DNA of 64,000 nt from positions 5,418-69,417 of the forward strand of contig JAVBOO010000022.1 in the NCBI GenBank assembly GCA_031550435.1, read 5' to 3'. This DNA comes from Eubacteriales bacterium. GTDB lineage: Bacteria; Bacillota; Clostridia; Lachnospirales; WRAX01. This document shows, in pieces, positions 1 to 64,000 of this stretch. The notes beneath the pieces are model-generated. The model worked only from the letters and a program-made list of their open reading frames with translations. It was not told where the DNA came from and did not search any database. Positions within the stretch are counted from its first letter, which is position 1. Each line of letters starts with the position of its first letter. The position numbers and the translations under genes are program-made.

Positions 1-12
1 TTACAGTATATC

Positions 13-42
13 TTGACATAGTATATCGCAGAGTGATATAAT
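13..42 (+). promoter_or_regulatory. Sigma-A-type promoter of the padR-DUF2812 operon, overlapped by short repeats
   Basis: TTGACA (13-18), an 18-nt spacer, then an extended -10 TGaTATAAT (34-42). GTATATC/GATATA-type motifs recur six times between 6 and 86. Confidence 0.55.
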
Positions 43-86
43 CTAGTCACGATATATCAAAATACGATATACCATGAGGTGATATA

Positions 87-404
87 GTGAATGATTTAAT
101 TAAGCAGCATCTTCCCATGAGTGAAACAGCCTTCTATATACTCTTATCATTGAAAGAACCAAAACACGGCTATGCTATAATGCAGCATGTAGGTCAGATG
201 ACAGCAAACCGGATAATTCTGGGGGCTGGCACTCTTTACGGCACTCTGTCAAAAATGGAGGAAAACAGCCTTATAAGGTTTGTAGGCGAAGAAAGCAAAC
301 GAAAAACATACGAAATAACCGATGTGGGATTGCAAGTGCTTGTAGCAGAAAAAGGACGTCTGGGTGAACTCTATGAAAATGCGAAAGGAGTATTAGGACA
401 ATGA
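87..404 (+). CDS. PadR-family transcriptional regulator
   Basis: 105 aa with a winged-helix PadR pattern (YILLSL..HGYAI...GTLYGTLSKME...TYEITDVG). GTG start with GAGGTG 6 nt upstream. Overlaps the next gene by 4 bp. Confidence 0.85.
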   Translation: MNDLIKQHLPMSETAFYILLSLKEPKHGYAIMQHVGQMTANRIILGAGTLYGTLSKMEENSLIRFVGEESKRKTYEITDVGLQVLVAEKGRLGELYENAKGVLGQ

Positions 405-940
405 TCGAGACAAAAAAGACTATCAAGTTCTTTACCGCCGCGGAATATGATAAAGAAGAGCAATACTTGACAAAAATGTCCTCTATGGGCTGGCACTTTG
501 TCAACTGTTATATCTTTTTCTATATTTTTGAGAAGGGCGACAGAAAAAGCTATGTGTACCAACTTGATTTTAAAGAAGATATTAAAGAAGATTTTGACAA
601 TTATATTACAATGTACTCCGATCTGGGTTGGGAGCGCGTTTTTGAATATCCCATATCAAAGGGTGCATGGATATACTTCCGCAAAGAATCTGAATATCCG
701 GATCAGGAAACGCTTTTCAGCGACAATGAATCTCGTCTCACGCTATTAGAACGTATTCGCAAGGTTTATGCCATATTTTTACCACTTTTTCTCTGCCTTT
801 TCGCTCCGGCTTGGGTGTATCTTTTAGGAGATGACTTGAAGTACCTTTTTATCCCATATATTGCGGCAATTTTGGTTTATATAAGAATGTTTGCAGTGCT
901 TAACATAAAAATCAATAAACTCAAGGATAAGCTTCGATAA
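401..940 (+). CDS. DUF2812-like membrane protein (usual partner of PadR genes)
   Basis: 179 aa, translationally coupled (ATGA) to padR. Has a soluble N-terminal domain and two C-terminal hydrophobic helices (IFLPLFLCLFAPAWVYLL, FIPYIAAILVYIRMFAVL). The family name is from memory. Confidence 0.65.
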   Translation: MIETKKTIKFFTAAEYDKEEQYLTKMSSMGWHFVNCYIFFYIFEKGDRKSYVYQLDFKEDIKEDFDNYITMYSDLGWERVFEYPISKGAWIYFRKESEYPDQETLFSDNESRLTLLERIRKVYAIFLPLFLCLFAPAWVYLLGDDLKYLFIPYIAAILVYIRMFAVLNIKINKLKDKLR

Positions 941-995
941 TCGAGTGAAAGAAAAGAGGCGGCCTGCGAAAAATCGTGGACCGCTGTTTTTTTCC

Positions 996-1024
996 TTGCG
1001 CTTCAATCTCCTATGCGCTATAAT
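996..1024 (+). promoter_or_regulatory. Sigma-A-like promoter upstream of the recombinase gene
   Basis: TTGCGC (996-1001), a 17-nt spacer, then TATAAT (1019-1024). Confidence 0.5.
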
Positions 1025-1075
1025 TTATTATAGGTAGTAACAGAACGTAAATGTAACGATAGAGAGGTGCAAGAG

Positions 1076-2611
1076 ATGAACATAGCCGCCTATTGCAGAG
1101 TATCAACGGACAAATCCGACCAGTTAAACAGTCTTGAGTCGCAGAAGAAGTTTTTCTCGGATTACACCGCGAAAACAGGGGACAAGCTTGTGCGGCTTTA
1201 CGCCGATGAGGGCTTATCCGGCACGAAAATCAAAAATCGCGCCGAGTTTTTGCGTATGATGTCTGATGCAGAGCATGGGGTTTATGACATGGTTGTGGTT
1301 AAAGACATTTCCCGCTTTGCTAGAAACACGGTTGACCTGTTGCAAAGCATCAGAAAGCTTAAGTCACTTGGCATAGAAACCCAATTTTTGACCGCTAACA
1401 TGACTTCTATGGGCAACAGCGAGTTTGTGCTGACCATTTTCGGCGCACTGGCGCAGGAAGAATCTGCCAATACATCGAAGCGCATCAAGTTCGGCAAGAA
1501 AATTAACGCCGAAAAAGGCAAGGTGCCGAACATTGTTTACGGTTATGACAAAATCATCGGCGAATATTTTACTTTAAAGATAAACGAGCGTGAGGCCGAG
1601 GTTGTCCGCAAGATTTTTAAGTGGTACGTTTATGAAGGCTACGGTGCATCAAAAATTGCGAACATGCTGAACGACCGCCGCATCAGGACGAAGCGGGATT
1701 ACAGCTGGAGCCAGAACGCAGTCTGCCGTATACTGACAAACGAGCTTTACACTGGCATTGTCATCAACGGCAAGCAGGAGGTTGCTGATTTTTTGACAGG
1801 TGTGCGCACGGAAAAGGACGAAGAAGAATGGCACACTGTGGAACGGCTGGAGCTTAAGATTATCGAACCGGAGCTACAGGAAAAAGCCATTGACATAATG
1901 AAAAATCGCGGGCAGATTTTCAAGGTCGAGAAGGAACGACAGAGCAACAAGCATCTGTTTTCGACGTTGATTAAGTGCAAGGAATGCGGCTGGTCGTTTC
2001 GCCGCACAGTTCGGACGTATAAGAATACCTATATCCGCTGGGTTTGTTCGGGGCATAACGGAAAAGGCGCCGAAAGCTGCCCGAATGCGGTCACAGTTGA
2101 TGAAGAGGAACTGATTGCGACTCTGCAAGAATATTTTGTCGATCTTTTGAGTAATAAAAAAGATGTTTTGCGCCGCATAGTCGGCGAGTTTGAGAAGATA
2201 TACAAAGCAAAAGATGAAAACGCCGAGTATGAAAAAATTCTTTTAGTCCAGCTTACCAAGCTGCAAAAAAGCCGACAGAAGTATATGGACATGTTTACCG
2301 ATGATTTAATTAGCCGCGCCGAGCTGAACGAGTTTAACGGCAAAGCCAGAAGAGAAATCTCTAGGCTTGAAAATGAGCTGAAAATTGTATCCTATAACCT
2401 GTCTAAAGGCGAGCAACTTGAAAATATCCTGAACACAACTTTCAGGGAAATCAGTGACATTGCCGACGTCAAGGAAATGAGCAACTCGCAGTTAAAGCGT
2501 ATAATCCAGAAAATTGAAGTGGATAAGGACGGTAATGTCGAGATTTACTTGAAATTACTGGGCGATTTGGGGCTTGAGGATTCCGTTCTTATTAATGACT
2601 CCCATACATAA
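1076..2611 (+). CDS. Large serine recombinase (SpoIVCA/SprA-type integrase-excisionase class)
   Basis: Resolvase catalytic domain (AAYCRVSTDKSDQLNSLESQ, DISRFARN, ESANTSKRIK), a recombinase domain, a Cys-rich zinc ribbon (CKECGWSF...WVCSGHNGKGAESCPN) and a C-terminal coiled coil. ATG 1076 has AGAGAGG 8 nt upstream and is preferred over GTG 1067. Confidence 0.9.
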   Translation: MNIAAYCRVSTDKSDQLNSLESQKKFFSDYTAKTGDKLVRLYADEGLSGTKIKNRAEFLRMMSDAEHGVYDMVVVKDISRFARNTVDLLQSIRKLKSLGIETQFLTANMTSMGNSEFVLTIFGALAQEESANTSKRIKFGKKINAEKGKVPNIVYGYDKIIGEYFTLKINEREAEVVRKIFKWYVYEGYGASKIANMLNDRRIRTKRDYSWSQNAVCRILTNELYTGIVINGKQEVADFLTGVRTEKDEEEWHTVERLELKIIEPELQEKAIDIMKNRGQIFKVEKERQSNKHLFSTLIKCKECGWSFRRTVRTYKNTYIRWVCSGHNGKGAESCPNAVTVDEEELIATLQEYFVDLLSNKKDVLRRIVGEFEKIYKAKDENAEYEKILLVQLTKLQKSRQKYMDMFTDDLISRAELNEFNGKARREISRLENELKIVSYNLSKGEQLENILNTTFREISDIADVKEMSNSQLKRIIQKIEVDKDGNVEIYLKLLGDLGLEDSVLINDSHT

Positions 2612-2771
2612 AGACGTTACCGAAAGACTGATAAAAATTAATCCGAACTTGGCTAAGGAAGCAAGGAGGGTGCTGGAAGTTAACAAGTCCGAGCGCCACA
2701 TACGGGGTGGTTTGGCCACAAAAGAAAAATACTTGACTCTACCCGAAACTAAGATTATTAAAAAACGCTGA
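2604..2771 (+). pseudogene. spoIIID: 3' half of spoIIID (sporulation transcriptional regulator), separated from its 5' half by the element
   Basis: IHKDVTERLIKINPNLAKEARRVLEVNKSERHIRGGLATKEKYL aligns by eye with B. subtilis SpoIIID VHKDLTERLPEINPDLANEVKEILDYHKSIRHLRGGEATKLKYK, about 24/44 identical. The N-terminal ~36 residues, including most of the HTH, are absent. The upstream in-frame residues are unrelated. Confidence 0.75.
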
Positions 2772-2836
2772 GACAACAAGTTAATCAGAATTCGACCCGA
2801 TAAATCTGAGAGTCTTATTTAGATTTGCCGGGTGTA

Positions 2837-2865
2837 CATAAAATAACCGCCTGCGTTATTTTATG
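2837..2865 (+). terminator. Hairpin downstream of the spoIIID fragment (possible terminator)
   Basis: 11-bp perfect stem CATAAAATAAC/GTTATTTTATG with a 7-nt loop. The T-run (2879-2885) is not adjacent, so this is weak. Confidence 0.35.
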
Positions 2866-2902
2866 GGATTCCGGTTAACTTTTTTGTTTGGGTAATTATT
2901 TT

Positions 2903-3281
2903 GGTACAATAAAATATAACGCGGGTTTCGTTATATTTTATTGCCGATGTAATATTACCGCGGAAGTTAAATTCCGCATAAAACACTTACGCGGTTACTC
3001 GTGCCGAGCCGGAGCGCTCAGAAATCGTCTGCGTGCTTCTTGCAGCGATTTCTGCTCCGTAGCGAGGGTACAATAAAATATAACGCGGGTTTCGTTATAT
3101 TTTATTGCCGATGTAATATTACCGCGGAAGTTAAATACCGCATTAAATACTTACGCGGTTACTCGTGCCGAGCCGGAGCGCTCAGAAATCGTCTGCGTGC
3201 TTCTTGCAGCGATTTCTGCTCCGAAGCGAGGGTACAATAAAATATAACGCGGGTTTCGTTATATTTTATTGCCGATGTAAT
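2903..3281 (+). repeat. Tandem array of mosaic intergenic elements: a solo module B followed by two 164-bp A-C-B units
   Basis: Units at 2954-3117 and 3118-3281 differ by 4 substitutions. Solo B lies at 2903-2953. Each module is a hairpin. Confidence 0.95.
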
Positions 3282-3465
3282 AAGTACAAGCGGCTATTGC
3301 AAAACTCTCTTAAAGTTGATAGGATATTACGCAGACACAGCAAAAATTCGTTTTTGTTTTCTCGAACGCGTTAAGGCTTTAATGGATTTTCGGCATTTTC
3401 GGCCTTGCTCTGTTTTTGCGGCTATACCGTTTAATTTGTTCGCACTTAGTTTTCGGGGGGTACAA

Positions 3466-3921
3466 ATGCTTGCGCTAAAGATTGACGGAACGGAAATAAA
3501 GAAATTTATGAACTCTTTGCTTATTGAAAATACATTTGACGAATTCGAGTTTCGAGAAGCCGTTATATCGTCTTTCGTCAGGTTTGAGATTGACGGCAAA
3601 CCTCCTGCCGGAACCCCCGATGAAGAAAAGAAATACTCACCGTGGACGGAAGTTAAACCCTATATTTTTAACATAATTAAAGGCAAAACAAAGCCCCGGC
3701 AGATGAAGTTTGTTTTTTCATATCCCTATGAAAAAACCGAGGAGTTTAATGCACAAGCAAAGGCTCTGTTTTTGAACATATTATTCGAAAACGAAGCCGT
3801 TCTGATAACTTCCGGCTGCCAAACAAAGGTTTTTACTCTGGATAAAGGCGTAGAAAGCGCTTGGGACTCATACGTTAAATCATTTTTTGTATTAAAGGGA
3901 ACAGCGTTTGCCGAAGTGTGA
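3466..3921 (+). CDS. Hypothetical protein (151 aa)
   Basis: The ORF is open from 3316, but the first 50 codons look non-coding. ATG 3466 has a G-rich SD-like run 5 nt upstream. No family recognised. Confidence 0.5.
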   Translation: MLALKIDGTEIKKFMNSLLIENTFDEFEFREAVISSFVRFEIDGKPPAGTPDEEKKYSPWTEVKPYIFNIIKGKTKPRQMKFVFSYPYEKTEEFNAQAKALFLNILFENEAVLITSGCQTKVFTLDKGVESAWDSYVKSFFVLKGTAFAEV

Positions 3922-4125
3922 AAAATGCGCAAGTCCGGTCTTTTTGCCGTTCGTGCCCGGTAATATGCCGTATGTAGCGACGACCCAATATATCCCTTGA
4001 GTTTAGAGGTTATACGTCCGCCGATATGGCAGAACGTTTTATTTTCGCCGCAGTAATGCAGGTTTTGTGAGCAATTCCAACCATACATATCGTCTTTAAG
4101 ATGATAAGAACCGGGGGGGACAACA

Positions 4126-4800
4126 ATGCTTACAGCTATCCTGCATTTTTTGTTTATATTCGGAAAAATAAAATCAGGCAACTCGTTTCCAAAACCTTTG
4201 TCTGGCGCCGAGGAACAGGAGTGTTTAAAATTGTTCGCGGAAGGAGACCTGGCTGCCAGAAATAAACTTGTGGAGCACAATCAGCGCCTTGTAGCTTTTC
4301 TCGCCAAAAAATATCAAAACATTACCAACGAAAGCGAAGATCTTATCTCAGTCGGAACAATCGGCCTCATAAAGGCCATTCAGACTTTCAACAACTCAAA
4401 GGGCAACAGGCTGGCAACCTATGCTTCGAGGTGTATAGAAAACGAAATACTAATGTATATTCGTTCTCTCAAGAAGTATTCAAACGACATTTCGCTCTGT
4501 GAGCCGATGGGCGTTGACAGGGAGGGCAACGAAATAACATTAGAAGATAAGCTTGCTGACGAAAACTGCGATATAGAGGCTCAGGTATCCCTTAAGCTGA
4601 CCATAAAGGAGCTGGTACAAAAGCTTGGTCAGACCTTGGTAGGCAGGGAAAGAGAAATTATCGAAAAGCGTTACGGCTTAGGCAACAAAGAAGAATATAC
4701 TCAGCGTGAAATTGCAAAGGAAATGGGTATCTCCAGAAGCTATGTGTCCAGAATAGAGAAAAAAGCGGTAAAAAGACTGAAAGAAAAGATGGAGGAATAA
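4126..4800 (+). CDS. sigK: RNA polymerase sporulation sigma factor K (pro-sigma-K), uninterrupted
   Basis: 224 aa. The pro-sequence plus GNSFPKPLS matches the B. subtilis pro-sigma-K NNAFPQPLS junction. Regions 2 to 4 are present (DLISVGTIGLIKA, ATYASRCIENEILMY, REIAKEMGISRSYVSRIEKKA). Confidence 0.85.
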   Translation: MLTAILHFLFIFGKIKSGNSFPKPLSGAEEQECLKLFAEGDLAARNKLVEHNQRLVAFLAKKYQNITNESEDLISVGTIGLIKAIQTFNNSKGNRLATYASRCIENEILMYIRSLKKYSNDISLCEPMGVDREGNEITLEDKLADENCDIEAQVSLKLTIKELVQKLGQTLVGREREIIEKRYGLGNKEEYTQREIAKEMGISRSYVSRIEKKAVKRLKEKMEE

Positions 4801-4893
4801 ATAAAACAACTTTTGCTCAACGCCGATTAATTGACTTTCGGCAGATACACGTCTGATTTAATACGCGCCGCATTGTAACGCCGCGGCACCCAT

Positions 4894-5017
4894 AAAGGAA
4901 GTGTTGAAAATTACGTACGAAGACTAAGAATTGGTCTTAGCGGGCGGCGCTCTCCCTTGGAAAATGGTGCTTTTCCATTTTCAAGGTAAAGCCGCAAGGC
5001 AATTTTTCAACATGCCC
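4894..5017 (+). repeat. Module E copy 1, a 124-bp multi-hairpin element
   Basis: About 85% identical to 39316-39441. Outer stem GTGTTGAAAATT/AATTTTTCAACAT, inner hairpins, and a GCC-GCAA-GGC tetraloop hairpin. Confidence 0.85.
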
Positions 5018-5025
5018 ATAAAGCC

Positions 5026-5059
5026 AAAACGGCTGCCGCAAAATGCGGCAACCGTTTTT
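5026..5059. terminator. Bidirectional intrinsic terminator between convergent sigK and the ABC operon
   Basis: AAAACGGcTGCCGC-aaaat-GCGGCAaCCGTTTT, with an A-run and a T-run on the two sides. Confidence 0.75.
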
Positions 5060-5082
5060 ATACTTTGCGACTGTGTTAATTG

Positions 5083-7014
5083 TTACCCTTCTATCAGACC
5101 CGTTGAGAACTGGCTTTTGTAAAGATTTGCATAGAAACCGTTCTGATCGAGCAGTGATTGATGGTTGCCCTGCTCCACGATGTCGCCGTTGTTCATCACG
5201 AGTATAAGGTCGGCATCTCTGATTGTGGAAAGCCTGTGAGCGATAACAAAGCAGGTTCTGCCCTTCATAAGGTTTTCCATAGCCTGTTGTATTCTTACTT
5301 CGGTACGGGTATCGACGGAGCTTGTTGCCTCGTCAAGTATCAATATTTTCGGATCGGCAAGTATTGCGCGGGCAATAGTTAAAAGCTGCTTCTGTCCCTG
5401 CGAAATATTCGTGGCTTCTTCGTTAAGCACCATATCGTAACCACCGGGAAGTGCTCTGACAAAGTGATCCACATAGGCCGCTTTTGAAGCGGAAACGACC
5501 TGTTCGTCTGTGGCGTTCAAATTACCGTAACGTATGTTTTCTTTCACACTGCCGTTAAACAGCCATGTGTCCTGTAATACCATGCCTATCATCTTACGCA
5601 GATCGTTCTTCTTGTACTCGGTTATGTTTTTCCCGCCGATTTTTATTGTGCCGCCGTTTAGCTCATAGAATCTCATAAGCAGTTTAACGATAGTTGTCTT
5701 GCCTGCGCCGGTCGGGCCGACAATAGCGATTTTTTGGCCGTTGCGCACTTTTTGGTTAAAATTGTTGATAACGATTTTTTCGGTTTCGTAACCGAATTTG
5801 ACGTTCTCGAATTCAACCGCACCGTCTATCCCTTGGGTGCTCACGGCGTTTACGGCATCCGGCAGCTCTTCGGGCTCGTTTAGGAATTCAAAAACTCTTT
5901 CGGCCGCCGCCGCAGTCGACTGGAGTATATTGGCGATCTGGGCAACCTGAGATACGGGCTGCGAGAAGTTTCTGACGTACTGTATAAACGAAAGTATGTC
6001 GCCGACTTTGATTTTACCCTGTATCGCAAAGAAGCTGCCCGCAATACAGACTATCACATAACCCAAATTGCCTATAAAGTTAATGAGCGGCATCATTACG
6101 CCGGAAAGGAATTGGGACTTCCACGCGGTTGAATAAAGAGTGTTGTTGTATTCCTCGAATTCGCTTACGGACTTTTCTTCGGCGTTAAATGCCTTCATAA
6201 CGTTATGCGCGCCGTAGATTTCTTCGACTTGGCCGTTAACGTGACCGACGTATTCCTGCTGTTTTTTAAAATATTTCTGCGAGTTTTTGACTACTATCGC
6301 AATAGCAATACCCGAAAGTGGGATAATAATCATCGAGATAAACGTCATCGCTACGTTTATTGTCAGCATCATCACCAATACGCCGACAAGCGTCGTCACG
6401 GATGTGATCATCTGCGAAAGGCTCTGCTGCAATGTCTGGTTTATCAAGTCAACGTCGTTTGTGACTCTTGAAAGCACTTCTCCGTGAGTCTTTTTGTCAA
6501 AGTACGAAAAAGGCAGTCTGCTGATCTTTCTGTCCAGCTCTTTTCTGAAATTATACGCGACCTTAACGGCTACTTTGTTCATGAGCAGACCTTGGAAAAA
6601 CGAGAGTATTGCGCCTGCCGCATACAGTATTATCAGCGTTATCATAAGGCCGGATATTTTTTCGAAGTTAATTCCGCCGTTACCGCCGAGCTTAGACATC
6701 AGGCCGTTAAAAATTTCCGTAGTCGCGTGACCGATTATCTTAGGACCTTGTATCGAAAACACGGTGCTTGTTATGGCGAAAACAAAAACGATGCTTATCG
6801 ACAAATAATAAGGCTGCAAATGCTTTAGCAGCATTTTCATTGTTCTCTTAAAGTTTTTCGGTTTTTCCCCGCCTATTCTCATGGGGCCGCCGGGGCCATG
6901 GCCGCCTTGGCGCTGCACTACTTTCCCCTGCGGTTTTTCTTTTTTGGATTTGCCGCGTCTTTCGCTGTGGAGGGGTTGATTTGCTTGAATGTTGCCTTTT
7001 TCGTCTTTACGCAT
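5083..7014 (-). CDS. ABC exporter, fused permease/ATPase (second subunit of heterodimer pair 1)
   Basis: 643 aa with six TM helices. Walker A GPTGAGKTT, signature ISQGQKQL, Walker B ILILDEATS. Gly/Lys-rich N-terminal tail. Overlaps the upstream gene by 8 bp. Confidence 0.9.
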   Translation of the reverse strand: MRKDEKGNIQANQPLHSERRGKSKKEKPQGKVVQRQGGHGPGGPMRIGGEKPKNFKRTMKMLLKHLQPYYLSISIVFVFAITSTVFSIQGPKIIGHATTEIFNGLMSKLGGNGGINFEKISGLMITLIILYAAGAILSFFQGLLMNKVAVKVAYNFRKELDRKISRLPFSYFDKKTHGEVLSRVTNDVDLINQTLQQSLSQMITSVTTLVGVLVMMLTINVAMTFISMIIIPLSGIAIAIVVKNSQKYFKKQQEYVGHVNGQVEEIYGAHNVMKAFNAEEKSVSEFEEYNNTLYSTAWKSQFLSGVMMPLINFIGNLGYVIVCIAGSFFAIQGKIKVGDILSFIQYVRNFSQPVSQVAQIANILQSTAAAAERVFEFLNEPEELPDAVNAVSTQGIDGAVEFENVKFGYETEKIVINNFNQKVRNGQKIAIVGPTGAGKTTIVKLLMRFYELNGGTIKIGGKNITEYKKNDLRKMIGMVLQDTWLFNGSVKENIRYGNLNATDEQVVSASKAAYVDHFVRALPGGYDMVLNEEATNISQGQKQLLTIARAILADPKILILDEATSSVDTRTEVRIQQAMENLMKGRTCFVIAHRLSTIRDADLILVMNNGDIVEQGNHQSLLDQNGFYANLYKSQFSTGLIEG

Positions 7015-9250
7015 TCATTAACTCCTCCTTTGAAAGCTGCGACAGCGCGATTTGATTGTAAACTTCGCAAGATTCGAGCAGGTCGCGGTGTTTGCCCGTA
7101 CCGACTATTTTTCCCTCGTCCAATACAATTATGTTGTCCGCGTCTTTAATCGTTCCTATTCTCTGCGCGACGATTATGACGGTTTTGTCCTTCATTTCTT
7201 TGTCCAGGGCTTCCCTGAGCTTTCTGTCCGTCTTGTAGTCAAGAGCGGAGAAGCTGTCGTCGAAAATCAGGATTTCGGGATCTTTTGCGAGCGCGCGCGC
7301 TATGGAAAGACGCTGTCTCTGTCCGCCGGACACGTTAACGCCGCCCTGAGAAATCGGCTCTTGAAATTTTTCTGATTTTTCGTTTATAAACTCTTCAGCC
7401 TGCGAAATACGCGCGGCTTTTTCCATAAGTTCATCCGTCATGTTTTCATCGGCGTACTTGATGTTTGATTCTATCGAACCCGAGAACAGCAAGGCTTTTT
7501 GCGGAACAAGACCGATAAGGCTTCGCAAATCGTGCTGCTTCATATCGCGGACGTTTACGCCGCCGACGGTTATGCTGCCTTCCGTGGAATCATAGAATCT
7601 GGGTATCAGGTTTATCAGCGTTGATTTACCGCAGCCGGTACTTCCTATAAGAGCGGTTGTGGTTCCGGGAGTCGCTTTGAAGCTTATGTTGTGAAGAACG
7701 TTTTCTTCTGCTCCGGGATATTTGAAAAAGACATCCTTAAATTCCACTACACCTTTTTTGCTCTTCTCGGGCAATTTTGCGGATTCCGGGTCGAGTATGG
7801 ATACCTTTGACTTTAGCACATCGTGTATTCGGTTCGCCGCGACCGTTGCTCGGGGAAGCATCATTGATATCATGGTCATCATGAGGAACGACATCATTAT
7901 TTGCATAGAGTACTGCAAGAACGCCATCATATCGCCGACCTGCATTATGCCTGCGTCGATATTGTGCGCCCCGAGCCAAATGATGACAAGTGATATACCG
8001 TTAAGCGTTATCATCATGATGGGCATCATAAACGAGAATACTTTGCCTATGAATAAACCGATTTTTGTGAGATCGGTATTAACGTCCTCAAAGCGCTTCT
8101 CTTCAGTCTCCTGATTCGAGAAAGCTCTTATAACGGGCATACCCGTAAGAGTTTCTCTTAATACAAGGTTCATCTTGTCTATAAGCTTTTGAGTAAGCTT
8201 GAATTTAGGCACGGCTACGACAAACATTACAATAACTATCGCGATAATAATTCCGACGCCTGCGGCAATAATCCACGACATGCTGTAGTCTGTGCTCAGC
8301 ACCTTAAAAACTCCGCCCGTTGCAAGTATCGGGGCGTATATTACAACGCGGAACAGCATCGGTATCATTTGCTGTATGAGCTGAACATCGTTTGTTGTAC
8401 GCGTTATAAGAGATGCTGTCGAAAAGCTGTCAAACTCCTTGCTGGAAAAACTTACGACTTTTTTGAAAACAGCGTCTCTGATGTTTCTTCCAAGACCGGC
8501 GCCTATACGTGAGGCAAGCAATGTTTCAAAAATAATCGCGAAAAGTATGAGTCCCGAAAAACCCAGCATGTTGAGACCGGATTTATAGATATAATTGTTT
8601 TGCATACTCTTGATATCTGCGCCGAGAGCGGCATATTCCTGCTTGACAAATGTCGTTCCCAACTGCGTCGCCGTTGCCTTGGGAAGGTTGACGAGCAGCT
8701 CGTCTGCCTTTTGTATCATAGCCGCCCTGGCTTCGGCCGGAAGGTTCGCGAGAACGACAAACGGGTCTACACCCTCGGGAAACATCGAAAAATCGAAATT
8801 CGCGCCGGAGGTAAACGAGTCGGCCGAGTCTTTGTTGTTCAAGGCATATACCATTATCATGCTCTTTGGCAGAGCGCTGCCCAGCTCATCTTTAACAGCC
8901 TTATCTTTTGTGTTAAGTATTAATGTTGGTTCGGTTTCGGCAAGGGGATATTTTTTTAGATACTTGCCGTAGTCGCCTTCGCTGAAATTGTCACGCGATA
9001 ACAAAATATAGTTATCACTGAAAAGCTTGACCGTTTCGTCGTTCATCAGCGTAAAAAGATGCTCCGCCTCCGTTACCCTGATAGCTTCGGGAACAGCGTT
9101 TTCTATGCCGCCCTGCGAGAGACCGACGCTGACCACCTTCGACATGTAGTCCGGCAGTGACAGCTCCCCGTACGCTTGGAGGCCCAGAAGGAGTATAGCG
9201 AGAATTGCGATTGGGATAAATGGTTTGAAAAATCCCTTTAGTTTGAACAA
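7007..9250 (-). CDS. ABC exporter, fused permease/ATPase (first subunit of pair 1) with a large extracytoplasmic insertion after TM1
   Basis: Walker A GSTGCGKST, signature VSGGQRQR, Walker B ILIFDDSFS. Start placed at TTG 9250 (GGAAGG 7 nt upstream), with GTG 9259 as an alternative. The ORF-track extension to 9454 reads through a repeat. Confidence 0.8.
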   Translation of the reverse strand: MFKLKGFFKPFIPIAILAILLLGLQAYGELSLPDYMSKVVSVGLSQGGIENAVPEAIRVTEAEHLFTLMNDETVKLFSDNYILLSRDNFSEGDYGKYLKKYPLAETEPTLILNTKDKAVKDELGSALPKSMIMVYALNNKDSADSFTSGANFDFSMFPEGVDPFVVLANLPAEARAAMIQKADELLVNLPKATATQLGTTFVKQEYAALGADIKSMQNNYIYKSGLNMLGFSGLILFAIIFETLLASRIGAGLGRNIRDAVFKKVVSFSSKEFDSFSTASLITRTTNDVQLIQQMIPMLFRVVIYAPILATGGVFKVLSTDYSMSWIIAAGVGIIIAIVIVMFVVAVPKFKLTQKLIDKMNLVLRETLTGMPVIRAFSNQETEEKRFEDVNTDLTKIGLFIGKVFSFMMPIMMITLNGISLVIIWLGAHNIDAGIMQVGDMMAFLQYSMQIMMSFLMMTMISMMLPRATVAANRIHDVLKSKVSILDPESAKLPEKSKKGVVEFKDVFFKYPGAEENVLHNISFKATPGTTTALIGSTGCGKSTLINLIPRFYDSTEGSITVGGVNVRDMKQHDLRSLIGLVPQKALLFSGSIESNIKYADENMTDELMEKAARISQAEEFINEKSEKFQEPISQGGVNVSGGQRQRLSIARALAKDPEILIFDDSFSALDYKTDRKLREALDKEMKDKTVIIVAQRIGTIKDADNIIVLDEGKIVGTGKHRDLLESCEVYNQIALSQLSKEELMNA

Positions 9251-9340
9251 ATGGTTCACCTTCCTTGTTTTTATACTCCGGCAAAAAAGCTGCGGACGCG
9301 GATTCGTGTGGATACCGATCAAATAACTTTTGACAGAAAT

Positions 9341-9454
9341 TCGGCTGCTTAAGTCCGCGTGTTTTAGTCCGCAACGCCCGCTTCGCGGTCTTGTGCGGAG
9401 CGAAACGCTTGCGGTTGGCAGCAAAGCGGCGCAACCGTTCGACTTAATCAGCAT
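9341..9454 (-). repeat. Module F copy, a ~114-bp nested-hairpin element
   Basis: Its reverse complement aligns with 30539-30651. Shared termini GCTGCTTAAGTC...GACTTAAGCAGC and core TCCGCACAAGACCGCGAAGCGGGCGTTGCGGA. Confidence 0.85.
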
Positions 9455-9667
9455 TTTTTTGTTAAACGTCAGCTCATTGCTAAAAAGGCTTCGGGCGTTT
9501 CGAATCGGGTCAATCAGTGCCTAAATGTTTGATTGCAGGGGTATTGATTTTGTTATATCGGCTATATGTATTGAAGTATTGCCGAGGCAGTAAAATATAC
9601 GCATACCGATTTCGTTTTGCTATATTACCACAGTAATATAAATGTGTCAATATGCTAATAAAAAATA

Positions 9668-9696
9668 TTGACGTGGTCATGCAACTGTGCTACAAT
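9668..9696 (+). promoter_or_regulatory. Promoter of the TetR gene
   Basis: TTGACG (9668-9673), a 17-nt spacer, then TACAAT (9691-9696). The predicted TSS is about 9703, so the mRNA is leaderless or nearly so. Confidence 0.6.
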
Positions 9697-9703
9697 GTAA
9701 TCG

Positions 9704-10378
9704 GTGAATAATATGAAAAGACCGGAAAACGAAACAAAGAGAAAGATTATAGACGTTGCCGTGAAGATGATTAAAGACGAAGGCTACGACAAAGTCACGA
9801 TAAACGACATTTGTAGAGCCGCCGGCGTTTCAAAGCATACGTTATATTATTATTTCAAATCTAAGGAAGAAATACTTAATTCATACGGCGAAGTTCCTCT
9901 CGGTGTCAGACATTTTGAGATCGAGAGGCTTGTTACCGCCGAAAACAGCTTCGAGAAGTTCTTTTTGACTTTTTCGTCTTTAATAGATTTCTTTTCGGAA
10001 ATGGGGCCCGAGCTTGCAAAAAAAACCATGGGCGCAAAATCGGAATTCAAAGTCAAATACTTCGGTGATATGTCTCAGGATCCGAGGGAAAGCTTTAAAC
10101 AGCTCCAAGTTTCGCTTATAGAACAGGCGCGAAAGGAGGGAAGCATCCGCAATAATTCCGACGCGGAGGCTCTTTACTATTGCGTAACCTCCGTTGTCAC
10201 GGGCATGATACATTTTTGGGTGCGCAACTCGGGAAAATTTGATATTAAAGACAACGTCAGGTATTTGCTCGAAATTGTTCTCGATGTACCGGAAAATCTC
10301 AGAAAATCAAACATTAAGACTTCGGATTTAAAATTTATGTATATGCACGGTCACGGAGGCTGCAACAGCAAGGATTAG
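9704..10378 (+). CDS. TetR/AcrR-family transcriptional regulator
   Basis: N-terminal HTH (KIIDVAVKMIKDEGYDKVTINDICRAAGVSKHTLYYYFKSKEEIL). Start ambiguous between GTG 9704 and ATG 9713. Confidence 0.85.
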   Translation: MNNMKRPENETKRKIIDVAVKMIKDEGYDKVTINDICRAAGVSKHTLYYYFKSKEEILNSYGEVPLGVRHFEIERLVTAENSFEKFFLTFSSLIDFFSEMGPELAKKTMGAKSEFKVKYFGDMSQDPRESFKQLQVSLIEQARKEGSIRNNSDAEALYYCVTSVVTGMIHFWVRNSGKFDIKDNVRYLLEIVLDVPENLRKSNIKTSDLKFMYMHGHGGCNSKD

Positions 10379-10562
10379 CGCCGACGTTCCTTATACCCTG
10401 CAGTTTCGGTATACAACCGGCAAATAATGAATAGCGTGAAAAATACATTTTCTTACAATATTGTTACAGCTATTGCCAAAAGCGTAAATTAAGTATAGAA
10501 TAAGCGAACGGATTGAAATAAAGCATGTACCCGGAAAAATTGTTTATAATCATTCTTTACGA

Positions 10563-10591
10563 TTGATTTTTACCGGGGCCGTTGATATAAT
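10563..10591 (+). promoter_or_regulatory. Promoter of the 17-codon mini-gene
   Basis: TTGATT (10563-10568), a 17-nt spacer, then TATAAT (10586-10591). Confidence 0.55.
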
Positions 10592-10622
10592 TGACATATC
10601 GGCAGTACAGGAGGATATTATT

Positions 10623-10676
10623 ATGTTAGTTACTGTATTTCATATTGTAAACGACAACCGTAAAATTAAACATTAA
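10623..10676 (+). CDS. 17-codon sORF (MLVTVFHIVNDNRKIKH)
   Basis: Perfect AGGAGG (10609-10614) 8 nt before the ATG. It has its own promoter and an intrinsic terminator 30 nt downstream. Too short for the ORF track. Confidence 0.35.
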   Translation: MLVTVFHIVNDNRKIKH

Positions 10677-10705
10677 TATTTTCCTATGTGAAACTCTGTA
10701 TATTT

Positions 10706-10738
10706 AAGCCGCAGGAGTTTTTCTTGCGGCTTTTTTAT
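10706..10738 (+). terminator. Intrinsic terminator after the mini-gene
   Basis: AAGCCGCA / TGCGGCTT stem followed by TTTTTTAT. Confidence 0.7.
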
Positions 10739-10987
10739 ATCCGTACGACATGACTGTAAAGCACTATTTTAAAGTCTGATATCGTACGAGATGCGCAGTC
10801 AGATAAGTTTAAAGTAAAATCGCGACTTTGAGGGTGTTTTCTCCGGAATACCTTCGTTACTCGCCGTCAGGCTTTACTTGTTTGATCATACCTTGCCGTT
10901 AACGGCTGCAACCGCAAGGCGCGTGAAAATAACGGCGTGTTTTATTAACGCCCTCACAGCAACCCGTCTTCGACCGGAGGTGAATAA

Positions 10988-12790
10988 ATGCTCTCATACA
11001 AGAGAATTATGAAGTTATTAAAAGGTTATAAGCGTATTTACGTTCTGGCGATGATTTGTGCGGTTTTTGCCGTAACATTTTATCTTGCGAGACCCGTAAT
11101 TTTCAAAATAACCATCGATTCTGTAATTGACAACAAAGAGCTCGACGCGAAGGGTATATATTTATATATCATCAACGCTTTGGGCGGAGTGCCCGCACTT
11201 AAGCAAAACGTATGGATTTGTGGTGTTGCCATTGTCACTACTATAGGGCTGTACTGTACGTTTTTGTTTTGCAGAGAAAGACTTGCGTCCGTTTCATCGG
11301 AAAGAGTCGCCAAAAATCTGAAAGACAACCTGTACAATCATATACAGCGCATGCCGTTTGACTACCACGTAAAGGCAAAGTCAGGCGATTTGATACAAAG
11401 ATGCACGTCGGACGTCGAGACTATCAGGAGATTTCTTTCGTCGCAGCTTATAACGATAGTCAGAATATTGCTGACGGTATTAATTTCGGGCTATGTTATG
11501 TTTACGACGAACATAAAAATGTCTATGGTCGCATTCGCGATAACACCGGTGCTTTTCTTGTTCTCATATATATTTTTCAAGCAAATAAAGACAAATTTCA
11601 AGAAATCCGACGAAGCAGAGGGCGAGCTGTCAACCGTTCTCCAGGAGAACTTGACTGCAGTCCGTGTTGTCAGAGCGTTCGGACGGCAGAAATACGAGCT
11701 GGATAAGTTTTCCCAAAAGAATAATACGCTTGCCAAGCTTAACACGAGGCTTGTTACCCTGCTTGCATGGTATTGGTCTCTGTCCGACTTGATTATATAC
11801 TCTCAGATATGCGCCGTTCTTCTTTTCGGTATCAATATGGTTAACAATGGAGAGATGACTGTCGGAACGATGATTATGTTCACATCGTACGAAGGAGCGA
11901 TACTGTGGCCGATAAGACAGCTCGGAAGAGTACTTTCCGACTTCGGCAAAATGCAGATTTCAGTCGAAAGAGTTTATGAGATACTGGACGCAAAAGAAGA
12001 GCCGGACGATGAGAATGCACAAAGACCGTCGCTCAAAGGAGACATAGTATTTGAAAACGTTTCGTTTGAGTACGATACGGATAAACCGGTTTTGAGCAAT
12101 GTGTCTTTTAAAATAAAAAACGGCGAAACTGTCGCTGTTTTAGGCACAACAGGCTCCGGAAAATCATCGCTCATGCTTTTGCTGCTCAGGCTTTACGACT
12201 ATAAGAGCGGCTCTGTCAGAATCAACGGAGTCGAGCTGAACAAGATAAACAAGAAGTGGCTTAGAGAAAATATTGGCATAGTATTGCAGGAGCCGTTTCT
12301 TTATTCAAAAACCATTGCCGAAAATATAAGGATGGCGGATTTCAACGCAACGGACGACGATATAAAACAAGCCGCCGAAACAGCTTGCGCACACGGGTTT
12401 ATAACCGAGTTTGAAAAAGGTTACGACATGCCCGTCGGCGAAAAAGGCGTAACGCTTTCGGGAGGTCAGAAACAAAGAGTCGCGATAGCGAGAACGCTTG
12501 TAAAACAAAGCTCGATACTGGTATTCGACGACTCGCTGAGCGCCGTTGACACAGAGACCGATATGCGCATACGCTCCGCTCTGGCGAAAAAGCAGAAAGA
12601 CGTTACCACGTTTATAATATCGCAGAGGATCACTACGCTTATGAGCGCCGACAAAATATTGGTTTTTGAAGACGGCTGCCTTACGGATATCGGCTCACAC
12701 AGCGAGCTGGTACAAAGAGAGGGTCTGTATTCGAGAATTTGGAATATCCAAAACATGCTCGAAGAGGACTTTGACAAGGAGGCGGTTTAA
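10988..12790 (+). CDS. ABC exporter, fused permease/ATPase (pair 2, subunit 1)
   Basis: 600 aa. Walker A GTTGSGKSS, signature LSGGQKQR, Walker B ILVFDDSLS. RBS GGAGGTG upstream. Confidence 0.9.
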   Translation: MLSYKRIMKLLKGYKRIYVLAMICAVFAVTFYLARPVIFKITIDSVIDNKELDAKGIYLYIINALGGVPALKQNVWICGVAIVTTIGLYCTFLFCRERLASVSSERVAKNLKDNLYNHIQRMPFDYHVKAKSGDLIQRCTSDVETIRRFLSSQLITIVRILLTVLISGYVMFTTNIKMSMVAFAITPVLFLFSYIFFKQIKTNFKKSDEAEGELSTVLQENLTAVRVVRAFGRQKYELDKFSQKNNTLAKLNTRLVTLLAWYWSLSDLIIYSQICAVLLFGINMVNNGEMTVGTMIMFTSYEGAILWPIRQLGRVLSDFGKMQISVERVYEILDAKEEPDDENAQRPSLKGDIVFENVSFEYDTDKPVLSNVSFKIKNGETVAVLGTTGSGKSSLMLLLLRLYDYKSGSVRINGVELNKINKKWLRENIGIVLQEPFLYSKTIAENIRMADFNATDDDIKQAAETACAHGFITEFEKGYDMPVGEKGVTLSGGQKQRVAIARTLVKQSSILVFDDSLSAVDTETDMRIRSALAKKQKDVTTFIISQRITTLMSADKILVFEDGCLTDIGSHSELVQREGLYSRIWNIQNMLEEDFDKEAV

Positions 12791-12791
12791 T

Positions 12792-14657
12792 TTGAACGAC
12801 TTTGAAGAACAAGACTATAACAAGGGGTTCGAGTTGAGCCTCTGGAAAAAAATGATAGGCTTCATGATGAGGCACAAAAAAGCAGTTGCGATGGTTATCG
12901 GTTCAAACGTTGTTATAGCCGTACTCGACCAGCTGATTCCGCTCTTGACAAAATTTGCTCTCGACAATTTTCTTTCGGAGAAGCATGATTTTTCCGCGAT
13001 GCCGTGGTTTATAGCGGCCTATGTCGGAATAATAATCGGATCGTTTTACTGCGTATATCTTTTCATAGCAAAAAGCGGTTTTCTTGAAGTAAACGTAGTC
13101 AGGGATATAAGAGAGCAAGGTTTCAAGCGTTTGCAGGAACTTTCGTTTTCGTATTACGATACGACGCATGTCGGCTGGATAATGGCGAGGATGACCGGTG
13201 ACGCTCAAAAAATAGGAGACGTTTTGTCTTGGGGCATACTCGACTTGCTTTTCAGCCTGTTTATAATCGTCTTCGCCGCAGTCGCGATGTTTATCGTGAA
13301 CGCGAAGCTGGCGCTTATAGTTCTGGCAGTCACCCCGGTTATGGCTCTTATAAGCTACTTTTTCGAAGTTAAGATTTTAAAACGTTACCGCGAATCCAGA
13401 AAGCTTAACTCGAAAATTACTTCCGCTTATAACGAGGGCATAAACGGCGCAAAAACGACGAAAACGCTCGTGAGAGAAGAAAGAAACTTCGGAGAGTTTA
13501 AAGCTCTGTCTTTGGATATGAAGCGCGCCACTCTAAAAGCCAGCATGCTTTCGTCCCTGCACTTTCCCGTCATCATGTTTTTGAGCAGCGTCGGACTCGG
13601 TGCGGTTGTTTGGGTCGGCGGTATACAGGTAATGGACGAGGTAATATCAATCGGCACGTTTTCGGCTTTTATCGCGTACGCGTTTAACATGATGGATCCG
13701 ATAATGAACATTGCTGCGGTTATCTCGGAATTGCAGTCGGCTCAGGCTTCCGCAGAAAGAACCATGACACTTCTGGAAACCGAGCCGGAAATAAAGGACA
13801 GCCCCGAAATAATCGAAGTTTACGGCGACGCTATTAATCCGAAGCCCGAAAATTGGCCCGAAATCAAGGGCGAAATCGAATTCAAAGACGTATGTTTCAA
13901 CTATAAGACGGGCGAAAAGGTACTCGAGAATTTTAACCTTAAAGTTAAGGCGGGAGAGAAAATCGCTCTTGTCGGAGAAACCGGTTCGGGCAAGAGTACG
14001 ATAGTAAATCTCGTGTGCAGATTTTACGAGCCGGTCAGCGGAAAAGTTCTGATCGACGGAGTCGACTACAGAGAACGTTCGCAGATATGGCTACAATCGA
14101 ACCTTGGCTATGTTTTGCAGACTCCTCATCTCTTCTCGGGAACGATAATGGAAAACATACGTTATTCTTATCTCAGCGCCACGGATGAAGAGGTAATCGA
14201 AGCCGCCAGGCTGGCAAACGCCTATGATTTTATTATGAAGTTTGATAAAGGTTTCTGTACAGATGTCGGAGAGGGCGGAAACAGGCTTTCAGCCGGAGAG
14301 AAGCAGCTTGTTTCCTTTGCGAGAGCAATACTGGGCAAGTCCAAGATATTTGTTCTCGACGAAGCGACATCCTCTATCGACACCGAAACCGAAGCAGAGA
14401 TACAAAAGGCCATCGAAAAAGTACTTGCGGGCAAAACAAGCTTTATAGTCGCCCACAGATTGTCAACCATACGTTCATGTGACCGCATACTTGTCATAGA
14501 GAACGGGAATATAATCGAGGACGGAACGCATAAGCAATTGCTGAGGCAAAAAGGCCATTACTACAACCTTTATACAAACCAATTTAAAGAAGAGGCGGAA
14601 ACAAGAATACTCGGTATTCATACCGAACGTCAGGGCGAGATGACAGCCGCCGTCTAG
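12792..14657 (+). CDS. ABC exporter, fused permease/ATPase (pair 2, subunit 2)
   Basis: TTG 12792 with AAGGAGG 7 nt upstream, one nt after the upstream stop. Walker A GETGSGKST, signature LSAGEKQL, Walker B IFVLDEATS. The ORF-track start at 12666 lies inside the previous gene. Confidence 0.9.
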   Translation: MNDFEEQDYNKGFELSLWKKMIGFMMRHKKAVAMVIGSNVVIAVLDQLIPLLTKFALDNFLSEKHDFSAMPWFIAAYVGIIIGSFYCVYLFIAKSGFLEVNVVRDIREQGFKRLQELSFSYYDTTHVGWIMARMTGDAQKIGDVLSWGILDLLFSLFIIVFAAVAMFIVNAKLALIVLAVTPVMALISYFFEVKILKRYRESRKLNSKITSAYNEGINGAKTTKTLVREERNFGEFKALSLDMKRATLKASMLSSLHFPVIMFLSSVGLGAVVWVGGIQVMDEVISIGTFSAFIAYAFNMMDPIMNIAAVISELQSAQASAERTMTLLETEPEIKDSPEIIEVYGDAINPKPENWPEIKGEIEFKDVCFNYKTGEKVLENFNLKVKAGEKIALVGETGSGKSTIVNLVCRFYEPVSGKVLIDGVDYRERSQIWLQSNLGYVLQTPHLFSGTIMENIRYSYLSATDEEVIEAARLANAYDFIMKFDKGFCTDVGEGGNRLSAGEKQLVSFARAILGKSKIFVLDEATSSIDTETEAEIQKAIEKVLAGKTSFIVAHRLSTIRSCDRILVIENGNIIEDGTHKQLLRQKGHYYNLYTNQFKEEAETRILGIHTERQGEMTAAV

Positions 14658-14680
14658 AACTGAACACGATTTAAGTATAT

Positions 14681-14740
14681 ATTGCCGCGGAAGTTAAATA
14701 CCGCATAAAATACTTACGCGGTTACTCGTGCCGAAGTAAT
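14681..14740 (+). repeat. Short derivative of the A-C-B element (module A fused directly to the GCCGAAGTAAT terminus)
   Basis: ATTGCCGCGGAAGTTAAATACCGCATAAAATACTTACGCGGTTACTCGTGCCGAAGTAAT. Confidence 0.85.
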
Positions 14741-14748
14741 ACACTGTG

Positions 14749-14786
14749 AACCGTACCATACCGTGATGTTTGGTACGGTTTTTTAT
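14749..14786 (+). terminator. Intrinsic terminator of ABC pair 2
   Basis: AACCGTACCA / TGGTACGGTT stem followed by TTTTTTATT. Confidence 0.8.
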
Positions 14787-14962
14787 TGCGCAGAGACTGT
14801 TTTATAGCATGAGCTTATGTCGAAAAATTGCCATGCGGTTTTCAGTTTAAAACGCGAAAGCGCCGTTTTCCAGTGTGTATCCCACCTTCTCAATCCGCCC
14901 GACGTGTTTTGTATGCAACTTTCAACACTTACGTGAATAAATGATTACATTTTAGGCAGAAT

Positions 14963-15174
14963 ATTACTGTGATACCATTGAGGCGACAGTTAAACCATTC
15001 ACTAGACTTGTCGCCTCAATCCTCCTTAGACTCACAGGGCCGGTATAAGGGGGCGATTAAACCGTATGGTTTAATCATTAACGATTCTATCACCCCCTTT
15101 ACCGGGCAAGAAGGGTTCAAGGGGAGACAAAACCGCATGGTTAATGCGGGCAAATTCAACCGTCAAACGGTAAT
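14963..15174 (+). repeat. Module D element, long form, with ATTACTG...CGGTAAT ends
   Basis: Hairpin TTGAGGCGACA...TGTCGCCTCAA, then GGTATAAGGGGG...CCCCCTTTACC enclosing GATTAAACC/GGTTTAATC. Related copies lie at 16631-16755 and 43081-43156. Confidence 0.8.
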
Positions 15175-15196
15175 AATTTGAAAGGAGCAAGCAATA

Positions 15197-15379
15197 ATGC
15201 CTATGCTTTCGCAAGTAGAACTCAACTCAATCAGGGAGACCGTAACATGCCATCAGGCGGTTGCCGCAAAGCTCAACGACTATGCCGGCAAATGCACTGA
15301 CCCTCAAGTTAAGCAAATGTTTACACAGGCGGCAACAGAAGCAACAAAGAGCGCCAAGAATTTAATATCAATGTTATAG
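15197..15379 (+). CDS. Small CotF-associated protein (putative spore coat component)
   Basis: 60 aa with AAAGGAG RBS. Helical and weakly Coat-F-like. Sits immediately upstream of a CotF-family gene. Confidence 0.45.
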   Translation: MPMLSQVELNSIRETVTCHQAVAAKLNDYAGKCTDPQVKQMFTQAATEATKSAKNLISML

Positions 15380-15390
15380 GAGGAAACGGC

Positions 15391-15660
15391 ATGCAAGAGA
15401 AAGATATGGTAATGGATATTTTAAGCGGGACAAAAGCCAGTATCGGCGGTTACGCGAAAATGATAACCGAATGTAACGACCAGCAACTTCGCCAGACCTA
15501 TCAGCAAATGAGGGACGGCGATGAAAAATTCCAGTATGACCTTTACAAACTCGCAGAGCAAAAAGGCTATTATATACCGGGACCCGATGCTTCGGCAGAG
15601 CAATGCACAAACATAAAACAGGCTCTTTCGCAAAACATGGAAACTCAGACAATGCTGTAA
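15391..15660 (+). CDS. Coat F domain spore coat protein
   Basis: 89 aa with AGGAGG RBS. Coat_F-like pattern (DMVMDILSGTKASIGGYAKMITECNDQQLRQTYQQM...KGYY). Confidence 0.7.
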   Translation: MQEKDMVMDILSGTKASIGGYAKMITECNDQQLRQTYQQMRDGDEKFQYDLYKLAEQKGYYIPGPDASAEQCTNIKQALSQNMETQTML

Positions 15661-15681
15661 AAACACGACCGAACCGCATTA

Positions 15682-15735
15682 AAAACAGGCTGTATCAAAA
15701 CGATTTTTAAAAATCGCGTAAATACAGCCTGTTTT
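15682..15735. terminator. Bidirectional terminator between convergent cotF-like and spoIIM genes
   Basis: 14-bp perfect arms AAAACAGGCTGTAT / ATACAGCCTGTTTT enclosing the palindrome CGATTTTTAAAAATCG. Confidence 0.7.
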
Positions 15736-15743
15736 ATTATTCG

Positions 15744-15815
15744 ATTACTTCTGTAACAAAATATAGCGAAAACGCTATATTCTGTTGTTCCCCCACTAAG
15801 ACGCAGATGCGCCGT
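15744..15815 (-). repeat. Truncated A-C-B element (terminus, module B hairpin and part of module C)
   Basis: ATTACTTCTGTAACAAAATATAGCGaaaaCGCTATATTCTGTTGTTCCCCCACTAAGACGCAGATGCGCC. Confidence 0.8.
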
Positions 15816-15843
15816 AACGCTTAAACCACACCCCCAACTAATC

Positions 15844-16599
15844 TTACAACCCCGTTCTCCCTAAAAAGTTTACGAGATGTGGAAGTATAAACACCTCTAT
15901 CATGCCGGCCAGAGCTACGCAGGCAGCCCCGATTATCAGTACAACGGTATACTCAGAAATACTCAAGGCGCTTATTTGAGAAAAATGTGATTTTATACCG
16001 GCAAACAGGCCTTTGCCTGTTTTGTGTACGGCTTTCGCGGGAAGAAGCTTGCCTATGGCAAACGAAAACCCCGATACGGTTATGAAAATATATGTCGGCA
16101 CCAATATAATATTTTGCAGAAGAAACAAAAGTATCGCGTTGTAGATTCCCGATGCTCCGAACAGCCTGACAAAAAATGTCGCGGTGAACCCAAGCGTCAT
16201 ACCTTTTACAAATAACAGCGGCAGGGTTAAAAAAATCGCCTGCGGTATAAAAGCGATAATCCAAAGCACAGCCGCAGTTTTGCCGTATTTCATAAAACAC
16301 TCGAAAAACAGCTCCCCTCCGGAACCGGAAAAAGCTGTGTTTCCGCTGAAGTACATAGTTATATAATCCGACAAAGGGCCGAATTTTTCCTGCGTCAGGC
16401 CAAGAGCGTAAACAACGCCGCAAATCGCGCCCATAAGCATGGTTATCGCCGCAATGGCCGTTAAATGCGCCTTTGGACTTCTTTTTCTATCTGAATGCGA
16501 CAAATAAGTTCCGATGGCCGAACCCCTCCCATATAATGCTTCGGCAATAAAATACAACGGAGGCCGCTGTTTTTTGCTGCGGCCGGGCTTGTCTTTCAC
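15844..16599 (-). CDS. spoIIM: Stage II sporulation protein M-like membrane protein
   Basis: Matches B. subtilis SpoIIM blocks by eye: LFVKGMTLGFTATFFV vs LFLKGVVVGFTVGFLV, and LLQNIILVPTYIF vs LPQNILVIPAYLI. The GTG start has no clear SD, so the N-terminus is uncertain. Confidence 0.7.
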   Translation of the reverse strand: MKDKPGRSKKQRPPLYFIAEALYGRGSAIGTYLSHSDRKRSPKAHLTAIAAITMLMGAICGVVYALGLTQEKFGPLSDYITMYFSGNTAFSGSGGELFFECFMKYGKTAAVLWIIAFIPQAIFLTLPLLFVKGMTLGFTATFFVRLFGASGIYNAILLFLLQNIILVPTYIFITVSGFSFAIGKLLPAKAVHKTGKGLFAGIKSHFSQISALSISEYTVVLIIGAACVALAGMIEVFILPHLVNFLGRTGL

Positions 16600-16630
16600 T
16601 CAGATATTCTATGAAATAAAACAATAATAT

Positions 16631-16755
16631 ATTACTGTTGTTGAGGCGACAATTAAACCATTTACTAAACTTGTTTCCTCAATCCACCCCATGCCCGCAG
16701 AGCCGGTATAAGTCGGTAATCAAACCGTTTGCGGTTTAATCGAGTATGCCGGCAA
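16631..16755 (+). repeat. Module D element
   Basis: ATTACTGTTG-TTGAGGCGACAATTAAACC...CCGGTATAAGTCGGTAATCAAACCGTTTGCGGTTTAATC...TATGCCGG. Confidence 0.8.
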
Positions 16756-16800
16756 AAATACAGCAAAGTGAATAAGCAAGTCGGACGCGGGTTTGCTTGC

Positions 16801-19308
16801 TCAGCCCTGCCTGAAAAACTGCTCCAGCAGGTAACGCTTATTTTTTCCGTTGCCTTCGATATTCAGCTTCTGAAATATCTGCGTCAGATGAAATTTTACC
16901 GTTCTTTCGGATATATTTAAATCGGCGGCAATTTCCACGTTTGATTTTCTGTTTGCGGCAAGCATTGCGATCTCATGTTCCCTGTCGCTCAAATCCAGTT
17001 TTTGCGTAACAGCCAAATAGCTGTGTACAACCCTAGTCATGTAGTCTCTTATATGCGTTATCGCTTTCAGTATTATGTCAATCTCGCTTGCAAATCGGTA
17101 TTCCTTTATTTTGATAAGATTGTTTACGATATTGCGCCAGTTTTCCGCAAAAGGGAGAAGTATTTCGTCCGGTACGGCCAATTCTAGCGCCCTCTCCAGA
17201 TAGTGCACGGATTTTTCCTGCATGCTTAAGCTGTTGTATGCGGAAGACAGCTGAATGTAGAATAAAATCATGCAGTAGACATTGTTACTTTTTTCGATCA
17301 TGGCCTCGAGTTCTTCTTTTCTCGCTATAAGCTCGGCAAATTCCCCCCTGCAAATAAGAACTTGATTGTGGGTAATATATACCGTAGGAAGCGCAAGATG
17401 CAAAAGGCTTGTGTTTTTCAAGTCACCGGCGGCTATCCATGCCGGAAGCTCCTTGTCTCTCTTAAGCAGACCGTCTACCCATGCACTGCACAGGTCCAAG
17501 GTATAAAGCAGCGTATACCTCCCGTTGTCCGCGAGCCGTTTTTTCAGGCGGATAAACAGATCAAAAGCCTCCTCGAACTTTCCGTTCCAAAGCTTGATTC
17601 TGAAAAGTATAAATGTCGCGTTAGTATACACGCTGAACTGACGCTTCTCTTCCGAGCATCTTAATGCCTTGTGAACCAATATGGCAGCATCGGCAAACTG
17701 TAGTCTGTTTAACATCCATTCGGCTTCAAAAAGATATTCGGCCCCGTAACCGTGAAAGTTTGTCAAACTGTAGTAAGTCGGAAGCAGCTCGTAAAGCTTT
17801 TTAACGGATTCAGCCAATTTCCCGCTTTCCCTGTGATAAAGCGTCAGCAAAGACGGCGAACCGAAGGTCCACTCAAAATTGCGCTCATAGTAATCGCCCG
17901 GGTCGTTGCGCAGTTCGAAAGCTTTTTTATATTTTTCACCCATAGCGTCAAGGTCGTTATAATACAGTGTGCTAGTACACAGCTCGTAACCGCACATGAG
18001 ATAGCGCCTTTGCCCTTCGCTCATATCCGTGCTAACACTGAGCGACTTGACAAACATAGCGTTCATTTCGGCCGAGCTCTCAAGCTCTCCGAAAACAAAG
18101 TATCTGCACATCAAAATCAGCAGACTTTGAGGGTGTGCGAGCAGCTTTTCCTCGGGGCAGTTCTCAAGCCAACGTTTTAACTCGTCCTTGCATTTGTAAT
18201 TTATTTGCCGCCCTCTGTCGTCGGCAATGGTCTTAAGCATTTTGTCGTAATCCTTTGCGAGCCTGAACTGCTTGAGCGCTTCCGGAATATTGCTCTCGCT
18301 GATAAACAAATCGCCGTAGCGCGAGTGAAGACCCAAAAGCTCCGTCTCGGGAAGACAGGCCGCAACCTTTAGTATGTAGGTATGCAAAAGGTTATGCAGC
18401 CTGTATGTATCCGTGCCGCTTTGATATGATATAAACGCATTGCTCGAACAAAGCTCGTCCAAAATCCTAAGAGCTTCTTCGCTGCCCCACATGAAAACAG
18501 CCTGTTTCCCGGTAAATTCTTCCATCACGGAAAGAGTTATTAAAAACCTCTTACTTTTTTCGGAAAGAGGTTTGTAAAGTACGTTCTCAATAATGTTAAA
18601 AATACCGGCGTTTGATACGAGAAAGCATCCGTTTTCGGCATAATACTTCAAATTAAGGTAAGACAGCGCCATCCATCCCTCTGTGCTTACGTGCAAAGCA
18701 TCAAGCTCGGCATCGCTCAGCGTGATTCCGCATTTGAGCCAGTATGCCCTTGTTTCTTCTTTTTTCAGCTCAAGATATATCTTGCCGATCTCGTTTAGCT
18801 TTATGCCTGAAAGCAGCAAATCCTCTTGCTTAAAAATACGGTTTCTTGACACGAGTATAAAATGCACCTGATGTGTAAGGCTTTTGACAAGCAAAAGTAT
18901 CAGATTGGCAACTTCAGAGCCGTTAAGCAAATGCAAATCGTCGATTATCAGGTATACTTCCGCTCTGGTCCGGAGCAGCTCGTCTATAATCATTTCCGAA
19001 AAAAGCCGCCTCAAAGGCATAGTTTCGGGAAAGCCTATAGACTTCATTTTAGACGAAAGCTCTCCGTAAGGGCGCATGGTATTGCAAAGGCCATTCCAAA
19101 AATCATTGAGACTGTCGGAGATAACAGTATAGCGCAGAACAAACGATACCTTTTCTCGCTTGGATAGAAAATCCGTAACAGTCGTCGTTTTGCCGTAGCC
19201 CATCGGGGCCACAACCGTTGTGATAGGATATTTGGGGATTTCATTCAGCTTCGTCAAAAGCCTTGGAGATGTATACACTGCATCGAGCCTATACCCCGAA
19301 ATCGTCAA
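16801..19308 (-). CDS. MalT/LuxR-type large ATP-binding transcriptional regulator
   Basis: 835 aa. N-terminal P-loop (VVAPMGYGKTTT), a long helical/TPR-like middle, and a C-terminal LuxR HTH (LSDREHEIAMLAANRKSNVEIAADLNISERTVKFHLTQIFQKL). TTG start with GGGGTG upstream. Confidence 0.8.
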   Translation of the reverse strand: MTISGYRLDAVYTSPRLLTKLNEIPKYPITTVVAPMGYGKTTTVTDFLSKREKVSFVLRYTVISDSLNDFWNGLCNTMRPYGELSSKMKSIGFPETMPLRRLFSEMIIDELLRTRAEVYLIIDDLHLLNGSEVANLILLLVKSLTHQVHFILVSRNRIFKQEDLLLSGIKLNEIGKIYLELKKEETRAYWLKCGITLSDAELDALHVSTEGWMALSYLNLKYYAENGCFLVSNAGIFNIIENVLYKPLSEKSKRFLITLSVMEEFTGKQAVFMWGSEEALRILDELCSSNAFISYQSGTDTYRLHNLLHTYILKVAACLPETELLGLHSRYGDLFISESNIPEALKQFRLAKDYDKMLKTIADDRGRQINYKCKDELKRWLENCPEEKLLAHPQSLLILMCRYFVFGELESSAEMNAMFVKSLSVSTDMSEGQRRYLMCGYELCTSTLYYNDLDAMGEKYKKAFELRNDPGDYYERNFEWTFGSPSLLTLYHRESGKLAESVKKLYELLPTYYSLTNFHGYGAEYLFEAEWMLNRLQFADAAILVHKALRCSEEKRQFSVYTNATFILFRIKLWNGKFEEAFDLFIRLKKRLADNGRYTLLYTLDLCSAWVDGLLKRDKELPAWIAAGDLKNTSLLHLALPTVYITHNQVLICRGEFAELIARKEELEAMIEKSNNVYCMILFYIQLSSAYNSLSMQEKSVHYLERALELAVPDEILLPFAENWRNIVNNLIKIKEYRFASEIDIILKAITHIRDYMTRVVHSYLAVTQKLDLSDREHEIAMLAANRKSNVEIAADLNISERTVKFHLTQIFQKLNIEGNGKNKRYLLEQFFRQG

Positions 19309-19329
19309 ATTAACACCCCGTTTTATTAT

Positions 19330-19487
19330 ATTACCGCAGAAGTTAAATACCGCAAAAAGTACTTACGCGGAACTAGGCCGAGCAGACGCGCTAATGTGCG
19401 CCGCAGCGCTCCGATGAGGCGCATCTGCGTCTAAGCGAGGGAACAACAAAATACAGCGTGTTTGCTATATCTTGTTGCCGAAGTAAT
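19330..19487 (+). repeat. Complete A-C-B mosaic element (158 bp)
   Basis: ATTACCGCAGAAGTTAAATACCGC...ACTTACGCGG (A), a variable GC-rich hairpin (C), then CAACAAAATACAGC/GCTATATCTTGTTG (B) ending GCCGAAGTAAT. Confidence 0.9.
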
Positions 19488-19514
19488 AACAGCGGCATAT
19501 CAGAAGCTTCCGCT

Positions 19515-20906
19515 TTAAAGCTCGTTCAGATACATTTCCCCTAGCCTGTATATATCACCCGCGCCGACTGTTATTATAGCATCGCCGATCATAACGTTTT
19601 TCCTCAGATATTCGATACAGTCTTGAAAGCTTGGCGAATAAATAACGTCATAGCCGCGTTTTTCGCACTCTTTAACTAAATCCAACGCATGTATTTTTGT
19701 GTTTTCCTCTTCCCTGCCCGCCGGCGAATAAATGTCCAATATCACGGTCTTGTCGGCTTCTTTAAAGCTTTCGGCAAACTCGGTCAAAAGCGACTTTGTC
19801 CTCGAATGAGTATGCGGCTGGAACAAAATCCATTTTGCGCCCGTTAAAACCTTTGCGGCTGCGGCTACAGCGGCTTTGATTTCTGTCGGATGGTGCGCGT
19901 AGTCATCATAAACGCTGACTCCGTTTATCTCGCCTTTGTACTCAAACCGGCGTTTGACACCCGTGAAAGCTTCGAGGGCTTTTGCCGCAGTTTCCGGGTC
20001 TATGCCACACAAGTGCGCCGAGGCAAAGGCCGCAAGCGAGTTCAAAACGTTATGCTCTCCGGGCGCGGCAAGCTTAATCGTAGCAAGCTTCACCCCGTTT
20101 TGCACAGCATCGAACCGGGCGGCTCCCCCCTCGGTATACTCAATATTTTCGGCTGTATAGTCGGCGTTTGTCTTTCCGAACGTTACTGTACCGCATTTTA
20201 GCCCGGCAGTGATTTCTTCTATATTTTCGATTGCGGATGATATCAGAAGATACCCTCTGTCAAATATGTTTTCGGCAAATTTTCGGAACGACATCCTTAT
20301 TCCCCGAATATCTTTAAAATAGTCGAGATGATCGGCATCGATGTTAAGTATTACTCCTATATAAGGCCTAAAACTTAAAAAACTGTCACAGTACTCGCAG
20401 GACTCAACGATGAAATGCTCGCCTTCTCCTTCGGCATATGTTTTACCCAAGGATTTTACGGTACCGCCTACCAGAACGGACGGGCTGACTCCCGCGGCTA
20501 AAAACACTTCAGCCGTCATTGATGTGGTCGTTGTTTTGCCGTGCGTTCCCGCTATACAGACCGGATAGCTGAAATTCTCGAGCATTTCGCCGAGAAGATC
20601 CGCCCTCGTCAAAACATTCAGCTTCCGGGTTTGAGCGGCAATAAGCTCGGAATTATCGCTCTTTACCGCCGCGGTGTATACAACCGTATCCGTATCGGCA
20701 GAAATGTTATCGGGACTGTGCCTCCCTGTTTTGACAAGCGCACCCTTTGCGCAAAGAACTTCTGTAACCTCGCTTGCCCGCTCGTCGGAACCTTCCACCC
20801 TGTAGCCGGCATCGAGAAGCATTTCTGCCATGCCGGACATATGGACTCCGCCTATACCGATAAAATGGAAATTTTTATATGGTTTTTTGAATTTAATGTC
20901 ATGCAT
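19515..20906 (-). CDS. murC: UDP-N-acetylmuramate--L-alanine ligase
   Basis: FHFIGIGGVHMSGMAEML, GTHGKTTTTSM and the rest of the Mur ligase layout. ATG 20906 is preferred over the ORF-track start at 20948. Confidence 0.9.
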   Translation of the reverse strand: MHDIKFKKPYKNFHFIGIGGVHMSGMAEMLLDAGYRVEGSDERASEVTEVLCAKGALVKTGRHSPDNISADTDTVVYTAAVKSDNSELIAAQTRKLNVLTRADLLGEMLENFSYPVCIAGTHGKTTTTSMTAEVFLAAGVSPSVLVGGTVKSLGKTYAEGEGEHFIVESCEYCDSFLSFRPYIGVILNIDADHLDYFKDIRGIRMSFRKFAENIFDRGYLLISSAIENIEEITAGLKCGTVTFGKTNADYTAENIEYTEGGAARFDAVQNGVKLATIKLAAPGEHNVLNSLAAFASAHLCGIDPETAAKALEAFTGVKRRFEYKGEINGVSVYDDYAHHPTEIKAAVAAAAKVLTGAKWILFQPHTHSRTKSLLTEFAESFKEADKTVILDIYSPAGREEENTKIHALDLVKECEKRGYDVIYSPSFQDCIEYLRKNVMIGDAIITVGAGDIYRLGEMYLNEL

Positions 20907-21147
20907 CTCTCCACGTTCCTTTACAATTATATTACTATTATATTTCATTATCGGTCAATTTATTGACAACGAATCGGGCTTTATATATCATATAATCAGA
21001 TAAGTGTCTGCATCGTGGCACTGTATACTTAAAACACGTAACTTGATGGTGTCTCTCGGTTCAAGCAAGCGCGTAAGTATTTTATGCGATAATTTACACT
21101 TTTATCCAGTTTATACCATCATATAACTTTTGTAAAGGAGGCAGCCC

Positions 21148-22236
21148 GTGAAAGCCAAAAAAATGTCACCGATAGGAAAAGCAGTTATAACAGCGGTACT
21201 TTGTGCGGTATTTACGGCCGGATCGTGCTTAACCGGCGTATTTGCCTCAGAAATCAAGAATTATAAAATATACGAAATACCGGAATCTCAAGACACAAAA
21301 GAAGCAAGAGAAACCTCCGAAATAAAAGCGTTTGCCGAGCTTAAGGAAAACCAATCGGGCTACTATGTATACGGCAAGCCTTTGGACGGGAAAAAAGGCG
21401 TAACATCGGTAAGAGGGGAGCTTCCGCAGTTTCGCAATCTTCCCGATGAAGACCAATGCGCCTCGCTTAACGAAAAAATCAACCGCGTCTACATTGCCGC
21501 GCTCGACAGCCTTTCAAGCGACATAAGATATATCGAGTTCGGCTACAAAACCACTTCCGGAAACGGGTTCATGACTGTAGTTCTTCAGTATTCCAAGTAC
21601 TCGGGCTTGCTCGAAAGAACGGTTGACACGTTTACACTGAGGTTTGAGGACTTCAAAGAGGTCAACATTTCGGACGTGCTCGGGCCGAATGCCGTAAAAA
21701 TAATCAACAAACTCATAACCCAGGACGCGAAACGCAACCCTTCCAAATACAATTCTTCAATCGCTCCCATTACAGACGAACACGACTTTTACATCGAAGA
21801 CGGTGTTTTTAGCGTCATATTCGACGAGTACGAGCTGACTCCCAAAAGAGCAGAGCTTTTCGAGTTAACTCTTGCGCTTACGGACTATATCAATTTGTAT
21901 ATATCAAAAGATGAATATTTTTCCGCAACAAGCAACAAGATAAAGATGATTCAGGCAAAGCAGGTTGCAGACGCGTTTGACTATTCTCTTGTCTGGAATG
22001 CTCAAAAGCAGACAACTAAATTCATTAGAGACGAAAAAGAAGCCGCTTCTGCCGCAATCGGAATTAACGCTTACAGCGGGAGGGATTTTAAGTCAAAAAA
22101 GCTTGAAACCTTTCCACAGCTCAGAGACGGCAGAACATATCTTCCGATAACCTTTTACGAAGAATTTCTGAATCTGGTCTATACGGTTGACTCCGAAGGA
22201 AGAATATGTTTTTCCGAATATATTGACCGAAAGTAA
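21148..22236 (+). CDS. Secreted protein with a C-terminal copper-amine-oxidase-N-like (stalk) domain
   Basis: GTG start with AGGAGG. Signal peptide (AVITAVLCAVFTAGSCLTGVFA). C-terminal IQAKQVADAFDYSLVWN...GRTYLPITF pattern. The middle region may be DUF3298-like, at low certainty. Confidence 0.6.
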   Translation: MKAKKMSPIGKAVITAVLCAVFTAGSCLTGVFASEIKNYKIYEIPESQDTKEARETSEIKAFAELKENQSGYYVYGKPLDGKKGVTSVRGELPQFRNLPDEDQCASLNEKINRVYIAALDSLSSDIRYIEFGYKTTSGNGFMTVVLQYSKYSGLLERTVDTFTLRFEDFKEVNISDVLGPNAVKIINKLITQDAKRNPSKYNSSIAPITDEHDFYIEDGVFSVIFDEYELTPKRAELFELTLALTDYINLYISKDEYFSATSNKIKMIQAKQVADAFDYSLVWNAQKQTTKFIRDEKEAASAAIGINAYSGRDFKSKKLETFPQLRDGRTYLPITFYEEFLNLVYTVDSEGRICFSEYIDRK

Positions 22237-22242
22237 CGGATG

Positions 22243-22274
22243 GGGCTGCCGAAACTCGGCAGCCCTTTGATTTT
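22243..22274 (+). terminator. Intrinsic terminator
   Basis: GGGCTGCCG-aaact-CGGCAGCCC followed by TTTGATTTT. Confidence 0.8.
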
Positions 22275-22310
22275 GTGAAAAAGTCGTGTCAAAGCGTTAA
22301 AACGAAAGGT

Positions 22311-23090
22311 TTATCGTCCCAGCGGCATTTGCTTTCTAATGCTTTCGTTAAGCGCCGCATCGATATAAACCATATCCGTCACAAAACCTGTGCCCGCATC
22401 GTATATTACTCTGCCCCAAGGGTCGCATACCATACTGTGAGCATATGAAACATAGCTTGCGGTCAAATCTCTCGCACAGCCGACAGCTGCGGTATACACC
22501 TGAAAATCAACTGCCCTCGCCCGCAGCAAAAGCTCCCAGTGGTCAGGGCCTGTAGACATGTTAAACGACGCGGGGATTATGACTGCGAAAACGCCTTTTT
22601 GGGCGGCCTCGGCGATCATCTCGGGAAAACGCAGGTCAAAGCATATAATCAGCCCTATTTTTCCGAAAACAGTGTCAAAAACAGTTACGCCCTCGCCCGG
22701 GCTTAGCACGTCAGACTCCTTGAAGCGCTGACCCCCGGCTATGTCTATATCGAAAAGATGAACCTTTCTGTGTTTGGCTATTGTGCTGCCCTCCGGGGAG
22801 TAAACATATGCCGTATTGTAGATTCTTTGTCCGCATTTTTCCGGTATGGAGCCCGCAACAACATAAAGCCCGTTTTTTGCCGCCGCTTCCGATATCGCTG
22901 TCTGGGCTTCGCCGCCCACCTCCTCGCCGTAATCGTTAAAGCAGGCCGTGGAATACGGACAGCAAAACATTTCGGGGAGCACGGCAATCTGCGCTCCCGA
23001 CTTTGCCGCCTTCTCTATTTCTAAGCAGGCAGTTTTAATGTTTTCAATCTTACAAGCGCCAACCGGCATTTGGATAATACCCAGTTTCAT
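22311..23090 (-). CDS. Carbon-nitrogen hydrolase (nitrilase superfamily, omega-amidase-like)
   Basis: MKLGIIQMPV..., LPEMF (Glu), an HRKVHLF (Lys) block and ICFDLRFPE (Cys). ATG 23090 has GGGGTG upstream. Confidence 0.85.
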   Translation of the reverse strand: MKLGIIQMPVGACKIENIKTACLEIEKAAKSGAQIAVLPEMFCCPYSTACFNDYGEEVGGEAQTAISEAAAKNGLYVVAGSIPEKCGQRIYNTAYVYSPEGSTIAKHRKVHLFDIDIAGGQRFKESDVLSPGEGVTVFDTVFGKIGLIICFDLRFPEMIAEAAQKGVFAVIIPASFNMSTGPDHWELLLRARAVDFQVYTAAVGCARDLTASYVSYAHSMVCDPWGRVIYDAGTGFVTDMVYIDAALNESIRKQMPLGR

Positions 23091-23151
23091 CCCGCACACC
23101 CCATGACAATAAAAACCGCACCGCTTCCTTTCGGTTACACGGTACGGCTGT

Positions 23152-23216
23152 TAGTACTTCGGCTCGGCCCAAGTAACCGCGTAAGTATTTTGCGGGAATT
23201 TAACTTCCGCGGCAAT
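23152..23216 (-). repeat. Short derivative of the A-C-B element (terminus plus module A)
   Basis: AGTACTTCGGCTCGGCCCAAGTAACCGCGTAAGTATTTTGCGGGAATTTAACTTCCGCGGCAAT. Ends 3 bp from the rnfB stop. Confidence 0.85.
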
Positions 23217-23218
23217 AT

Positions 23219-24085
23219 TTACTTCGCGTCCTGTTCCTTCATGTCTTTTTGCATTTCTCTTTCTCGCTCTTTCGCAACGTTATCCGCACTTATAAGCTTT
23301 ATACAGTGCGTCGGGCATTTTCTTTCGCACTCGCCGCAGCGCACGCATTTGTCGTAGTCGATTTTGGCAAGATTGTTTGTAACATGTACGGCATCGTAAT
23401 TACAAGCTTTTTCGCACATTTTGCACGAAATGCAACCGACCTTGCAGTTAGCTCTGACGGTTTTGCCGTGGTCGAGCGAGTTACATCCCACGCGATAGTC
23501 CGCGGAATACGGAACAAGCTCGATAAGCTTTCTCGGGCACTTGGGAACACACATTCCGCATGCCGTACATTTTTCGGGGTCAACCTTTGCGATACCGTCA
23601 ATTAAAGACAGCGCGTCAAACCCGCAAGCCCGCACGCAGCTCCCGGAGCCGAGACAGCCGTAAGCACACTGCTTCGAGCCTCCGCCCGCGAGCATCGAAA
23701 CGGCTCGGCAATCCGCTATGCCGTAATAATCGTATCTAAATATCGCATCTGTAAAGTTTCCCGCACATTTAACATACGCAACATATTTTTCTTTCGCCTC
23801 GACCGCCACACCCATAACCGCGCCAACTGCCTGAGCGCATTTCGTTCCGCCGACCGGACAGCCGTTTACGGGAGCGCTGCCCGCGACAACGGCCTGAGCA
23901 AAGCCGTCGCAGCCGGGAAAGCCGCAGCCGCCGCAGTTCGCCCCGGGTAAACATGCTCTTACATCCCCGATCCTCGGGTCTTCTTCAACTTTAAATATCT
24001 TCCCCGCATAGCCGAGAGCAAGTCCGAAAACGAGTCCGAGTCCGCCTATGCTTGCGACCGGATACAGTATATCTGTCAGATTCAA
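23219..24085 (-). CDS. rnfB: Rnf complex subunit B (polyferredoxin)
   Basis: N-terminal TM helix, CGGCGFPGC, and several CxxCxxCxxxCP clusters. Last gene of rnfCDGEAB. Confidence 0.9.
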   Translation of the reverse strand: MNLTDILYPVASIGGLGLVFGLALGYAGKIFKVEEDPRIGDVRACLPGANCGGCGFPGCDGFAQAVVAGSAPVNGCPVGGTKCAQAVGAVMGVAVEAKEKYVAYVKCAGNFTDAIFRYDYYGIADCRAVSMLAGGGSKQCAYGCLGSGSCVRACGFDALSLIDGIAKVDPEKCTACGMCVPKCPRKLIELVPYSADYRVGCNSLDHGKTVRANCKVGCISCKMCEKACNYDAVHVTNNLAKIDYDKCVRCGECERKCPTHCIKLISADNVAKEREREMQKDMKEQDAK

Positions 24086-24103
24086 GCCAAAGACCTCCCC
24101 TCT

Positions 24104-24688
24104 TTATGATAATAAGCCGGCAAACCCGAAAAACGCTATACTCATAAGTCCTGCCGTGACAAGAGCAATCGGGAAGCCTTTGAAGCTTTCGGGTATGTTG
24201 CAGCGTTCCAGCCGTTCTCTGATACCCGCAAACAGCACTATTACTATTGTGAAGCCTATGGCAGCAAAAACTCCGTTAAACACCGATGTGATAAAATCGT
24301 AGCCCTCTGTTTTGTTTATAACGGTTACGCCCAGAACCGCGCAGTTTGTGGTTATAAGCGGTAAATATACTCCCAGAGCGCGGTACAGCGAAGGGCTGGA
24401 TTTTTTCATAAACATTTCAACAAACTGTACGAGCGCGGCTATAACAAGGATGAACGCAATATTGTACAAATACTCTTTGTCTAGAGGTACAAGTATAAAA
24501 TTATATACAGCGTATGCCGCGGCTGAAGCGAGCCCCATAACAAACGTTACAGCCACACCCATACCTGCGGCGGTTTCGATTTTCTTGGAAACGCCGAGGA
24601 AGGGGCAAATACCGAGGAAACGGGACATAACAAAGTTATTGATAAGCACCGCTCCGAGAGAAACACGGAATAGATTTTCCCAGTACAT
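24104..24688 (-). CDS. rnfA: Rnf complex subunit A
   Basis: [29 protein letters not shown]. Confidence 0.9.
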
Positions 24689-25305
24689 TATTCAGCCGCC
24701 TCCCCTCTGTTTTGTTTGTTTTTTATTCTTAGCCAATTGAGAAGAGCCATCAGGCAGCCAAGCGTTATAAACGCGCCGGGAGGAAGTATCGCCATTATGG
24801 TCTTCGGGAAGCTCTCGGGAAGCACCGTTAAGCCGAAAACGCTTCCGGAACCGATCAGCTCTCTGACAGTTCCGATAACAGTCAGTGCCGCCGTAAATCC
24901 CAGACCCATTCCTATACCGTCAAGAAGCGACGAGACGGGATTGTTTTTTGAGGCGAACGCTTCCGCCCTCGCGAGGATTATACAGTTGACGACTATAAGC
25001 GGGATAAACAGGCCCAGAGCGTCATACAACGATGTTACATATGCTTTGAGCAGGAATTCTATTACGGTTACAAAGCCCGCAATAACGACAACAAAAGCCG
25101 GTATACGAACCTTGTCCGGTATGAAATTTCTTATCATTGATATAACAATATTTGAGCAGGCAAGAACGGCAAGCGTCGAAAGTCCCATGCCTATGCCGTT
25201 TATCGCGCTTGTTGTTACCGCGAGTGTCGGGCACATTCCGATAACCTGAACGAACGTTGGGTTATCGTCAATGATACCGTTAATAAGAATCTTTAAAGGT
25301 TTCAT
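24688..25305 (-). CDS. rnfE: Rnf complex subunit E
   Basis: [30 protein letters not shown]. Confidence 0.9.
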
Positions 25306-25871
25306 TTCGCGCCTCCCTTCAAATGCGTCTCAAAAAAGGCGCTTGCGTTATTAACACCGTCGGTTACCGCCGCGGAAGTAATCGTAGCAGAGGTTATCGC
25401 GGCTATGTCGCTGTCTCCAGGTGTTCCTTTAACGACATTAAGCATGCCGCTCTTTTGCTTGTACTGATCGGTGAACTTGGGGTTTTGAGCGTTTGCGCCC
25501 AGACCGGGAGTCTCGCTGTGGCTGACTATTTTAACGCCTTTTATAACGCCGTCCCTGTCGTAGCCGATAAACATTTCGACAGCTCCGCCGTATCCGTTTT
25601 GAGATGCGGACACAACATATCCGTACAGCTCTGTGCCCTCATAAACTTCGATGTAAAAATTGATTCCGTCAACATCGCTGACCTCAATCTTGCTTTCGGC
25701 AAATGCCAAAGTTCTGTCCGACGGCATAACGTCTATCATCGCCGTTTTGTCCGATTTTTCTTTGTTGATACGTATCGGCTCTGCGGTAACGGAGCTGACG
25801 ACTCCGAGAGCAGCCGAGACTATGACCGTAATGATTAAAAGCACTATACCCGGTTTAATTATCTCGTTCAT
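25302..25871 (-). CDS. rnfG: Rnf complex subunit G (FMN-binding)
   Basis: N-terminal TM helix, ETPGLG, and the flavinylation-type motif SATITS. Confidence 0.88.
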   Translation of the reverse strand: MNEIIKPGIVLLIITVIVSAALGVVSSVTAEPIRINKEKSDKTAMIDVMPSDRTLAFAESKIEVSDVDGINFYIEVYEGTELYGYVVSASQNGYGGAVEMFIGYDRDGVIKGVKIVSHSETPGLGANAQNPKFTDQYKQKSGMLNVVKGTPGDSDIAAITSATITSAAVTDGVNNASAFFETHLKGGAK

Positions 25872-26836
25872 TTTTTACGCACCTCCCCGAATACTCTGGG
25901 TCTTGTAAACCTGTCGATAAGCGGTACCGCTAAATTCATAAGAAGTATAGAGTACGAAACGCCCTCGGGATAGCTCTTGCTGTAGATCCTGATAAGCACG
26001 GTTATTATACCGCAGCCGATACCCATAATAATTTGGCCCTTAGAGGTAACGGGCGAAGTGGAATAGTCAGTCGCCATAAAGAACGCTCCCAGCATAATTC
26101 CGCCGAGCAAAAGCTCGTATTGCGGCATACCCGTGAAAAATCCGTCTCTGCCGAGTACCCAGGTCAAAAGGGCTGCAGTCGCGATATAAAAGAAAGGTAT
26201 GCGCCAGTTTATAACTTTTCTAAGCAGGAGGTAAACCCCGCCGAGTATCAGAGCCAGCGCACAGGTTTCTCCTATACAGCCTCCGACCTTCCCGAGCAGA
26301 GCATCAAGTATCATCTGCGTATCAACGGTTCCGTAGCCGTGCTTTATGAGTGCGAGCGGCGTTGCGGAACTGACTGCATCCGCCGTTAGAGGGAACACTG
26401 ACCAGTTTGTCATCTGAGCCGGGTATGATGCCAACAAGAAAGCTCTGGCAGCAAGAGCAGGGTTGATAAAGTTTTGCCCGATGCCGCCGAAAAGTTGTTT
26501 AACAATTATTATCGCAAACAAGCTTCCGACTATGGGCAGCCAAAACGGCGAAGACGCGGGCAGGTTCATTCCAAGCAGCAACCCTGTAACCGCGGCGGAA
26601 TAATCGTTTATCGTAACGCGCTGATGTCTCGCTTTTTGCCAAAAATATTCAAACAATACGGCGGAACCCGTCGAAAGCACAAGAATCGCAAGCGCTCTCA
26701 GACCGAAGTAAAAGCAGCCCATAATTGCCGCCGGAGCGAGCGCGAGCAAAACGTCGATCATGATTTCGCTTGTGCTCAGCTTTGCGCGTATATGCGGGGT
26801 GCCGGACACCATAAATCTTTGGGTATTCGCATCCAT
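25868..26836 (-). CDS. rnfD: Rnf complex subunit D
   Basis: SGTPHIR start region and a polytopic membrane protein. ATG 26836 has GGAGAA upstream and is preferred over 26923. Confidence 0.88.
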   Translation of the reverse strand: MDANTQRFMVSGTPHIRAKLSTSEIMIDVLLALAPAAIMGCFYFGLRALAILVLSTGSAVLFEYFWQKARHQRVTINDYSAAVTGLLLGMNLPASSPFWLPIVGSLFAIIIVKQLFGGIGQNFINPALAARAFLLASYPAQMTNWSVFPLTADAVSSATPLALIKHGYGTVDTQMILDALLGKVGGCIGETCALALILGGVYLLLRKVINWRIPFFYIATAALLTWVLGRDGFFTGMPQYELLLGGIMLGAFFMATDYSTSPVTSKGQIIMGIGCGIITVLIRIYSKSYPEGVSYSILLMNLAVPLIDRFTRPRVFGEVRKK

Positions 26837-26951
26837 AATTTTCTCCGTTCCGAGCGGAAGGATGAGTTGCCGCTCCGTGTTTATTTTTCGATAGTCTGAT
26901 AACCGGATGCGTCCAAAAAGCAATGTTTCTGCCGAACGCGGGATTCGCGGT

Positions 26952-28277
26952 TTATTTTTTCTTCGCAGCCATCAAATTACGTCTGGACGCCCTGATTGAC
27001 TGAGCAAGATGGCGCTTTGCCGGACAAACGTATGAACATGAACCGCACTCAATGCAATCTAGCCCTCTGTACTTCTCGAACAAATCCATCTCGCCCCTGA
27101 GAGCGTACTGGTTCAGTTCAAGAGGCATCAGGTTCATCGGGCAATGCCCCACGCATTTCCCGCAGCGTATGCAGTTTTGCTCCTGCGGCATCTGCGCTTC
27201 CTTTTCTGTCAAACAGATTATAGCCGACGATGTCTTGATGACCGGAACGTCTAAATCGAACATCGCAACTCCCATCATAGGCCCGCCGGATATCATCTTA
27301 TACGGTTCTTCCTTAAAACCGCCCGTCAGCTCGATAAGCTCTCTGTACGGCATCCCGAGCCTGACTTTAAAATTACCGGGGTGGTTTACCGCCCCGCCCG
27401 TAACCGTAACTATTTTACGCATCAGCGGCCGGCCCCTGACTATCGCCCTGTGTATCGCGATAACCGTGTCTACGTTATGAACTATACAGCCGATATCGGC
27501 AGGCAGTCCGCCCGAAGGAACTTCTCTGCGCGTACAGGAGTATATAAGCTGTTTTTCCGCTCCCTGAGGATATTTGGGCTTCAAAGCGTTAACCTTTATA
27601 TTCGGATAACCCTCGCATATCTTGCTGATTTTCTCAATCGCGTCCGGTTTATTCGTTTCTATACCGATTATTCCTTTTGCTCCCGGAAACAGCTTCAGTA
27701 TTATAGAGAGACCTGTAACAAGCTTATCCGACTCCTCAAGCAAAACCCTATAGTCCGTTGTCAGATACGGTTCGCATTCTGCCGCGTTGAGTATAACGGT
27801 ATCAATTCTCTTTTCCGGAGGAGGATTCAGCTTGATATGAGCGGGAAAACCGGCTCCGCCGAGGCCGACTATGCCGGCTTCTCTTATAAGAGCAAGAATT
27901 CTCTCCCTGTCGAAACTTTCCCAGTTCTTGTTATCCCCCATTGAATTTATTTCTTCGTAAACGCCGTCGTTCTCGATATAAATACCCGTGCAACTTATGC
28001 CGGTCGGCGTCAATGTGGGCTTAATCTCCTTAACAATTCCCGAAACGGAAGAATGAACCGGAGATGACATAAAAGCTTTGGAATCTCCAATTTTTTGCCC
28101 AAGCAGCACTCTTTCTCCGACAGCGACTATAGGCTCGCAAGGCGCACCTATATGCTGAAGCATCGGCGTTACCATAACAGTGCCCTGTCTGGGGTGTATA
28201 ATCTCGATAGGCTCATCCTTTGAATGCTCTTTCTCGTCATGAGGATGAATACCCTTCTTAAAAGTAAGGACTTCCAT
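26952..28277 (-). CDS. rnfC: Rnf complex subunit C
   Basis: GLGGAGFP, NAAECEPYLTTDY, CIRCGKCVGHCP and CIECGSCSYVCP. ATG 28277 has GGAGGT upstream. Confidence 0.9.
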   Translation of the reverse strand: MEVLTFKKGIHPHDEKEHSKDEPIEIIHPRQGTVMVTPMLQHIGAPCEPIVAVGERVLLGQKIGDSKAFMSSPVHSSVSGIVKEIKPTLTPTGISCTGIYIENDGVYEEINSMGDNKNWESFDRERILALIREAGIVGLGGAGFPAHIKLNPPPEKRIDTVILNAAECEPYLTTDYRVLLEESDKLVTGLSIILKLFPGAKGIIGIETNKPDAIEKISKICEGYPNIKVNALKPKYPQGAEKQLIYSCTRREVPSGGLPADIGCIVHNVDTVIAIHRAIVRGRPLMRKIVTVTGGAVNHPGNFKVRLGMPYRELIELTGGFKEEPYKMISGGPMMGVAMFDLDVPVIKTSSAIICLTEKEAQMPQEQNCIRCGKCVGHCPMNLMPLELNQYALRGEMDLFEKYRGLDCIECGSCSYVCPAKRHLAQSIRASRRNLMAAKKK

Positions 28278-28418
28278 TTTTACCTCCGAATCCGCGTAAA
28301 CATTTTTGCCAAAAAACATTTTCATGCACAACGTTTACATATTAATGCGTTTTATTCTAACCGCAAACTTCACAATTAACAAGAGAAATTTTCAACATTT
28401 CCATCGGTTTCCTTCCTC

Positions 28419-28448
28419 AATAAAACAGGGGAGCGTGTCAGCCCCCCC
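28419..28448 (-). terminator. Intrinsic terminator downstream of pck
   Basis: Minus strand reads GGGGGG-cugacacg-CUCCCC (one G-U pair) followed by UGUUUUAUU. Confidence 0.6.
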
Positions 28449-28553
28449 GTCAGTCCTACTCAAAATCGCCTCCCGTATATAAGGCCGCTTTGATGTCTGC
28501 ACTTTGAAAGTTTACGAAAGGTCAATCCTCTGTAAGCTTATTATCCGCTTTTA

Positions 28554-30317
28554 CTAACCGAGTATTCTTTTCTTCATCTGTTCAAGTTGCATTGTAAGCT
28601 TTTCGGGAACAGTTTCTCCGATAAATTTATAATATTCCTCGATTCTTGTTACTTCGCCCTTCCATGCTTCCCTGTCCACGGTTAAAAGGTAGTTAAGGTC
28701 TTCCTCGGAGATTCCTTCGAGCCCGTCCGTATCTATACCGCCTTGTATGGGAACATAGCCTACGGGCGTTTCCTTAGCCTGCGCTACTTTGCAGCAGCGG
28801 TCGATAATCCACATTAAAACGCGCATATTTTCCGAATAGCCCGGCCAGATAAATCTGCCTTCACTGTCTTTTCTAAACCAGTTGACATTAAATATCTTCG
28901 GAGCTTTATCACCGAGCCTCTCACCCATATTAAGCCAGTGTCCGAAGTAGTCTCCCATATCGTAGCCGCAAAACGGAAGCATAGCCATAGGGTCTGTTCT
29001 GATTTTAGCCTGATCGGAAGCCGCTGCAGTTGCTTCGGAAGCCATAACCGAACCGATAAACACGCCGTGCGGCCAGTCAAACGCCTCATATACAAGAGGA
29101 ACAGCCTCAGAACGGCGCCCTCCGAATATCATGGCAGAAATCGGAACACCATTAGCCGAATTAACTTCTGATGAAATGTTCGGGCAGTTTTCTATCGGAG
29201 CGGCAAACCTGGAATTCGGGTGAGCGCCTTTTGTGCCCATGCCCTTTGTCCATTTGTTGCCCTGCCAGTCAATCGCGTTTTCAGGCGGCTCGACTCCTTT
29301 GCCCTCCCACCAAACATCGTTGTTATCGACATCGTGCACGACATTGGTAAAAATAGTATTTCTTTTCATGGAAGCCATCGCGTTTTTGTTTGTTTTATCA
29401 CTGGTTCCGGGCACAACGCCAAAAAATCCGTTTTCGGGATTTATTGCCCAAAGCCTTCCGTCCTCTCCCGTTTTAAACCAGCTTATGTCGTCGCTGACGC
29501 ACCAAACCTTATAGCCCTTGTCAAGATACTGCTTGGGCGGCTCTATCATGGCGAAGTTTGTCTTTCCGCAGGCCGAAGGGAACGCCGCGGAAACATAGAT
29601 AATTTCCCCGTCCGGTTTTTGCACTCCGAGAGTCAGCATATGTTCGGCCATCCAGCCCTCGTTTTTGCCGAGGTAGGATGCTATGCGCAGGGCAAAACTC
29701 TTCTTGCCGAGCAGGGCGTTTCCTCCGTATTCCGAGTTGACAGACATAATCGTGTTGTCTTCCGGAAAATGACAGATATATCTCTTTTCGGGGTCGCAGC
29801 CGTCAACCGCGTGCCAGCAGCGCACAAAATCATTTGTCCCTCCGATACGCTCAAGCACCTTGTCCCCGACTCTCGTCATTATACACATGCTCAAAACAAC
29901 ATATACCGAATCTGTTATCTGTATGCCGCATTTCGAAGAATCCGAGGCATACGGCCCCATGATAAACGGTATAACATACATGGTTCTGCCCTTCATGCAG
30001 CCTCTGTATATGTCTTTTAGCATTATGTAAGCCTTATCTTTTTCCAGCCAGTTGTTTGTATTTCCGACTTCACGCTTCGTCCTTGTGCATATAAACGTAC
30101 GCTGTTCGACCCTCGCTACGTCTGTCGGATTCGATCTGTACAGATAAGAGTTTTCGTACATGTTTTCGTTAAGTTTGTGTATAATCCCCTCATCTTCCGC
30201 AAACTTTGTCAGTTCCGCCCGCTGCTTATCGCTTCCGTCGATAAATACGACTTTATCTGGCTGCAAGAGTTCCTTCGCCTCATGTAACCAACCATCGATA
30301 AACTTGTTTGTAACCAC
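28554..30317 (-). CDS. pck: Phosphoenolpyruvate carboxykinase (GTP)
   Basis: 587 aa. FPSACGKTNFAM kinase-1a motif and the overall GTP-PEPCK pattern. Confidence 0.9.
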   Translation of the reverse strand: MVTNKFIDGWLHEAKELLQPDKVVFIDGSDKQRAELTKFAEDEGIIHKLNENMYENSYLYRSNPTDVARVEQRTFICTRTKREVGNTNNWLEKDKAYIMLKDIYRGCMKGRTMYVIPFIMGPYASDSSKCGIQITDSVYVVLSMCIMTRVGDKVLERIGGTNDFVRCWHAVDGCDPEKRYICHFPEDNTIMSVNSEYGGNALLGKKSFALRIASYLGKNEGWMAEHMLTLGVQKPDGEIIYVSAAFPSACGKTNFAMIEPPKQYLDKGYKVWCVSDDISWFKTGEDGRLWAINPENGFFGVVPGTSDKTNKNAMASMKRNTIFTNVVHDVDNNDVWWEGKGVEPPENAIDWQGNKWTKGMGTKGAHPNSRFAAPIENCPNISSEVNSANGVPISAMIFGGRRSEAVPLVYEAFDWPHGVFIGSVMASEATAAASDQAKIRTDPMAMLPFCGYDMGDYFGHWLNMGERLGDKAPKIFNVNWFRKDSEGRFIWPGYSENMRVLMWIIDRCCKVAQAKETPVGYVPIQGGIDTDGLEGISEEDLNYLLTVDREAWKGEVTRIEEYYKFIGETVPEKLTMQLEQMKKRILG

Positions 30318-30372
30318 TTTGGTTCCCCCTTCTCATATACGCGTTTAACGCAATGACACGCCCTTCGCCTGG

Positions 30373-30399
30373 CAAAAAACAAAAGTCGGAATTTCCGAC
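30373..30399 (-). terminator. Intrinsic terminator between dagK-like and pck
   Basis: Minus strand reads GUCGGA-aau-UCCGAC followed by UUUUGUUUUUUG. Confidence 0.55.
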
Positions 30400-30532
30400 A
30401 AATCTCAGGTGATACTATTATTACTCACGCAATGCAAATCGGCCTGACAAGCAGACCGTAAGAGCAATACATTTATAAGAACAGCTTATAGCGCTTTATA
30501 TATAAAGTCAATACCGTAAAGCAAAAACATTG

Positions 30533-30700
30533 AAATAAGTGCTGCTTAAGTCGAACGGTTGTGCCCGCAAGGGACAACCGCAAGCGTTCCGCTCCGCACA
30601 AAGACCGCAAAGCGGGCGTTGCGGACAAGAACGCGCGGACTTAGGCAGCCGAGTAAATAAGTGCTGCTTAAGTCGAACGGTTGCGCCGCTCCGCACAAAT
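30533..30700 (+). repeat. Module F: one full copy plus a partial second copy
   Basis: AAATAAGTGCTGCTTAAGTCGAACGGTTG occurs at both 30533 and 30655. The full copy ends GGACTTAGGCAGCCGAG and contains a CCC-GCAA-GGG hairpin and the core TCCGCACAAAGACCGCAAAGCGGGCGTTGCGGA. Confidence 0.9.
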
Positions 30701-30702
30701 GC

Positions 30703-31605
30703 CTAAACAAACACTCTCAGTTTTCTGTGCAAAACCTTGATGCTCAACGGCATATCGGGGCCCTTCTCGCCGTCCGTGTCCGTTGTCAAATGTTTTTCAT
30801 CGTCGAACAGCGGAGTAATCTCAAAGTTTCTGCCACGGAGATACAAAATATTGCTGTCGTTGATATAGTTTTTAGGGTTTGCCAGAGTTTTTACCAAAAG
30901 TACGGCCAAATCTGTCAAAGGGCAGGCTCTTATACCTATAAACTCAAATATACCGTCAAAAACCGACGCCTCGTTTGACAGCTCCCTAAAACCTCCCGTT
31001 CCCGCTGAGTTTAACACCAGGAAATTGTAAAGTTCGTCCTCAACCTCAGTTCCGTCGGTATTGATTTTAAAGCTTAACGGTGTCAGGTTTGTCAGCTCGC
31101 TCAGGCCCTTTATATAGTACGCAAGCTTCCCGATACCGTTTTTAAGGCTCAAATCCACGGACTGAGATACAGACGACATCGCTCCGCCCGCGCAGACGTT
31201 TATGAAATATTTCCCGTTAACGCAGCCTATGTCTGTCTCCGTAATGCTGCCTTGGGTCAGGCATCTCGCCGCTTCGTCATAGTGCTTGGATATTCCGAGA
31301 AATCTTGTGAAATCGTTTGCGGTTCCGCTCGGAATAAGACAAAGGGGAAAATTCTTGCCGCTCTCAAACATCGCGTTAACCGCTAGATTAATCGTTCCGT
31401 CTCCCCCGCACACACACAACGCATCGCAGTCTTTTTCGTTAAGCGACGATATAAAAGCCGCCGCATCCGAAGAACTCATAAGCCTTCTGGGGCGAACGTC
31501 ATAACCGCCCAGATGAAAGACCTCGAATATCTTGTCTAAGTAAGACGGAAGGCTTTTGTCTCCCGAAAACGGGTTGTATATCATGGCAACGGTTTTATCG
31601 GTCAT
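30703..31605 (-). CDS. Diacylglycerol/lipid kinase family protein (YegS/DagK-like)
   Basis: MIYNPFSGD, CVCGGDGTINLAVNAM, PSGTANDF. Confidence 0.85.
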   Translation of the reverse strand: MTDKTVAMIYNPFSGDKSLPSYLDKIFEVFHLGGYDVRPRRLMSSSDAAAFISSLNEKDCDALCVCGGDGTINLAVNAMFESGKNFPLCLIPSGTANDFTRFLGISKHYDEAARCLTQGSITETDIGCVNGKYFINVCAGGAMSSVSQSVDLSLKNGIGKLAYYIKGLSELTNLTPLSFKINTDGTEVEDELYNFLVLNSAGTGGFRELSNEASVFDGIFEFIGIRACPLTDLAVLLVKTLANPKNYINDSNILYLRGRNFEITPLFDDEKHLTTDTDGEKGPDMPLSIKVLHRKLRVFV

Positions 31606-31611
31606 GATCGA

Positions 31612-32259
31612 TCAGCTCCATATAAGCATAAACATCATAATTATGTGAAACACGGTGCCTATCATTACAAATATATGAAAAAGTTCATGAAACCCGAAAT
31701 ATTTCAGATTAAATTTCGGTCGTTTAACGGCATATATCAGTGCACCGACCGTATAGAAAACTCCGCCGAGTATCAGCATGCACATACAAGGCCCCGGAAG
31801 CGCCTTCGCAAGCGGATAAAACGCCACAACAACCGCCCAACCCATTACTACGTATATCCCGGACGTCAAAATTCGGGGCGCGCTCATCCAAAAAGCTTTC
31901 ATGAGAATACCGCCTGCGGCAAACGTCCAAATAACGGCCAAAAGCGTATAGCCCCAAGGGCCTCTGAGCGTTATAAGGCACACGGGAGTATATGTTCCCG
32001 CTATGAGAACGAATATCATCATATGGTCAATTTTACGCAGGACAATCTGAGATTTTTTCGTCTTTGCACCGGGTATGGCATGGTATACCGCGCTTGCCGT
32101 GTACAGAAAAAAAAGTGACGAGCCGAAAATCGCGAGGGAAACTATGTGCCACGCTGTACCGTAAATAGCGGCAAGGCAGATTAATACCGCCGCAGTCGGC
32201 AGTGCTAGTACGGAAAATGAAAAATGCGTTAGAAAACTTACAGGATCCTTTATCTTCAT
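31612..32259 (-). CDS. Hemolysin III / PAQR family membrane protein
   Basis: 215 aa with seven TM helices. HAIPG, IDHMMIF and FHIFVMIGTVFH motifs. Confidence 0.85.
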   Translation of the reverse strand: MKIKDPVSFLTHFSFSVLALPTAAVLICLAAIYGTAWHIVSLAIFGSSLFFLYTASAVYHAIPGAKTKKSQIVLRKIDHMMIFVLIAGTYTPVCLITLRGPWGYTLLAVIWTFAAGGILMKAFWMSAPRILTSGIYVVMGWAVVVAFYPLAKALPGPCMCMLILGGVFYTVGALIYAVKRPKFNLKYFGFHELFHIFVMIGTVFHIIMMFMLIWS

Positions 32260-32329
32260 GCTGTCCCCTTTGTCAAATACGGGCGCTTAGCTGCTTTCCC
32301 GTTTTTTTAAGCACCGCAGTGCCGCCCGT

Positions 32330-33247
32330 TCATTTTTTCCGAAGCTTCGCCAAAATCTCTGAAAAATATTCCGGAATCGGCGCTTCAAACTCCATATACT
32401 GTCCGCTTGCAGGATGAACAAAACCCAGTACCGCCGCGTGCAGCATCTGCCCCTGCGTTATAAACGGCTGTTTGCTTCTGCCGTAGACCTCATCCCCGAC
32501 AAGCGGATGGCCTATATGCGCCATATGAACTCTTATTTGATGCGTTCTGCCTGTCTTGAGTCTTGCCTCGGCATAGGTATAAGTTCTAAAACGCTCCGTA
32601 ACTTTTACGGTCGTAAACGCGTTTTTCCCTCCCGATGTAACTACTGCCATTTTTTTTCTGTCGCTCTTGCTTCTGCCTATCGGAAGGTCAACCGTGAGCT
32701 CATCCCTGTTTATTACTCCGAAGCAAAGCGCCTTGTATACTCTGGTCATACTGTGCTCCGCAAGACAGCGGGACAGTGCCGCATGGGCAAAATCGGACTT
32801 TGCCGCCACCAAAACTCCCGATGTGTCTTTGTCGATTCTGTGCACTATTCCCGGGCGCAGTACTCCGTTTATGCCGGAGAGCCCTTCTCCGCAATGATAC
32901 AGAAGAGCGTTTACCAAAGTTCCGCTGTAATGCCCTGCGGCCGGATGCACAACCATGCCCTTGGGCTTGTCTATTACTATCAGATCTTTATCTTCATACA
33001 GTACCGCAAGAGCTATGTTCTCCGGTAAAATTTCCGTCTCTTCGGGTTCGCTGATATTTACTGTAATAAAATCGTTTTTCCTTATTTTATAGCTGGGTTT
33101 CACGGGCTTCAGGTTCACAAGGAGCTCGCGGTCTTCAATCAGCTTTTGAAGGCGGCTGCGGGACAAGCCGTCCGTTTCCTCGGATACAAACAAGTCAACC
33201 CGCTTTCCCTCATCCTCTTCGCAGGCCGTTAGGCATATTTGCTCCAT
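32330..33247 (-). CDS. rluD: RluA-family 23S rRNA pseudouridine synthase (RluD-like)
   Basis: N-terminal S4-like domain, HRIDKDTSGVLV catalytic motif, GRTHQIRVH. Confidence 0.88.
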   Translation of the reverse strand: MEQICLTACEEDEGKRVDLFVSEETDGLSRSRLQKLIEDRELLVNLKPVKPSYKIRKNDFITVNISEPEETEILPENIALAVLYEDKDLIVIDKPKGMVVHPAAGHYSGTLVNALLYHCGEGLSGINGVLRPGIVHRIDKDTSGVLVAAKSDFAHAALSRCLAEHSMTRVYKALCFGVINRDELTVDLPIGRSKSDRKKMAVVTSGGKNAFTTVKVTERFRTYTYAEARLKTGRTHQIRVHMAHIGHPLVGDEVYGRSKQPFITQGQMLHAAVLGFVHPASGQYMEFEAPIPEYFSEILAKLRKK

Positions 33248-33248
33248 A

Positions 33249-33836
33249 CTATTCCTCTTTTGCGTTTTTCAACGGATATTCGGGGATATCGGCTTCTTCC
33301 GTCAGTTCCTTTGTTACCTGTTCTATTATGTGTTTAGACATTTTCGGAGTCATTACAATGGATTTGACCGTTTCCAGCGGAGTTCTGTCAAAGAAAAGCA
33401 CGATTACCGAGAACAAACAAGTTCCGGCTACAACGCAGATATCCGCAACATTAAATACCGGGAAGTTTATGGGCATGAAGTACAGAAAATCGACTACTTT
33501 CCCAAAAAACAAACGGTCGAAAAAGTTGCCGAGCGCGCCGGCAAAAACGAGCACAAGCGCAAGCTTGATTATATTAGAGTTTTTCCCTTTGAAAAAGTAA
33601 ATCACTATGATAACGCACACCACAACCGTAAACGGTACAAACAACCATCTCGAACCGGGCAGCAGCCCAAACGCCGCTCCTTCGTTTTCAACAAAGACAA
33701 GCTGGAAAACGCCTTTTATAAGCGTATGGGAATAAACAGGCTTAAGGTATAAAACCGCAAGATATTTTGTAATCCTGTCGGCAGCTATGAGAAATACAGT
33801 AAGAAACATCCAAAATGCCATCAAAGTAATCACCAC
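33249..33836 (-). CDS. lspA: Lipoprotein signal peptidase II
   Basis: VENEGAAFGL, GALGNFFDR, FPVFNVADI, plus a ~45-aa C-terminal tail. Confidence 0.88.
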   Translation of the reverse strand: MVITLMAFWMFLTVFLIAADRITKYLAVLYLKPVYSHTLIKGVFQLVFVENEGAAFGLLPGSRWLFVPFTVVVCVIIVIYFFKGKNSNIIKLALVLVFAGALGNFFDRLFFGKVVDFLYFMPINFPVFNVADICVVAGTCLFSVIVLFFDRTPLETVKSIVMTPKMSKHIIEQVTKELTEEADIPEYPLKNAKEE

Positions 33837-34107
33837 TCGGTCAATATAAATTATAAACGATACCGCACCTTATCAGTCTGCGGTATGAAGTATTCCATAA
33901 TACAGGCGCAAAACACGCGCCTTCACAGTGTTTAAGCAAAACCGGCCGGAAGCGATGCCTCCGCCTACATAATTATCTCATTTTCGGCTTAAATGTCAAC
34001 TGTTGATTTGCGTATATTACGACGAAATCCGTGTTTAAAAAACAGACTGGTCACGACAGCGGCAAACCGGTATAATTATGTTAAATTCTACAAAGGCGGA
34101 TAAATAA

Positions 34108-35586
34108 ATGTCGTTAATAGATATATCAAACTTAACGTTCTCTTATGAGGGCAGTTACGATAATATATTCCAAAATGTCAACCTACAGCTGGATACAGAG
34201 TGGAGACTTGGGCTTGTCGGCCGAAACGGCCGAGGCAAAACAACTTTTTTAAATCTGCTGCGCAACGAATTTTCTTATAGCGGCAGCATCAGCTCAAGCG
34301 TAGAATTTGAATATTTTCCCTATAATGTTCCCGACAGCTCGATAAACACGGTTGATGTTGTTTATTCGATTTGCCCCGATTGTATGGAGTGGGAAATCAT
34401 AAAAGAAATAGCTCTGCTAAATGTTGCCGAAGACGTGCTGTACCGCCCGTTTTCAACCCTGTCCGGTGGCGAACGTTCAAAGGTGCTGCTTGCTGCTCTT
34501 TTCATTCATTCGAAGTATTTTCTTCTTATAGATGAGCCGACAAACCATCTTGACCTTGACGCAAAAAAAGAGGTTGCCCGCTATCTTAAGAAGAAACACG
34601 GATTTATTCTGGTTTCACACGACAGAAGCTTGCTGGATGAATGTGTTGACCACATTCTCTCTATCAACCGGTCAAACATAGATATCCAAAAAGGAAATTT
34701 TTCTTCATGGCAGCTTAACAAGCAACGGCAGGACAGTTTCGAAGCGGCCGAAAACAAGAAGCTGCACGGAGAAATCCAGCGTCTGTCGGCGGCAGCAAAG
34801 AAAACCGAAATTTGGGCTTCAAAAACGGAAAGGGGCAAATTCGGAACGGATAATTCCGGATCGAAAGTTGACAGGGGATATGTCGGGCATAAGTCCGCCA
34901 AAATGATGAAACGCACAAAAAGCATCGAGAGCAGGCAGCAGGCAGCGATTACGGAAAAAATGACACTGCTTCGGAATATCGATGAGTACGATGATCTAAA
35001 ACTAAGCCCTCTTTTATATCACAAAGATATCTTGGTGCACGCCGAGAATCTCACGCTTTTGTTCGGAGACAGGACCCTTCTCTGCGGTATAGACTTTACT
35101 GTGCGCAGGGGAGACAGAATCGCTATTTCCGGCGCTAACGGCTGCGGAAAATCCTGCATTTTAAAATTAATAAAGGGCGAACAACTAAACTACAGCGGCA
35201 AACTGTCCGTCGGAAGCGGGCTGAAAATTTCCTATGTTCCTCAGGACGCTTCCACGCTTGAGGGAAGCCTGGAGGATTATGCCGAGAGTTATCAAATCGA
35301 CGGTATACTGTTTCGAACAATACTCTTCAAAATGGGCTTTGACAGAGTCCAGTTTGAAAAGGACATGTCCGCGTTCAGTTCGGGACAAAAGAAAAAGGCC
35401 ATGATCGCGAGAAGCTTATGCGAACAGGCGCACTTATATATTTGGGACGAGCCGCTGAATTATATTGACATATTTTCCCGAATTCAAATAGAAAATTTGA
35501 TAGTTAAACACGAACCGACATTACTGTTTGTCGAACACGACTCTGTTTTCCGCGACAATACCGCCACGAAAACGATCGAACTGTAA
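34108..35586 (+). CDS. ABC-F ATPase of the Lsa-like antibiotic-resistance (ribosome protection) type
   Basis: 492 aa with two NBDs and no TM helices. Collinear by eye with E. faecalis Lsa: LGLVGRNGRGKTT vs LGLIGRNGRGKTT, RPFSTLSGGE, IDEPTNHLDL, GFILVSHDR, YIWDEPLNYLD-type blocks. Confidence 0.8.
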   Translation: MSLIDISNLTFSYEGSYDNIFQNVNLQLDTEWRLGLVGRNGRGKTTFLNLLRNEFSYSGSISSSVEFEYFPYNVPDSSINTVDVVYSICPDCMEWEIIKEIALLNVAEDVLYRPFSTLSGGERSKVLLAALFIHSKYFLLIDEPTNHLDLDAKKEVARYLKKKHGFILVSHDRSLLDECVDHILSINRSNIDIQKGNFSSWQLNKQRQDSFEAAENKKLHGEIQRLSAAAKKTEIWASKTERGKFGTDNSGSKVDRGYVGHKSAKMMKRTKSIESRQQAAITEKMTLLRNIDEYDDLKLSPLLYHKDILVHAENLTLLFGDRTLLCGIDFTVRRGDRIAISGANGCGKSCILKLIKGEQLNYSGKLSVGSGLKISYVPQDASTLEGSLEDYAESYQIDGILFRTILFKMGFDRVQFEKDMSAFSSGQKKKAMIARSLCEQAHLYIWDEPLNYIDIFSRIQIENLIVKHEPTLLFVEHDSVFRDNTATKTIEL

Positions 35587-35647
35587 CGGGAGCACCCTGC
35601 GTCGGCATACTTTTAATTTGAATAGCGGAAAAATTTGAAGCCTGCCG

Positions 35648-37240
35648 CTACCGCGCCTTTGCAAAATACACTGTCTTGCCGCCCGTGACAGTTCTCAGGA
35701 CGGCCGCGTTCTTAATCTCATGCTTCGGTATGCGGAAAATATTGCGGTCAATTACGACAATGTCGGCCAGTTTGCCGACTTCGAGCGTTCCTTTCTTGTC
35801 TTCTTCAAATGTCGCATAAGCCGCATTTGAAGTAAACAATCGTACCGCCTCTCTAACCGTCAGACATTCGCCCGGTATAAACACGTTTTCGCAGAGCTCG
35901 TCTGTCAGCTTGCTTCTGTTCACGGCATAGTGGATGTTTTCAAGCACATTGAAAGAACACACGGGAGCATCGGAACCACCGCTGACCGGTATGCCGGATT
36001 CGACCGCACTTTTAAACGCATATGCCGTTTGTGTGCGCCGCCTGCCGATTCTCTTTTCGCAAATATCCATATCGTCTTCTATAAACACGGGTTGGATAAG
36101 CGCTATCATTCCCGCGTTTTTCATGCGCTCCAATATCTCCGGAGTTGTGATTTGAGCGTGTATTAATCCGTGTCTCAGCGTATTCGGTCTGCCGTTTAGC
36201 GCTCGTTCCACGGCGTTTATCACCCATTCACAAGCTTTGTCGCCGATTGCGTGCGACAAGGACTGTATGCCCAGCTCGTTTGCCGCGGAAATAAAGCAGT
36301 CGATCTCGCTTTCACTCATCGCAGCGACGCCGAAGTTATGCGGGTCGCCCTCGTAATGCTCGTTCAGCAAGGCGGTTGCGGCTCCCAACGAGCCGTCGGT
36401 AAACAGCTTTAAAGGGCCCGGCTTGAAAAAGTCCGAGTGTTTTCCGTATTCTCCGCTTTCAACAAACACTTTCAGCTCGTCTGTGCTGCCAAAGCAGCAT
36501 TGCAGATTAAATCGAACGGTCAATTCTCCGTTTTCGTCGAGAGAACGGAACGCGGATATAAGCCTCCAATCCCCGAAATAGTCGTTTGTTCCGGCTGATG
36601 TTATGCCGCAGGCGTTTAACTTCCCGGAAATAAATTTTATCAGCTCGGAGTATTCTTCCTCGGTTGTTTCGGAGTTTTCGGAAAGCGCCTCGCTCAGTAC
36701 TCCCATAGCGTTTTCTTTAAGTATGCCGTTTTCTTCATCGACATTATGTCTGACACTTTCATAATCCGGCGAATTTATAACAATTTCAAGGCTTTTCGAG
36801 TTAACAAGCATAACATGCCCGCAGATACGGTATATCCTGAGCGGAAAATCCTTGCAGCATTCGTCCAGCTCAGAAACGGTCGGATACCTCTTTTCTTCAA
36901 GCCGTTCCTGATTGAAACCCACTCCGGTTATAACACCTTTATGCGCATTTGTCCCGATAAACTCAGCAATCTTTTTCTTTAAGTCTCCTATGTGTTTTAC
37001 ATCGTCGAGCATAAGCCTGCGGCTGTTCGACGCACAATTGACGGCATGCATGTGAGTATCGTTAAAGCCGGGCAAAACCAGGCAGCCTTTCAAGTCGATT
37101 TTCTCTGCCGACGGGAGTCCGGCCGCCTCGGCATTCGTGCCGAGAAAAGCTATTTTCCCGTCTTTTATACCGCAGGCCTCATAAACCGAGTTGTTTACGT
37201 CCATAGTTTCTATTACCGCGTTGTAAAAAACAGTATCCAC
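35648..37240 (-). CDS. Amidohydrolase-family metal hydrolase (YtcJ-like)
   Basis: 530 aa. PGFNDTHMH metal-binding motif and the C-terminal GSDAPV block. Confidence 0.8.
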   Translation of the reverse strand: MDTVFYNAVIETMDVNNSVYEACGIKDGKIAFLGTNAEAAGLPSAEKIDLKGCLVLPGFNDTHMHAVNCASNSRRLMLDDVKHIGDLKKKIAEFIGTNAHKGVITGVGFNQERLEEKRYPTVSELDECCKDFPLRIYRICGHVMLVNSKSLEIVINSPDYESVRHNVDEENGILKENAMGVLSEALSENSETTEEEYSELIKFISGKLNACGITSAGTNDYFGDWRLISAFRSLDENGELTVRFNLQCCFGSTDELKVFVESGEYGKHSDFFKPGPLKLFTDGSLGAATALLNEHYEGDPHNFGVAAMSESEIDCFISAANELGIQSLSHAIGDKACEWVINAVERALNGRPNTLRHGLIHAQITTPEILERMKNAGMIALIQPVFIEDDMDICEKRIGRRRTQTAYAFKSAVESGIPVSGGSDAPVCSFNVLENIHYAVNRSKLTDELCENVFIPGECLTVREAVRLFTSNAAYATFEEDKKGTLEVGKLADIVVIDRNIFRIPKHEIKNAAVLRTVTGGKTVYFAKAR

Positions 37241-37270
37241 AATATACTCCGTTCGGCTCGGTAGAAAGAC

Positions 37271-37837
37271 CTACTTAACGCCATTTTCGTTATTTCCCGT
37301 ATCCTTATACGGACTCGTTTCGACTCCTATTTTATCAAAAGGAAACCATCTGCACAGCACCTTGCCGATAATTTCGCCCTTATCGAACGGGCCAAGCATG
37401 CGGCTGTCCACCGAAACGGCTCTGTTGTCTCCCATGACAAAATATTCGCCGGCCTCAAGCTGGACTTTCATTTCTCCGTAGGTCGTGCTTGTGATATATT
37501 CTTCTTCTAACTTATCTCCGTTTATATACACGCTTCCTCCGGAAATAAGTACGCTTTCGTGCGGCAAGCCTATAATACGTTTGAGTATAAGCTTCTCGTC
37601 TCCTATCGCGTCTGTTTCGCATACGACAACGTCTCCCCGGGCAAAATCACCGGAGTATGCCAAAAAACGGGAGATAAACAATCTATCTCCCGTATGAAAG
37701 TTCTCTTCCATCGAAATCCCGTCAACCTTGACGGGCCAACAAAGGAAAAACATGATACACGCGACCGCTGCTGCGGTTAAAAGAGGCATGAGCCACTCGG
37801 ATGTAAGTTTCTTTTTACGCACGACTGCTTTTTCCAT
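37271..37837 (-). CDS. lepB: Signal peptidase I
   Basis: N-terminal TM helix, VDGISMEENF (Ser), LKRIIG (Lys), GDNRAVSVDSR. Confidence 0.88.
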   Translation of the reverse strand: MEKAVVRKKKLTSEWLMPLLTAAAVACIMFFLCWPVKVDGISMEENFHTGDRLFISRFLAYSGDFARGDVVVCETDAIGDEKLILKRIIGLPHESVLISGGSVYINGDKLEEEYITSTTYGEMKVQLEAGEYFVMGDNRAVSVDSRMLGPFDKGEIIGKVLCRWFPFDKIGVETSPYKDTGNNENGVK

Positions 37838-37840
37838 GAT

Positions 37841-39055
37841 TTAATACAATTTTATGTGCTGAGGTATGCCGTTTTTGTATTTCACGTTCGCCTCACCCTG
37901 CACAAGAGGTTTTAAATATTCCAGCATTTTTTCGTTTACATTGTTTTTCTTATCGTTAAGCCATTCGATCGGAACTTTTTTCTCAAAGTTAGCGATGTTC
38001 GAGACGCTCGTCGTTCCTATTCTAAACGTGTACGGCTCGCTCGTAAGACGCTCGATATACGGCATTTCTCCGCTGATCCCGTTAAGCGCCCTGTCAAGAG
38101 CGGCTTCGCCGAGCATCATCGATTCTTCGAGGTCGCAAAGGCTCGCAATATGACCGGAACAGCGCTGCATGAGCGAAAAATCTATAGTTCTGACTTTGCA
38201 GCCGATATGCGTGCTTATAAGCTGCTCAAGATATTTCCCGGCTCCTGATAAGAACTTGTGTCCGAAACTGTCCGTGCCCTTTGTTGTCTCTTTTTCGCAG
38301 AGATAGGTTCCGTTAGCGTCTTTAACGCCTTCGCTGACGACTATCACCGCATAGGAGGATGTTTCGTATATTGCTTTTACGTCGGCAATAAACACCTCGT
38401 CGTCGAAAGGAACTTCCGGAAGATATATAAGATGAGGAGTCGGCCCTCCGTTAAGACCCGAGAGGCAAGCAGAAGCTGCAAGCCAGCCCGTGTTTCTGCC
38501 CATAGTTTCGACAATTACCGCCTGTTTCGAATCATATACCCTAACATCCAACATAACTTCTGCCATAGTTATCCCGATATACTTTGCCGCCGTTCCGAAA
38601 CCCGGCGTATGATCGGTCACACAAAGGTCGTTATCTATAGTCTTTGGCGCGCCCATAATCTGTATGTCCTTTATTCCGTTTTCGGCGCAGTAAATCGAAA
38701 GCTTGTTGACTGTATCCATTGAGTCGTTGCCGCCGATATAAACGAAGTAGGCGATTTCGAACTCTCTGAATATCTCGATAATTTTTTGGAATGTCTCCGG
38801 CTTGTTATCGAGCTTGTAACGGCAGGTCCCGAGCGCGGCTGCCGGCGTATGTACAAGCATCGACATACTTTCGACGCTTGACAGCATCGGACCGATTTCT
38901 TTTATGTTCTTGCTCAGTATACCCTTAATTCCGTTTATGCCGCCGTATATCTTGTCAACTTTGCCGCTGATAAACGCCTTCTTGCAAACTCCCGCAAGCG
39001 TCGCGTTAATGGCTGCGGTAGGCCCTCCCGATTGTGCAACAAGCAAATTTTTCAT
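37841..39055 (-). CDS. pfp: 6-phosphofructokinase, long clade with a PPi-dependent signature
   Basis: GGNDS has Asp where E. coli PfkA has Gly104, and PKTIDND has Lys where PfkA has Gly124. This pair is the classical PPi-PFK signature. ATG 39055 has GGAG 9 nt upstream. Confidence 0.8.
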   Translation of the reverse strand: MKNLLVAQSGGPTAAINATLAGVCKKAFISGKVDKIYGGINGIKGILSKNIKEIGPMLSSVESMSMLVHTPAAALGTCRYKLDNKPETFQKIIEIFREFEIAYFVYIGGNDSMDTVNKLSIYCAENGIKDIQIMGAPKTIDNDLCVTDHTPGFGTAAKYIGITMAEVMLDVRVYDSKQAVIVETMGRNTGWLAASACLSGLNGGPTPHLIYLPEVPFDDEVFIADVKAIYETSSYAVIVVSEGVKDANGTYLCEKETTKGTDSFGHKFLSGAGKYLEQLISTHIGCKVRTIDFSLMQRCSGHIASLCDLEESMMLGEAALDRALNGISGEMPYIERLTSEPYTFRIGTTSVSNIANFEKKVPIEWLNDKKNNVNEKMLEYLKPLVQGEANVKYKNGIPQHIKLY

Positions 39056-39221
39056 AGCGTTCAACTCCTGTTCTCGTTTTTCCTTATATGTTTGCGTGAA
39101 TCGTTTAAGACCGTTTCGCTTAACGATTTTTGATGACTTTGCTTGAGATTTCTGTTAAGTCGCATAAAGCAAAAACAAATTTTATCATATTAATTATATC
39201 AAAGAAAACACCTTTGTAAAT

Positions 39222-39463
39222 ATTACTTCGGCAACAAAATATAGAAAAGCGCTATATTTTGTTGTTCCCTCGCTAAGACGCAGAAACGCGTCTGCTCGGC
39301 ACGAGTAACCGCGTAAAAGGAAATGTTGAAAATTGCGCACGAAACTCACTTTAGTGGGTTGAGCGAGCGGCGCTCTCCTTTGAAAAATGGTGTTTTCCCA
39401 TTTTCAATGGAAAGCCGCAAGGCGATTTTTCAACATGCCCCTATATTGTGTTGCCGAAGTAAT
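39222..39463. repeat. Composite 242-bp element with perfect 15-bp terminal inverted repeats, containing module E copy 2
   Basis: ATTACTTCGGCAACA (39222-39236) pairs with TGTTGCCGAAGTAAT (39449-39463). Interior: module B hairpin, a minimal C hairpin AGACGC-agaaac-GCGTCT, a half of module A, then module E (39316-39441). Confidence 0.9.
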
Positions 39464-39516
39464 ACTTTTTCCTGCGACCGTCAAGGCTTTTGTGCATAAA
39501 GTACAGTCTTTGCAAT

Positions 39517-39549
39517 AAATCACGAAAAAATTTGTGATTTATTTTTTTG
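39517..39549 (+). terminator. Plus-strand intrinsic terminator with no plus-strand CDS upstream
   Basis: AAATCAC...GTGATTT stem followed by ATTTTTTTG. It lies 54 nt downstream of the composite repeat. Confidence 0.6.
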
Positions 39550-39558
39550 TTTAATACC

Positions 39559-39587
39559 TTGCAATATATAATAGCGTGTGTTATATT
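39559..39587 (+). promoter_or_regulatory. Strong sigma-A-type promoter of the sORF-padR-HAAS/DUF4097 operon
   Basis: TTGCAA (39559-39564), a 17-nt spacer ending in TGt, then TATATT (39582-39587). Confidence 0.65.
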
Positions 39588-39639
39588 ATATCCATCGAAG
39601 CAAGATACCAAATAAAATAAATCTCCAGGAGGGATAAAT

Positions 39640-39792
39640 ATGAAAAAAACAAACAGGATGACAGCCAAGCAGATATACGGAGCTACAAGCCCGACAATAA
39701 ACGATTGGCGCAAGCTTTCGGACTATAAATCACTTCCGTTCGCAGATCCCTTTCTCTCAATGCAGAACTACTCGCTTGTAACTATAAGATAA
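39640..39792 (+). CDS. 50-codon sORF (MKKTNRMTAKQIYGATSPTINDWRKLSDYKSLPFADPFLSMQNYSLVTIR)
   Basis: CCAGGAGGG RBS 6 nt upstream, located 46 nt downstream of the predicted TSS. No terminator before padR. Below the ORF-track cutoff. Confidence 0.4.
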   Translation: MKKTNRMTAKQIYGATSPTINDWRKLSDYKSLPFADPFLSMQNYSLVTIR

Positions 39793-39856
39793 TACATGAT
39801 ACCATAATATGTTTAAAACAGATACTCGAAATATAGCATTAGAGGAGGAAACAGCT

Positions 39857-40165
39857 TTGAACATTCAACTTAAAAAAGGCAACTTGGATCTCTGTGTTCT
39901 CGCTCTGTTGGCAAAGTCGGATATGTACGGCTATGAGCTCGTCAACAGAATATCCGTGGAGATAGAAATTTCAGAAGGTACGATTTATCCCTTGCTCAAG
40001 AGGATAAAAGAAGACGGGTTTGTTACAACCTATCTTAAAGAATCAAGCGAGGGGCCGCCTAGGAAGTACTACTCGATTACGAAAACAGGCTTAAACAAAA
40101 AAGAAGTCCTTGAAAGCGAATGGTTCGGTTTCGTTGAAGGCATCAACAGAATTATTAGGGGGTAG
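39857..40165 (+). CDS. PadR-family transcriptional regulator
   Basis: LCVLALLAKSDMYGYELVNRI...EGTIYPLLKRIKEDGFV...RKYYSITKTG. TTG 39857 has GGAGGA 7 nt upstream and is preferred over ATG 39809. Confidence 0.85.
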   Translation: MNIQLKKGNLDLCVLALLAKSDMYGYELVNRISVEIEISEGTIYPLLKRIKEDGFVTTYLKESSEGPPRKYYSITKTGLNKKEVLESEWFGFVEGINRIIRG

Positions 40166-40169
40166 GCAG

Positions 40170-41804
40170 ATGAACAAAGATACATTTCTCGGAATTATCA
40201 GAAACAAACTCGGCAACATCCGTCCCGATGTGCTGGACGAAATCATCACCGACTTTGAGGAACATTTTGTCGTAGCCGCCGAAAACGGAGCTACCGAAGA
40301 AGAAATATGCAAAATACTCGGAGACCCGAGCGAAATTGCCCGCCAATATCTCGAAGAGCTTTCAGGATATCAGACGAACAGGCAAAACATCAAAGACGCC
40401 GAAACCGAAGATGCGAGACCCGAAGAAAAAAGCAGACCCGAAGAATCCGCCGGAGAAGACTCCGAATGGGCGGAGCGGGAGCAATACCGAGACAACGGAC
40501 GCAGTACGTTTGATTTTAAGAGCGATTTCAACGACATCGGCGAAACTATAAAAAACAGCTTAAACAGCCTGAAGGACGCTTTCGATAAAGGTAAACTCGC
40601 CGATGATATACAGCGCAGCGTTGCCGATATACAGCGTACTGTTATCAACAACAAGGCATTTCAAAATTCACTGCGAAAAACAAACGAAAAACTGCGCAAA
40701 TCGTTCGGCAAAGACAATTTTAACTTTAATTTTTTTACGAATGACGATTTCGAAGAGCCCGGTGATTTCTCGGGCGAGCCGACAGTATACCTCTCGCCGG
40801 ATGAAATCAAGTCGTTCGAACTGTCGTGTAAGCGCGCCGTTATCGATATCGTGAAGTCCGAAACCGATAAATTCGTTATCGATTTTAACATGGGCGATGA
40901 TGTCTCCTATAGGCTTGTGAACAGAGAAGGCCACGTATACGTTACAGACGCGTTCTCCGGAAGACGCAGTAAAATGTTTGACCAATGCACGATAAAGGTA
41001 CCCGCCGGCTATACCGGGCCGATTGCAATAAAAACTATGTCAGGCGATATAAACGTTTCCGATTTGCGTACTTGCAACAAAGCAACAGTAAACACGGTTT
41101 CAGGCAATATAGATATTCACGATTGTGAAGCCCTGATAATTCCAAACAGCGCGTCGGGCGATATAAATATTGTTAACTGCAATATTGCATTCGAAGGAGA
41201 AGCTCCGAAAAGGCTCACTGTCCATACTGCGTCCGGAAATATCAAAGTCAGCGAATTCGAAAGCAGCATCCCCATATCGCTGGATACAGGCTCCGGAGAC
41301 GTTGAACTGCTGGAATCATCCGCGCCGGCCTCAATCAGGTCAGGCTCGGGCGATATTACGGTTGACGAACTCGATGGCGACGTTTCTGTCTCGACAGGCT
41401 CGGGAGACGTTAAAATACGCGCCCACTGCGGAAATGTCATGGTAGGCACGGGTTCCGGAGACATCGAATATGTCGGAAGCGTTATCGATAGGGAAACAAA
41501 ACTCAGAACAGGCTCCGGAGATATCAAATTCTCCGTTAAAGAAGCGCTTGCGCCGATTGTACTCGAAACGACTGTAGGGACGATCTATACAAAAATCAAA
41601 AATACAGACGGCGAAATTGTTGCGAGAACCACAACGGGCGATGTAAGAATGAAACTCGGCAGGGAATCAAACATTAATATAACGACAGATTCCGGCGAGT
41701 TCAGAGACAAGCGCGAAAACAAGGAAATAAACAGGCAAAAACCCGTCCGGGAAATAACCATCGGAGCCAGAAGAGGCAGAGTACTGATAGAAGACCTGGA
41801 CTAG
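40170..41804 (+). CDS. DUF1700/HAAS N-terminal domain, acidic linker, and a DUF4097-type beta-helix with no TM segment
   Basis: N-terminus FLGIIRNKLGNIRPDVLDEIITDFEEHF...GATEEEICKILGDPSEIARQY. The C-terminus has about 10 repeats of (T/S)xSG(D/N)(I/V). No hydrophobic stretch of 18 aa or more. Confidence 0.75.
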   Translation: MNKDTFLGIIRNKLGNIRPDVLDEIITDFEEHFVVAAENGATEEEICKILGDPSEIARQYLEELSGYQTNRQNIKDAETEDARPEEKSRPEESAGEDSEWAEREQYRDNGRSTFDFKSDFNDIGETIKNSLNSLKDAFDKGKLADDIQRSVADIQRTVINNKAFQNSLRKTNEKLRKSFGKDNFNFNFFTNDDFEEPGDFSGEPTVYLSPDEIKSFELSCKRAVIDIVKSETDKFVIDFNMGDDVSYRLVNREGHVYVTDAFSGRRSKMFDQCTIKVPAGYTGPIAIKTMSGDINVSDLRTCNKATVNTVSGNIDIHDCEALIIPNSASGDINIVNCNIAFEGEAPKRLTVHTASGNIKVSEFESSIPISLDTGSGDVELLESSAPASIRSGSGDITVDELDGDVSVSTGSGDVKIRAHCGNVMVGTGSGDIEYVGSVIDRETKLRTGSGDIKFSVKEALAPIVLETTVGTIYTKIKNTDGEIVARTTTGDVRMKLGRESNINITTDSGEFRDKRENKEINRQKPVREITIGARRGRVLIEDLD

Positions 41805-41832
41805 CCCACCATTCACAAACCATAAATTGCAC

Positions 41833-41876
41833 AAAAAACTTCGCCGTCGGGCATAATCCGGCGGTGAAGTTTTTTG
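41833..41876. terminator. Bidirectional terminator between convergent genes
   Basis: AAAAAACTTCGCCG...CGGCGgtGAAGTTTTTT. Confidence 0.65.
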
Positions 41877-41911
41877 TATTACGCCAATTATAACCGTGGA
41901 AGTTAAACAGC

Positions 41912-42904
41912 TCACACCTTGCTTTTTACCACATATATTATCCCGCTCCAGGCTTTTTCGACCTGAGCCTCGGCATAATACTTCTTGACCTTTGTCTCGT
42001 CCGGATCAGCGGGGTCGTTTACGATAATGTAATCCGTTCCGTCAACGCATTCATATCCCACAACTGCAATAAGATGCCCGTGCGGATATGCCTGCGGCGC
42101 TCCTTCAATATCACTGATACTCGTTGTCGCAATCGAAAACGAGACGGGATACCCTTCGGACAGATATTTTTTAACTGTCTCGATACTCTCGCAGCGCTCT
42201 ACATACGCTTCAAAGCCGAGTTCGCTTGCCGCCGCAACGGTATACGACCAGTTTCCGTACATATCTCCGCCGCTATCATATGACAATTCGGCAAAATCCA
42301 AAGTCGGTATTTTTCGTCCGTGGTACTCGAGTATCATGGCAAGCGAGGTCGGACTGCAAATTATGTTCCCGATTTCGGGCACAACCATCTGCGACCTTCC
42401 GGGAACGGGAAGATAAACACTTTCCTTGATTTTCGCGCTTTGTGCCGTCCTTTCGTCCGAATACTTCGGAGATACCGCAAGCAGGCTGACCTCGGGAGAA
42501 GTGCAGCCCGAGTTATCGCGTCTAAGGAAAATTTTGCACTGAAACGCCGTTCCGTCAGCTCTGACGGCAAAAACGGTATCATCGATTATCTTCGCGTACT
42601 CGCCGGCAGCACATGAACTGCCGCTCCTCTTCCCCAAAAACGACGACCATCTGCCGTAAGAAAACCAGTCTGACATAACCTCGCCGGTTTTTATGCGAAC
42701 CTGCATCTCAACCGAAGATCTGTATCCCGTCTTAGAATTCCATGACGCGACAATATTCTTAAACGTTTGGCAGGCAAAAAGCTCGGATTCGTAGTAACCC
42801 TCGGCGCAATCGCCGTTCAGCTTGAGCTTGAAGTCCTCCGTAAGCGTTAATCCGGAAAGTTTGCCGTTCTTGAACTTTTCACCATCGATAATTAATACAG
42901 CCAT
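41912..42904 (-). CDS. Peptidase C39-like (C39_2) cysteine peptidase-domain protein with an unknown N-terminal domain
   Basis: NIICSPTSLAMILEY (Cys) and HGHLIAVVGY (His). No signal peptide. GGAGGT RBS. Confidence 0.7.
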   Translation of the reverse strand: MAVLIIDGEKFKNGKLSGLTLTEDFKLKLNGDCAEGYYESELFACQTFKNIVASWNSKTGYRSSVEMQVRIKTGEVMSDWFSYGRWSSFLGKRSGSSCAAGEYAKIIDDTVFAVRADGTAFQCKIFLRRDNSGCTSPEVSLLAVSPKYSDERTAQSAKIKESVYLPVPGRSQMVVPEIGNIICSPTSLAMILEYHGRKIPTLDFAELSYDSGGDMYGNWSYTVAAASELGFEAYVERCESIETVKKYLSEGYPVSFSIATTSISDIEGAPQAYPHGHLIAVVGYECVDGTDYIIVNDPADPDETKVKKYYAEAQVEKAWSGIIYVVKSKV

Positions 42905-42930
42905 AGCTACCTCCGAAAGCAGTTTCTTTT

Positions 42931-43172
42931 ATTACTTCGGCAATAAAATATAACGAAACCCGCGTTAAATTTTATTGTACCCTCGCTCTGGAGCAGAAAT
43001 CGCTGCTAGAATCATGCAGACGATTTCTAAGCGCTCCGGCTCGGCACGAGTAACCGCGTAAGTATTTTATGCGGTATTTATTGAGGCGACAATTAAATCA
43101 TTCGCTAAACTTGTCGCCTCAATCCCCCTTAAGCCCTCAGAGCCGGTATAAGGGGGTAACTTACGCGGTAAT
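42931..43172 (-). repeat. A-C-B element (reverse orientation) interrupted by a 76-bp module D
   Basis: ATTACTTCGGCAATAAAATATAACG... (B), GGAGCAGAAATCGCTGC... (C), then GAGTAACCGCGTAAGTATTTTATGCGGTATTTA [D] TAACTTACGCGGTAAT (A). Confidence 0.9.
43081..43156 (+). mobile_element. Short module D copy nested in the loop of module A
   Basis: Uninterrupted copies read GCGGTATTTAACTTCCGCGG. Here the sequence is GCGGTATTTA + 76 bp + TAACTTACGCGG, so TA appears on both sides. Confidence 0.6.
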
Positions 43173-43235
43173 ATTATACATAATAAAAAAGATATAGTAA
43201 ATGCTGATTTAATCAAACGGTTGCGCTCGCCAAAG

Positions 43236-43286
43236 CGGCAAAACAAAACGAACCGCGGCAAACGGCCTGTAAATCGTTTGCCGCGG
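43236..43286 (-). terminator. Intrinsic terminator of the beta-propeller gene
   Basis: 12-bp perfect stem CCGCGGCAAACG / CGTTTGCCGCGG. The minus strand continues UUCGUUUUGUUUUG. Confidence 0.7.
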
Positions 43287-43336
43287 CTCGCCGCGCTAAA
43301 GCTTTTTAACTGCCGGATAGTTCGCTTTGCCTTTCG

Positions 43337-45775
43337 TTATTCGGCCTGCAAAGTATAAGCCACCGAATTCTTGTACGAAAGCGAGGTTATCTCGTTTGCC
43401 TGTATACCGTAACCGGACAAAGTATAGAATGTGTCTCCGATGTAAAGTATTCTCTGGATTGCTTTGTTGTAGTCATAACTGCCGTATTGGTCGTAATCCG
43501 AAGCGTTGAGCTGAGAAATGGTTCCTCTCTCGGAGATACCGTTTAAGCCTATATCAAATACATAAGCTCCGCTGAAGCTTTCATGAGTCTTACCGGAATA
43601 GTCCGTGTACTGATAGCTCGTAACGGGGAAGGCGAAAAACCCTTTTTCCTTTGAGAATACCATAGCCTTCGGGTTGTAAAGCAGCTCCGAGTAAGTAGAC
43701 TGGTTCCCGAACGATACAGAAGAAAGCTCTTTCGGATTCATCATGTCGCTTATGTCAAACATGGCGAGTTTTAAACCTACGTTAACCGTTCTTACGTCAA
43801 CAACATTGCCCTTGGAGTCCGTCGAAGTAACTTGATCCGTGTCCATACCGAAGCCTATAAGGTGATTTTCGTCATAGGGGTGCAGATATGTGCTGTATCC
43901 GGGTATTTTCAGTTCACCGAGCACAGTCGGACTCGAAGGATTGCTCAAGTCTATCGCGAACAGCGGGTCAACAGTTCTGTACGTTACCATAAACGCTCTG
44001 TCTCCCATGAATCTTGCAGAGTATACTCTTTCTCCGGGTGCCATTTCCTTAATACTTCCCGTTATATTCATGCTTGAATCCAGAACATAAAGCTGATTTC
44101 TGAGGTTTTCTCCCCAGCCGCCTTTTGTCGTCGCGATTCTGAAATAGCCTTCGTATTCGTCCATACTGTACTGATTGAGTACTGAACCTTCGACAACGCC
44201 CGTCGCGTTATACACTGCGTAGCCGTCACTGAGCGTGAACCTGAATATCGAAGTCGCGTCGCTAAGCTGATTCGAACCGGGCGCGATATCAATTGACGTG
44301 CGCATTATACCTATGTTGTAGGCGTAGTTGTACTTTGTCACGTACAGTGACGATTCCGACATGTAAATCTGCTGGCCCGAACCGAGTATCGAGGCAATTT
44401 GCGCATCGGCCAAGCTGTTTTTCAGGTTGATGCCGCATATCATGAGCAACGAATTGTCCTGAGCTTCCGGGAAGTACTGCATTGTAACACAGTCAATCGT
44501 CTTTTTGACCTTTCCCGATGCGGAATCATAATAGGTCGGAAGAATCTCGATGAGGTCTGTAATATTGTAGGTGTCAAGATATTGGTTTACAACAAGATAA
44601 AGCGTATCGCCGATTTTTCTGCTGTCTACAGTGCTTCCCTCGACAGAAAACTCTCTGGTTACAACCGGTTTTTCTTTGTTTGCGATGTCATAGACTATGA
44701 CCTTCGCGACACTCGTACCGTAGTACCTGTAGTCGGCAATCATTTTCGAGCTCACAGCCGGAGCCGTTGCACCGTCGGAGGCCTTAGGCTCGGTCATCGT
44801 TTCGACCGGGTCAGCGGGAACCCAGGTGTAACCTATAACAATAAGAAGATTTCCGTCAATATACATCTGACTCGGATAAAAACCGTTTGCCTCGTTTGAA
44901 TAGCTTATAGTGGAAACTGTTTTCATTGAATCCGCCGGATATGCCTTTACTATATTAATAGCAGGTATATTAAAATTAAGGTGATAGATATATTGTCCGT
45001 CGGTTTTTACAACGTCCGCTTCGTCAACTCCCGCAACCTGAACGTTCGTCTGAGAATAATCATCCGCTCCTCTTGCGGCATCTGCCGCCGGAGCCATTTC
45101 CATTGCCGTTTGGTTCTCGGACATTGTCATCTTTTCGCCCTTATAAACGCCGTTATTCGTTATACTCAGCTTAGCGAGTATGTCCTTAAGGTTCGCAGCC
45201 GAGCCTACTGCGGGAAGGCCGCTTAGTGCGGCAATACCTTCGTTTATCAGCGCGGCATCCGTCTTGACGTTATAGGTTCTTTCTTTGTCAAGGATAATGA
45301 GTCCTCTGTCATAAGTAACATTGAGACCCATGGCCTTCGCGACATACGATATGGGAACGAGCGTGCGTCCGTTCTTCGATATCGACGCCGCGTCCATTGT
45401 AACGTTTTTGCCGTTTTGTTTCATAATCTTTGAGCCGAGAACAAATTGCAGAGTTAGACTGTCTTTTTCCAGTGTGGCCGTCTTTGTTGCGTCCGCCCAG
45501 CTTACGTCAAAGCCCAATGCGTTAGCCACAAAACTTAGCGGCATCATCGTTCTGGAATTTTCTATGAACGGTACAACCGCAGCATTTGAATCTATCTGTT
45601 TCGCGGCTCCGTATACAAGCGCTTTGGGGCTGCCAACGAGCAGCACGACCGCGTTTCCTAAGCCGGCTGTTGCCCCGTCGTCGGCAAGAGCGCTGCTCGG
45701 CGACATAGCGAGTGATGTTACACTCACAATCATAGCCAGTGTAACGGCCGCTAATAACGAGATTTTCTTTTTCAT
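43337..45775 (-). CDS. Secreted beta-propeller-domain protein with N-terminal copper-amine-oxidase-N-like repeats
   Basis: Signal peptide (AVTLAMIVSVTSLAMSPSSALA). Two stalk repeats (MMPLSFVANALGFDVSW, LVPISYVAKAMGLNVTY). C-terminal blocks TNVQVAGVDEADVVKTDGQYIY and RFMGDRAFMVTYRTVDPLFAIDLSNP are typical of the secreted Beta_propel family (from memory). Confidence 0.8.
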   Translation of the reverse strand: MKKKISLLAAVTLAMIVSVTSLAMSPSSALADDGATAGLGNAVVLLVGSPKALVYGAAKQIDSNAAVVPFIENSRTMMPLSFVANALGFDVSWADATKTATLEKDSLTLQFVLGSKIMKQNGKNVTMDAASISKNGRTLVPISYVAKAMGLNVTYDRGLIILDKERTYNVKTDAALINEGIAALSGLPAVGSAANLKDILAKLSITNNGVYKGEKMTMSENQTAMEMAPAADAARGADDYSQTNVQVAGVDEADVVKTDGQYIYHLNFNIPAINIVKAYPADSMKTVSTISYSNEANGFYPSQMYIDGNLLIVIGYTWVPADPVETMTEPKASDGATAPAVSSKMIADYRYYGTSVAKVIVYDIANKEKPVVTREFSVEGSTVDSRKIGDTLYLVVNQYLDTYNITDLIEILPTYYDSASGKVKKTIDCVTMQYFPEAQDNSLLMICGINLKNSLADAQIASILGSGQQIYMSESSLYVTKYNYAYNIGIMRTSIDIAPGSNQLSDATSIFRFTLSDGYAVYNATGVVEGSVLNQYSMDEYEGYFRIATTKGGWGENLRNQLYVLDSSMNITGSIKEMAPGERVYSARFMGDRAFMVTYRTVDPLFAIDLSNPSSPTVLGELKIPGYSTYLHPYDENHLIGFGMDTDQVTSTDSKGNVVDVRTVNVGLKLAMFDISDMMNPKELSSVSFGNQSTYSELLYNPKAMVFSKEKGFFAFPVTSYQYTDYSGKTHESFSGAYVFDIGLNGISERGTISQLNASDYDQYGSYDYNKAIQRILYIGDTFYTLSGYGIQANEITSLSYKNSVAYTLQAE

Positions 45776-45867
45776 TTTGCATACCTCCGATTATTTCTTT
45801 TGCTTTATAAACGGCAAAGGGTACAATTTGTTCCCTGCGGAAATTCCGGAAATTATCGACGTATCGG

Positions 45868-47373
45868 TTAATTCAACCCGTAAACCTTTGTGTACTTATC
45901 TTCGAGATATTTGACGTAGTAATCCGCGTTCAGTTTCTCGCCCGATATTGCTGTAATAATCTCGTCGGGAGTTTTCAGAGAGCCGTATTGATGGATCTTC
46001 TCTTTCAGCCAATCTTTAATCGGGCCGAAATCCCCCTTGCGGACAAGACCCAAAACGTCCAAGTCCTTTTGCATAAAACTGTAAATCTGTGCGGCATACG
46101 CGTTTCCGAGCGAATATGACGGGAAGTAGCCTATCATACCGCCGCTCCAGTGAACATCCTGGAGTATGCCTTCGGCATCGGAGCCGGGTGTTATTCCTAG
46201 ATATTCCTCATACTTTTTGTTCCAAAGCACCGGAAGTTCGTCTATATTATACTCCCCGGATATAAGCATTTTCTCTATTTCATATCTGATCATTATATGA
46301 AGAGAATAGGTCAGCTCATCGGCCTCGGTACGTATAAGAGAAGGCTCGGCGACGTTTACCGCGCTACAGAACATCTCGGGTGTTATATCTCTGAAATCGT
46401 CCCCAAGTATCTCCATGAGCTCGTCATAGATATTCTGCCAGAACTCGAGGCTTCTTCCTATTATATTCTCAAAAAATCTCGATTGCGATTCATGAATGCC
46501 CATCGAAACCCCGGAATCGAGCATAGTTCCGGCTATATCGTCCCGTTTGCTCTGCTCGTACAGCGAATGCCCGTATTCATGCAAAACGCTGAAGAACGAC
46601 GAGAGAAACATGTTTTCGCGATAGTGCGTAGTTATTCTTACATCGTCTCTCGTAAAATTCATTGTAAAAGGGTGCGCGCTCTCTTTAAGCATGCCCCTGT
46701 TATAATCAAAGCCCACTTTCCGAAGAAGCAGCTCTGATATTTTTTGCTGTTTTTCTTTAGAAACATAACGAGTCGTAAAGCTTGTGTCAGGTTTTTTGCC
46801 CTCGGTTTGAATCCGTTTCAAAAGGGGAACGATAGTCTGCTTCATTTTTGAGAAAAAAACATCGAGCTGCTCGACAGTCAAACCTTCTTCATAATCATCG
46901 AGCAGGCAGTTATAAGGATGAACCTTGTAGCCTCTATAACCTATAAATTTTATACCGTACTTTATTATTTTATCAAGCGTCTCTTTGAAAAACGAAAAAT
47001 CGTTGTTTTCCTTCGCTTCTTCCCATATGTTCTGTGAGTTCGAAGTCAGCTCGCTGTAGGCCATAAACTCCGCGACCGGTATGGATCTGTACGAGTGATA
47101 TGCCTTTTTGCAGTACTTGAGCATAACGCTTGTAATTTCGTCAAGCTCCGATGCATGGGCTTCAAGCTCGTCGATATACCCCTTCATTTCATCCGAAATC
47201 GATAAGGAAAAAGCTTCACCGGCCAAAACGCTCATAATCACCGCCCTGGCACGGTTTCCGCCCTTCGGCGCTCCCGTTGCCATGTCCCAGCTGAACATAC
47301 CGCAAGCCATGTTAAGCGCAACAAATTTGTCGGTATATTTCTTAAATTCCGCTATTGTGTTTTCAATACTCAT
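45868..47373 (-). CDS. Carboxypeptidase M32 (Taq-type metallocarboxypeptidase)
   Basis: HEYGHSLYE zinc motif, IHESQSRFFE and HWSGG blocks. AGGAGGG RBS. Confidence 0.88.
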   Translation of the reverse strand: MSIENTIAEFKKYTDKFVALNMACGMFSWDMATGAPKGGNRARAVIMSVLAGEAFSLSISDEMKGYIDELEAHASELDEITSVMLKYCKKAYHSYRSIPVAEFMAYSELTSNSQNIWEEAKENNDFSFFKETLDKIIKYGIKFIGYRGYKVHPYNCLLDDYEEGLTVEQLDVFFSKMKQTIVPLLKRIQTEGKKPDTSFTTRYVSKEKQQKISELLLRKVGFDYNRGMLKESAHPFTMNFTRDDVRITTHYRENMFLSSFFSVLHEYGHSLYEQSKRDDIAGTMLDSGVSMGIHESQSRFFENIIGRSLEFWQNIYDELMEILGDDFRDITPEMFCSAVNVAEPSLIRTEADELTYSLHIMIRYEIEKMLISGEYNIDELPVLWNKKYEEYLGITPGSDAEGILQDVHWSGGMIGYFPSYSLGNAYAAQIYSFMQKDLDVLGLVRKGDFGPIKDWLKEKIHQYGSLKTPDEIITAISGEKLNADYYVKYLEDKYTKVYGLN

Positions 47374-47400
47374 ATTACCCTCCTAAATTGTATATTAAGT

Positions 47401-47610
47401 GGTATAAAACCCGAACTTTTCGGAGCGTATGCGCAGAAAAGCTTGACGCCTTATCCGCACAAAGACCGCAAAGCGGGCGTTGCGGATTCAGCGGCAAGGG
47501 GTTTTGTACCCGAACAACCGAGTGGTACAAAACCAAACTTTTCGAAACGTATGCACAGAAAAGCTTGCTGCCTTATCCGCGCAAAGACCGTAAAAGCGTT
47601 GACCGGGCTT
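47401..47610 (+). repeat. Two tandem module G copies (relatives of module F sharing its core)
   Basis: GGTATAAAACCCGAACTTTTCGGAGCGTATGCGCAGAAAAGCTTGACGCCTTATCCGCACAAAGACCGCAAAGCG begins at 47401 and a diverged copy begins at 47524. Copy 1 closes with GGGGTTTTGTACC. Confidence 0.85.
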
Positions 47611-47717
47611 GCGCGCTAACTCTGCGAACGGTTTATGTTCGATACCGCAAAGAAAGTCTTAAAATTGCTGCTATTGCCGCCATCTTTTGGACTATCTTAT
47701 CATCGGCTTTCATTAAT

Positions 47718-47875
47718 ATTACTTCGGCATCAAAATATAGGAAAACGCTATATTTTGCTGTTCCCCGGCTTAGACGCAGATTCTCCGTATTGTAGCGCCG
47801 CGGCGTATCTGAGCGCGCCTGCAAGACCCAAGTAACCGCGTAGTATTCTATACGGTATTTAACTTCCTCGGTAAT
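47718..47875 (-). repeat. Complete A-C-B element (reverse orientation)
   Basis: ATTACTTCGGCATCAAAATATAGgaaaacgCTATATTTTGCTG...TTAGACGCAGA...AAGTAACCGCGTAGTATTCTATACGGTATTTAACTTCCTCGGTAAT. Confidence 0.9.
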
Positions 47876-48013
47876 AACAATAACTTGAAAGGCTACCGGC
47901 TTATAGTCGGCAGCCTTTCTAACAAGAAATAAACTTCAGTCGTACCGTTAATGCAAACCCATGGGTAAACACGAAAATCGTGTGCTCCGGTGTTAGACCT
48001 GCGATACAAGAAC

Positions 48014-48358
48014 TGGAGGTGGGGGGAATTGAACCCCCGTCCGAAAACTCTCCGGCAAGAACTTCTTCCATCATAGCCGTTTTTTTAATTTTCCCTCACC
48101 CTAGCGCAAAACGGCAAGCGCTAGGGTTTGGTAGCTTCATAAATTCTCTCGCTTAGGCAAAGCTTAGTAAGCAAGGTTCCCTACCTGTCGACGCCGGATT
48201 CTTACGCAGTAGGCTACGTAAGGCCGACGGCTGCTTTAATTAAGCAGCAAAAGCTAATTTATTGTTGTCGTTTATTAGACAATTTTGGGTTTTAACGCAG
48301 TCCCGCTGCGGATGGCTATCCCTGCTTTCATAATCCCCGTCGAAACCATTGCACCCCC
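48014..48358 (-). ncRNA. ssrA: tmRNA (transfer-messenger RNA)
   Basis: 5' GGGGGUGCAAUGGUUUCGACGGGG and 3' GGACGGGGGUUCAAUUCCCCCCACCUCCA (CCA not encoded). The internal tag frame reads AAC GAC AAC AAU AAA UUA GCU UUU GCU GCU UAA. Sits directly downstream of smpB. A TGgTATAAT promoter is at 48423-48431 on the minus strand. Confidence 0.93.
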
Positions 48359-48534
48359 GTGTTAAAATACAGTAGCGATATCACCAAGAAATGAAAACTT
48401 TTCTGTGAGAATACGCAGACCGATTATACCATAACGGTTTATAAATAACAATTGCACTTTGTTTACAAATCAGCATCAAAATCGCTTAAAAAGAAATAAA
48501 AGTAAAATATGGAAGATAATTAACACGCTCTTCC

Positions 48535-49008
48535 CTAGAGCTTTAACTTTCCCTTAAATTCTTTCTCCGTTTCTCGCCTTACGTCTCGTTTCGCAATCTC
48601 GTGCCGCTTGTCATACAACTTTTTGCCCTTTGCTACACCAATGTCGATTTTCACATAGCTGCCCTGAAAGTATATGCGCGTCGGAACTACCGTATAGCCG
48701 TCTCTCGTAACCGCGCCGATCAGCTTGTTAATCTCGCTTCTGTGGAGCAGAAGCCTGCGGGGGCGAAGCGGATCTTTGTTGAAAATATTACCCTGCTCGT
48801 AAGGACTGATATGAAAGTTTAATATAAAAGCTTCTCTGCTCTTAAAGTCTACATAGCTGTCCTTTAAATTGCATTTTCCCTGTCTGAGAGATTTTACTTC
48901 AGTCCCGGAAAGCGAAATTCCCGCCTGGTATGTTTCTTCAATGAAATAATCGTGGTAGGCCTTTTTGTTTTGGGAAATTAGCTTAAACGAATCTTTGTCT
49001 ACAGGCAT
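48535..49008 (-). CDS. smpB: SsrA-binding protein
   Basis: [29 protein letters not shown], with a basic C-terminal tail. Confidence 0.92.
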
Positions 49009-49035
49009 AGAAACCTCCTTCCCCGTAAAAAACGT

Positions 49036-50469
49036 CTACAGCCTTTTATATAAATCAATGTACTCCTCTGCGGAGCGCTTCCAAGAAAAATCAGCTGTCA
49101 TAGCGTTGTGAATCGCTTTTTTCATCAGGTTTTTATCGGCGTAAACACTGAGAGCCTCGTTAACGGCCCACATTAGCCCGCTCAAAAGATAATGCTCGAA
49201 ACAAAAACCGTTTCCCGTTTCCAAGCTGTCCTTGTCGAAATGCACGACGGTGTCCGAAAGACCACCGGTTTTTCTTACTATAGGAAGCGTACCGTAGCTC
49301 ATGGCAATAAGCTGGCCGAGCCCGCACGGTTCAAACAGCGAAGGCATCAAGAAGAAATCACTGCCCGCATAAATTTTCTGCGCGAGCGCTTCATCAAACA
49401 TTATGTTAACGGAAAGCTTATCCGGGTATCTTTGCTTCAAACTGCTGAACAGATGCTCATACTTTCCGTCTCCGGTTCCAAGTACGGTAAGCTGCACATC
49501 TTTATCCATAAACTCGCTCATAATACCTGAGACCAAATCCAAGCCCTTTTGGTCTACAAGCCTCGAAACTATCGCGAATAACGGAACGTCGTCTCTGACC
49601 GGGAGACCGAGCTCATCTTGCAATTTTGCCTTGTTAAGTGATTTATTTTCGGCGTTTTCGGCATTGTAGTTTTCATAAATATGTTTATCCGTCTCGGGAT
49701 TATAAACAGTCGTATCAATGCCGTTTGTAATGCCGTACAAACTGTCCGCCCTGAGGCACAGCATACCCTCCAAACCGTAACCGAACGATTGGGTCTGGAT
49801 TTCATTCGCATAGGTACGGCTGACCGTATTGATAGCGTCGGAATACATGATTCCGGCTTTCATAAAGCTCCAGCCGCCTCTGAACTCAAGCTTATCCATG
49901 TTTCCGTAACCACGGTCCAAATCCGCGTTACCGAGCATATCTATTCCGAAATACCCTTGGTATTGCAGATTGTGTATCGTGTACAGCGTTTTGATGCCCG
50001 TAAAAAATAAAAATTTGTTGTAAAAATCCTTGAGATACAGAGGGACCAGACCTGTTTGCCAATCGTTGCAATGTATAACATCGGGCTTAAAATCAATAAG
50101 CCCGCACAACTCTATGCAAGCCTTCGAAAAAAACGCAAACCGCTCGACATCGTCGCCGTATCCGTACAATCCGTCTCTGCCGAAATAGTATTCATTCTGT
50201 ATAAAATAAGTCGGTACAGGGGAGTCAGTCTTGAATACGGAAGCACTTTGTTGTCTCCATCCCAAACTGATATCATAGCTTCCGACATATTCCTGATTTG
50301 TAATAAATTGTTCTTTGATCTTCTTGTATTTCGGAAGCACAACTCGAACATCGACGCCGTTCTTGAGCAGTTCCTTCGGAAGAGCTCCGGCGACGTCGCC
50401 CAGCCCTCCGCTCTTAGCAAACGGTGAAACTTCCGAGGACACCAATAAAACCTTTAACGATTTGTCCAT
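49036..50469 (-). CDS. glgA: Glycogen synthase (ADP-glucose type)
   Basis: LLVSSEVSPFAKSGGLGDVAGALPKEL, and the C-terminal PSLFEPCGL block. Confidence 0.9.
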   Translation of the reverse strand: MDKSLKVLLVSSEVSPFAKSGGLGDVAGALPKELLKNGVDVRVVLPKYKKIKEQFITNQEYVGSYDISLGWRQQSASVFKTDSPVPTYFIQNEYYFGRDGLYGYGDDVERFAFFSKACIELCGLIDFKPDVIHCNDWQTGLVPLYLKDFYNKFLFFTGIKTLYTIHNLQYQGYFGIDMLGNADLDRGYGNMDKLEFRGGWSFMKAGIMYSDAINTVSRTYANEIQTQSFGYGLEGMLCLRADSLYGITNGIDTTVYNPETDKHIYENYNAENAENKSLNKAKLQDELGLPVRDDVPLFAIVSRLVDQKGLDLVSGIMSEFMDKDVQLTVLGTGDGKYEHLFSSLKQRYPDKLSVNIMFDEALAQKIYAGSDFFLMPSLFEPCGLGQLIAMSYGTLPIVRKTGGLSDTVVHFDKDSLETGNGFCFEHYLLSGLMWAVNEALSVYADKNLMKKAIHNAMTADFSWKRSAEEYIDLYKRL

Positions 50470-50539
50470 AAGATAACCACCTCGCGATTATTCCCCTCAA
50501 ACAGCCGAAAAGCTCGTTTGTCGCTATGCTTCCGGTCTG

Positions 50540-50977
50540 CTACTGCTGATTTTCATTTTTCTCGGCTGTCTCGCTTTTGGAAACGACTTCTTTTTCTTTG
50601 GACAGCTTTATGTAGTAGTTTTCGAGTGTCTTAAGCCTGTTCTTTAGCAAGCGGAAATCTTCCTCGTTGGCCTTAACAATATATTTTTCAACCAGTGAGT
50701 TATAGTCCTTCTTAAAACCATCAATCAAAGTGTTTTGTTCGGAAATGCTTGCTTTAATATCCTCAAGATAGCTGTGAGAGTTCGCGACTATCTCCTCTGC
50801 ATGCTCCTTCGCTTCGTTCACAATGTTGTCGGCGGCGACCTGTGCGGAAAGTATAGCGTTTTTAATAGATTTGTCCTTCTCTTTATAACTTCTTATAACG
50901 TTTTCGAGCGTCTCGATATAAGCATCGACTTCCGACGGCTCATAGCCTCGTTTGACAAGGTTGAATTTCGCTGCCAT
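50540..50977 (-). CDS. DivIVA-domain protein
   Basis: FNLVKRGYEPSEVDAYIETL followed by a coiled coil. Confidence 0.75.
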   Translation of the reverse strand: MAAKFNLVKRGYEPSEVDAYIETLENVIRSYKEKDKSIKNAILSAQVAADNIVNEAKEHAEEIVANSHSYLEDIKASISEQNTLIDGFKKDYNSLVEKYIVKANEEDFRLLKNRLKTLENYYIKLSKEKEVVSKSETAEKNENQQ

Positions 50978-51215
50978 TATTTTCCTCCGTACTTATTTTA
51001 TTGGATTGCCGGGCGAATAAATCGTTAAGACCCAGACGCAAGGCTTATTAAGTTCACAAAAACTGTTGTTATTCGCGAATTTCGCACTTTTCACCGCTGC
51101 GGTTTTAGTATATAATCTTCATAAAAATAGTCTTCATAATATAATAACATAAATAAAATAGGCTTGTAAACAATTTTTAAAAGCTGTTTGCAAGAGCTAA
51201 AAACGGGGCAGGAGC

Positions 51216-51689
51216 ATGGAACACGAATATTTTATGGATGACGCCATAGCCTTGGCGAAACAGGCGGCCGAGCTTGGCGAAGTGCCGATAGGCTGCGTTA
51301 TAGTGTACGAAGGAAGCATAATCGGAAAAGGCTACAACCTCCGCAACACAAAGAAAAACGCGCTCTATCATGCCGAGATTTCGGCGATAAACGAAGCCTC
51401 GTCTTTCATGAACGACTGGCGGCTTGAAAACTGTACAATATATGTTACGCTGGAGCCCTGCCCGATGTGCGCGGGCGCGATAGTAACTTCCAGAATCAAA
51501 ACGGCGGTATTCGGCGCGAGAAACCCAAAGGCCGGAAGCTGCGGAAGCATACTGAACATATTGCATACAGATAAATTTAACCACCAAGTCGAAATAATCG
51601 AGGGCATACGCAAAGATGAATGCTCGGAGCTGATGAGCGAGTTTTTCAGGAAACTGAGAGCCGAGAAGAGCAAACAAGCTCTTGAATAA
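51216..51689 (+). CDS. tadA: tRNA adenosine(34) deaminase
   Basis: HAEISAINEA and TLEPCPMCAGA zinc motifs. Confidence 0.9.
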   Translation: MEHEYFMDDAIALAKQAAELGEVPIGCVIVYEGSIIGKGYNLRNTKKNALYHAEISAINEASSFMNDWRLENCTIYVTLEPCPMCAGAIVTSRIKTAVFGARNPKAGSCGSILNILHTDKFNHQVEIIEGIRKDECSELMSEFFRKLRAEKSKQALE

Positions 51690-51765
51690 TCTCTTTTGCC
51701 GCCGCTCTTATTTTCGGGCCAACCGTTTCATTTAATCAGCGCTTACCCAAAGATTTAATTCGGAA

Positions 51766-53139
51766 TTATTTCCCCAGACAAAACTCACCGAATATCCTGT
51801 CGCAGATATCTTCATCAATCGAGTTTCCCGTTATTTCCCCGAGACTCCTGTATGCATCCTCGAGGTCTATAACCGCAAGGTCGGATCCCATTCCGCGATT
51901 TAACGTCTCGAGAGCCGATTTCAGGCTATTTTCGGCCTTTATCAATGCCGCCTTATGCCTTCTGTTGTAAATATATTTTGGATTATCGTCAATTTCTCCG
52001 CCTAATATAACCTTTGTTATCGCTTTGTCAAGAATATTTAGTCCGAAGCCCGTTTCCGCCGATATGCGGATTATTTCCGCCTGTCCCGAGTGCGCCGTAA
52101 CTTCGTCATCATCGAGCTCGGCCGGCTTATCGCTCTTGTTTACTATTACGACAGCCTTTTTACCTGTGGCAAAGTTAAGCACTTCTATGTCTTCTTTGCT
52201 CAGTTTTTCGGAGCCGTCTAGCACAATGAGTAAAAGACCTGCTTGCTTTGCCGCGTTTATACTTCTTTCTACGCCCATACTTTCAACCCTGTCACTGACA
52301 GCCCTTATTCCGGCCGTATCGGAAAGTCTGAGTGTCAGACCGGAAGCAAGCCTCATATATTCTCTTACGACATCTCTCGTCGTACCGGCGATATCGGTCA
52401 CTATCGACCGGTCACAGCGCAGCAAGGCGTTCATAAGAGAGGACTTGCCGACATTCGGGCGGCCGAGTATAACGGTATCCACACCCTCTTTTATGATTTC
52501 GCCCTTATCCGCGCTTCCTATGAGTTTTGAGGTTTCGTCAAGCATTGAGCTTATCAATGCTTTCAGCCCGTCCTCGGTTTCCTGCTCTATATCGTTTTCG
52601 GGATAGTCTATGGCCGCATCTATCGATGCGAAACAACGCATAAGCTTGTCCCTCAGAGCCGAAATTTCACCGTATACAAAGCCTGACAGCTGGTTGAGAG
52701 CCATTTTTCGCGCAAGCTCGCTCTCTGCATTTATGATGTCGCATACAGCCTCTGCCTTCGAAAGGTCTATCCTTCCGTTCAAAAAAGCCCGCTTTGTAAA
52801 TTCGCCGTTTTCGGCAAGCCTGGCTCCGTTTTTCAAAAGTAGCTCCAGCACTCTTTGAACGGAGACCGTTCCCCCGTGACAGCCTATTTCCGCAACATCT
52901 TCTCTAGTGTATGAGCGCGGAGCAAGCATGAGAGTAACGACAGCTTCGTCTTCAATAGCTTCAGACACTATAAAACCGTAGAAAACCCTGTGTGTTTCCG
53001 GCTTGTCCGAAAACTCGCGACAGCGAAACACTTTTCTGAGAACGGACAATGTACCCTCCCCGCTCATTCTTATAACACCCAGCGCCCCGCCGGGGGCGGT
53101 TGCAATGGCGCAAATAGTATCGGAAATATTTACTTTCAT
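51766..53139 (-). CDS. mnmE: tRNA modification GTPase MnmE
   Basis: GRPNVGKSSLMNAL, DTAGIR, NKSD, and the C-terminal FCLGK. Confidence 0.92.
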   Translation of the reverse strand: MKVNISDTICAIATAPGGALGVIRMSGEGTLSVLRKVFRCREFSDKPETHRVFYGFIVSEAIEDEAVVTLMLAPRSYTREDVAEIGCHGGTVSVQRVLELLLKNGARLAENGEFTKRAFLNGRIDLSKAEAVCDIINAESELARKMALNQLSGFVYGEISALRDKLMRCFASIDAAIDYPENDIEQETEDGLKALISSMLDETSKLIGSADKGEIIKEGVDTVILGRPNVGKSSLMNALLRCDRSIVTDIAGTTRDVVREYMRLASGLTLRLSDTAGIRAVSDRVESMGVERSINAAKQAGLLLIVLDGSEKLSKEDIEVLNFATGKKAVVIVNKSDKPAELDDDEVTAHSGQAEIIRISAETGFGLNILDKAITKVILGGEIDDNPKYIYNRRHKAALIKAENSLKSALETLNRGMGSDLAVIDLEDAYRSLGEITGNSIDEDICDRIFGEFCLGK

Positions 53140-53310
53140 AAAGCACCTGCCGAAGTAATGTAGTTTTTTACGTAAACACTGATTAATTCACTATGGACGG
53201 AAACACGCTTTCAACTTTATCCACCGCATTCAGTTATTAAAGATCGTTTAATTCGAATTCACTTATATAGTCGTTTAAGTCAAAAACGGTCTTAATTCAC
53301 TATATAATGC

Positions 53311-53350
53311 AAAAAGCTGCCTTGCTATGTCAAGCAAGACAGCGGTTTTT
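53311..53350. terminator. Terminator hairpin downstream of ispH-S1
   Basis: GCTGCCTTGCT-atgtca-AGCAAGACAGC flanked by AAAAA and TTTTTT. Confidence 0.7.
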
Positions 53351-53365
53351 TATTTCGTTTAATTA

Positions 53366-55435
53366 TCAGTTATTGTCCTTTTCGAAAAACTTATCCGCAA
53401 CTTCCGGCTCGCCGTGGTCATGATAAATATCGGCAGGGGCCTCTTCGCAGCAGCATGCTCGTTCGCATTCTTCGCCTTGTTCCGCTACATGTTCGGTATC
53501 TATGCCAAGCATTGAAGCTTCGCCGGCTTCATAAGCAAGCTGTTTTTCGTACTGCTTCTTGGAAAGGCTTATTCTCTTTGTCTCAAGGTTAAGCTCGGTA
53601 ACTTTGACAGTAACCGTATCGCCGATAGAAAGAACATCGCTCGGCTTTTGGATACGCTTGTCCGAAATCTGCGAGATGTGAAGCAGACCGTCAATTCCCT
53701 CTTCAAGGGCAACAAACGCGCCAAAATCCGTCATTCTTACAACTGTACCCTCAACAATGTTGCCGGGAGCGTATTTTTCCTCGGCAGTTGCCCAAGGATC
53801 GCCCAAAAGGTTCTTTATCGAAAGAGAAATCTTGCCCTTCTCTTTGTTGACGTCTATAACATAGGCTCTGATCTTATCGCCGACTTTAAGCACATCAGAA
53901 GGTCTTCTGATTCTGTTCCAAGAAATTTCCGAAACGTGAACAAGTCCGTCTACACCGCCAAGGTCAACAAACGCGCCGAAATCGGTAAGTCTGGAAACCG
54001 TTCCATCAATGCTCTGGCCGACCTCGATAGTCTCGAATGCCTTAGCCTTTTGCTCTTCGATAAGCTTTGTCGCAAGCTCTCTTCTTCCGGCGATAATCTT
54101 GCGCTTTCCCTTATCATACTCAAGTATGTTAAAGCCAAGCTCTTTTCCTTTAAAGGAATCGATATCTTCAACAAACCTGTTCGAAATTTGACTTGAGGGA
54201 ACAAACGCTCTGAGACCGTTTATTACCGCAATAGCGCCGCCTTTAACGGTTTCAATAATCTTGCCGTTTAGGACGGCTTTGGACTCTACCGCTTTTTCAA
54301 TTTCTTCGATATTGTTCAAATAATCGATTCTTTTTTTGGAGAGCAATACAGTACCGTCGACATCGTTAACATGTATGACAAATACACTGATTATATCGCC
54401 TGATTTTAATACAGCTGCCGGATCGGCATCCGGATCCTCAGAGAATTCGCCTTTCTGGATTATTCCGTCGGATTTGTAACCGAGATTAACGGAGACCTCG
54501 CCGTTGTTGATCTGAATAACAGTGCCTTTTACTACATCGCCTGTATGTAAAGAGACTATATTCTCACTTAACAACTCCTCAAAAGATTTGTCGTTCTTTT
54601 TCTCTAACTCGCTCATTAGTTGTAATGCCTCCTTTATTATGACGGGAGGGGTAGAGGCTCCCGCAGTTAAACCAATTTTACCGGAACTTGCAATAAACTT
54701 CAACTGTAAATCATTAATTGATTCGACAAAAAAAGTGTTTTCATTAAAATTTTTACATGTTTCGTACAATTTTATACTGTTCGAGCTTGTTTTGTCTCCC
54801 AAAATAATCATAGCATCTACGTTTTTGGCAATTTCCGAAGCCTCTTTTTGTCTGGCCGATGTTGCGCCGCATATCGTATTCTTAACATCAAGACGTTTAA
54901 GCCTTGAACTCAACACGTCAACTATTTTTGCATATTCTTCAACGGAAAACGTCGTCTGCGCCAAAAGAATGTATTCGCCGTCATCGCAAAACACAGCCTG
55001 TTCCGCCTGTTCCCTGCTTGAAAGCACAACGGCCGTATAGCCCGTAATGCCGTTGCACGCAATAACTTCGGGGTGGTCCTTTTGCCCGGCTATGATTATT
55101 TTTTTGCCGAGCCGGAAACTCTCACGTATCAGCTCATGTATTTTTTTCACATCCCTGCAAGTACAGTCAACGTAACTTATGCCCAGGCTGTCCAGCTCCG
55201 AATAAACCTCGGGCGGCACTCCGTGCGAGCGGATAATGACATTCCTGCCGTTTGCCTCTTTTAGGCTGTCTATGCAGGCTACACCCTTTGCCCCGAGTTC
55301 ATCCGTCACATGCCTGTTATGAATCAGAGGTCCAAAGGTACAGCAGTTGTTCGATTCAGAGCATTTATATGCCGTTTCAACAGCTTTTCGCACCCCGGCA
55401 CAAAAGCCGGCAGATTTCGCAACAATTATTTCCAT
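53366..55435 (-). CDS. ispH: Bifunctional 4-hydroxy-3-methylbut-2-enyl diphosphate reductase (IspH) / four-S1-domain RNA-binding protein
   Basis: N-terminus MEIIVAKSAGFCAGVRKAVE plus an IspH fold of about 280 aa, then four S1 repeats (GDVVKGTV..., GQSIDGTVSRLTDFGAFVDL..., GNIVEGTVVRMTDFGAFVAL...). Cys/His/acidic tail. Confidence 0.88.
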   Translation of the reverse strand: MEIIVAKSAGFCAGVRKAVETAYKCSESNNCCTFGPLIHNRHVTDELGAKGVACIDSLKEANGRNVIIRSHGVPPEVYSELDSLGISYVDCTCRDVKKIHELIRESFRLGKKIIIAGQKDHPEVIACNGITGYTAVVLSSREQAEQAVFCDDGEYILLAQTTFSVEEYAKIVDVLSSRLKRLDVKNTICGATSARQKEASEIAKNVDAMIILGDKTSSNSIKLYETCKNFNENTFFVESINDLQLKFIASSGKIGLTAGASTPPVIIKEALQLMSELEKKNDKSFEELLSENIVSLHTGDVVKGTVIQINNGEVSVNLGYKSDGIIQKGEFSEDPDADPAAVLKSGDIISVFVIHVNDVDGTVLLSKKRIDYLNNIEEIEKAVESKAVLNGKIIETVKGGAIAVINGLRAFVPSSQISNRFVEDIDSFKGKELGFNILEYDKGKRKIIAGRRELATKLIEEQKAKAFETIEVGQSIDGTVSRLTDFGAFVDLGGVDGLVHVSEISWNRIRRPSDVLKVGDKIRAYVIDVNKEKGKISLSIKNLLGDPWATAEEKYAPGNIVEGTVVRMTDFGAFVALEEGIDGLLHISQISDKRIQKPSDVLSIGDTVTVKVTELNLETKRISLSKKQYEKQLAYEAGEASMLGIDTEHVAEQGEECERACCCEEAPADIYHDHGEPEVADKFFEKDNN

Positions 55436-55437
55436 GC

Positions 55438-56073
55438 TTATTCCTTCTCCGCAACCGCCGTTGCAGGCTGCTTTTCTGCACTAACCGGGCCGCCCAGCAG
55501 TGCGATTTCGCGCATTATGTTTTCAGTAATTTCGCTCAAAAGGTCCGACTTGATTTTTACGTCTTTATACTCGCTTAAATCTATAGGCTTTCCGTAACGA
55601 AGCAATACTTTCGTAAACGGTTTATATGTAGCGTCAAAAAATGCCGGGACAACTAGGGCGTTACCTTTTAGCGCAAACATTGTCACTCCCGATTTGGCAC
55701 TCTTGACGTCTATATCCTTCATCCTTGAGCCCTGCGCGAATATGCCCAGCGCGTCGCCTTTATTCAGCACACCCATGGCCGCGCGGTACGCCTCCATGTC
55801 GTTTGCTTCTCTGTTAAGCGATATAACATTCATTTTTCGGAACACCCAGTTTTTAAGCTTGCTATCAAAAAGTTCTTTTTTTGCCAAATAATAGATAGGA
55901 CGCTTAATAGAGGCGATTACAATAACGGGGTCGATAAAATGAATATGATTGCCGCAAATAATAATAGGACCCGTGTCGGGGATATTATCTAAACCCTCTA
56001 TCCTGACTCTGTAGATAATGCGGTATAATATGCGTATGATTGCCCTTATAATATAGTAAAACATTTGAGTCAT
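55438..56073 (-). CDS. plsC: 1-acyl-sn-glycerol-3-phosphate acyltransferase
   Basis: NHIHFIDP (NHxxxxD) and FAQGSR blocks. Confidence 0.85.
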   Translation of the reverse strand: MTQMFYYIIRAIIRILYRIIYRVRIEGLDNIPDTGPIIICGNHIHFIDPVIVIASIKRPIYYLAKKELFDSKLKNWVFRKMNVISLNREANDMEAYRAAMGVLNKGDALGIFAQGSRMKDIDVKSAKSGVTMFALKGNALVVPAFFDATYKPFTKVLLRYGKPIDLSEYKDVKIKSDLLSEITENIMREIALLGGPVSAEKQPATAVAEKE

Positions 56074-56738
56074 GCTCCCCTTGATTCGGCTTTGTTATAA
56101 ATCAGCTCGACTACTTCGTCAAGCGTAAGCTCGTCCGTCAATATTACGAACGCGTCATCCGCCTTTATAAGCGGAGAATGTTCCCTGCCCATATCGTATT
56201 TGTCTCTCTCGATTGTCTCTTTTAACACATTTTCAAAACACAGGCTCGGGTCAAATGGCGCAAGCTGGTCGAAACGTCTCCCCGCCCTGACTTTTGGGTC
56301 GGCATCCAAATATATCTTGAGTTCGGCGTCCGGCAATACAAACGAGCCTATATCCCTGCCGTCCATCACGATATTTTCTTCTTTAGCCAGCTGTCTTTGA
56401 AGGGCAACGAGCTTTTCTCTGACTTCCGGATATGCGGCGACCTTTGAAGCGGCGTTAGAAACAGCCTGGCTGCGTATCATCTGCGTTACATCCGAGCCGT
56501 TTAAAAATATGCGCTGCTCACCGTCAACATGCCTGATTTTTATATCCGTTTCGCCAAGCCTTGATATTATTTTGCCGCGTTCGGCCAAATCGATACCCAA
56601 ACAAAGCATATTGTATCCGACAGCCCTATACATCGCACCCGTATCGATATAAATATACCCCAATCTTCGGGAAAGAGCTTTCGCGACCGAGCTTTTTCCC
56701 GAACCGACAGGGCCGTCTATAGCTATTTTGAATCCCAT
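56070..56738 (-). CDS. cmk: Cytidylate kinase
   Basis: IAIDGPVGSGKSSVAK, IDTGAMYR. Confidence 0.92.
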   Translation of the reverse strand: MGFKIAIDGPVGSGKSSVAKALSRRLGYIYIDTGAMYRAVGYNMLCLGIDLAERGKIISRLGETDIKIRHVDGEQRIFLNGSDVTQMIRSQAVSNAASKVAAYPEVREKLVALQRQLAKEENIVMDGRDIGSFVLPDAELKIYLDADPKVRAGRRFDQLAPFDPSLCFENVLKETIERDKYDMGREHSPLIKADDAFVILTDELTLDEVVELIYNKAESRGA

Positions 56739-57106
56739 CAGCTTTTCTCCTGTAAATCCGGGCGAAGGGTCACGGCGTTCTTCAAATAGACATGCCTAAC
56801 CTCGCCTTGTTTTTTGTCGGAATTAAACTGTATCATAGCTCTGATACATTTTTCAAGTGAGTTTTTGACCTCCATTTCGGCAAGACAAAGCAGCGAAGCC
56901 TCAGTTATGCCGATTTCCCTCGCGGCTGCCGCGGGATAGGCTTTGTCAAGATCTGCCGTGCATGTGAAAATACAGAGCGTTATGTCCCCGATAGCTATAT
57001 TGTTGGCGGAGAGCATTCTTTTGATAAGCTCAGCCGTATCCGCAAGAATGGCATCTTTTGTGTTTTCCGAAGTCGTCGCGCCTCTGACAGTTACCATAAA
57101 AGTCAC
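56738..57106 (-). CDS. aroH: Chorismate mutase, AroH class
   Basis: VRGATTSENTKDAIL...RHVYLKNAVTLRPDL parallels B. subtilis AroH (IRGATTVE...RHVYLEKVVVLRPDL). The start may be the internal ATG at 57097. Confidence 0.85.
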   Translation of the reverse strand: MTFMVTVRGATTSENTKDAILADTAELIKRMLSANNIAIGDITLCIFTCTADLDKAYPAAAAREIGITEASLLCLAEMEVKNSLEKCIRAMIQFNSDKKQGEVRHVYLKNAVTLRPDLQEKS

Positions 57107-57108
57107 CG

Positions 57109-58329
57109 CTACGCATGTTTTCCCGCCGCTATGCCTGTCGAAAACGCAATTTGCAGATTAAACCCGCCCGTATACGCGTCAACATCCAACACCTCACCGC
57201 AGAAAAACAGCCCTTTAACAAGTTTTGATTCCATAGTTTTTGGATTTATTTCCTTTACATCTACACCGCCGACAGTTATAACAGCTTCGTTAAAACCTCT
57301 CGCGCCTGCTATCGTAACGGTCAGTGATTTCAAAAGCGCTCCGAGGCACCTTCTCTCTTCTCTCGTGATTTCACAGCATTTTTTGTTTTCGTTTATGCCG
57401 CTGAGCTTCACTATAACCGGTATCAGTTTTTGCGGAAGCAGCTCAGAGAGGCTGTTTTTATAAGCCTTGAGCGAAAACTGCTCGAAATCCCTGATAAGAC
57501 GTCTGTCAAGCTGTTCCTCGTCTAAAGCGGGCTTTAGGTCTATCTCCAGTTTGCAGCCCGAATCATATTTCCCGAGGACATATCTGCTCGCCGACAGTAT
57601 AACAGGACCTGACAAACCGTAGTGAGTAAAAAGCATTTCACCGAAATCTCTGTATAAGACTGAGTTTCCGTCTTTTAGAGTTACCGAAACATTTTTCAGG
57701 CTCAATCCTTGCAGCTCGGGTATCCAGTCTTCTCTCGCCGTAAGCGGAACAAGAGAAGGGTACAGCTTTGTTACGTTGTGGCTAAAAGCTTTTGCGAACC
57801 TGTAGCCGTCCCCGGTTGAGCCCGTTCCCGGATAGGAAAGCCCGCCGGTCGCGACTATCACCGAATCCGCCGCGGTAAATCCGTCCTTTGTAACAACGCC
57901 TTTAACACAGCCGCCTTCAGCTGCAATTTCGATTACAGCAGCGTTTAAAACCGTTTTGACCCCGTTTTTTTTCATGTATCTTACAAGGGCATCGGCAATA
58001 TCCCTTGCATTGTCCGAAACGGGAAACACGCGGTTCCCGCGTTCAACCTTTGTTTCGACCCCGAGACCGGCAAAAAAATCAACCACTGCGAAGCTGTCAA
58101 ACTGACTTATAGAGCTGTACATAAATCTCGGGTTCCCGCAAATGTTTTGCACAAGCTCGGTCACATCGCAAGCGTTTGTTACGTTGCAGCGTCCTTTTCC
58201 GGTTATGAGCAGTTTTTTGCCCGTCCTGTCGTTTTTTTCGAACAGTATGACATTATTGCCAAGTTCAGCGCTTTTACCCGCCGCTATCATCCCTGCGGCT
58301 CCGCCGCCTATAACCGCTATGGTTTTCAT
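57109..58329 (-). CDS. NAD(P)/FAD-dependent oxidoreductase (HI0933/BaiN-like flavoprotein)
   Basis: IAVIGGGAAGMIAA dinucleotide-binding motif, 406 aa, C-terminal GGFNLQ block. Confidence 0.8.
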   Translation of the reverse strand: MKTIAVIGGGAAGMIAAGKSAELGNNVILFEKNDRTGKKLLITGKGRCNVTNACDVTELVQNICGNPRFMYSSISQFDSFAVVDFFAGLGVETKVERGNRVFPVSDNARDIADALVRYMKKNGVKTVLNAAVIEIAAEGGCVKGVVTKDGFTAADSVIVATGGLSYPGTGSTGDGYRFAKAFSHNVTKLYPSLVPLTAREDWIPELQGLSLKNVSVTLKDGNSVLYRDFGEMLFTHYGLSGPVILSASRYVLGKYDSGCKLEIDLKPALDEEQLDRRLIRDFEQFSLKAYKNSLSELLPQKLIPVIVKLSGINENKKCCEITREERRCLGALLKSLTVTIAGARGFNEAVITVGGVDVKEINPKTMESKLVKGLFFCGEVLDVDAYTGGFNLQIAFSTGIAAGKHA

Positions 58330-59498
58330 GCATCTATCACTTCGATCTCGGCTTCTTTAACAGCCTTTTCGAGCAGTTCGTCAAGCTCATCAAACATGTT
58401 GCGTTCTATGCTTTCGATTATGGTCTTTTTTGGTTTTGTCTCCGGATGATCGGCGACAAATATCGTACAACAATCCTCATAGGGCAAAATAGAGATTTCG
58501 GCTGTTCCGATTTCTTCGGCCATGTCCATGATCTCCTGCTTATCCATGCCCGAAAGCGGACGATACACAGGATAAAACGTTGCACCGTCTATGGCGAATA
58601 TGCTCTCCATTGTCTGGCTCGCAACCTGACCGATACTGTCTCCCGTCACAAGGCCAAGGGACTTGGACAAAACCGCTATTTTTTCCGCGGCTTTTAGCAT
58701 TGCTCTTTTCAGCAAAATTGTCAGTTTCTCGGGCGGAACCTTGTCACGCATGAAAACCTGAGCATCGGTAAACGGCACAGTATAAAGCTTTATCGAGCCT
58801 GTGTAGTGAGCCAATCTTTCCGCAAGAGCCCGCACCTTTTCTTTCGCCCTGTTTGAGGTATAGGGCGGACTGTGAAAATAAACAGCCTCAATCTCCGCAC
58901 CCCTTTTTGCGGTCAAAAAGCCCGCGACCGGGCTGTCAAATCCTCCGGACAAAAGAAGCGTTGCTTTACCGGAAGAGCCGTATGGCAAGCCGCCCTGACC
59001 CTTTATAAGCTCGGAATATATGTATACGTCGTTTCTGATCTCTATTCTCAACGTAACTTCCGGATTATGAACATCGACTGAAAGCCCCGCCATGTTTTCG
59101 AGTATATATCCTCCGACTTCCGATGACACCTCGTTAGACAAAAGCGGATAACGCTTGTTTGCCCTTCTTGTCTCAACTTTAAAGCTCTTTGCTCCCGAAA
59201 CAGACTTCATGCTGTCAAGAGCAACTGCCTTAATAGTGTCTATATCCGATTCGCTCATCATAACACACGGGCTGACACCTATAATGCCGAATATATCAAC
59301 TACACGCGGTATGACATACTCAAAATCAAAATCCGTGTCGGAATCTATAATAAATCTGCCTTGCTCTTTGATAACGTAATATTGTTTTTTGTCACGGAGG
59401 TTCTGCCTTATCCTCGCGATAAGCATGTTTTCGAACAGCCGCCTGTTTCCGCCTCTTAGAGCGATTTCTCCGTATCTGACCATTAAAACGCGCTTCAT
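58326..59498 (-). CDS. thiI: tRNA 4-thiouridine synthase
   Basis: THUMP-like N-terminus and the PP-loop LLSGGFDSPVA. Confidence 0.9.
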   Translation of the reverse strand: MKRVLMVRYGEIALRGGNRRLFENMLIARIRQNLRDKKQYYVIKEQGRFIIDSDTDFDFEYVIPRVVDIFGIIGVSPCVMMSESDIDTIKAVALDSMKSVSGAKSFKVETRRANKRYPLLSNEVSSEVGGYILENMAGLSVDVHNPEVTLRIEIRNDVYIYSELIKGQGGLPYGSSGKATLLLSGGFDSPVAGFLTAKRGAEIEAVYFHSPPYTSNRAKEKVRALAERLAHYTGSIKLYTVPFTDAQVFMRDKVPPEKLTILLKRAMLKAAEKIAVLSKSLGLVTGDSIGQVASQTMESIFAIDGATFYPVYRPLSGMDKQEIMDMAEEIGTAEISILPYEDCCTIFVADHPETKPKKTIIESIERNMFDELDELLEKAVKEAEIEVIDA

Positions 59499-59501
59499 GT
59501 T

Positions 59502-60647
59502 CTACCTCTTTTTCTTTATGCCGGCAAGCCTGGGAAATACCTCTAATACGGTTTCGGCAAATATTTCGGCTTCTTTTTTTGTGCTGTAGTGCGAAAAGCT
59601 CAGTCTTATTGCCGAGGAAATGCGCTCAGGCGAAAGCCCGCATGCCGTTAGTACGGCACTTGCCTTTGTTTTCGACGAACATGCCGACCCGGCCGACACA
59701 TATATGCCCGCTTCCTCTAGCGTATGAAGCATAACCTCCGACATAACGCCTGTAAAGCTCAGATTCAATATGTACGGGGACGCTTGCTCGTGTGTATTTA
59801 TATAAATTCCCGAAACCGAGCCGAGTTTTTCCCTCAGGTAGCGATTTATTTCGGAAACGTTTTTTAAGTCGGATTCGCGATTTTTCCTGCCTAGCTTAAC
59901 GGCTTCTTCAAAAGCTGCAACGCCATAAGTGTTTTCCGTTCCGGAACGTATATTTTTCTGCTGTTTTCCGCCGTAAATCATGGGCTGAACATTGATGCCC
60001 TTTTTTATCACAAGAGCGCCGACACCCTTAACACCGTGCAGCTTGTGCGCGCTTATGCTGTATAAATCGGCTCCGATCACGGTGAAATCCGTATCGAATT
60101 TGCCGAAGCCCTGTACGGCGTCAACATGAAACACTGTTTTTCCGTTCTTTGCCTTAACGAGCCTCGATGCCTTTGCCAAATCGTTCATTGCGCCGGTTTC
60201 GCTGTTTACAAAGCCCATGCTGACAAGAACGGTATCACTGTTTACGGCTTTTTCAAGTTCGTCCAAATCGGCACTTCCGTATTTGTCGGAATTGATATAA
60301 ACAACGTCGTAGCCGTCGGCTTCAAGCTTTTTGTAGCATTCCGTCACGGAAGGGTGCTCGACTTTTGTGCATATAACGCGTTTATTCCTGTAGGGGCGGA
60401 CATAGCCGAGTATCGCGATGTTATTGCTTTCGGTCGCGCCCGATGTGAATATTATCTCCGACCCGGCAGCATTTAACTCAGATAATATTGTTTTCTTGCA
60501 CGATTGGAGAATTTTTTCGGCATTCAGGCCTAAATCATGCATAGACGACGGATTTCCGTAGTTTTCCCGGCATACCGAAATAAACCGCGCGAGTACTTCC
60601 TCGTGCGGTTTAGAGGTTGCTGCATTGTCAAAGTAAATTTCAGTCAT
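59502..60647 (-). CDS. Cysteine desulfurase (NifS/IscS class)
   Basis: SAHKLHGVKG (PLP Lys) and SAGSACSS (active-site Cys). Adjacent to thiI. Confidence 0.88.
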   Translation of the reverse strand: MTEIYFDNAATSKPHEEVLARFISVCRENYGNPSSMHDLGLNAEKILQSCKKTILSELNAAGSEIIFTSGATESNNIAILGYVRPYRNKRVICTKVEHPSVTECYKKLEADGYDVVYINSDKYGSADLDELEKAVNSDTVLVSMGFVNSETGAMNDLAKASRLVKAKNGKTVFHVDAVQGFGKFDTDFTVIGADLYSISAHKLHGVKGVGALVIKKGINVQPMIYGGKQQKNIRSGTENTYGVAAFEEAVKLGRKNRESDLKNVSEINRYLREKLGSVSGIYINTHEQASPYILNLSFTGVMSEVMLHTLEEAGIYVSAGSACSSKTKASAVLTACGLSPERISSAIRLSFSHYSTKKEAEIFAETVLEVFPRLAGIKKKR

Positions 60648-60753
60648 ATTTCACCCTGGAACCGGCAACGGCAAAACAGGATCTTTCGGAACACAGGCGG
60701 ATAGCTCTGACTTTTAATCTCCGAAACACCAGGTTTGCACACTGCCGTCTAAT

Positions 60754-61158
60754 TTATACTTTAAGCTGTTTTTTCAGCTCCCTGATGACCGGCAAGACCT
60801 TATGTTTTACGTAAGGTTTCGATATGAATTGGTCTACACCGATTTCGCTTGCCGGGATTATCAAATCCGTCGTTTTCGAATCAGAGCACAGGACAATTTT
60901 AATATCCGGAGCAAGCTTCTTTATTTCTTTAACTACGTCAACAAGCTTCATACCGCCGCTTATATCGGCTTCAAGCATTATAACGTCCGGTTTTTTCTCC
61001 TCGAGAAATATAATACTCGCAAGTCCTGTTCCTACCTCGCCGACTATATTGACATCCGGGTCCCCCTTCAGTATCCTAATCAGCATACCTCTCGCGACTT
61101 CGGAATCGTCAACGACAAAAACATTAATCAAGTTCCCGCCTCCCTTTTTATCTGTCAA
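60754..61158 (-). CDS. Stand-alone response-regulator receiver domain protein
   Basis: 134 aa. VVDDS acidic pocket, MLEAD putative phospho-Asp, SKPY conserved Lys. No output domain. Confidence 0.75.
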   Translation of the reverse strand: MTDKKGGGNLINVFVVDDSEVARGMLIRILKGDPDVNIVGEVGTGLASIIFLEEKKPDVIMLEADISGGMKLVDVVKEIKKLAPDIKIVLCSDSKTTDLIIPASEIGVDQFISKPYVKHKVLPVIRELKKQLKV

Positions 61159-61206
61159 CCAAACATTTTATTTATCCGGCTTAACTCTGTTCTCTCTGAC
61201 GGTACC

Positions 61207-61929
61207 TTAAAATAACTCGTAGTTAATACATGACATAACATAAAGCCCCGCTGTCTCAGTTCTCAATATTCTTCCGCCGAGCGATACACAGGCGATATTT
61301 TCATCTCTGAATATCTGCGCCTCTTTTTCGGAAAATCCGCCCTCAGCCCCGATAAAAACCGCGGCACTCTTGCCTTTAAAAGCTTTCAGGTATGATTTCA
61401 GCATCAGTTCCTTCTCGCCTTCATAGGCAGCAATACGATTATCGTAAGATCTGCACAGCTCTATGGCTTTTGCGAACGTGCAAAACGGGTGAACCTTCGG
61501 TATTACAGAGCGTCCCGACTGCTGGGCCGCAGATTCGCTTATCTTGTTAAAACGTTCGATCTTTGAGCCGCTGTCCGGCCTCGAAATCGAAAAATCCGAT
61601 ATAACCGGAACAATTTCGCTCACACCCAGTTCTACGCACTTTTGTATAATAAGATCCATTTTGTCCGCTTTGGGCATACACTGGAACAGAACAGTCGTTA
61701 TGCCCGGTTCGGCCGGGCTGCTCATACTGTCATAAATTCTGATGTATACGCATTTTTTGTCCGCTTTTTCGATGCGGCAAAGAAAGTCGGTTCCTCTGCC
61801 GTCGCAGACCGTTATTTCCTCGCCGGCGGTCAGCCTGAGCGCTGTATTGATATGGTGAGAGTTATCGCTGTTCAGAGGAAAACTTCCTCTTTCGTTCTCA
61901 TTTATTCCGGGTTCGAAAAATCTATGCAT
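61207..61929 (-). CDS. rsmE: 16S rRNA (uracil1498-N3)-methyltransferase
   Basis: MHRFF start, a PUA-like N-terminus, and the SPOUT C-terminus GAEGGFSEKE. Confidence 0.88.
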   Translation of the reverse strand: MHRFFEPGINENERGSFPLNSDNSHHINTALRLTAGEEITVCDGRGTDFLCRIEKADKKCVYIRIYDSMSSPAEPGITTVLFQCMPKADKMDLIIQKCVELGVSEIVPVISDFSISRPDSGSKIERFNKISESAAQQSGRSVIPKVHPFCTFAKAIELCRSYDNRIAAYEGEKELMLKSYLKAFKGKSAAVFIGAEGGFSEKEAQIFRDENIACVSLGGRILRTETAGLYVMSCINYELF

Positions 61930-61985
61930 ATCACACTTCCGTTAAACAAAGTAATCGCCGAATGAATCCATACTCGGCGGATTTT

Positions 61986-62954
61986 TCAGCCTCTTTTATT
62001 AAACACCATGCAGTACCAGCCGTCAACATTGTCCTGCCCTGCCAAATCGAAATACTCCGAAACAGTCGCCCTAACGTCTTCCGCCCTTGAATCTATAATG
62101 CCCGAAACTATAAAAATACCGTTGTCCGAAAGCATTGAGGGCACATACCCGGCAAGCTCGTTTATAACATCGGCGACTATATTTGCCGCAACGATGTCAA
62201 AGCCTCTGTTTGTAAGCCGCGAACGCATTTTTTCGTCCGTAAGTATGTTTCCTGTTTCAACTGTATAAACATTCTTGTCTACTCCGTTAAGACCCGCGTT
62301 TTCGTAAGCAATCTCCGCAGCCGAAGATTCAATGTCGCAGGCATATGCGCTTTTTGCACCGAGCATGAGCGAAAGCACGGAGAGTATCCCGCTCCCGCAG
62401 CCGATATCGGCCATGCGCATCCCGGGCTTAACGATTTTCTCGAGAGCAGCCATGCACATTTGAGTTGTTCTGTGCAGACCCGTTCCGAAAAGATGGCCAG
62501 GGTTTATCGTGAACACCGTTTCGCCGTTTGCGCTGTAATCCTCCCAATACGGGCGTATTACTATGTTTTTTCCGACTTTAAACGGCTTGTAGTACTTCTT
62601 CCAATTGTTGAGCCAATCCGTATCGTCAACATTTTTAAGCTCAAGTCTGAGACTGCCGGGATCTATGCCGAAACCAAGCTCAGTTATGCGCTTCAAACCG
62701 TCTTTCACGGCGGCAATAGTCTCTCTGCCGTAGCTGTCGGCCGTCACGTAAAAACGGACAAAAACTTCTTCCCTCGGCGGCGAAAGGAGCGTATCGTCAA
62801 CATAGTCCCAATTATCGGACGTTTCCGATAGAAAACGCCTGTCCTCGGCTTCATCCTCTATTTGAAAACCGTTAACGCCGCAGTCTATAAGCACCGCGGA
62901 CACAAATTCCACGGCTTCGGTTCTTGTCTCTATCGTTGCTTCAACCCATTCCAT
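61986..62954 (-). CDS. prmA: Ribosomal protein L11 methyltransferase
   Basis: MEWVEATI start, GTGLHRTT, DIGCGSGILS. Confidence 0.9.
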   Translation of the reverse strand: MEWVEATIETRTEAVEFVSAVLIDCGVNGFQIEDEAEDRRFLSETSDNWDYVDDTLLSPPREEVFVRFYVTADSYGRETIAAVKDGLKRITELGFGIDPGSLRLELKNVDDTDWLNNWKKYYKPFKVGKNIVIRPYWEDYSANGETVFTINPGHLFGTGLHRTTQMCMAALEKIVKPGMRMADIGCGSGILSVLSLMLGAKSAYACDIESSAAEIAYENAGLNGVDKNVYTVETGNILTDEKMRSRLTNRGFDIVAANIVADVINELAGYVPSMLSDNGIFIVSGIIDSRAEDVRATVSEYFDLAGQDNVDGWYCMVFNKRG

Positions 62955-62962
62955 TGTTTTAC

Positions 62963-64000
62963 CTACATTTCATAAAAAGCTTTAAAAGCAAGCTCGGTGT
63001 AAATGTTGTCTATAACGGCTCCGGTTTCTCTGACTGAATGCATACCGAATATAGGCGCACCCATATCGACAGTGTCGATCGACAGATTTGAAGACAATCC
63101 GGGCCCTATGGTTGAGCCGCCCGGCAAGTCCGAACGGTTTGTGAACACCTGATAGGGAACTTCGACTTTTTTGCAAGCTTCCATAAAAATCGAGGCAGTC
63201 TTTGCGGTCGTTGCGTAGCGCTGATTGCCGGAATACTTTATTACAGGCCCCTTGCCCAACAGAGGTCTGTTTACGGGATCGTGCTTATCCGCAAGGTTTG
63301 GATGCACAGCGTGAGCGAGGTCTGCGGATACAAAAACGGATTTGCTGAGCGAGATGTAAAACGCATCATAAACATCCGACAGGCTCATGGTTATTCTGTC
63401 TATAATTCCGCCCAAAAAATCAGAGTCGGCGCCGTTTTTTGTCCTGCTTCCGACCTCCTCGGCATCGAAAACGCAAAGCATTTTCGTTGCCTTGTTATCC
63501 CCTGAGGAAAGCAGAGCCTTTAGGCCTGCATGAACCATCCAAAGATCATCCAGCCTTCCGCAGGAAATAAATTCTTCCTCTTCACCGAAAAGAACGCCTT
63601 TGTCGTATTCATAGAGGAACAGCTCAAAATCGAGCACGTCTTCGGGCTTGACCTTTGCTTCGGAGCATATAAGGTTCATTAGTCTGTCCTCTTTGTTGAT
63701 TTCCTCTTTTATAAAGCCGAGGAAAGGAAGCATGTCAACCTGCTTGTTGTATTTATAGCCTTCGTTGATTTCTCTGTTAAAATGTATGGCAAGATTCGGT
63801 ATCACAAGAAGCGGCTTTTTCAGGTTAACGGTCTTTTCTATGGGCTGCAAAGGATTCTTGCCTCTGACGATTATTCTGCCGGCAACGGAAAGCGGTCTGT
63901 CAAACCAGGTGCTGAGTATTGGCCCGCCGTAGGTCTCAACGTTAAATTTTACGTAGCCGTTGGCTTCAATGGCAGGGTTAGGCTTGATTTTAAAGCCGGG
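62963..64000 (-). CDS. M18-family aminopeptidase (5' end beyond the window)
   Basis: The frame stays open to position 64000 (upstream residues ...PGFKIKPNPAIEANGYVKFNVETYGGPILSTWFDRPLSVAGRIIVRG...). DAEEVGS, DLAHAVHP and MHSVRE blocks. Confidence 0.85.
   Translation of the reverse strand, partial: PGFKIKPNPAIEANGYVKFNVETYGGPILSTWFDRPLSVAGRIIVRGKNPLQPIEKTVNLKKPLLVIPNLAIHFNREINEGYKYNKQVDMLPFLGFIKEEINKEDRLMNLICSEAKVKPEDVLDFELFLYEYDKGVLFGEEEEFISCGRLDDLWMVHAGLKALLSSGDNKATKMLCVFDAEEVGSRTKNGADSDFLGGIIDRITMSLSDVYDAFYISLSKSVFVSADLAHAVHPNLADKHDPVNRPLLGKGPVIKYSGNQRYATTAKTASIFMEACKKVEVPYQVFTNRSDLPGGSTIGPGLSSNLSIDTVDMGAPIFGMHSVRETGAVIDNIYTELAFKAFYEM

Follow-up and report, generated by a model that had tools for sequence, protein, structure and literature searches.

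A dense family of small modular intergenic repeats, probably MITE-like, in a novel Clostridia lineage

What are the small repeats that recur between the genes of this locus, and how did they spread? The window, the whole 64-kb stretch of DNA that was analysed, contains 12-14 loci of one repeat family (F1), spanning 45 kb and lying on both strands. The host is a novel, uncultured, spore-forming Clostridia lineage, and no other sequence in the collections searched exceeds 54% identity to its MurC. The original prediction described dense intergenic repeats of modular, hairpin-rich build whose ends are inverted, which comparison of the copies supports, and likened them to the REP/BIME repeats mobilised by RAYT transposases, a likeness that found no support. 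F1 is a new but ordinary miniature transposon-like repeat. We propose that it is probably a MITE-like family specific to this lineage, whose small transposable elements are non-coding and non-autonomous, a putative mobility that we read solely from the anatomy of the copies.

Modules, ends and copies of F1

The F1 unit is about 160-166 nt long, with three modules in the order A-C-B between the ends TATTAC...GTAATA. Module A is the conserved left arm of about 55 nt; C is a replaceable central hairpin, found in two unrelated versions and a short version; and B is the conserved right arm, comprising a 15-bp AT-rich hairpin and the tail CCGAAGTAATA. The three hairpins are mutually unrelated and their order is invariable. 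The outermost 21 nt or so of the two arms form imperfect inverted repeats (TATTAC-YK-CGG-..-AAATA). Comparison of the left and right terminal 24 nt as an inverted repeat yields 14-16 identical positions, with the TATTAC perfect in all five full copies. A TA dinucleotide is present at every intact end, and at seven independent loci with unrelated flanks the similarity between copies breaks off exactly at TATTAC and GTAATA. The units have no coding capacity, with stops throughout all six frames. Copies of subfamily 1 are 93-98% identical to one another and those of subfamily 2 79%, against 73-74% across the two subfamilies, indicating successive waves of spread and not a single duplication.

All five of the predicted complete A-C-B units are indeed complete, and the main coordinates were correct to within 1 nt. 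Two of them stand in tandem on the plus strand. A solo B module (2903-2954, plus strand), consisting of the right-arm hairpin and the terminus GCCGATGTAATA, abuts the first unit of subfamily 1 at 2953-3118 (A 2953-3008, C 3004-3068, B 3063-3118). The second unit at 3117-3282 is 98% identical to the first, and the junction reads GTAA-TA-TTAC with one TA common to both. The unit at 19329-19488 (plus strand, subfamily 2) possesses a different C module and is antisense to the flanking genes. On the minus strand, a subfamily 1 unit at 42930-43173 shares 93-94% identity with the tandem units and reaches its 244 nt only through a nested 78-nt insert of another repeat (F3). The remaining full unit, at 47717-47876 (minus strand, subfamily 2), lies 135 nt downstream of the tmRNA gene.

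The analysis also confirms the deleted derivatives. In the mini element at 14680-14741 (plus strand), A is joined directly to the right terminus through a deletion between GCCGA repeats, and the element sits between a stop codon (14657) and a terminator hairpin (about 14745-14790). A second mini element at 23152-23217 (minus strand), A plus GCCGAGCCGAAGTACTA, begins 1-2 nt past the stop codon of rnfB, with a terminator behind it. The remnant at 15743-15819 (minus strand, subfamily 2) retains the 3' part of C and B. Among the small fragments that had been predicted, an A-module relic without left terminus at 21055-21094 (minus strand, nhmmer E 3e-6) stands, and a left-terminus A fragment at 41889-41909 (plus strand, E 0.019), which adjoins the gene at 41912-42904 at its stop codon, is probably a real F1 piece, whereas the one at 53147-53160 is indistinguishable from chance (E 0.8). 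Two relics had been missed, a B-module relic at 16538-16579 (minus strand, nhmmer E 1.7e-5) and a weak degenerate relic at 9577-9638 (plus strand, E 0.17), composed of the 5' part of A and the right terminus CCACAGTAATA.

The composite at 39221-39464 (minus strand) contains pieces of F1 and of a further repeat family, F4. Its outer ends form a perfect inverted repeat of 16 bp, one more than had been claimed, and 23 of the 24 terminal bases are inverted. Read on the plus strand, it begins with the reverse complements of B (39221-39272), of a short C and of the 3' half of A (to 39316), continues with the F4 element (about 39321-39449) and ends with the 3' half of a plus-oriented B (39439-39464).

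All F1 copies are intergenic, as predicted, and they lie upstream of, downstream of or antisense to unrelated neighbouring genes. As to the claim that the family occupies most large intergenic gaps, F1 is present in 7-8 of the 15 gaps of at least 200 nt, and 11 are occupied when three other repeat families are counted. The orientation is sense, co-directional with the genes, in seven of the eight unambiguous loci and is probably co-directional with replication too. A replication terminus or dif site was rejected as the cause of this bias; no dif-like site was found, and the GC skew tracks the gene strand.

Authenticity and distribution of the family

The repeats are clearly above chance in the window, where a 20-nt A-module pattern has six exact matches against none in 100 shuffles and the end motifs are over-represented 5-7 times. 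That no true copies emerged from scans of public collections might suggest local segmental duplication or an assembly artefact restricted to this region. An exact scan of the 20-nt A-module motif against 185,579 species genomes, JGI metagenomes and IMG/VR gave only chance matches in unrelated DNA, two further module patterns had no match in IMG/VR, and a full unit compared by blastn with plasmid and phage sequences had no meaningful match. A search of the literature for the end sequences gave only 16S primer matches; the reverse complement of the left end has 11 nt in common with the 16S 530-loop primer region, which we regard as coincidence. We found no close relative of the host in any collection searched, and thus no empty and filled orthologous sites to compare.

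Nevertheless, we consider a local or artefactual origin extremely unlikely. Exact DNA matches to the window came solely from Logan assemblies of two sequencing runs, and several F1 copies occur in these independent contigs at 100% identity (contig L005 covers 14713-29662), indicating that they did not arise in assembly. Their flanks are unrelated, and they are dispersed on both strands. In addition, A and B module sequences occur in the translations of two spurious ORFs that are not encoded in the window, P0121 and P0122, from other NCBI contigs of 65,054 nt and 146,006 nt, respectively. The prediction had asked whether F1 is restricted to this region, and these two further loci reveal that it is not. 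The Logan short-read contigs stop inside high-identity copies at 14713, 39415 and 42959, as expected of multi-copy DNA. Small interspersed repeats of this kind shape intergenic regions, break short-read assemblies, as seen here, and can alter mRNA stability or promoter context. A catalogued F1 family would aid assembly and annotation in this poorly sampled Clostridia lineage and might provide markers for strain typing.

Insertion and mobilisation

F1 shows several features by which MITEs are recognised: a length below about 400 bp, no coding sequence, terminal inverted repeats, and dispersed copies with unrelated flanks. Inverted termini that match imperfectly over about 21 nt, the invariant TA ends, the two subfamilies, the variable centre and the nesting all fit a MITE family, and terminal hairpins that differ while the ends are inverted make the pattern that of a TIR-type MITE. 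We therefore propose the following course. A transposase encoded elsewhere in the genome would bind the inverted ends and insert F1 at TA dinucleotides in AT-rich intergenic DNA, frequently beside a pre-existing right end. Unequal crossing-over could then generate the B-[ACB]-[ACB] array, and deletion between the short GCCGA direct repeats could produce the A-only mini elements. The central C module would be exchanged among copies, and other small repeats (F3, F4) would insert into them. Copies would be kept where they are harmless, either between genes or in 3' UTRs, past the stop codon but ahead of the terminator, with sense orientation prevailing.

The one comparison of a filled with an empty site comes from the F3 element (43079-43156), which is nested in the A-module loop of the unit at 42930-43173. 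Six other A modules supply the empty site, which contains a single TA, while the filled site has a TA on each side; this comparison is compatible with TA duplication or with none. In F1, TA occurs at both ends and is common to the two units at the tandem junction, and P0122 encodes a B|A junction that likewise has a single shared TA. These features are consistent with a TA target; the TA may instead belong to the inverted repeat. No duplication longer than TA was found at F1 insertions. The inverted repeat is short and imperfect, which suits a MITE less well.

Pfam and NCBIfam searches of essentially all ORFs revealed no transposase in the 64 kb, confirming the prediction, and neither a RAYT nor a Y1 gene. 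The large serine recombinase at 1076-2611 was rejected as the F1 mobiliser; it is the recombinase of an element that splits spoIIID, and upstream of its gene there is no left end of F1.

The left flanks raise the alternative that an HUH (Y1) enzyme moved F1 in single-stranded form. This enzyme, a RAYT like that of REP/BIME/REPIN or a TnpA of the IS200/IS605 type, would read subterminal hairpins and cleave after a short motif, here GTAATA, that occurs at the right terminus as well as in the left flank. At four of the seven loci, and also at the tandem junctions, a GTA(N)ATA resembling the right terminus precedes the left end, with no mirror-image signal on the right. Such one-sidedness is not predicted by a symmetric cut-and-paste target, and a cleavage motif that doubles as the target would naturally yield head-to-tail arrays with a common motif. 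There are subterminal hairpins near both ends; that of B ends 11 nt short of the right terminus and is 92% paired across copies, and the subfamilies differ in it by two compensatory double changes that preserve the pairing. The orientation bias also accords with an HUH enzyme.

We nonetheless judge this mode of mobilisation unlikely. The A and B hairpins are unrelated in sequence, so a single hairpin-specific enzyme should not bind both, and the ends form an inverted repeat that HUH elements neither need nor usually possess. The left-flank motif is inexact, with 1-2 extra bases, and the window lacks the corresponding gene. The composite, with two inverted B-type ends and clean outer boundaries, is better explained by interchangeable inverted ends. 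Co-mobilisation of right flanks, as in rolling-circle or one-ended transposition, was rejected, as flank similarity did not exceed that of shuffled controls. A bolder version holds that F1 and the F3-long elements, which share ATTA...TAAT-type termini, are hairpin cassettes moved single-stranded and cut after a GTAATA-like motif present in both the right end of the element and the target. We find it very doubtful. If true, it would account for the left-flank motif, the motif-sharing arrays, the compensatory changes in B and the orientation bias, and it would represent an undescribed mode of mobilisation that combines inverted-repeat-looking ends with HUH-type polarity. F1 raises no new biological question unless its mobilising enzyme turns out to be unusual.

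Known repeats and RNA-level signals

A REP sequence is a single GC-rich palindrome, short and bearing a conserved 5' motif of the GTAG type; REPs occur in alternating orientation and flank RAYT genes (PMC3184786). F1 resembles REP/BIME/REPIN in being hairpin-forming, extragenic and very dense, in its mosaics and tandem arrays, and in its frequent location in 3' UTRs. However, it comprises three different, partly AT-rich hairpins in fixed order with inverted-repeat termini, not a single palindrome. No GTAG-type tetranucleotide stands at the foot of any F1 hairpin; the B stem is preceded on its 5' side by GGTA or GGAA, which vary between the subfamilies. BIME-like alternation of one palindromic unit with linkers is likewise absent, the tandem units being head-to-tail. 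The resemblance to PATEs derived from IS200/IS605 lies in the subterminal hairpins, together with the conserved left motif and possible orientation bias of F1. In PATEs the hairpins on the two sides resemble each other and the ends lack an inverted repeat, whereas in F1 the hairpins differ and the ends are inverted.

The nearest counterparts of F1 are the modular pneumococcal BOX and the TA-flanked RUP and Correia elements. BOX of Streptococcus pneumoniae and S. suis, boxA-boxB(n)-boxC, is modular and intergenic, and its mobilising enzyme is uncertain (PMC3049150). Similar to F1, it is a non-coding Firmicute repeat with strong base pairing, whose conserved terminal modules enclose a centre that may be absent, exchanged or multiplied, and it is found in clusters with other small repeats and inserted within them (PMC3049150). 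The two share no sequence similarity, and F1 belongs to a distant uncultured Clostridia lineage, has one central hairpin of alternative types in place of a tandem boxB array, and carries an invariant TA at its ends. RUP of S. pneumoniae and Correia of Neisseria are, like F1, intergenic, AT-rich, hairpin-forming elements of 100-160 nt with TIRs, and their transcripts are part of neighbouring mRNAs (PMC3049150). The inverted repeat of Correia has 26 bp and that of F1 is shorter and less perfect (about 16 of 21). RUP and Correia elements duplicate a TA target and are linked to IS630. The TA flanks of F1 are consistent with a MITE derived from IS630/Tc1-mariner.

The location of some copies raises the further alternative that F1 acts in cis as RNA or DNA and owes its presence mainly to host selection. 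Recombination and selection would have spread and maintained it, and it would not be a transposon, or would no longer be one; possible roles are those of an attenuator, a binding site for a protein or a stabiliser of 3' UTRs. The mini elements at 14680 and 23152 lie exactly between stop codon and terminator, the orientation is biased towards sense, and the conserved B hairpin shows compensatory changes; moreover, folding of the unit from subfamily 1 is much stronger than that of its shuffles (z -4.35). Against this, the subfamily 2 units fold no better than shuffled sequence (z -0.8 and 0.0), the covariation test of the A stem revealed only disruptive changes, and the C module has been replaced outright. 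Copies also lie upstream, downstream and antisense beside unrelated genes, and the sharp inverted-repeat ends and the nesting are transposon hallmarks. We therefore consider a mainly host-selected origin quite improbable. The sense bias and the B covariation would also suit single-strand mobilisation by an HUH enzyme or RNA-level selection. A host role is compatible with a MITE origin and is usually secondary to it. The Rfam check that had been proposed gave no family for F1 (best E over the array 0.6, all far below threshold), and the tmRNA is the only match in the window at the gathering threshold.

Architecture and copies of F1

Repeat finding, direct reading, MAFFT alignment and nhmmer module profiles agreed that the modular repeat family described in the original prediction is real, and we named it F1. 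The full unit is 160-166 nt long and has three parts: module A, with the sequence TATTACCGCGGAAGTTAAATACCGCATAAAATACTTACGCGGTTACTCGTGCCGAG; module C, a hairpin in the unit centre; and module B, GG(T/A)ACAA(T/C)AAAATATA(A/G)CG-loop-CG(T/C)TATATTTT(A/G)TTGCCGA(A/T)GTAATA. Two full units of 98% identity lie in tandem on the plus strand at 2953-3118 and 3117-3282, with a solo B (2903-2954) just before the first. The others are found at 19329-19488 on the plus strand and at 47717-47876 and 42930-43173 on the minus strand, the last carrying a 78-nt element of another repeat family, F3, inside its A-module loop (43079-43156). Shorter forms comprise A-only minis at 14680-14741 and 23152-23217, a C/B remnant (15743-15819), a B relic (16538-16579), an A relic (21055-21094), a left-end fragment (41889-41909) and a weak relic (9577-9638). 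In addition, a composite at 39221-39464 has a 16-bp perfect inverted repeat at its outer ends and an element of the F4 family within. A further fragment predicted at about 53148 was indistinguishable from chance (nhmmer E 0.8). In the window a 20-nt A motif was counted 6 times, and in 100 shuffles not once.

F1 is divided into two subfamilies, the first comprising the units at 2953, 3117 and 42930, and the second those at 19329 and 47717 together with the remnant at 15743. Identity is 93-98% inside the first, 79% inside the second and 73-74% between the two. The C modules of the two subfamilies are unrelated, and the composite has a short C. F1 has spread in at least two waves, after which deletions, tandem duplications, exchange of modules and nested insertions altered its copies. 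From the MAFFT alignment, the A-only minis appear to have arisen by deletion between two copies of GCCGA, one at the border of A and C and the other in the right terminus.

An ORF map of the window bore out the prediction that all copies are intergenic, and F1 occupies 7-8 of the 15 gaps of at least 200 nt. At seven of the eight loci with unambiguous context, F1 is in sense orientation relative to the flanking genes; the minis at 14680 and 23152 each have a stop codon on one side and a terminator hairpin on the other. Since F1 copies adjoin stop codons (23217-23225; 41909-41914), the insertions may have reshaped gene 3' ends. The A-terminus fragment reaches the stop codon of the 41912-42904 gene, and the last codons and stop of rnfB (GCG AAG TAA) resemble the F1 right terminus GCCGAAGTAA.

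Termini, folding and mode of movement

F1 copies resemble one another precisely up to TATTAC and GTAATA, beyond which their flanks are unrelated. The left and right terminal 24 nt are identical at 14-16 of 24 positions as an inverted repeat, with TATTAC perfect, and each of the two ends carries an invariant TA. Tandem units have one TA in common (GTAA-TA-TTAC), and the same is seen at the junction in P0122, a spurious ORF on another NCBI contig. Single-strand folding was better than that of shuffles for A (z -3.0), C1 (z -2.9), B (z -4.8) and a whole subfamily 1 unit (z -4.35); the C modules and whole units of subfamily 2 folded no better than shuffles. Pairing in the B hairpin is 92%, and two of its positions differ on both sides between the subfamilies. 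A covariation test of the A stem revealed disruptive changes only.

Judged by its sequence, the anatomy of F1 bears the hallmarks of a MITE family (as defined in PMC3184786 and PMC3049150) of the terminal inverted repeat (TIR) type. F1 is a new MITE-like interspersed repeat family in a poorly sampled lineage. We favour a mechanism in which F1 would be mobilised in trans by a DDE (cut-and-paste) transposase inserting at TA. Its closest analogues in organisation are the pneumococcal BOX, which is modular, and RUP/Correia, which are TA-flanked TIR elements. The observation behind the original prediction is thus confirmed, but its interpretation stands in part, as the proposed likeness to enterobacterial REP/BIME elements and RAYT transposases fails on testable features: F1 does not consist of a single palindromic unit that alternates in orientation, the GTAG-type motif is absent from it, its left and right hairpins are dissimilar, and the 64-kb window holds no Y1 gene.

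However, a single-strand (HUH) mechanism is kept as a minority explanation, because simple symmetric cut-and-paste does not predict a right-end-like GTA(N)ATA just before the left end (4 of 7 independent loci), the abutment of B and A at three loci or the biased orientation of F1. To the left of the 42930 copy, the flank resembles a degenerate half-B, which also points this way. Preferential insertion beside resident ends could also account for these observations, and the DDE-mediated route remains our favoured one.

Host and distribution of F1

The gene content of the window, including SpoIIM, the Rnf complex, PPi-PFK, SigK and SmpB/tmRNA beside ordinary housekeeping genes, shows that the host belongs to the spore-forming Clostridia. 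Bar one exact copy, nothing among 5.8 billion protein clusters exceeds 54% identity to its MurC. Exact DNA matches to the window came only from Logan assemblies of the runs SRR23967709 and SRR23967707, whose contigs are 100% identical to it. Contig L005 spans the divergent F1 copies at 15743-15819, 19329-19488 and 23152-23217, whereas three contig ends fall inside high-identity copies (L005 at 14713; L001 at 39415 and 42959), as expected of multi-copy DNA. Artefacts of a single assembly therefore do not explain the copies. Other contig ends lie outside mapped repeats: L007 at 61148, L005 at 29662 inside the PEPCK gene, and L006 at 1103, 27 nt into a recombinase gene, which may be due to a paralogue of this recombinase, of 83% identity, in the same sample.

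No true match to the A motif was found in 185,579 species genomes, JGI metagenomes or IMG/VR, the full unit matched nothing among plasmids and phages, and Rfam holds no family matching F1. F1 was also sought by comparing translated open frames of the tandem array with protein collections. This yielded two spurious ORFs that encode F1 modules on other NCBI contigs, neither of them encoded in the window. P0121 (65,054-nt contig) contains NITAEVKYRIKYLRGYSCRA, corresponding to module A, and then a C of the subfamily 2 type. P0122 (146,006-nt contig) contains a B module, the same B/A junction and an A-only mini that shares the CTCGTGCCGAAGTAATA junction with the copy at 14680. Together they show that F1 is not confined to the region of the window. 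A literature search with the F1 end sequences matched 16S primers alone: the reverse complement of the left end (CCGCGGTAATA; e.g. 2953-2963) shares 11 identical nt with the region of the universal 515F/519R primers for 16S rRNA, a coincidence that could nevertheless yield spurious primer or probe hits.

The spoIIID locus and other repeat families

A 511-aa large serine recombinase is encoded at 1076-2611, and its stop directly adjoins a spoIIID fragment (~2604-2770). The fragment encodes only the C-terminal half, positions 36-79 of the 82-position SpoIIID Pfam profile, and the 5' half is beyond the window. L008, another contig from the same sample, has this layout too. Relatives of the recombinase with 76-77% identity number in the thousands across diverse Clostridia, many being N-terminally fused to host ORFs, in contrast to the at most 54% identity of MurC from the same organism. 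The spoIIID gene therefore seems to be interrupted here (1076-2770) by a mobile element, which is absent from the sporulation-gene intervening elements of PMC5595907; sigK (4126-4800) is intact. We considered the recombinase as the F1 mobiliser and rejected it, since the fragment junction, the L008 layout and the wide distribution of relatives assign it to the putative element interrupting spoIIID. No F1 left end was found upstream of it.

Besides the nested copy, F3 occurs at 14975-15056 (long form 14958-15080) and 16638-16719 (long form 16625-16745), and its core consists of two strong hairpins (z -7.3). Comparison of the interrupted A module with six uninterrupted ones is compatible with TA duplication or none. 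Both long forms start with TATTACTGT and end with GGTTTAATC; these termini resemble the ATTAC...GTAAT ends of F1, a hint that the two families might share a mobilising enzyme. F4, of about 118 nt with inverted ends TGTTGAAAA(A)TT, is located at 4897-5014, 39321-39449 and 14810-14940, with a fragment near 28385. A 9-bp sequence, CCCATAAAG, is repeated directly and without mismatch on both sides of the copy at 4897-5014 (4888-4896 and 5015-5023) and is a candidate target-site duplication. F2 is found at 9341-9460, 30533-30690 and 47398-47594 in units of about 122 nt, tandem twice, and a 33-nt stretch at 30593-30625 recurs at 47454-47486 with 100% identity. Its recurring motif CAACCGTTYGAYTTAATCAGC is also present at 43195-43227 and 51715-51750.
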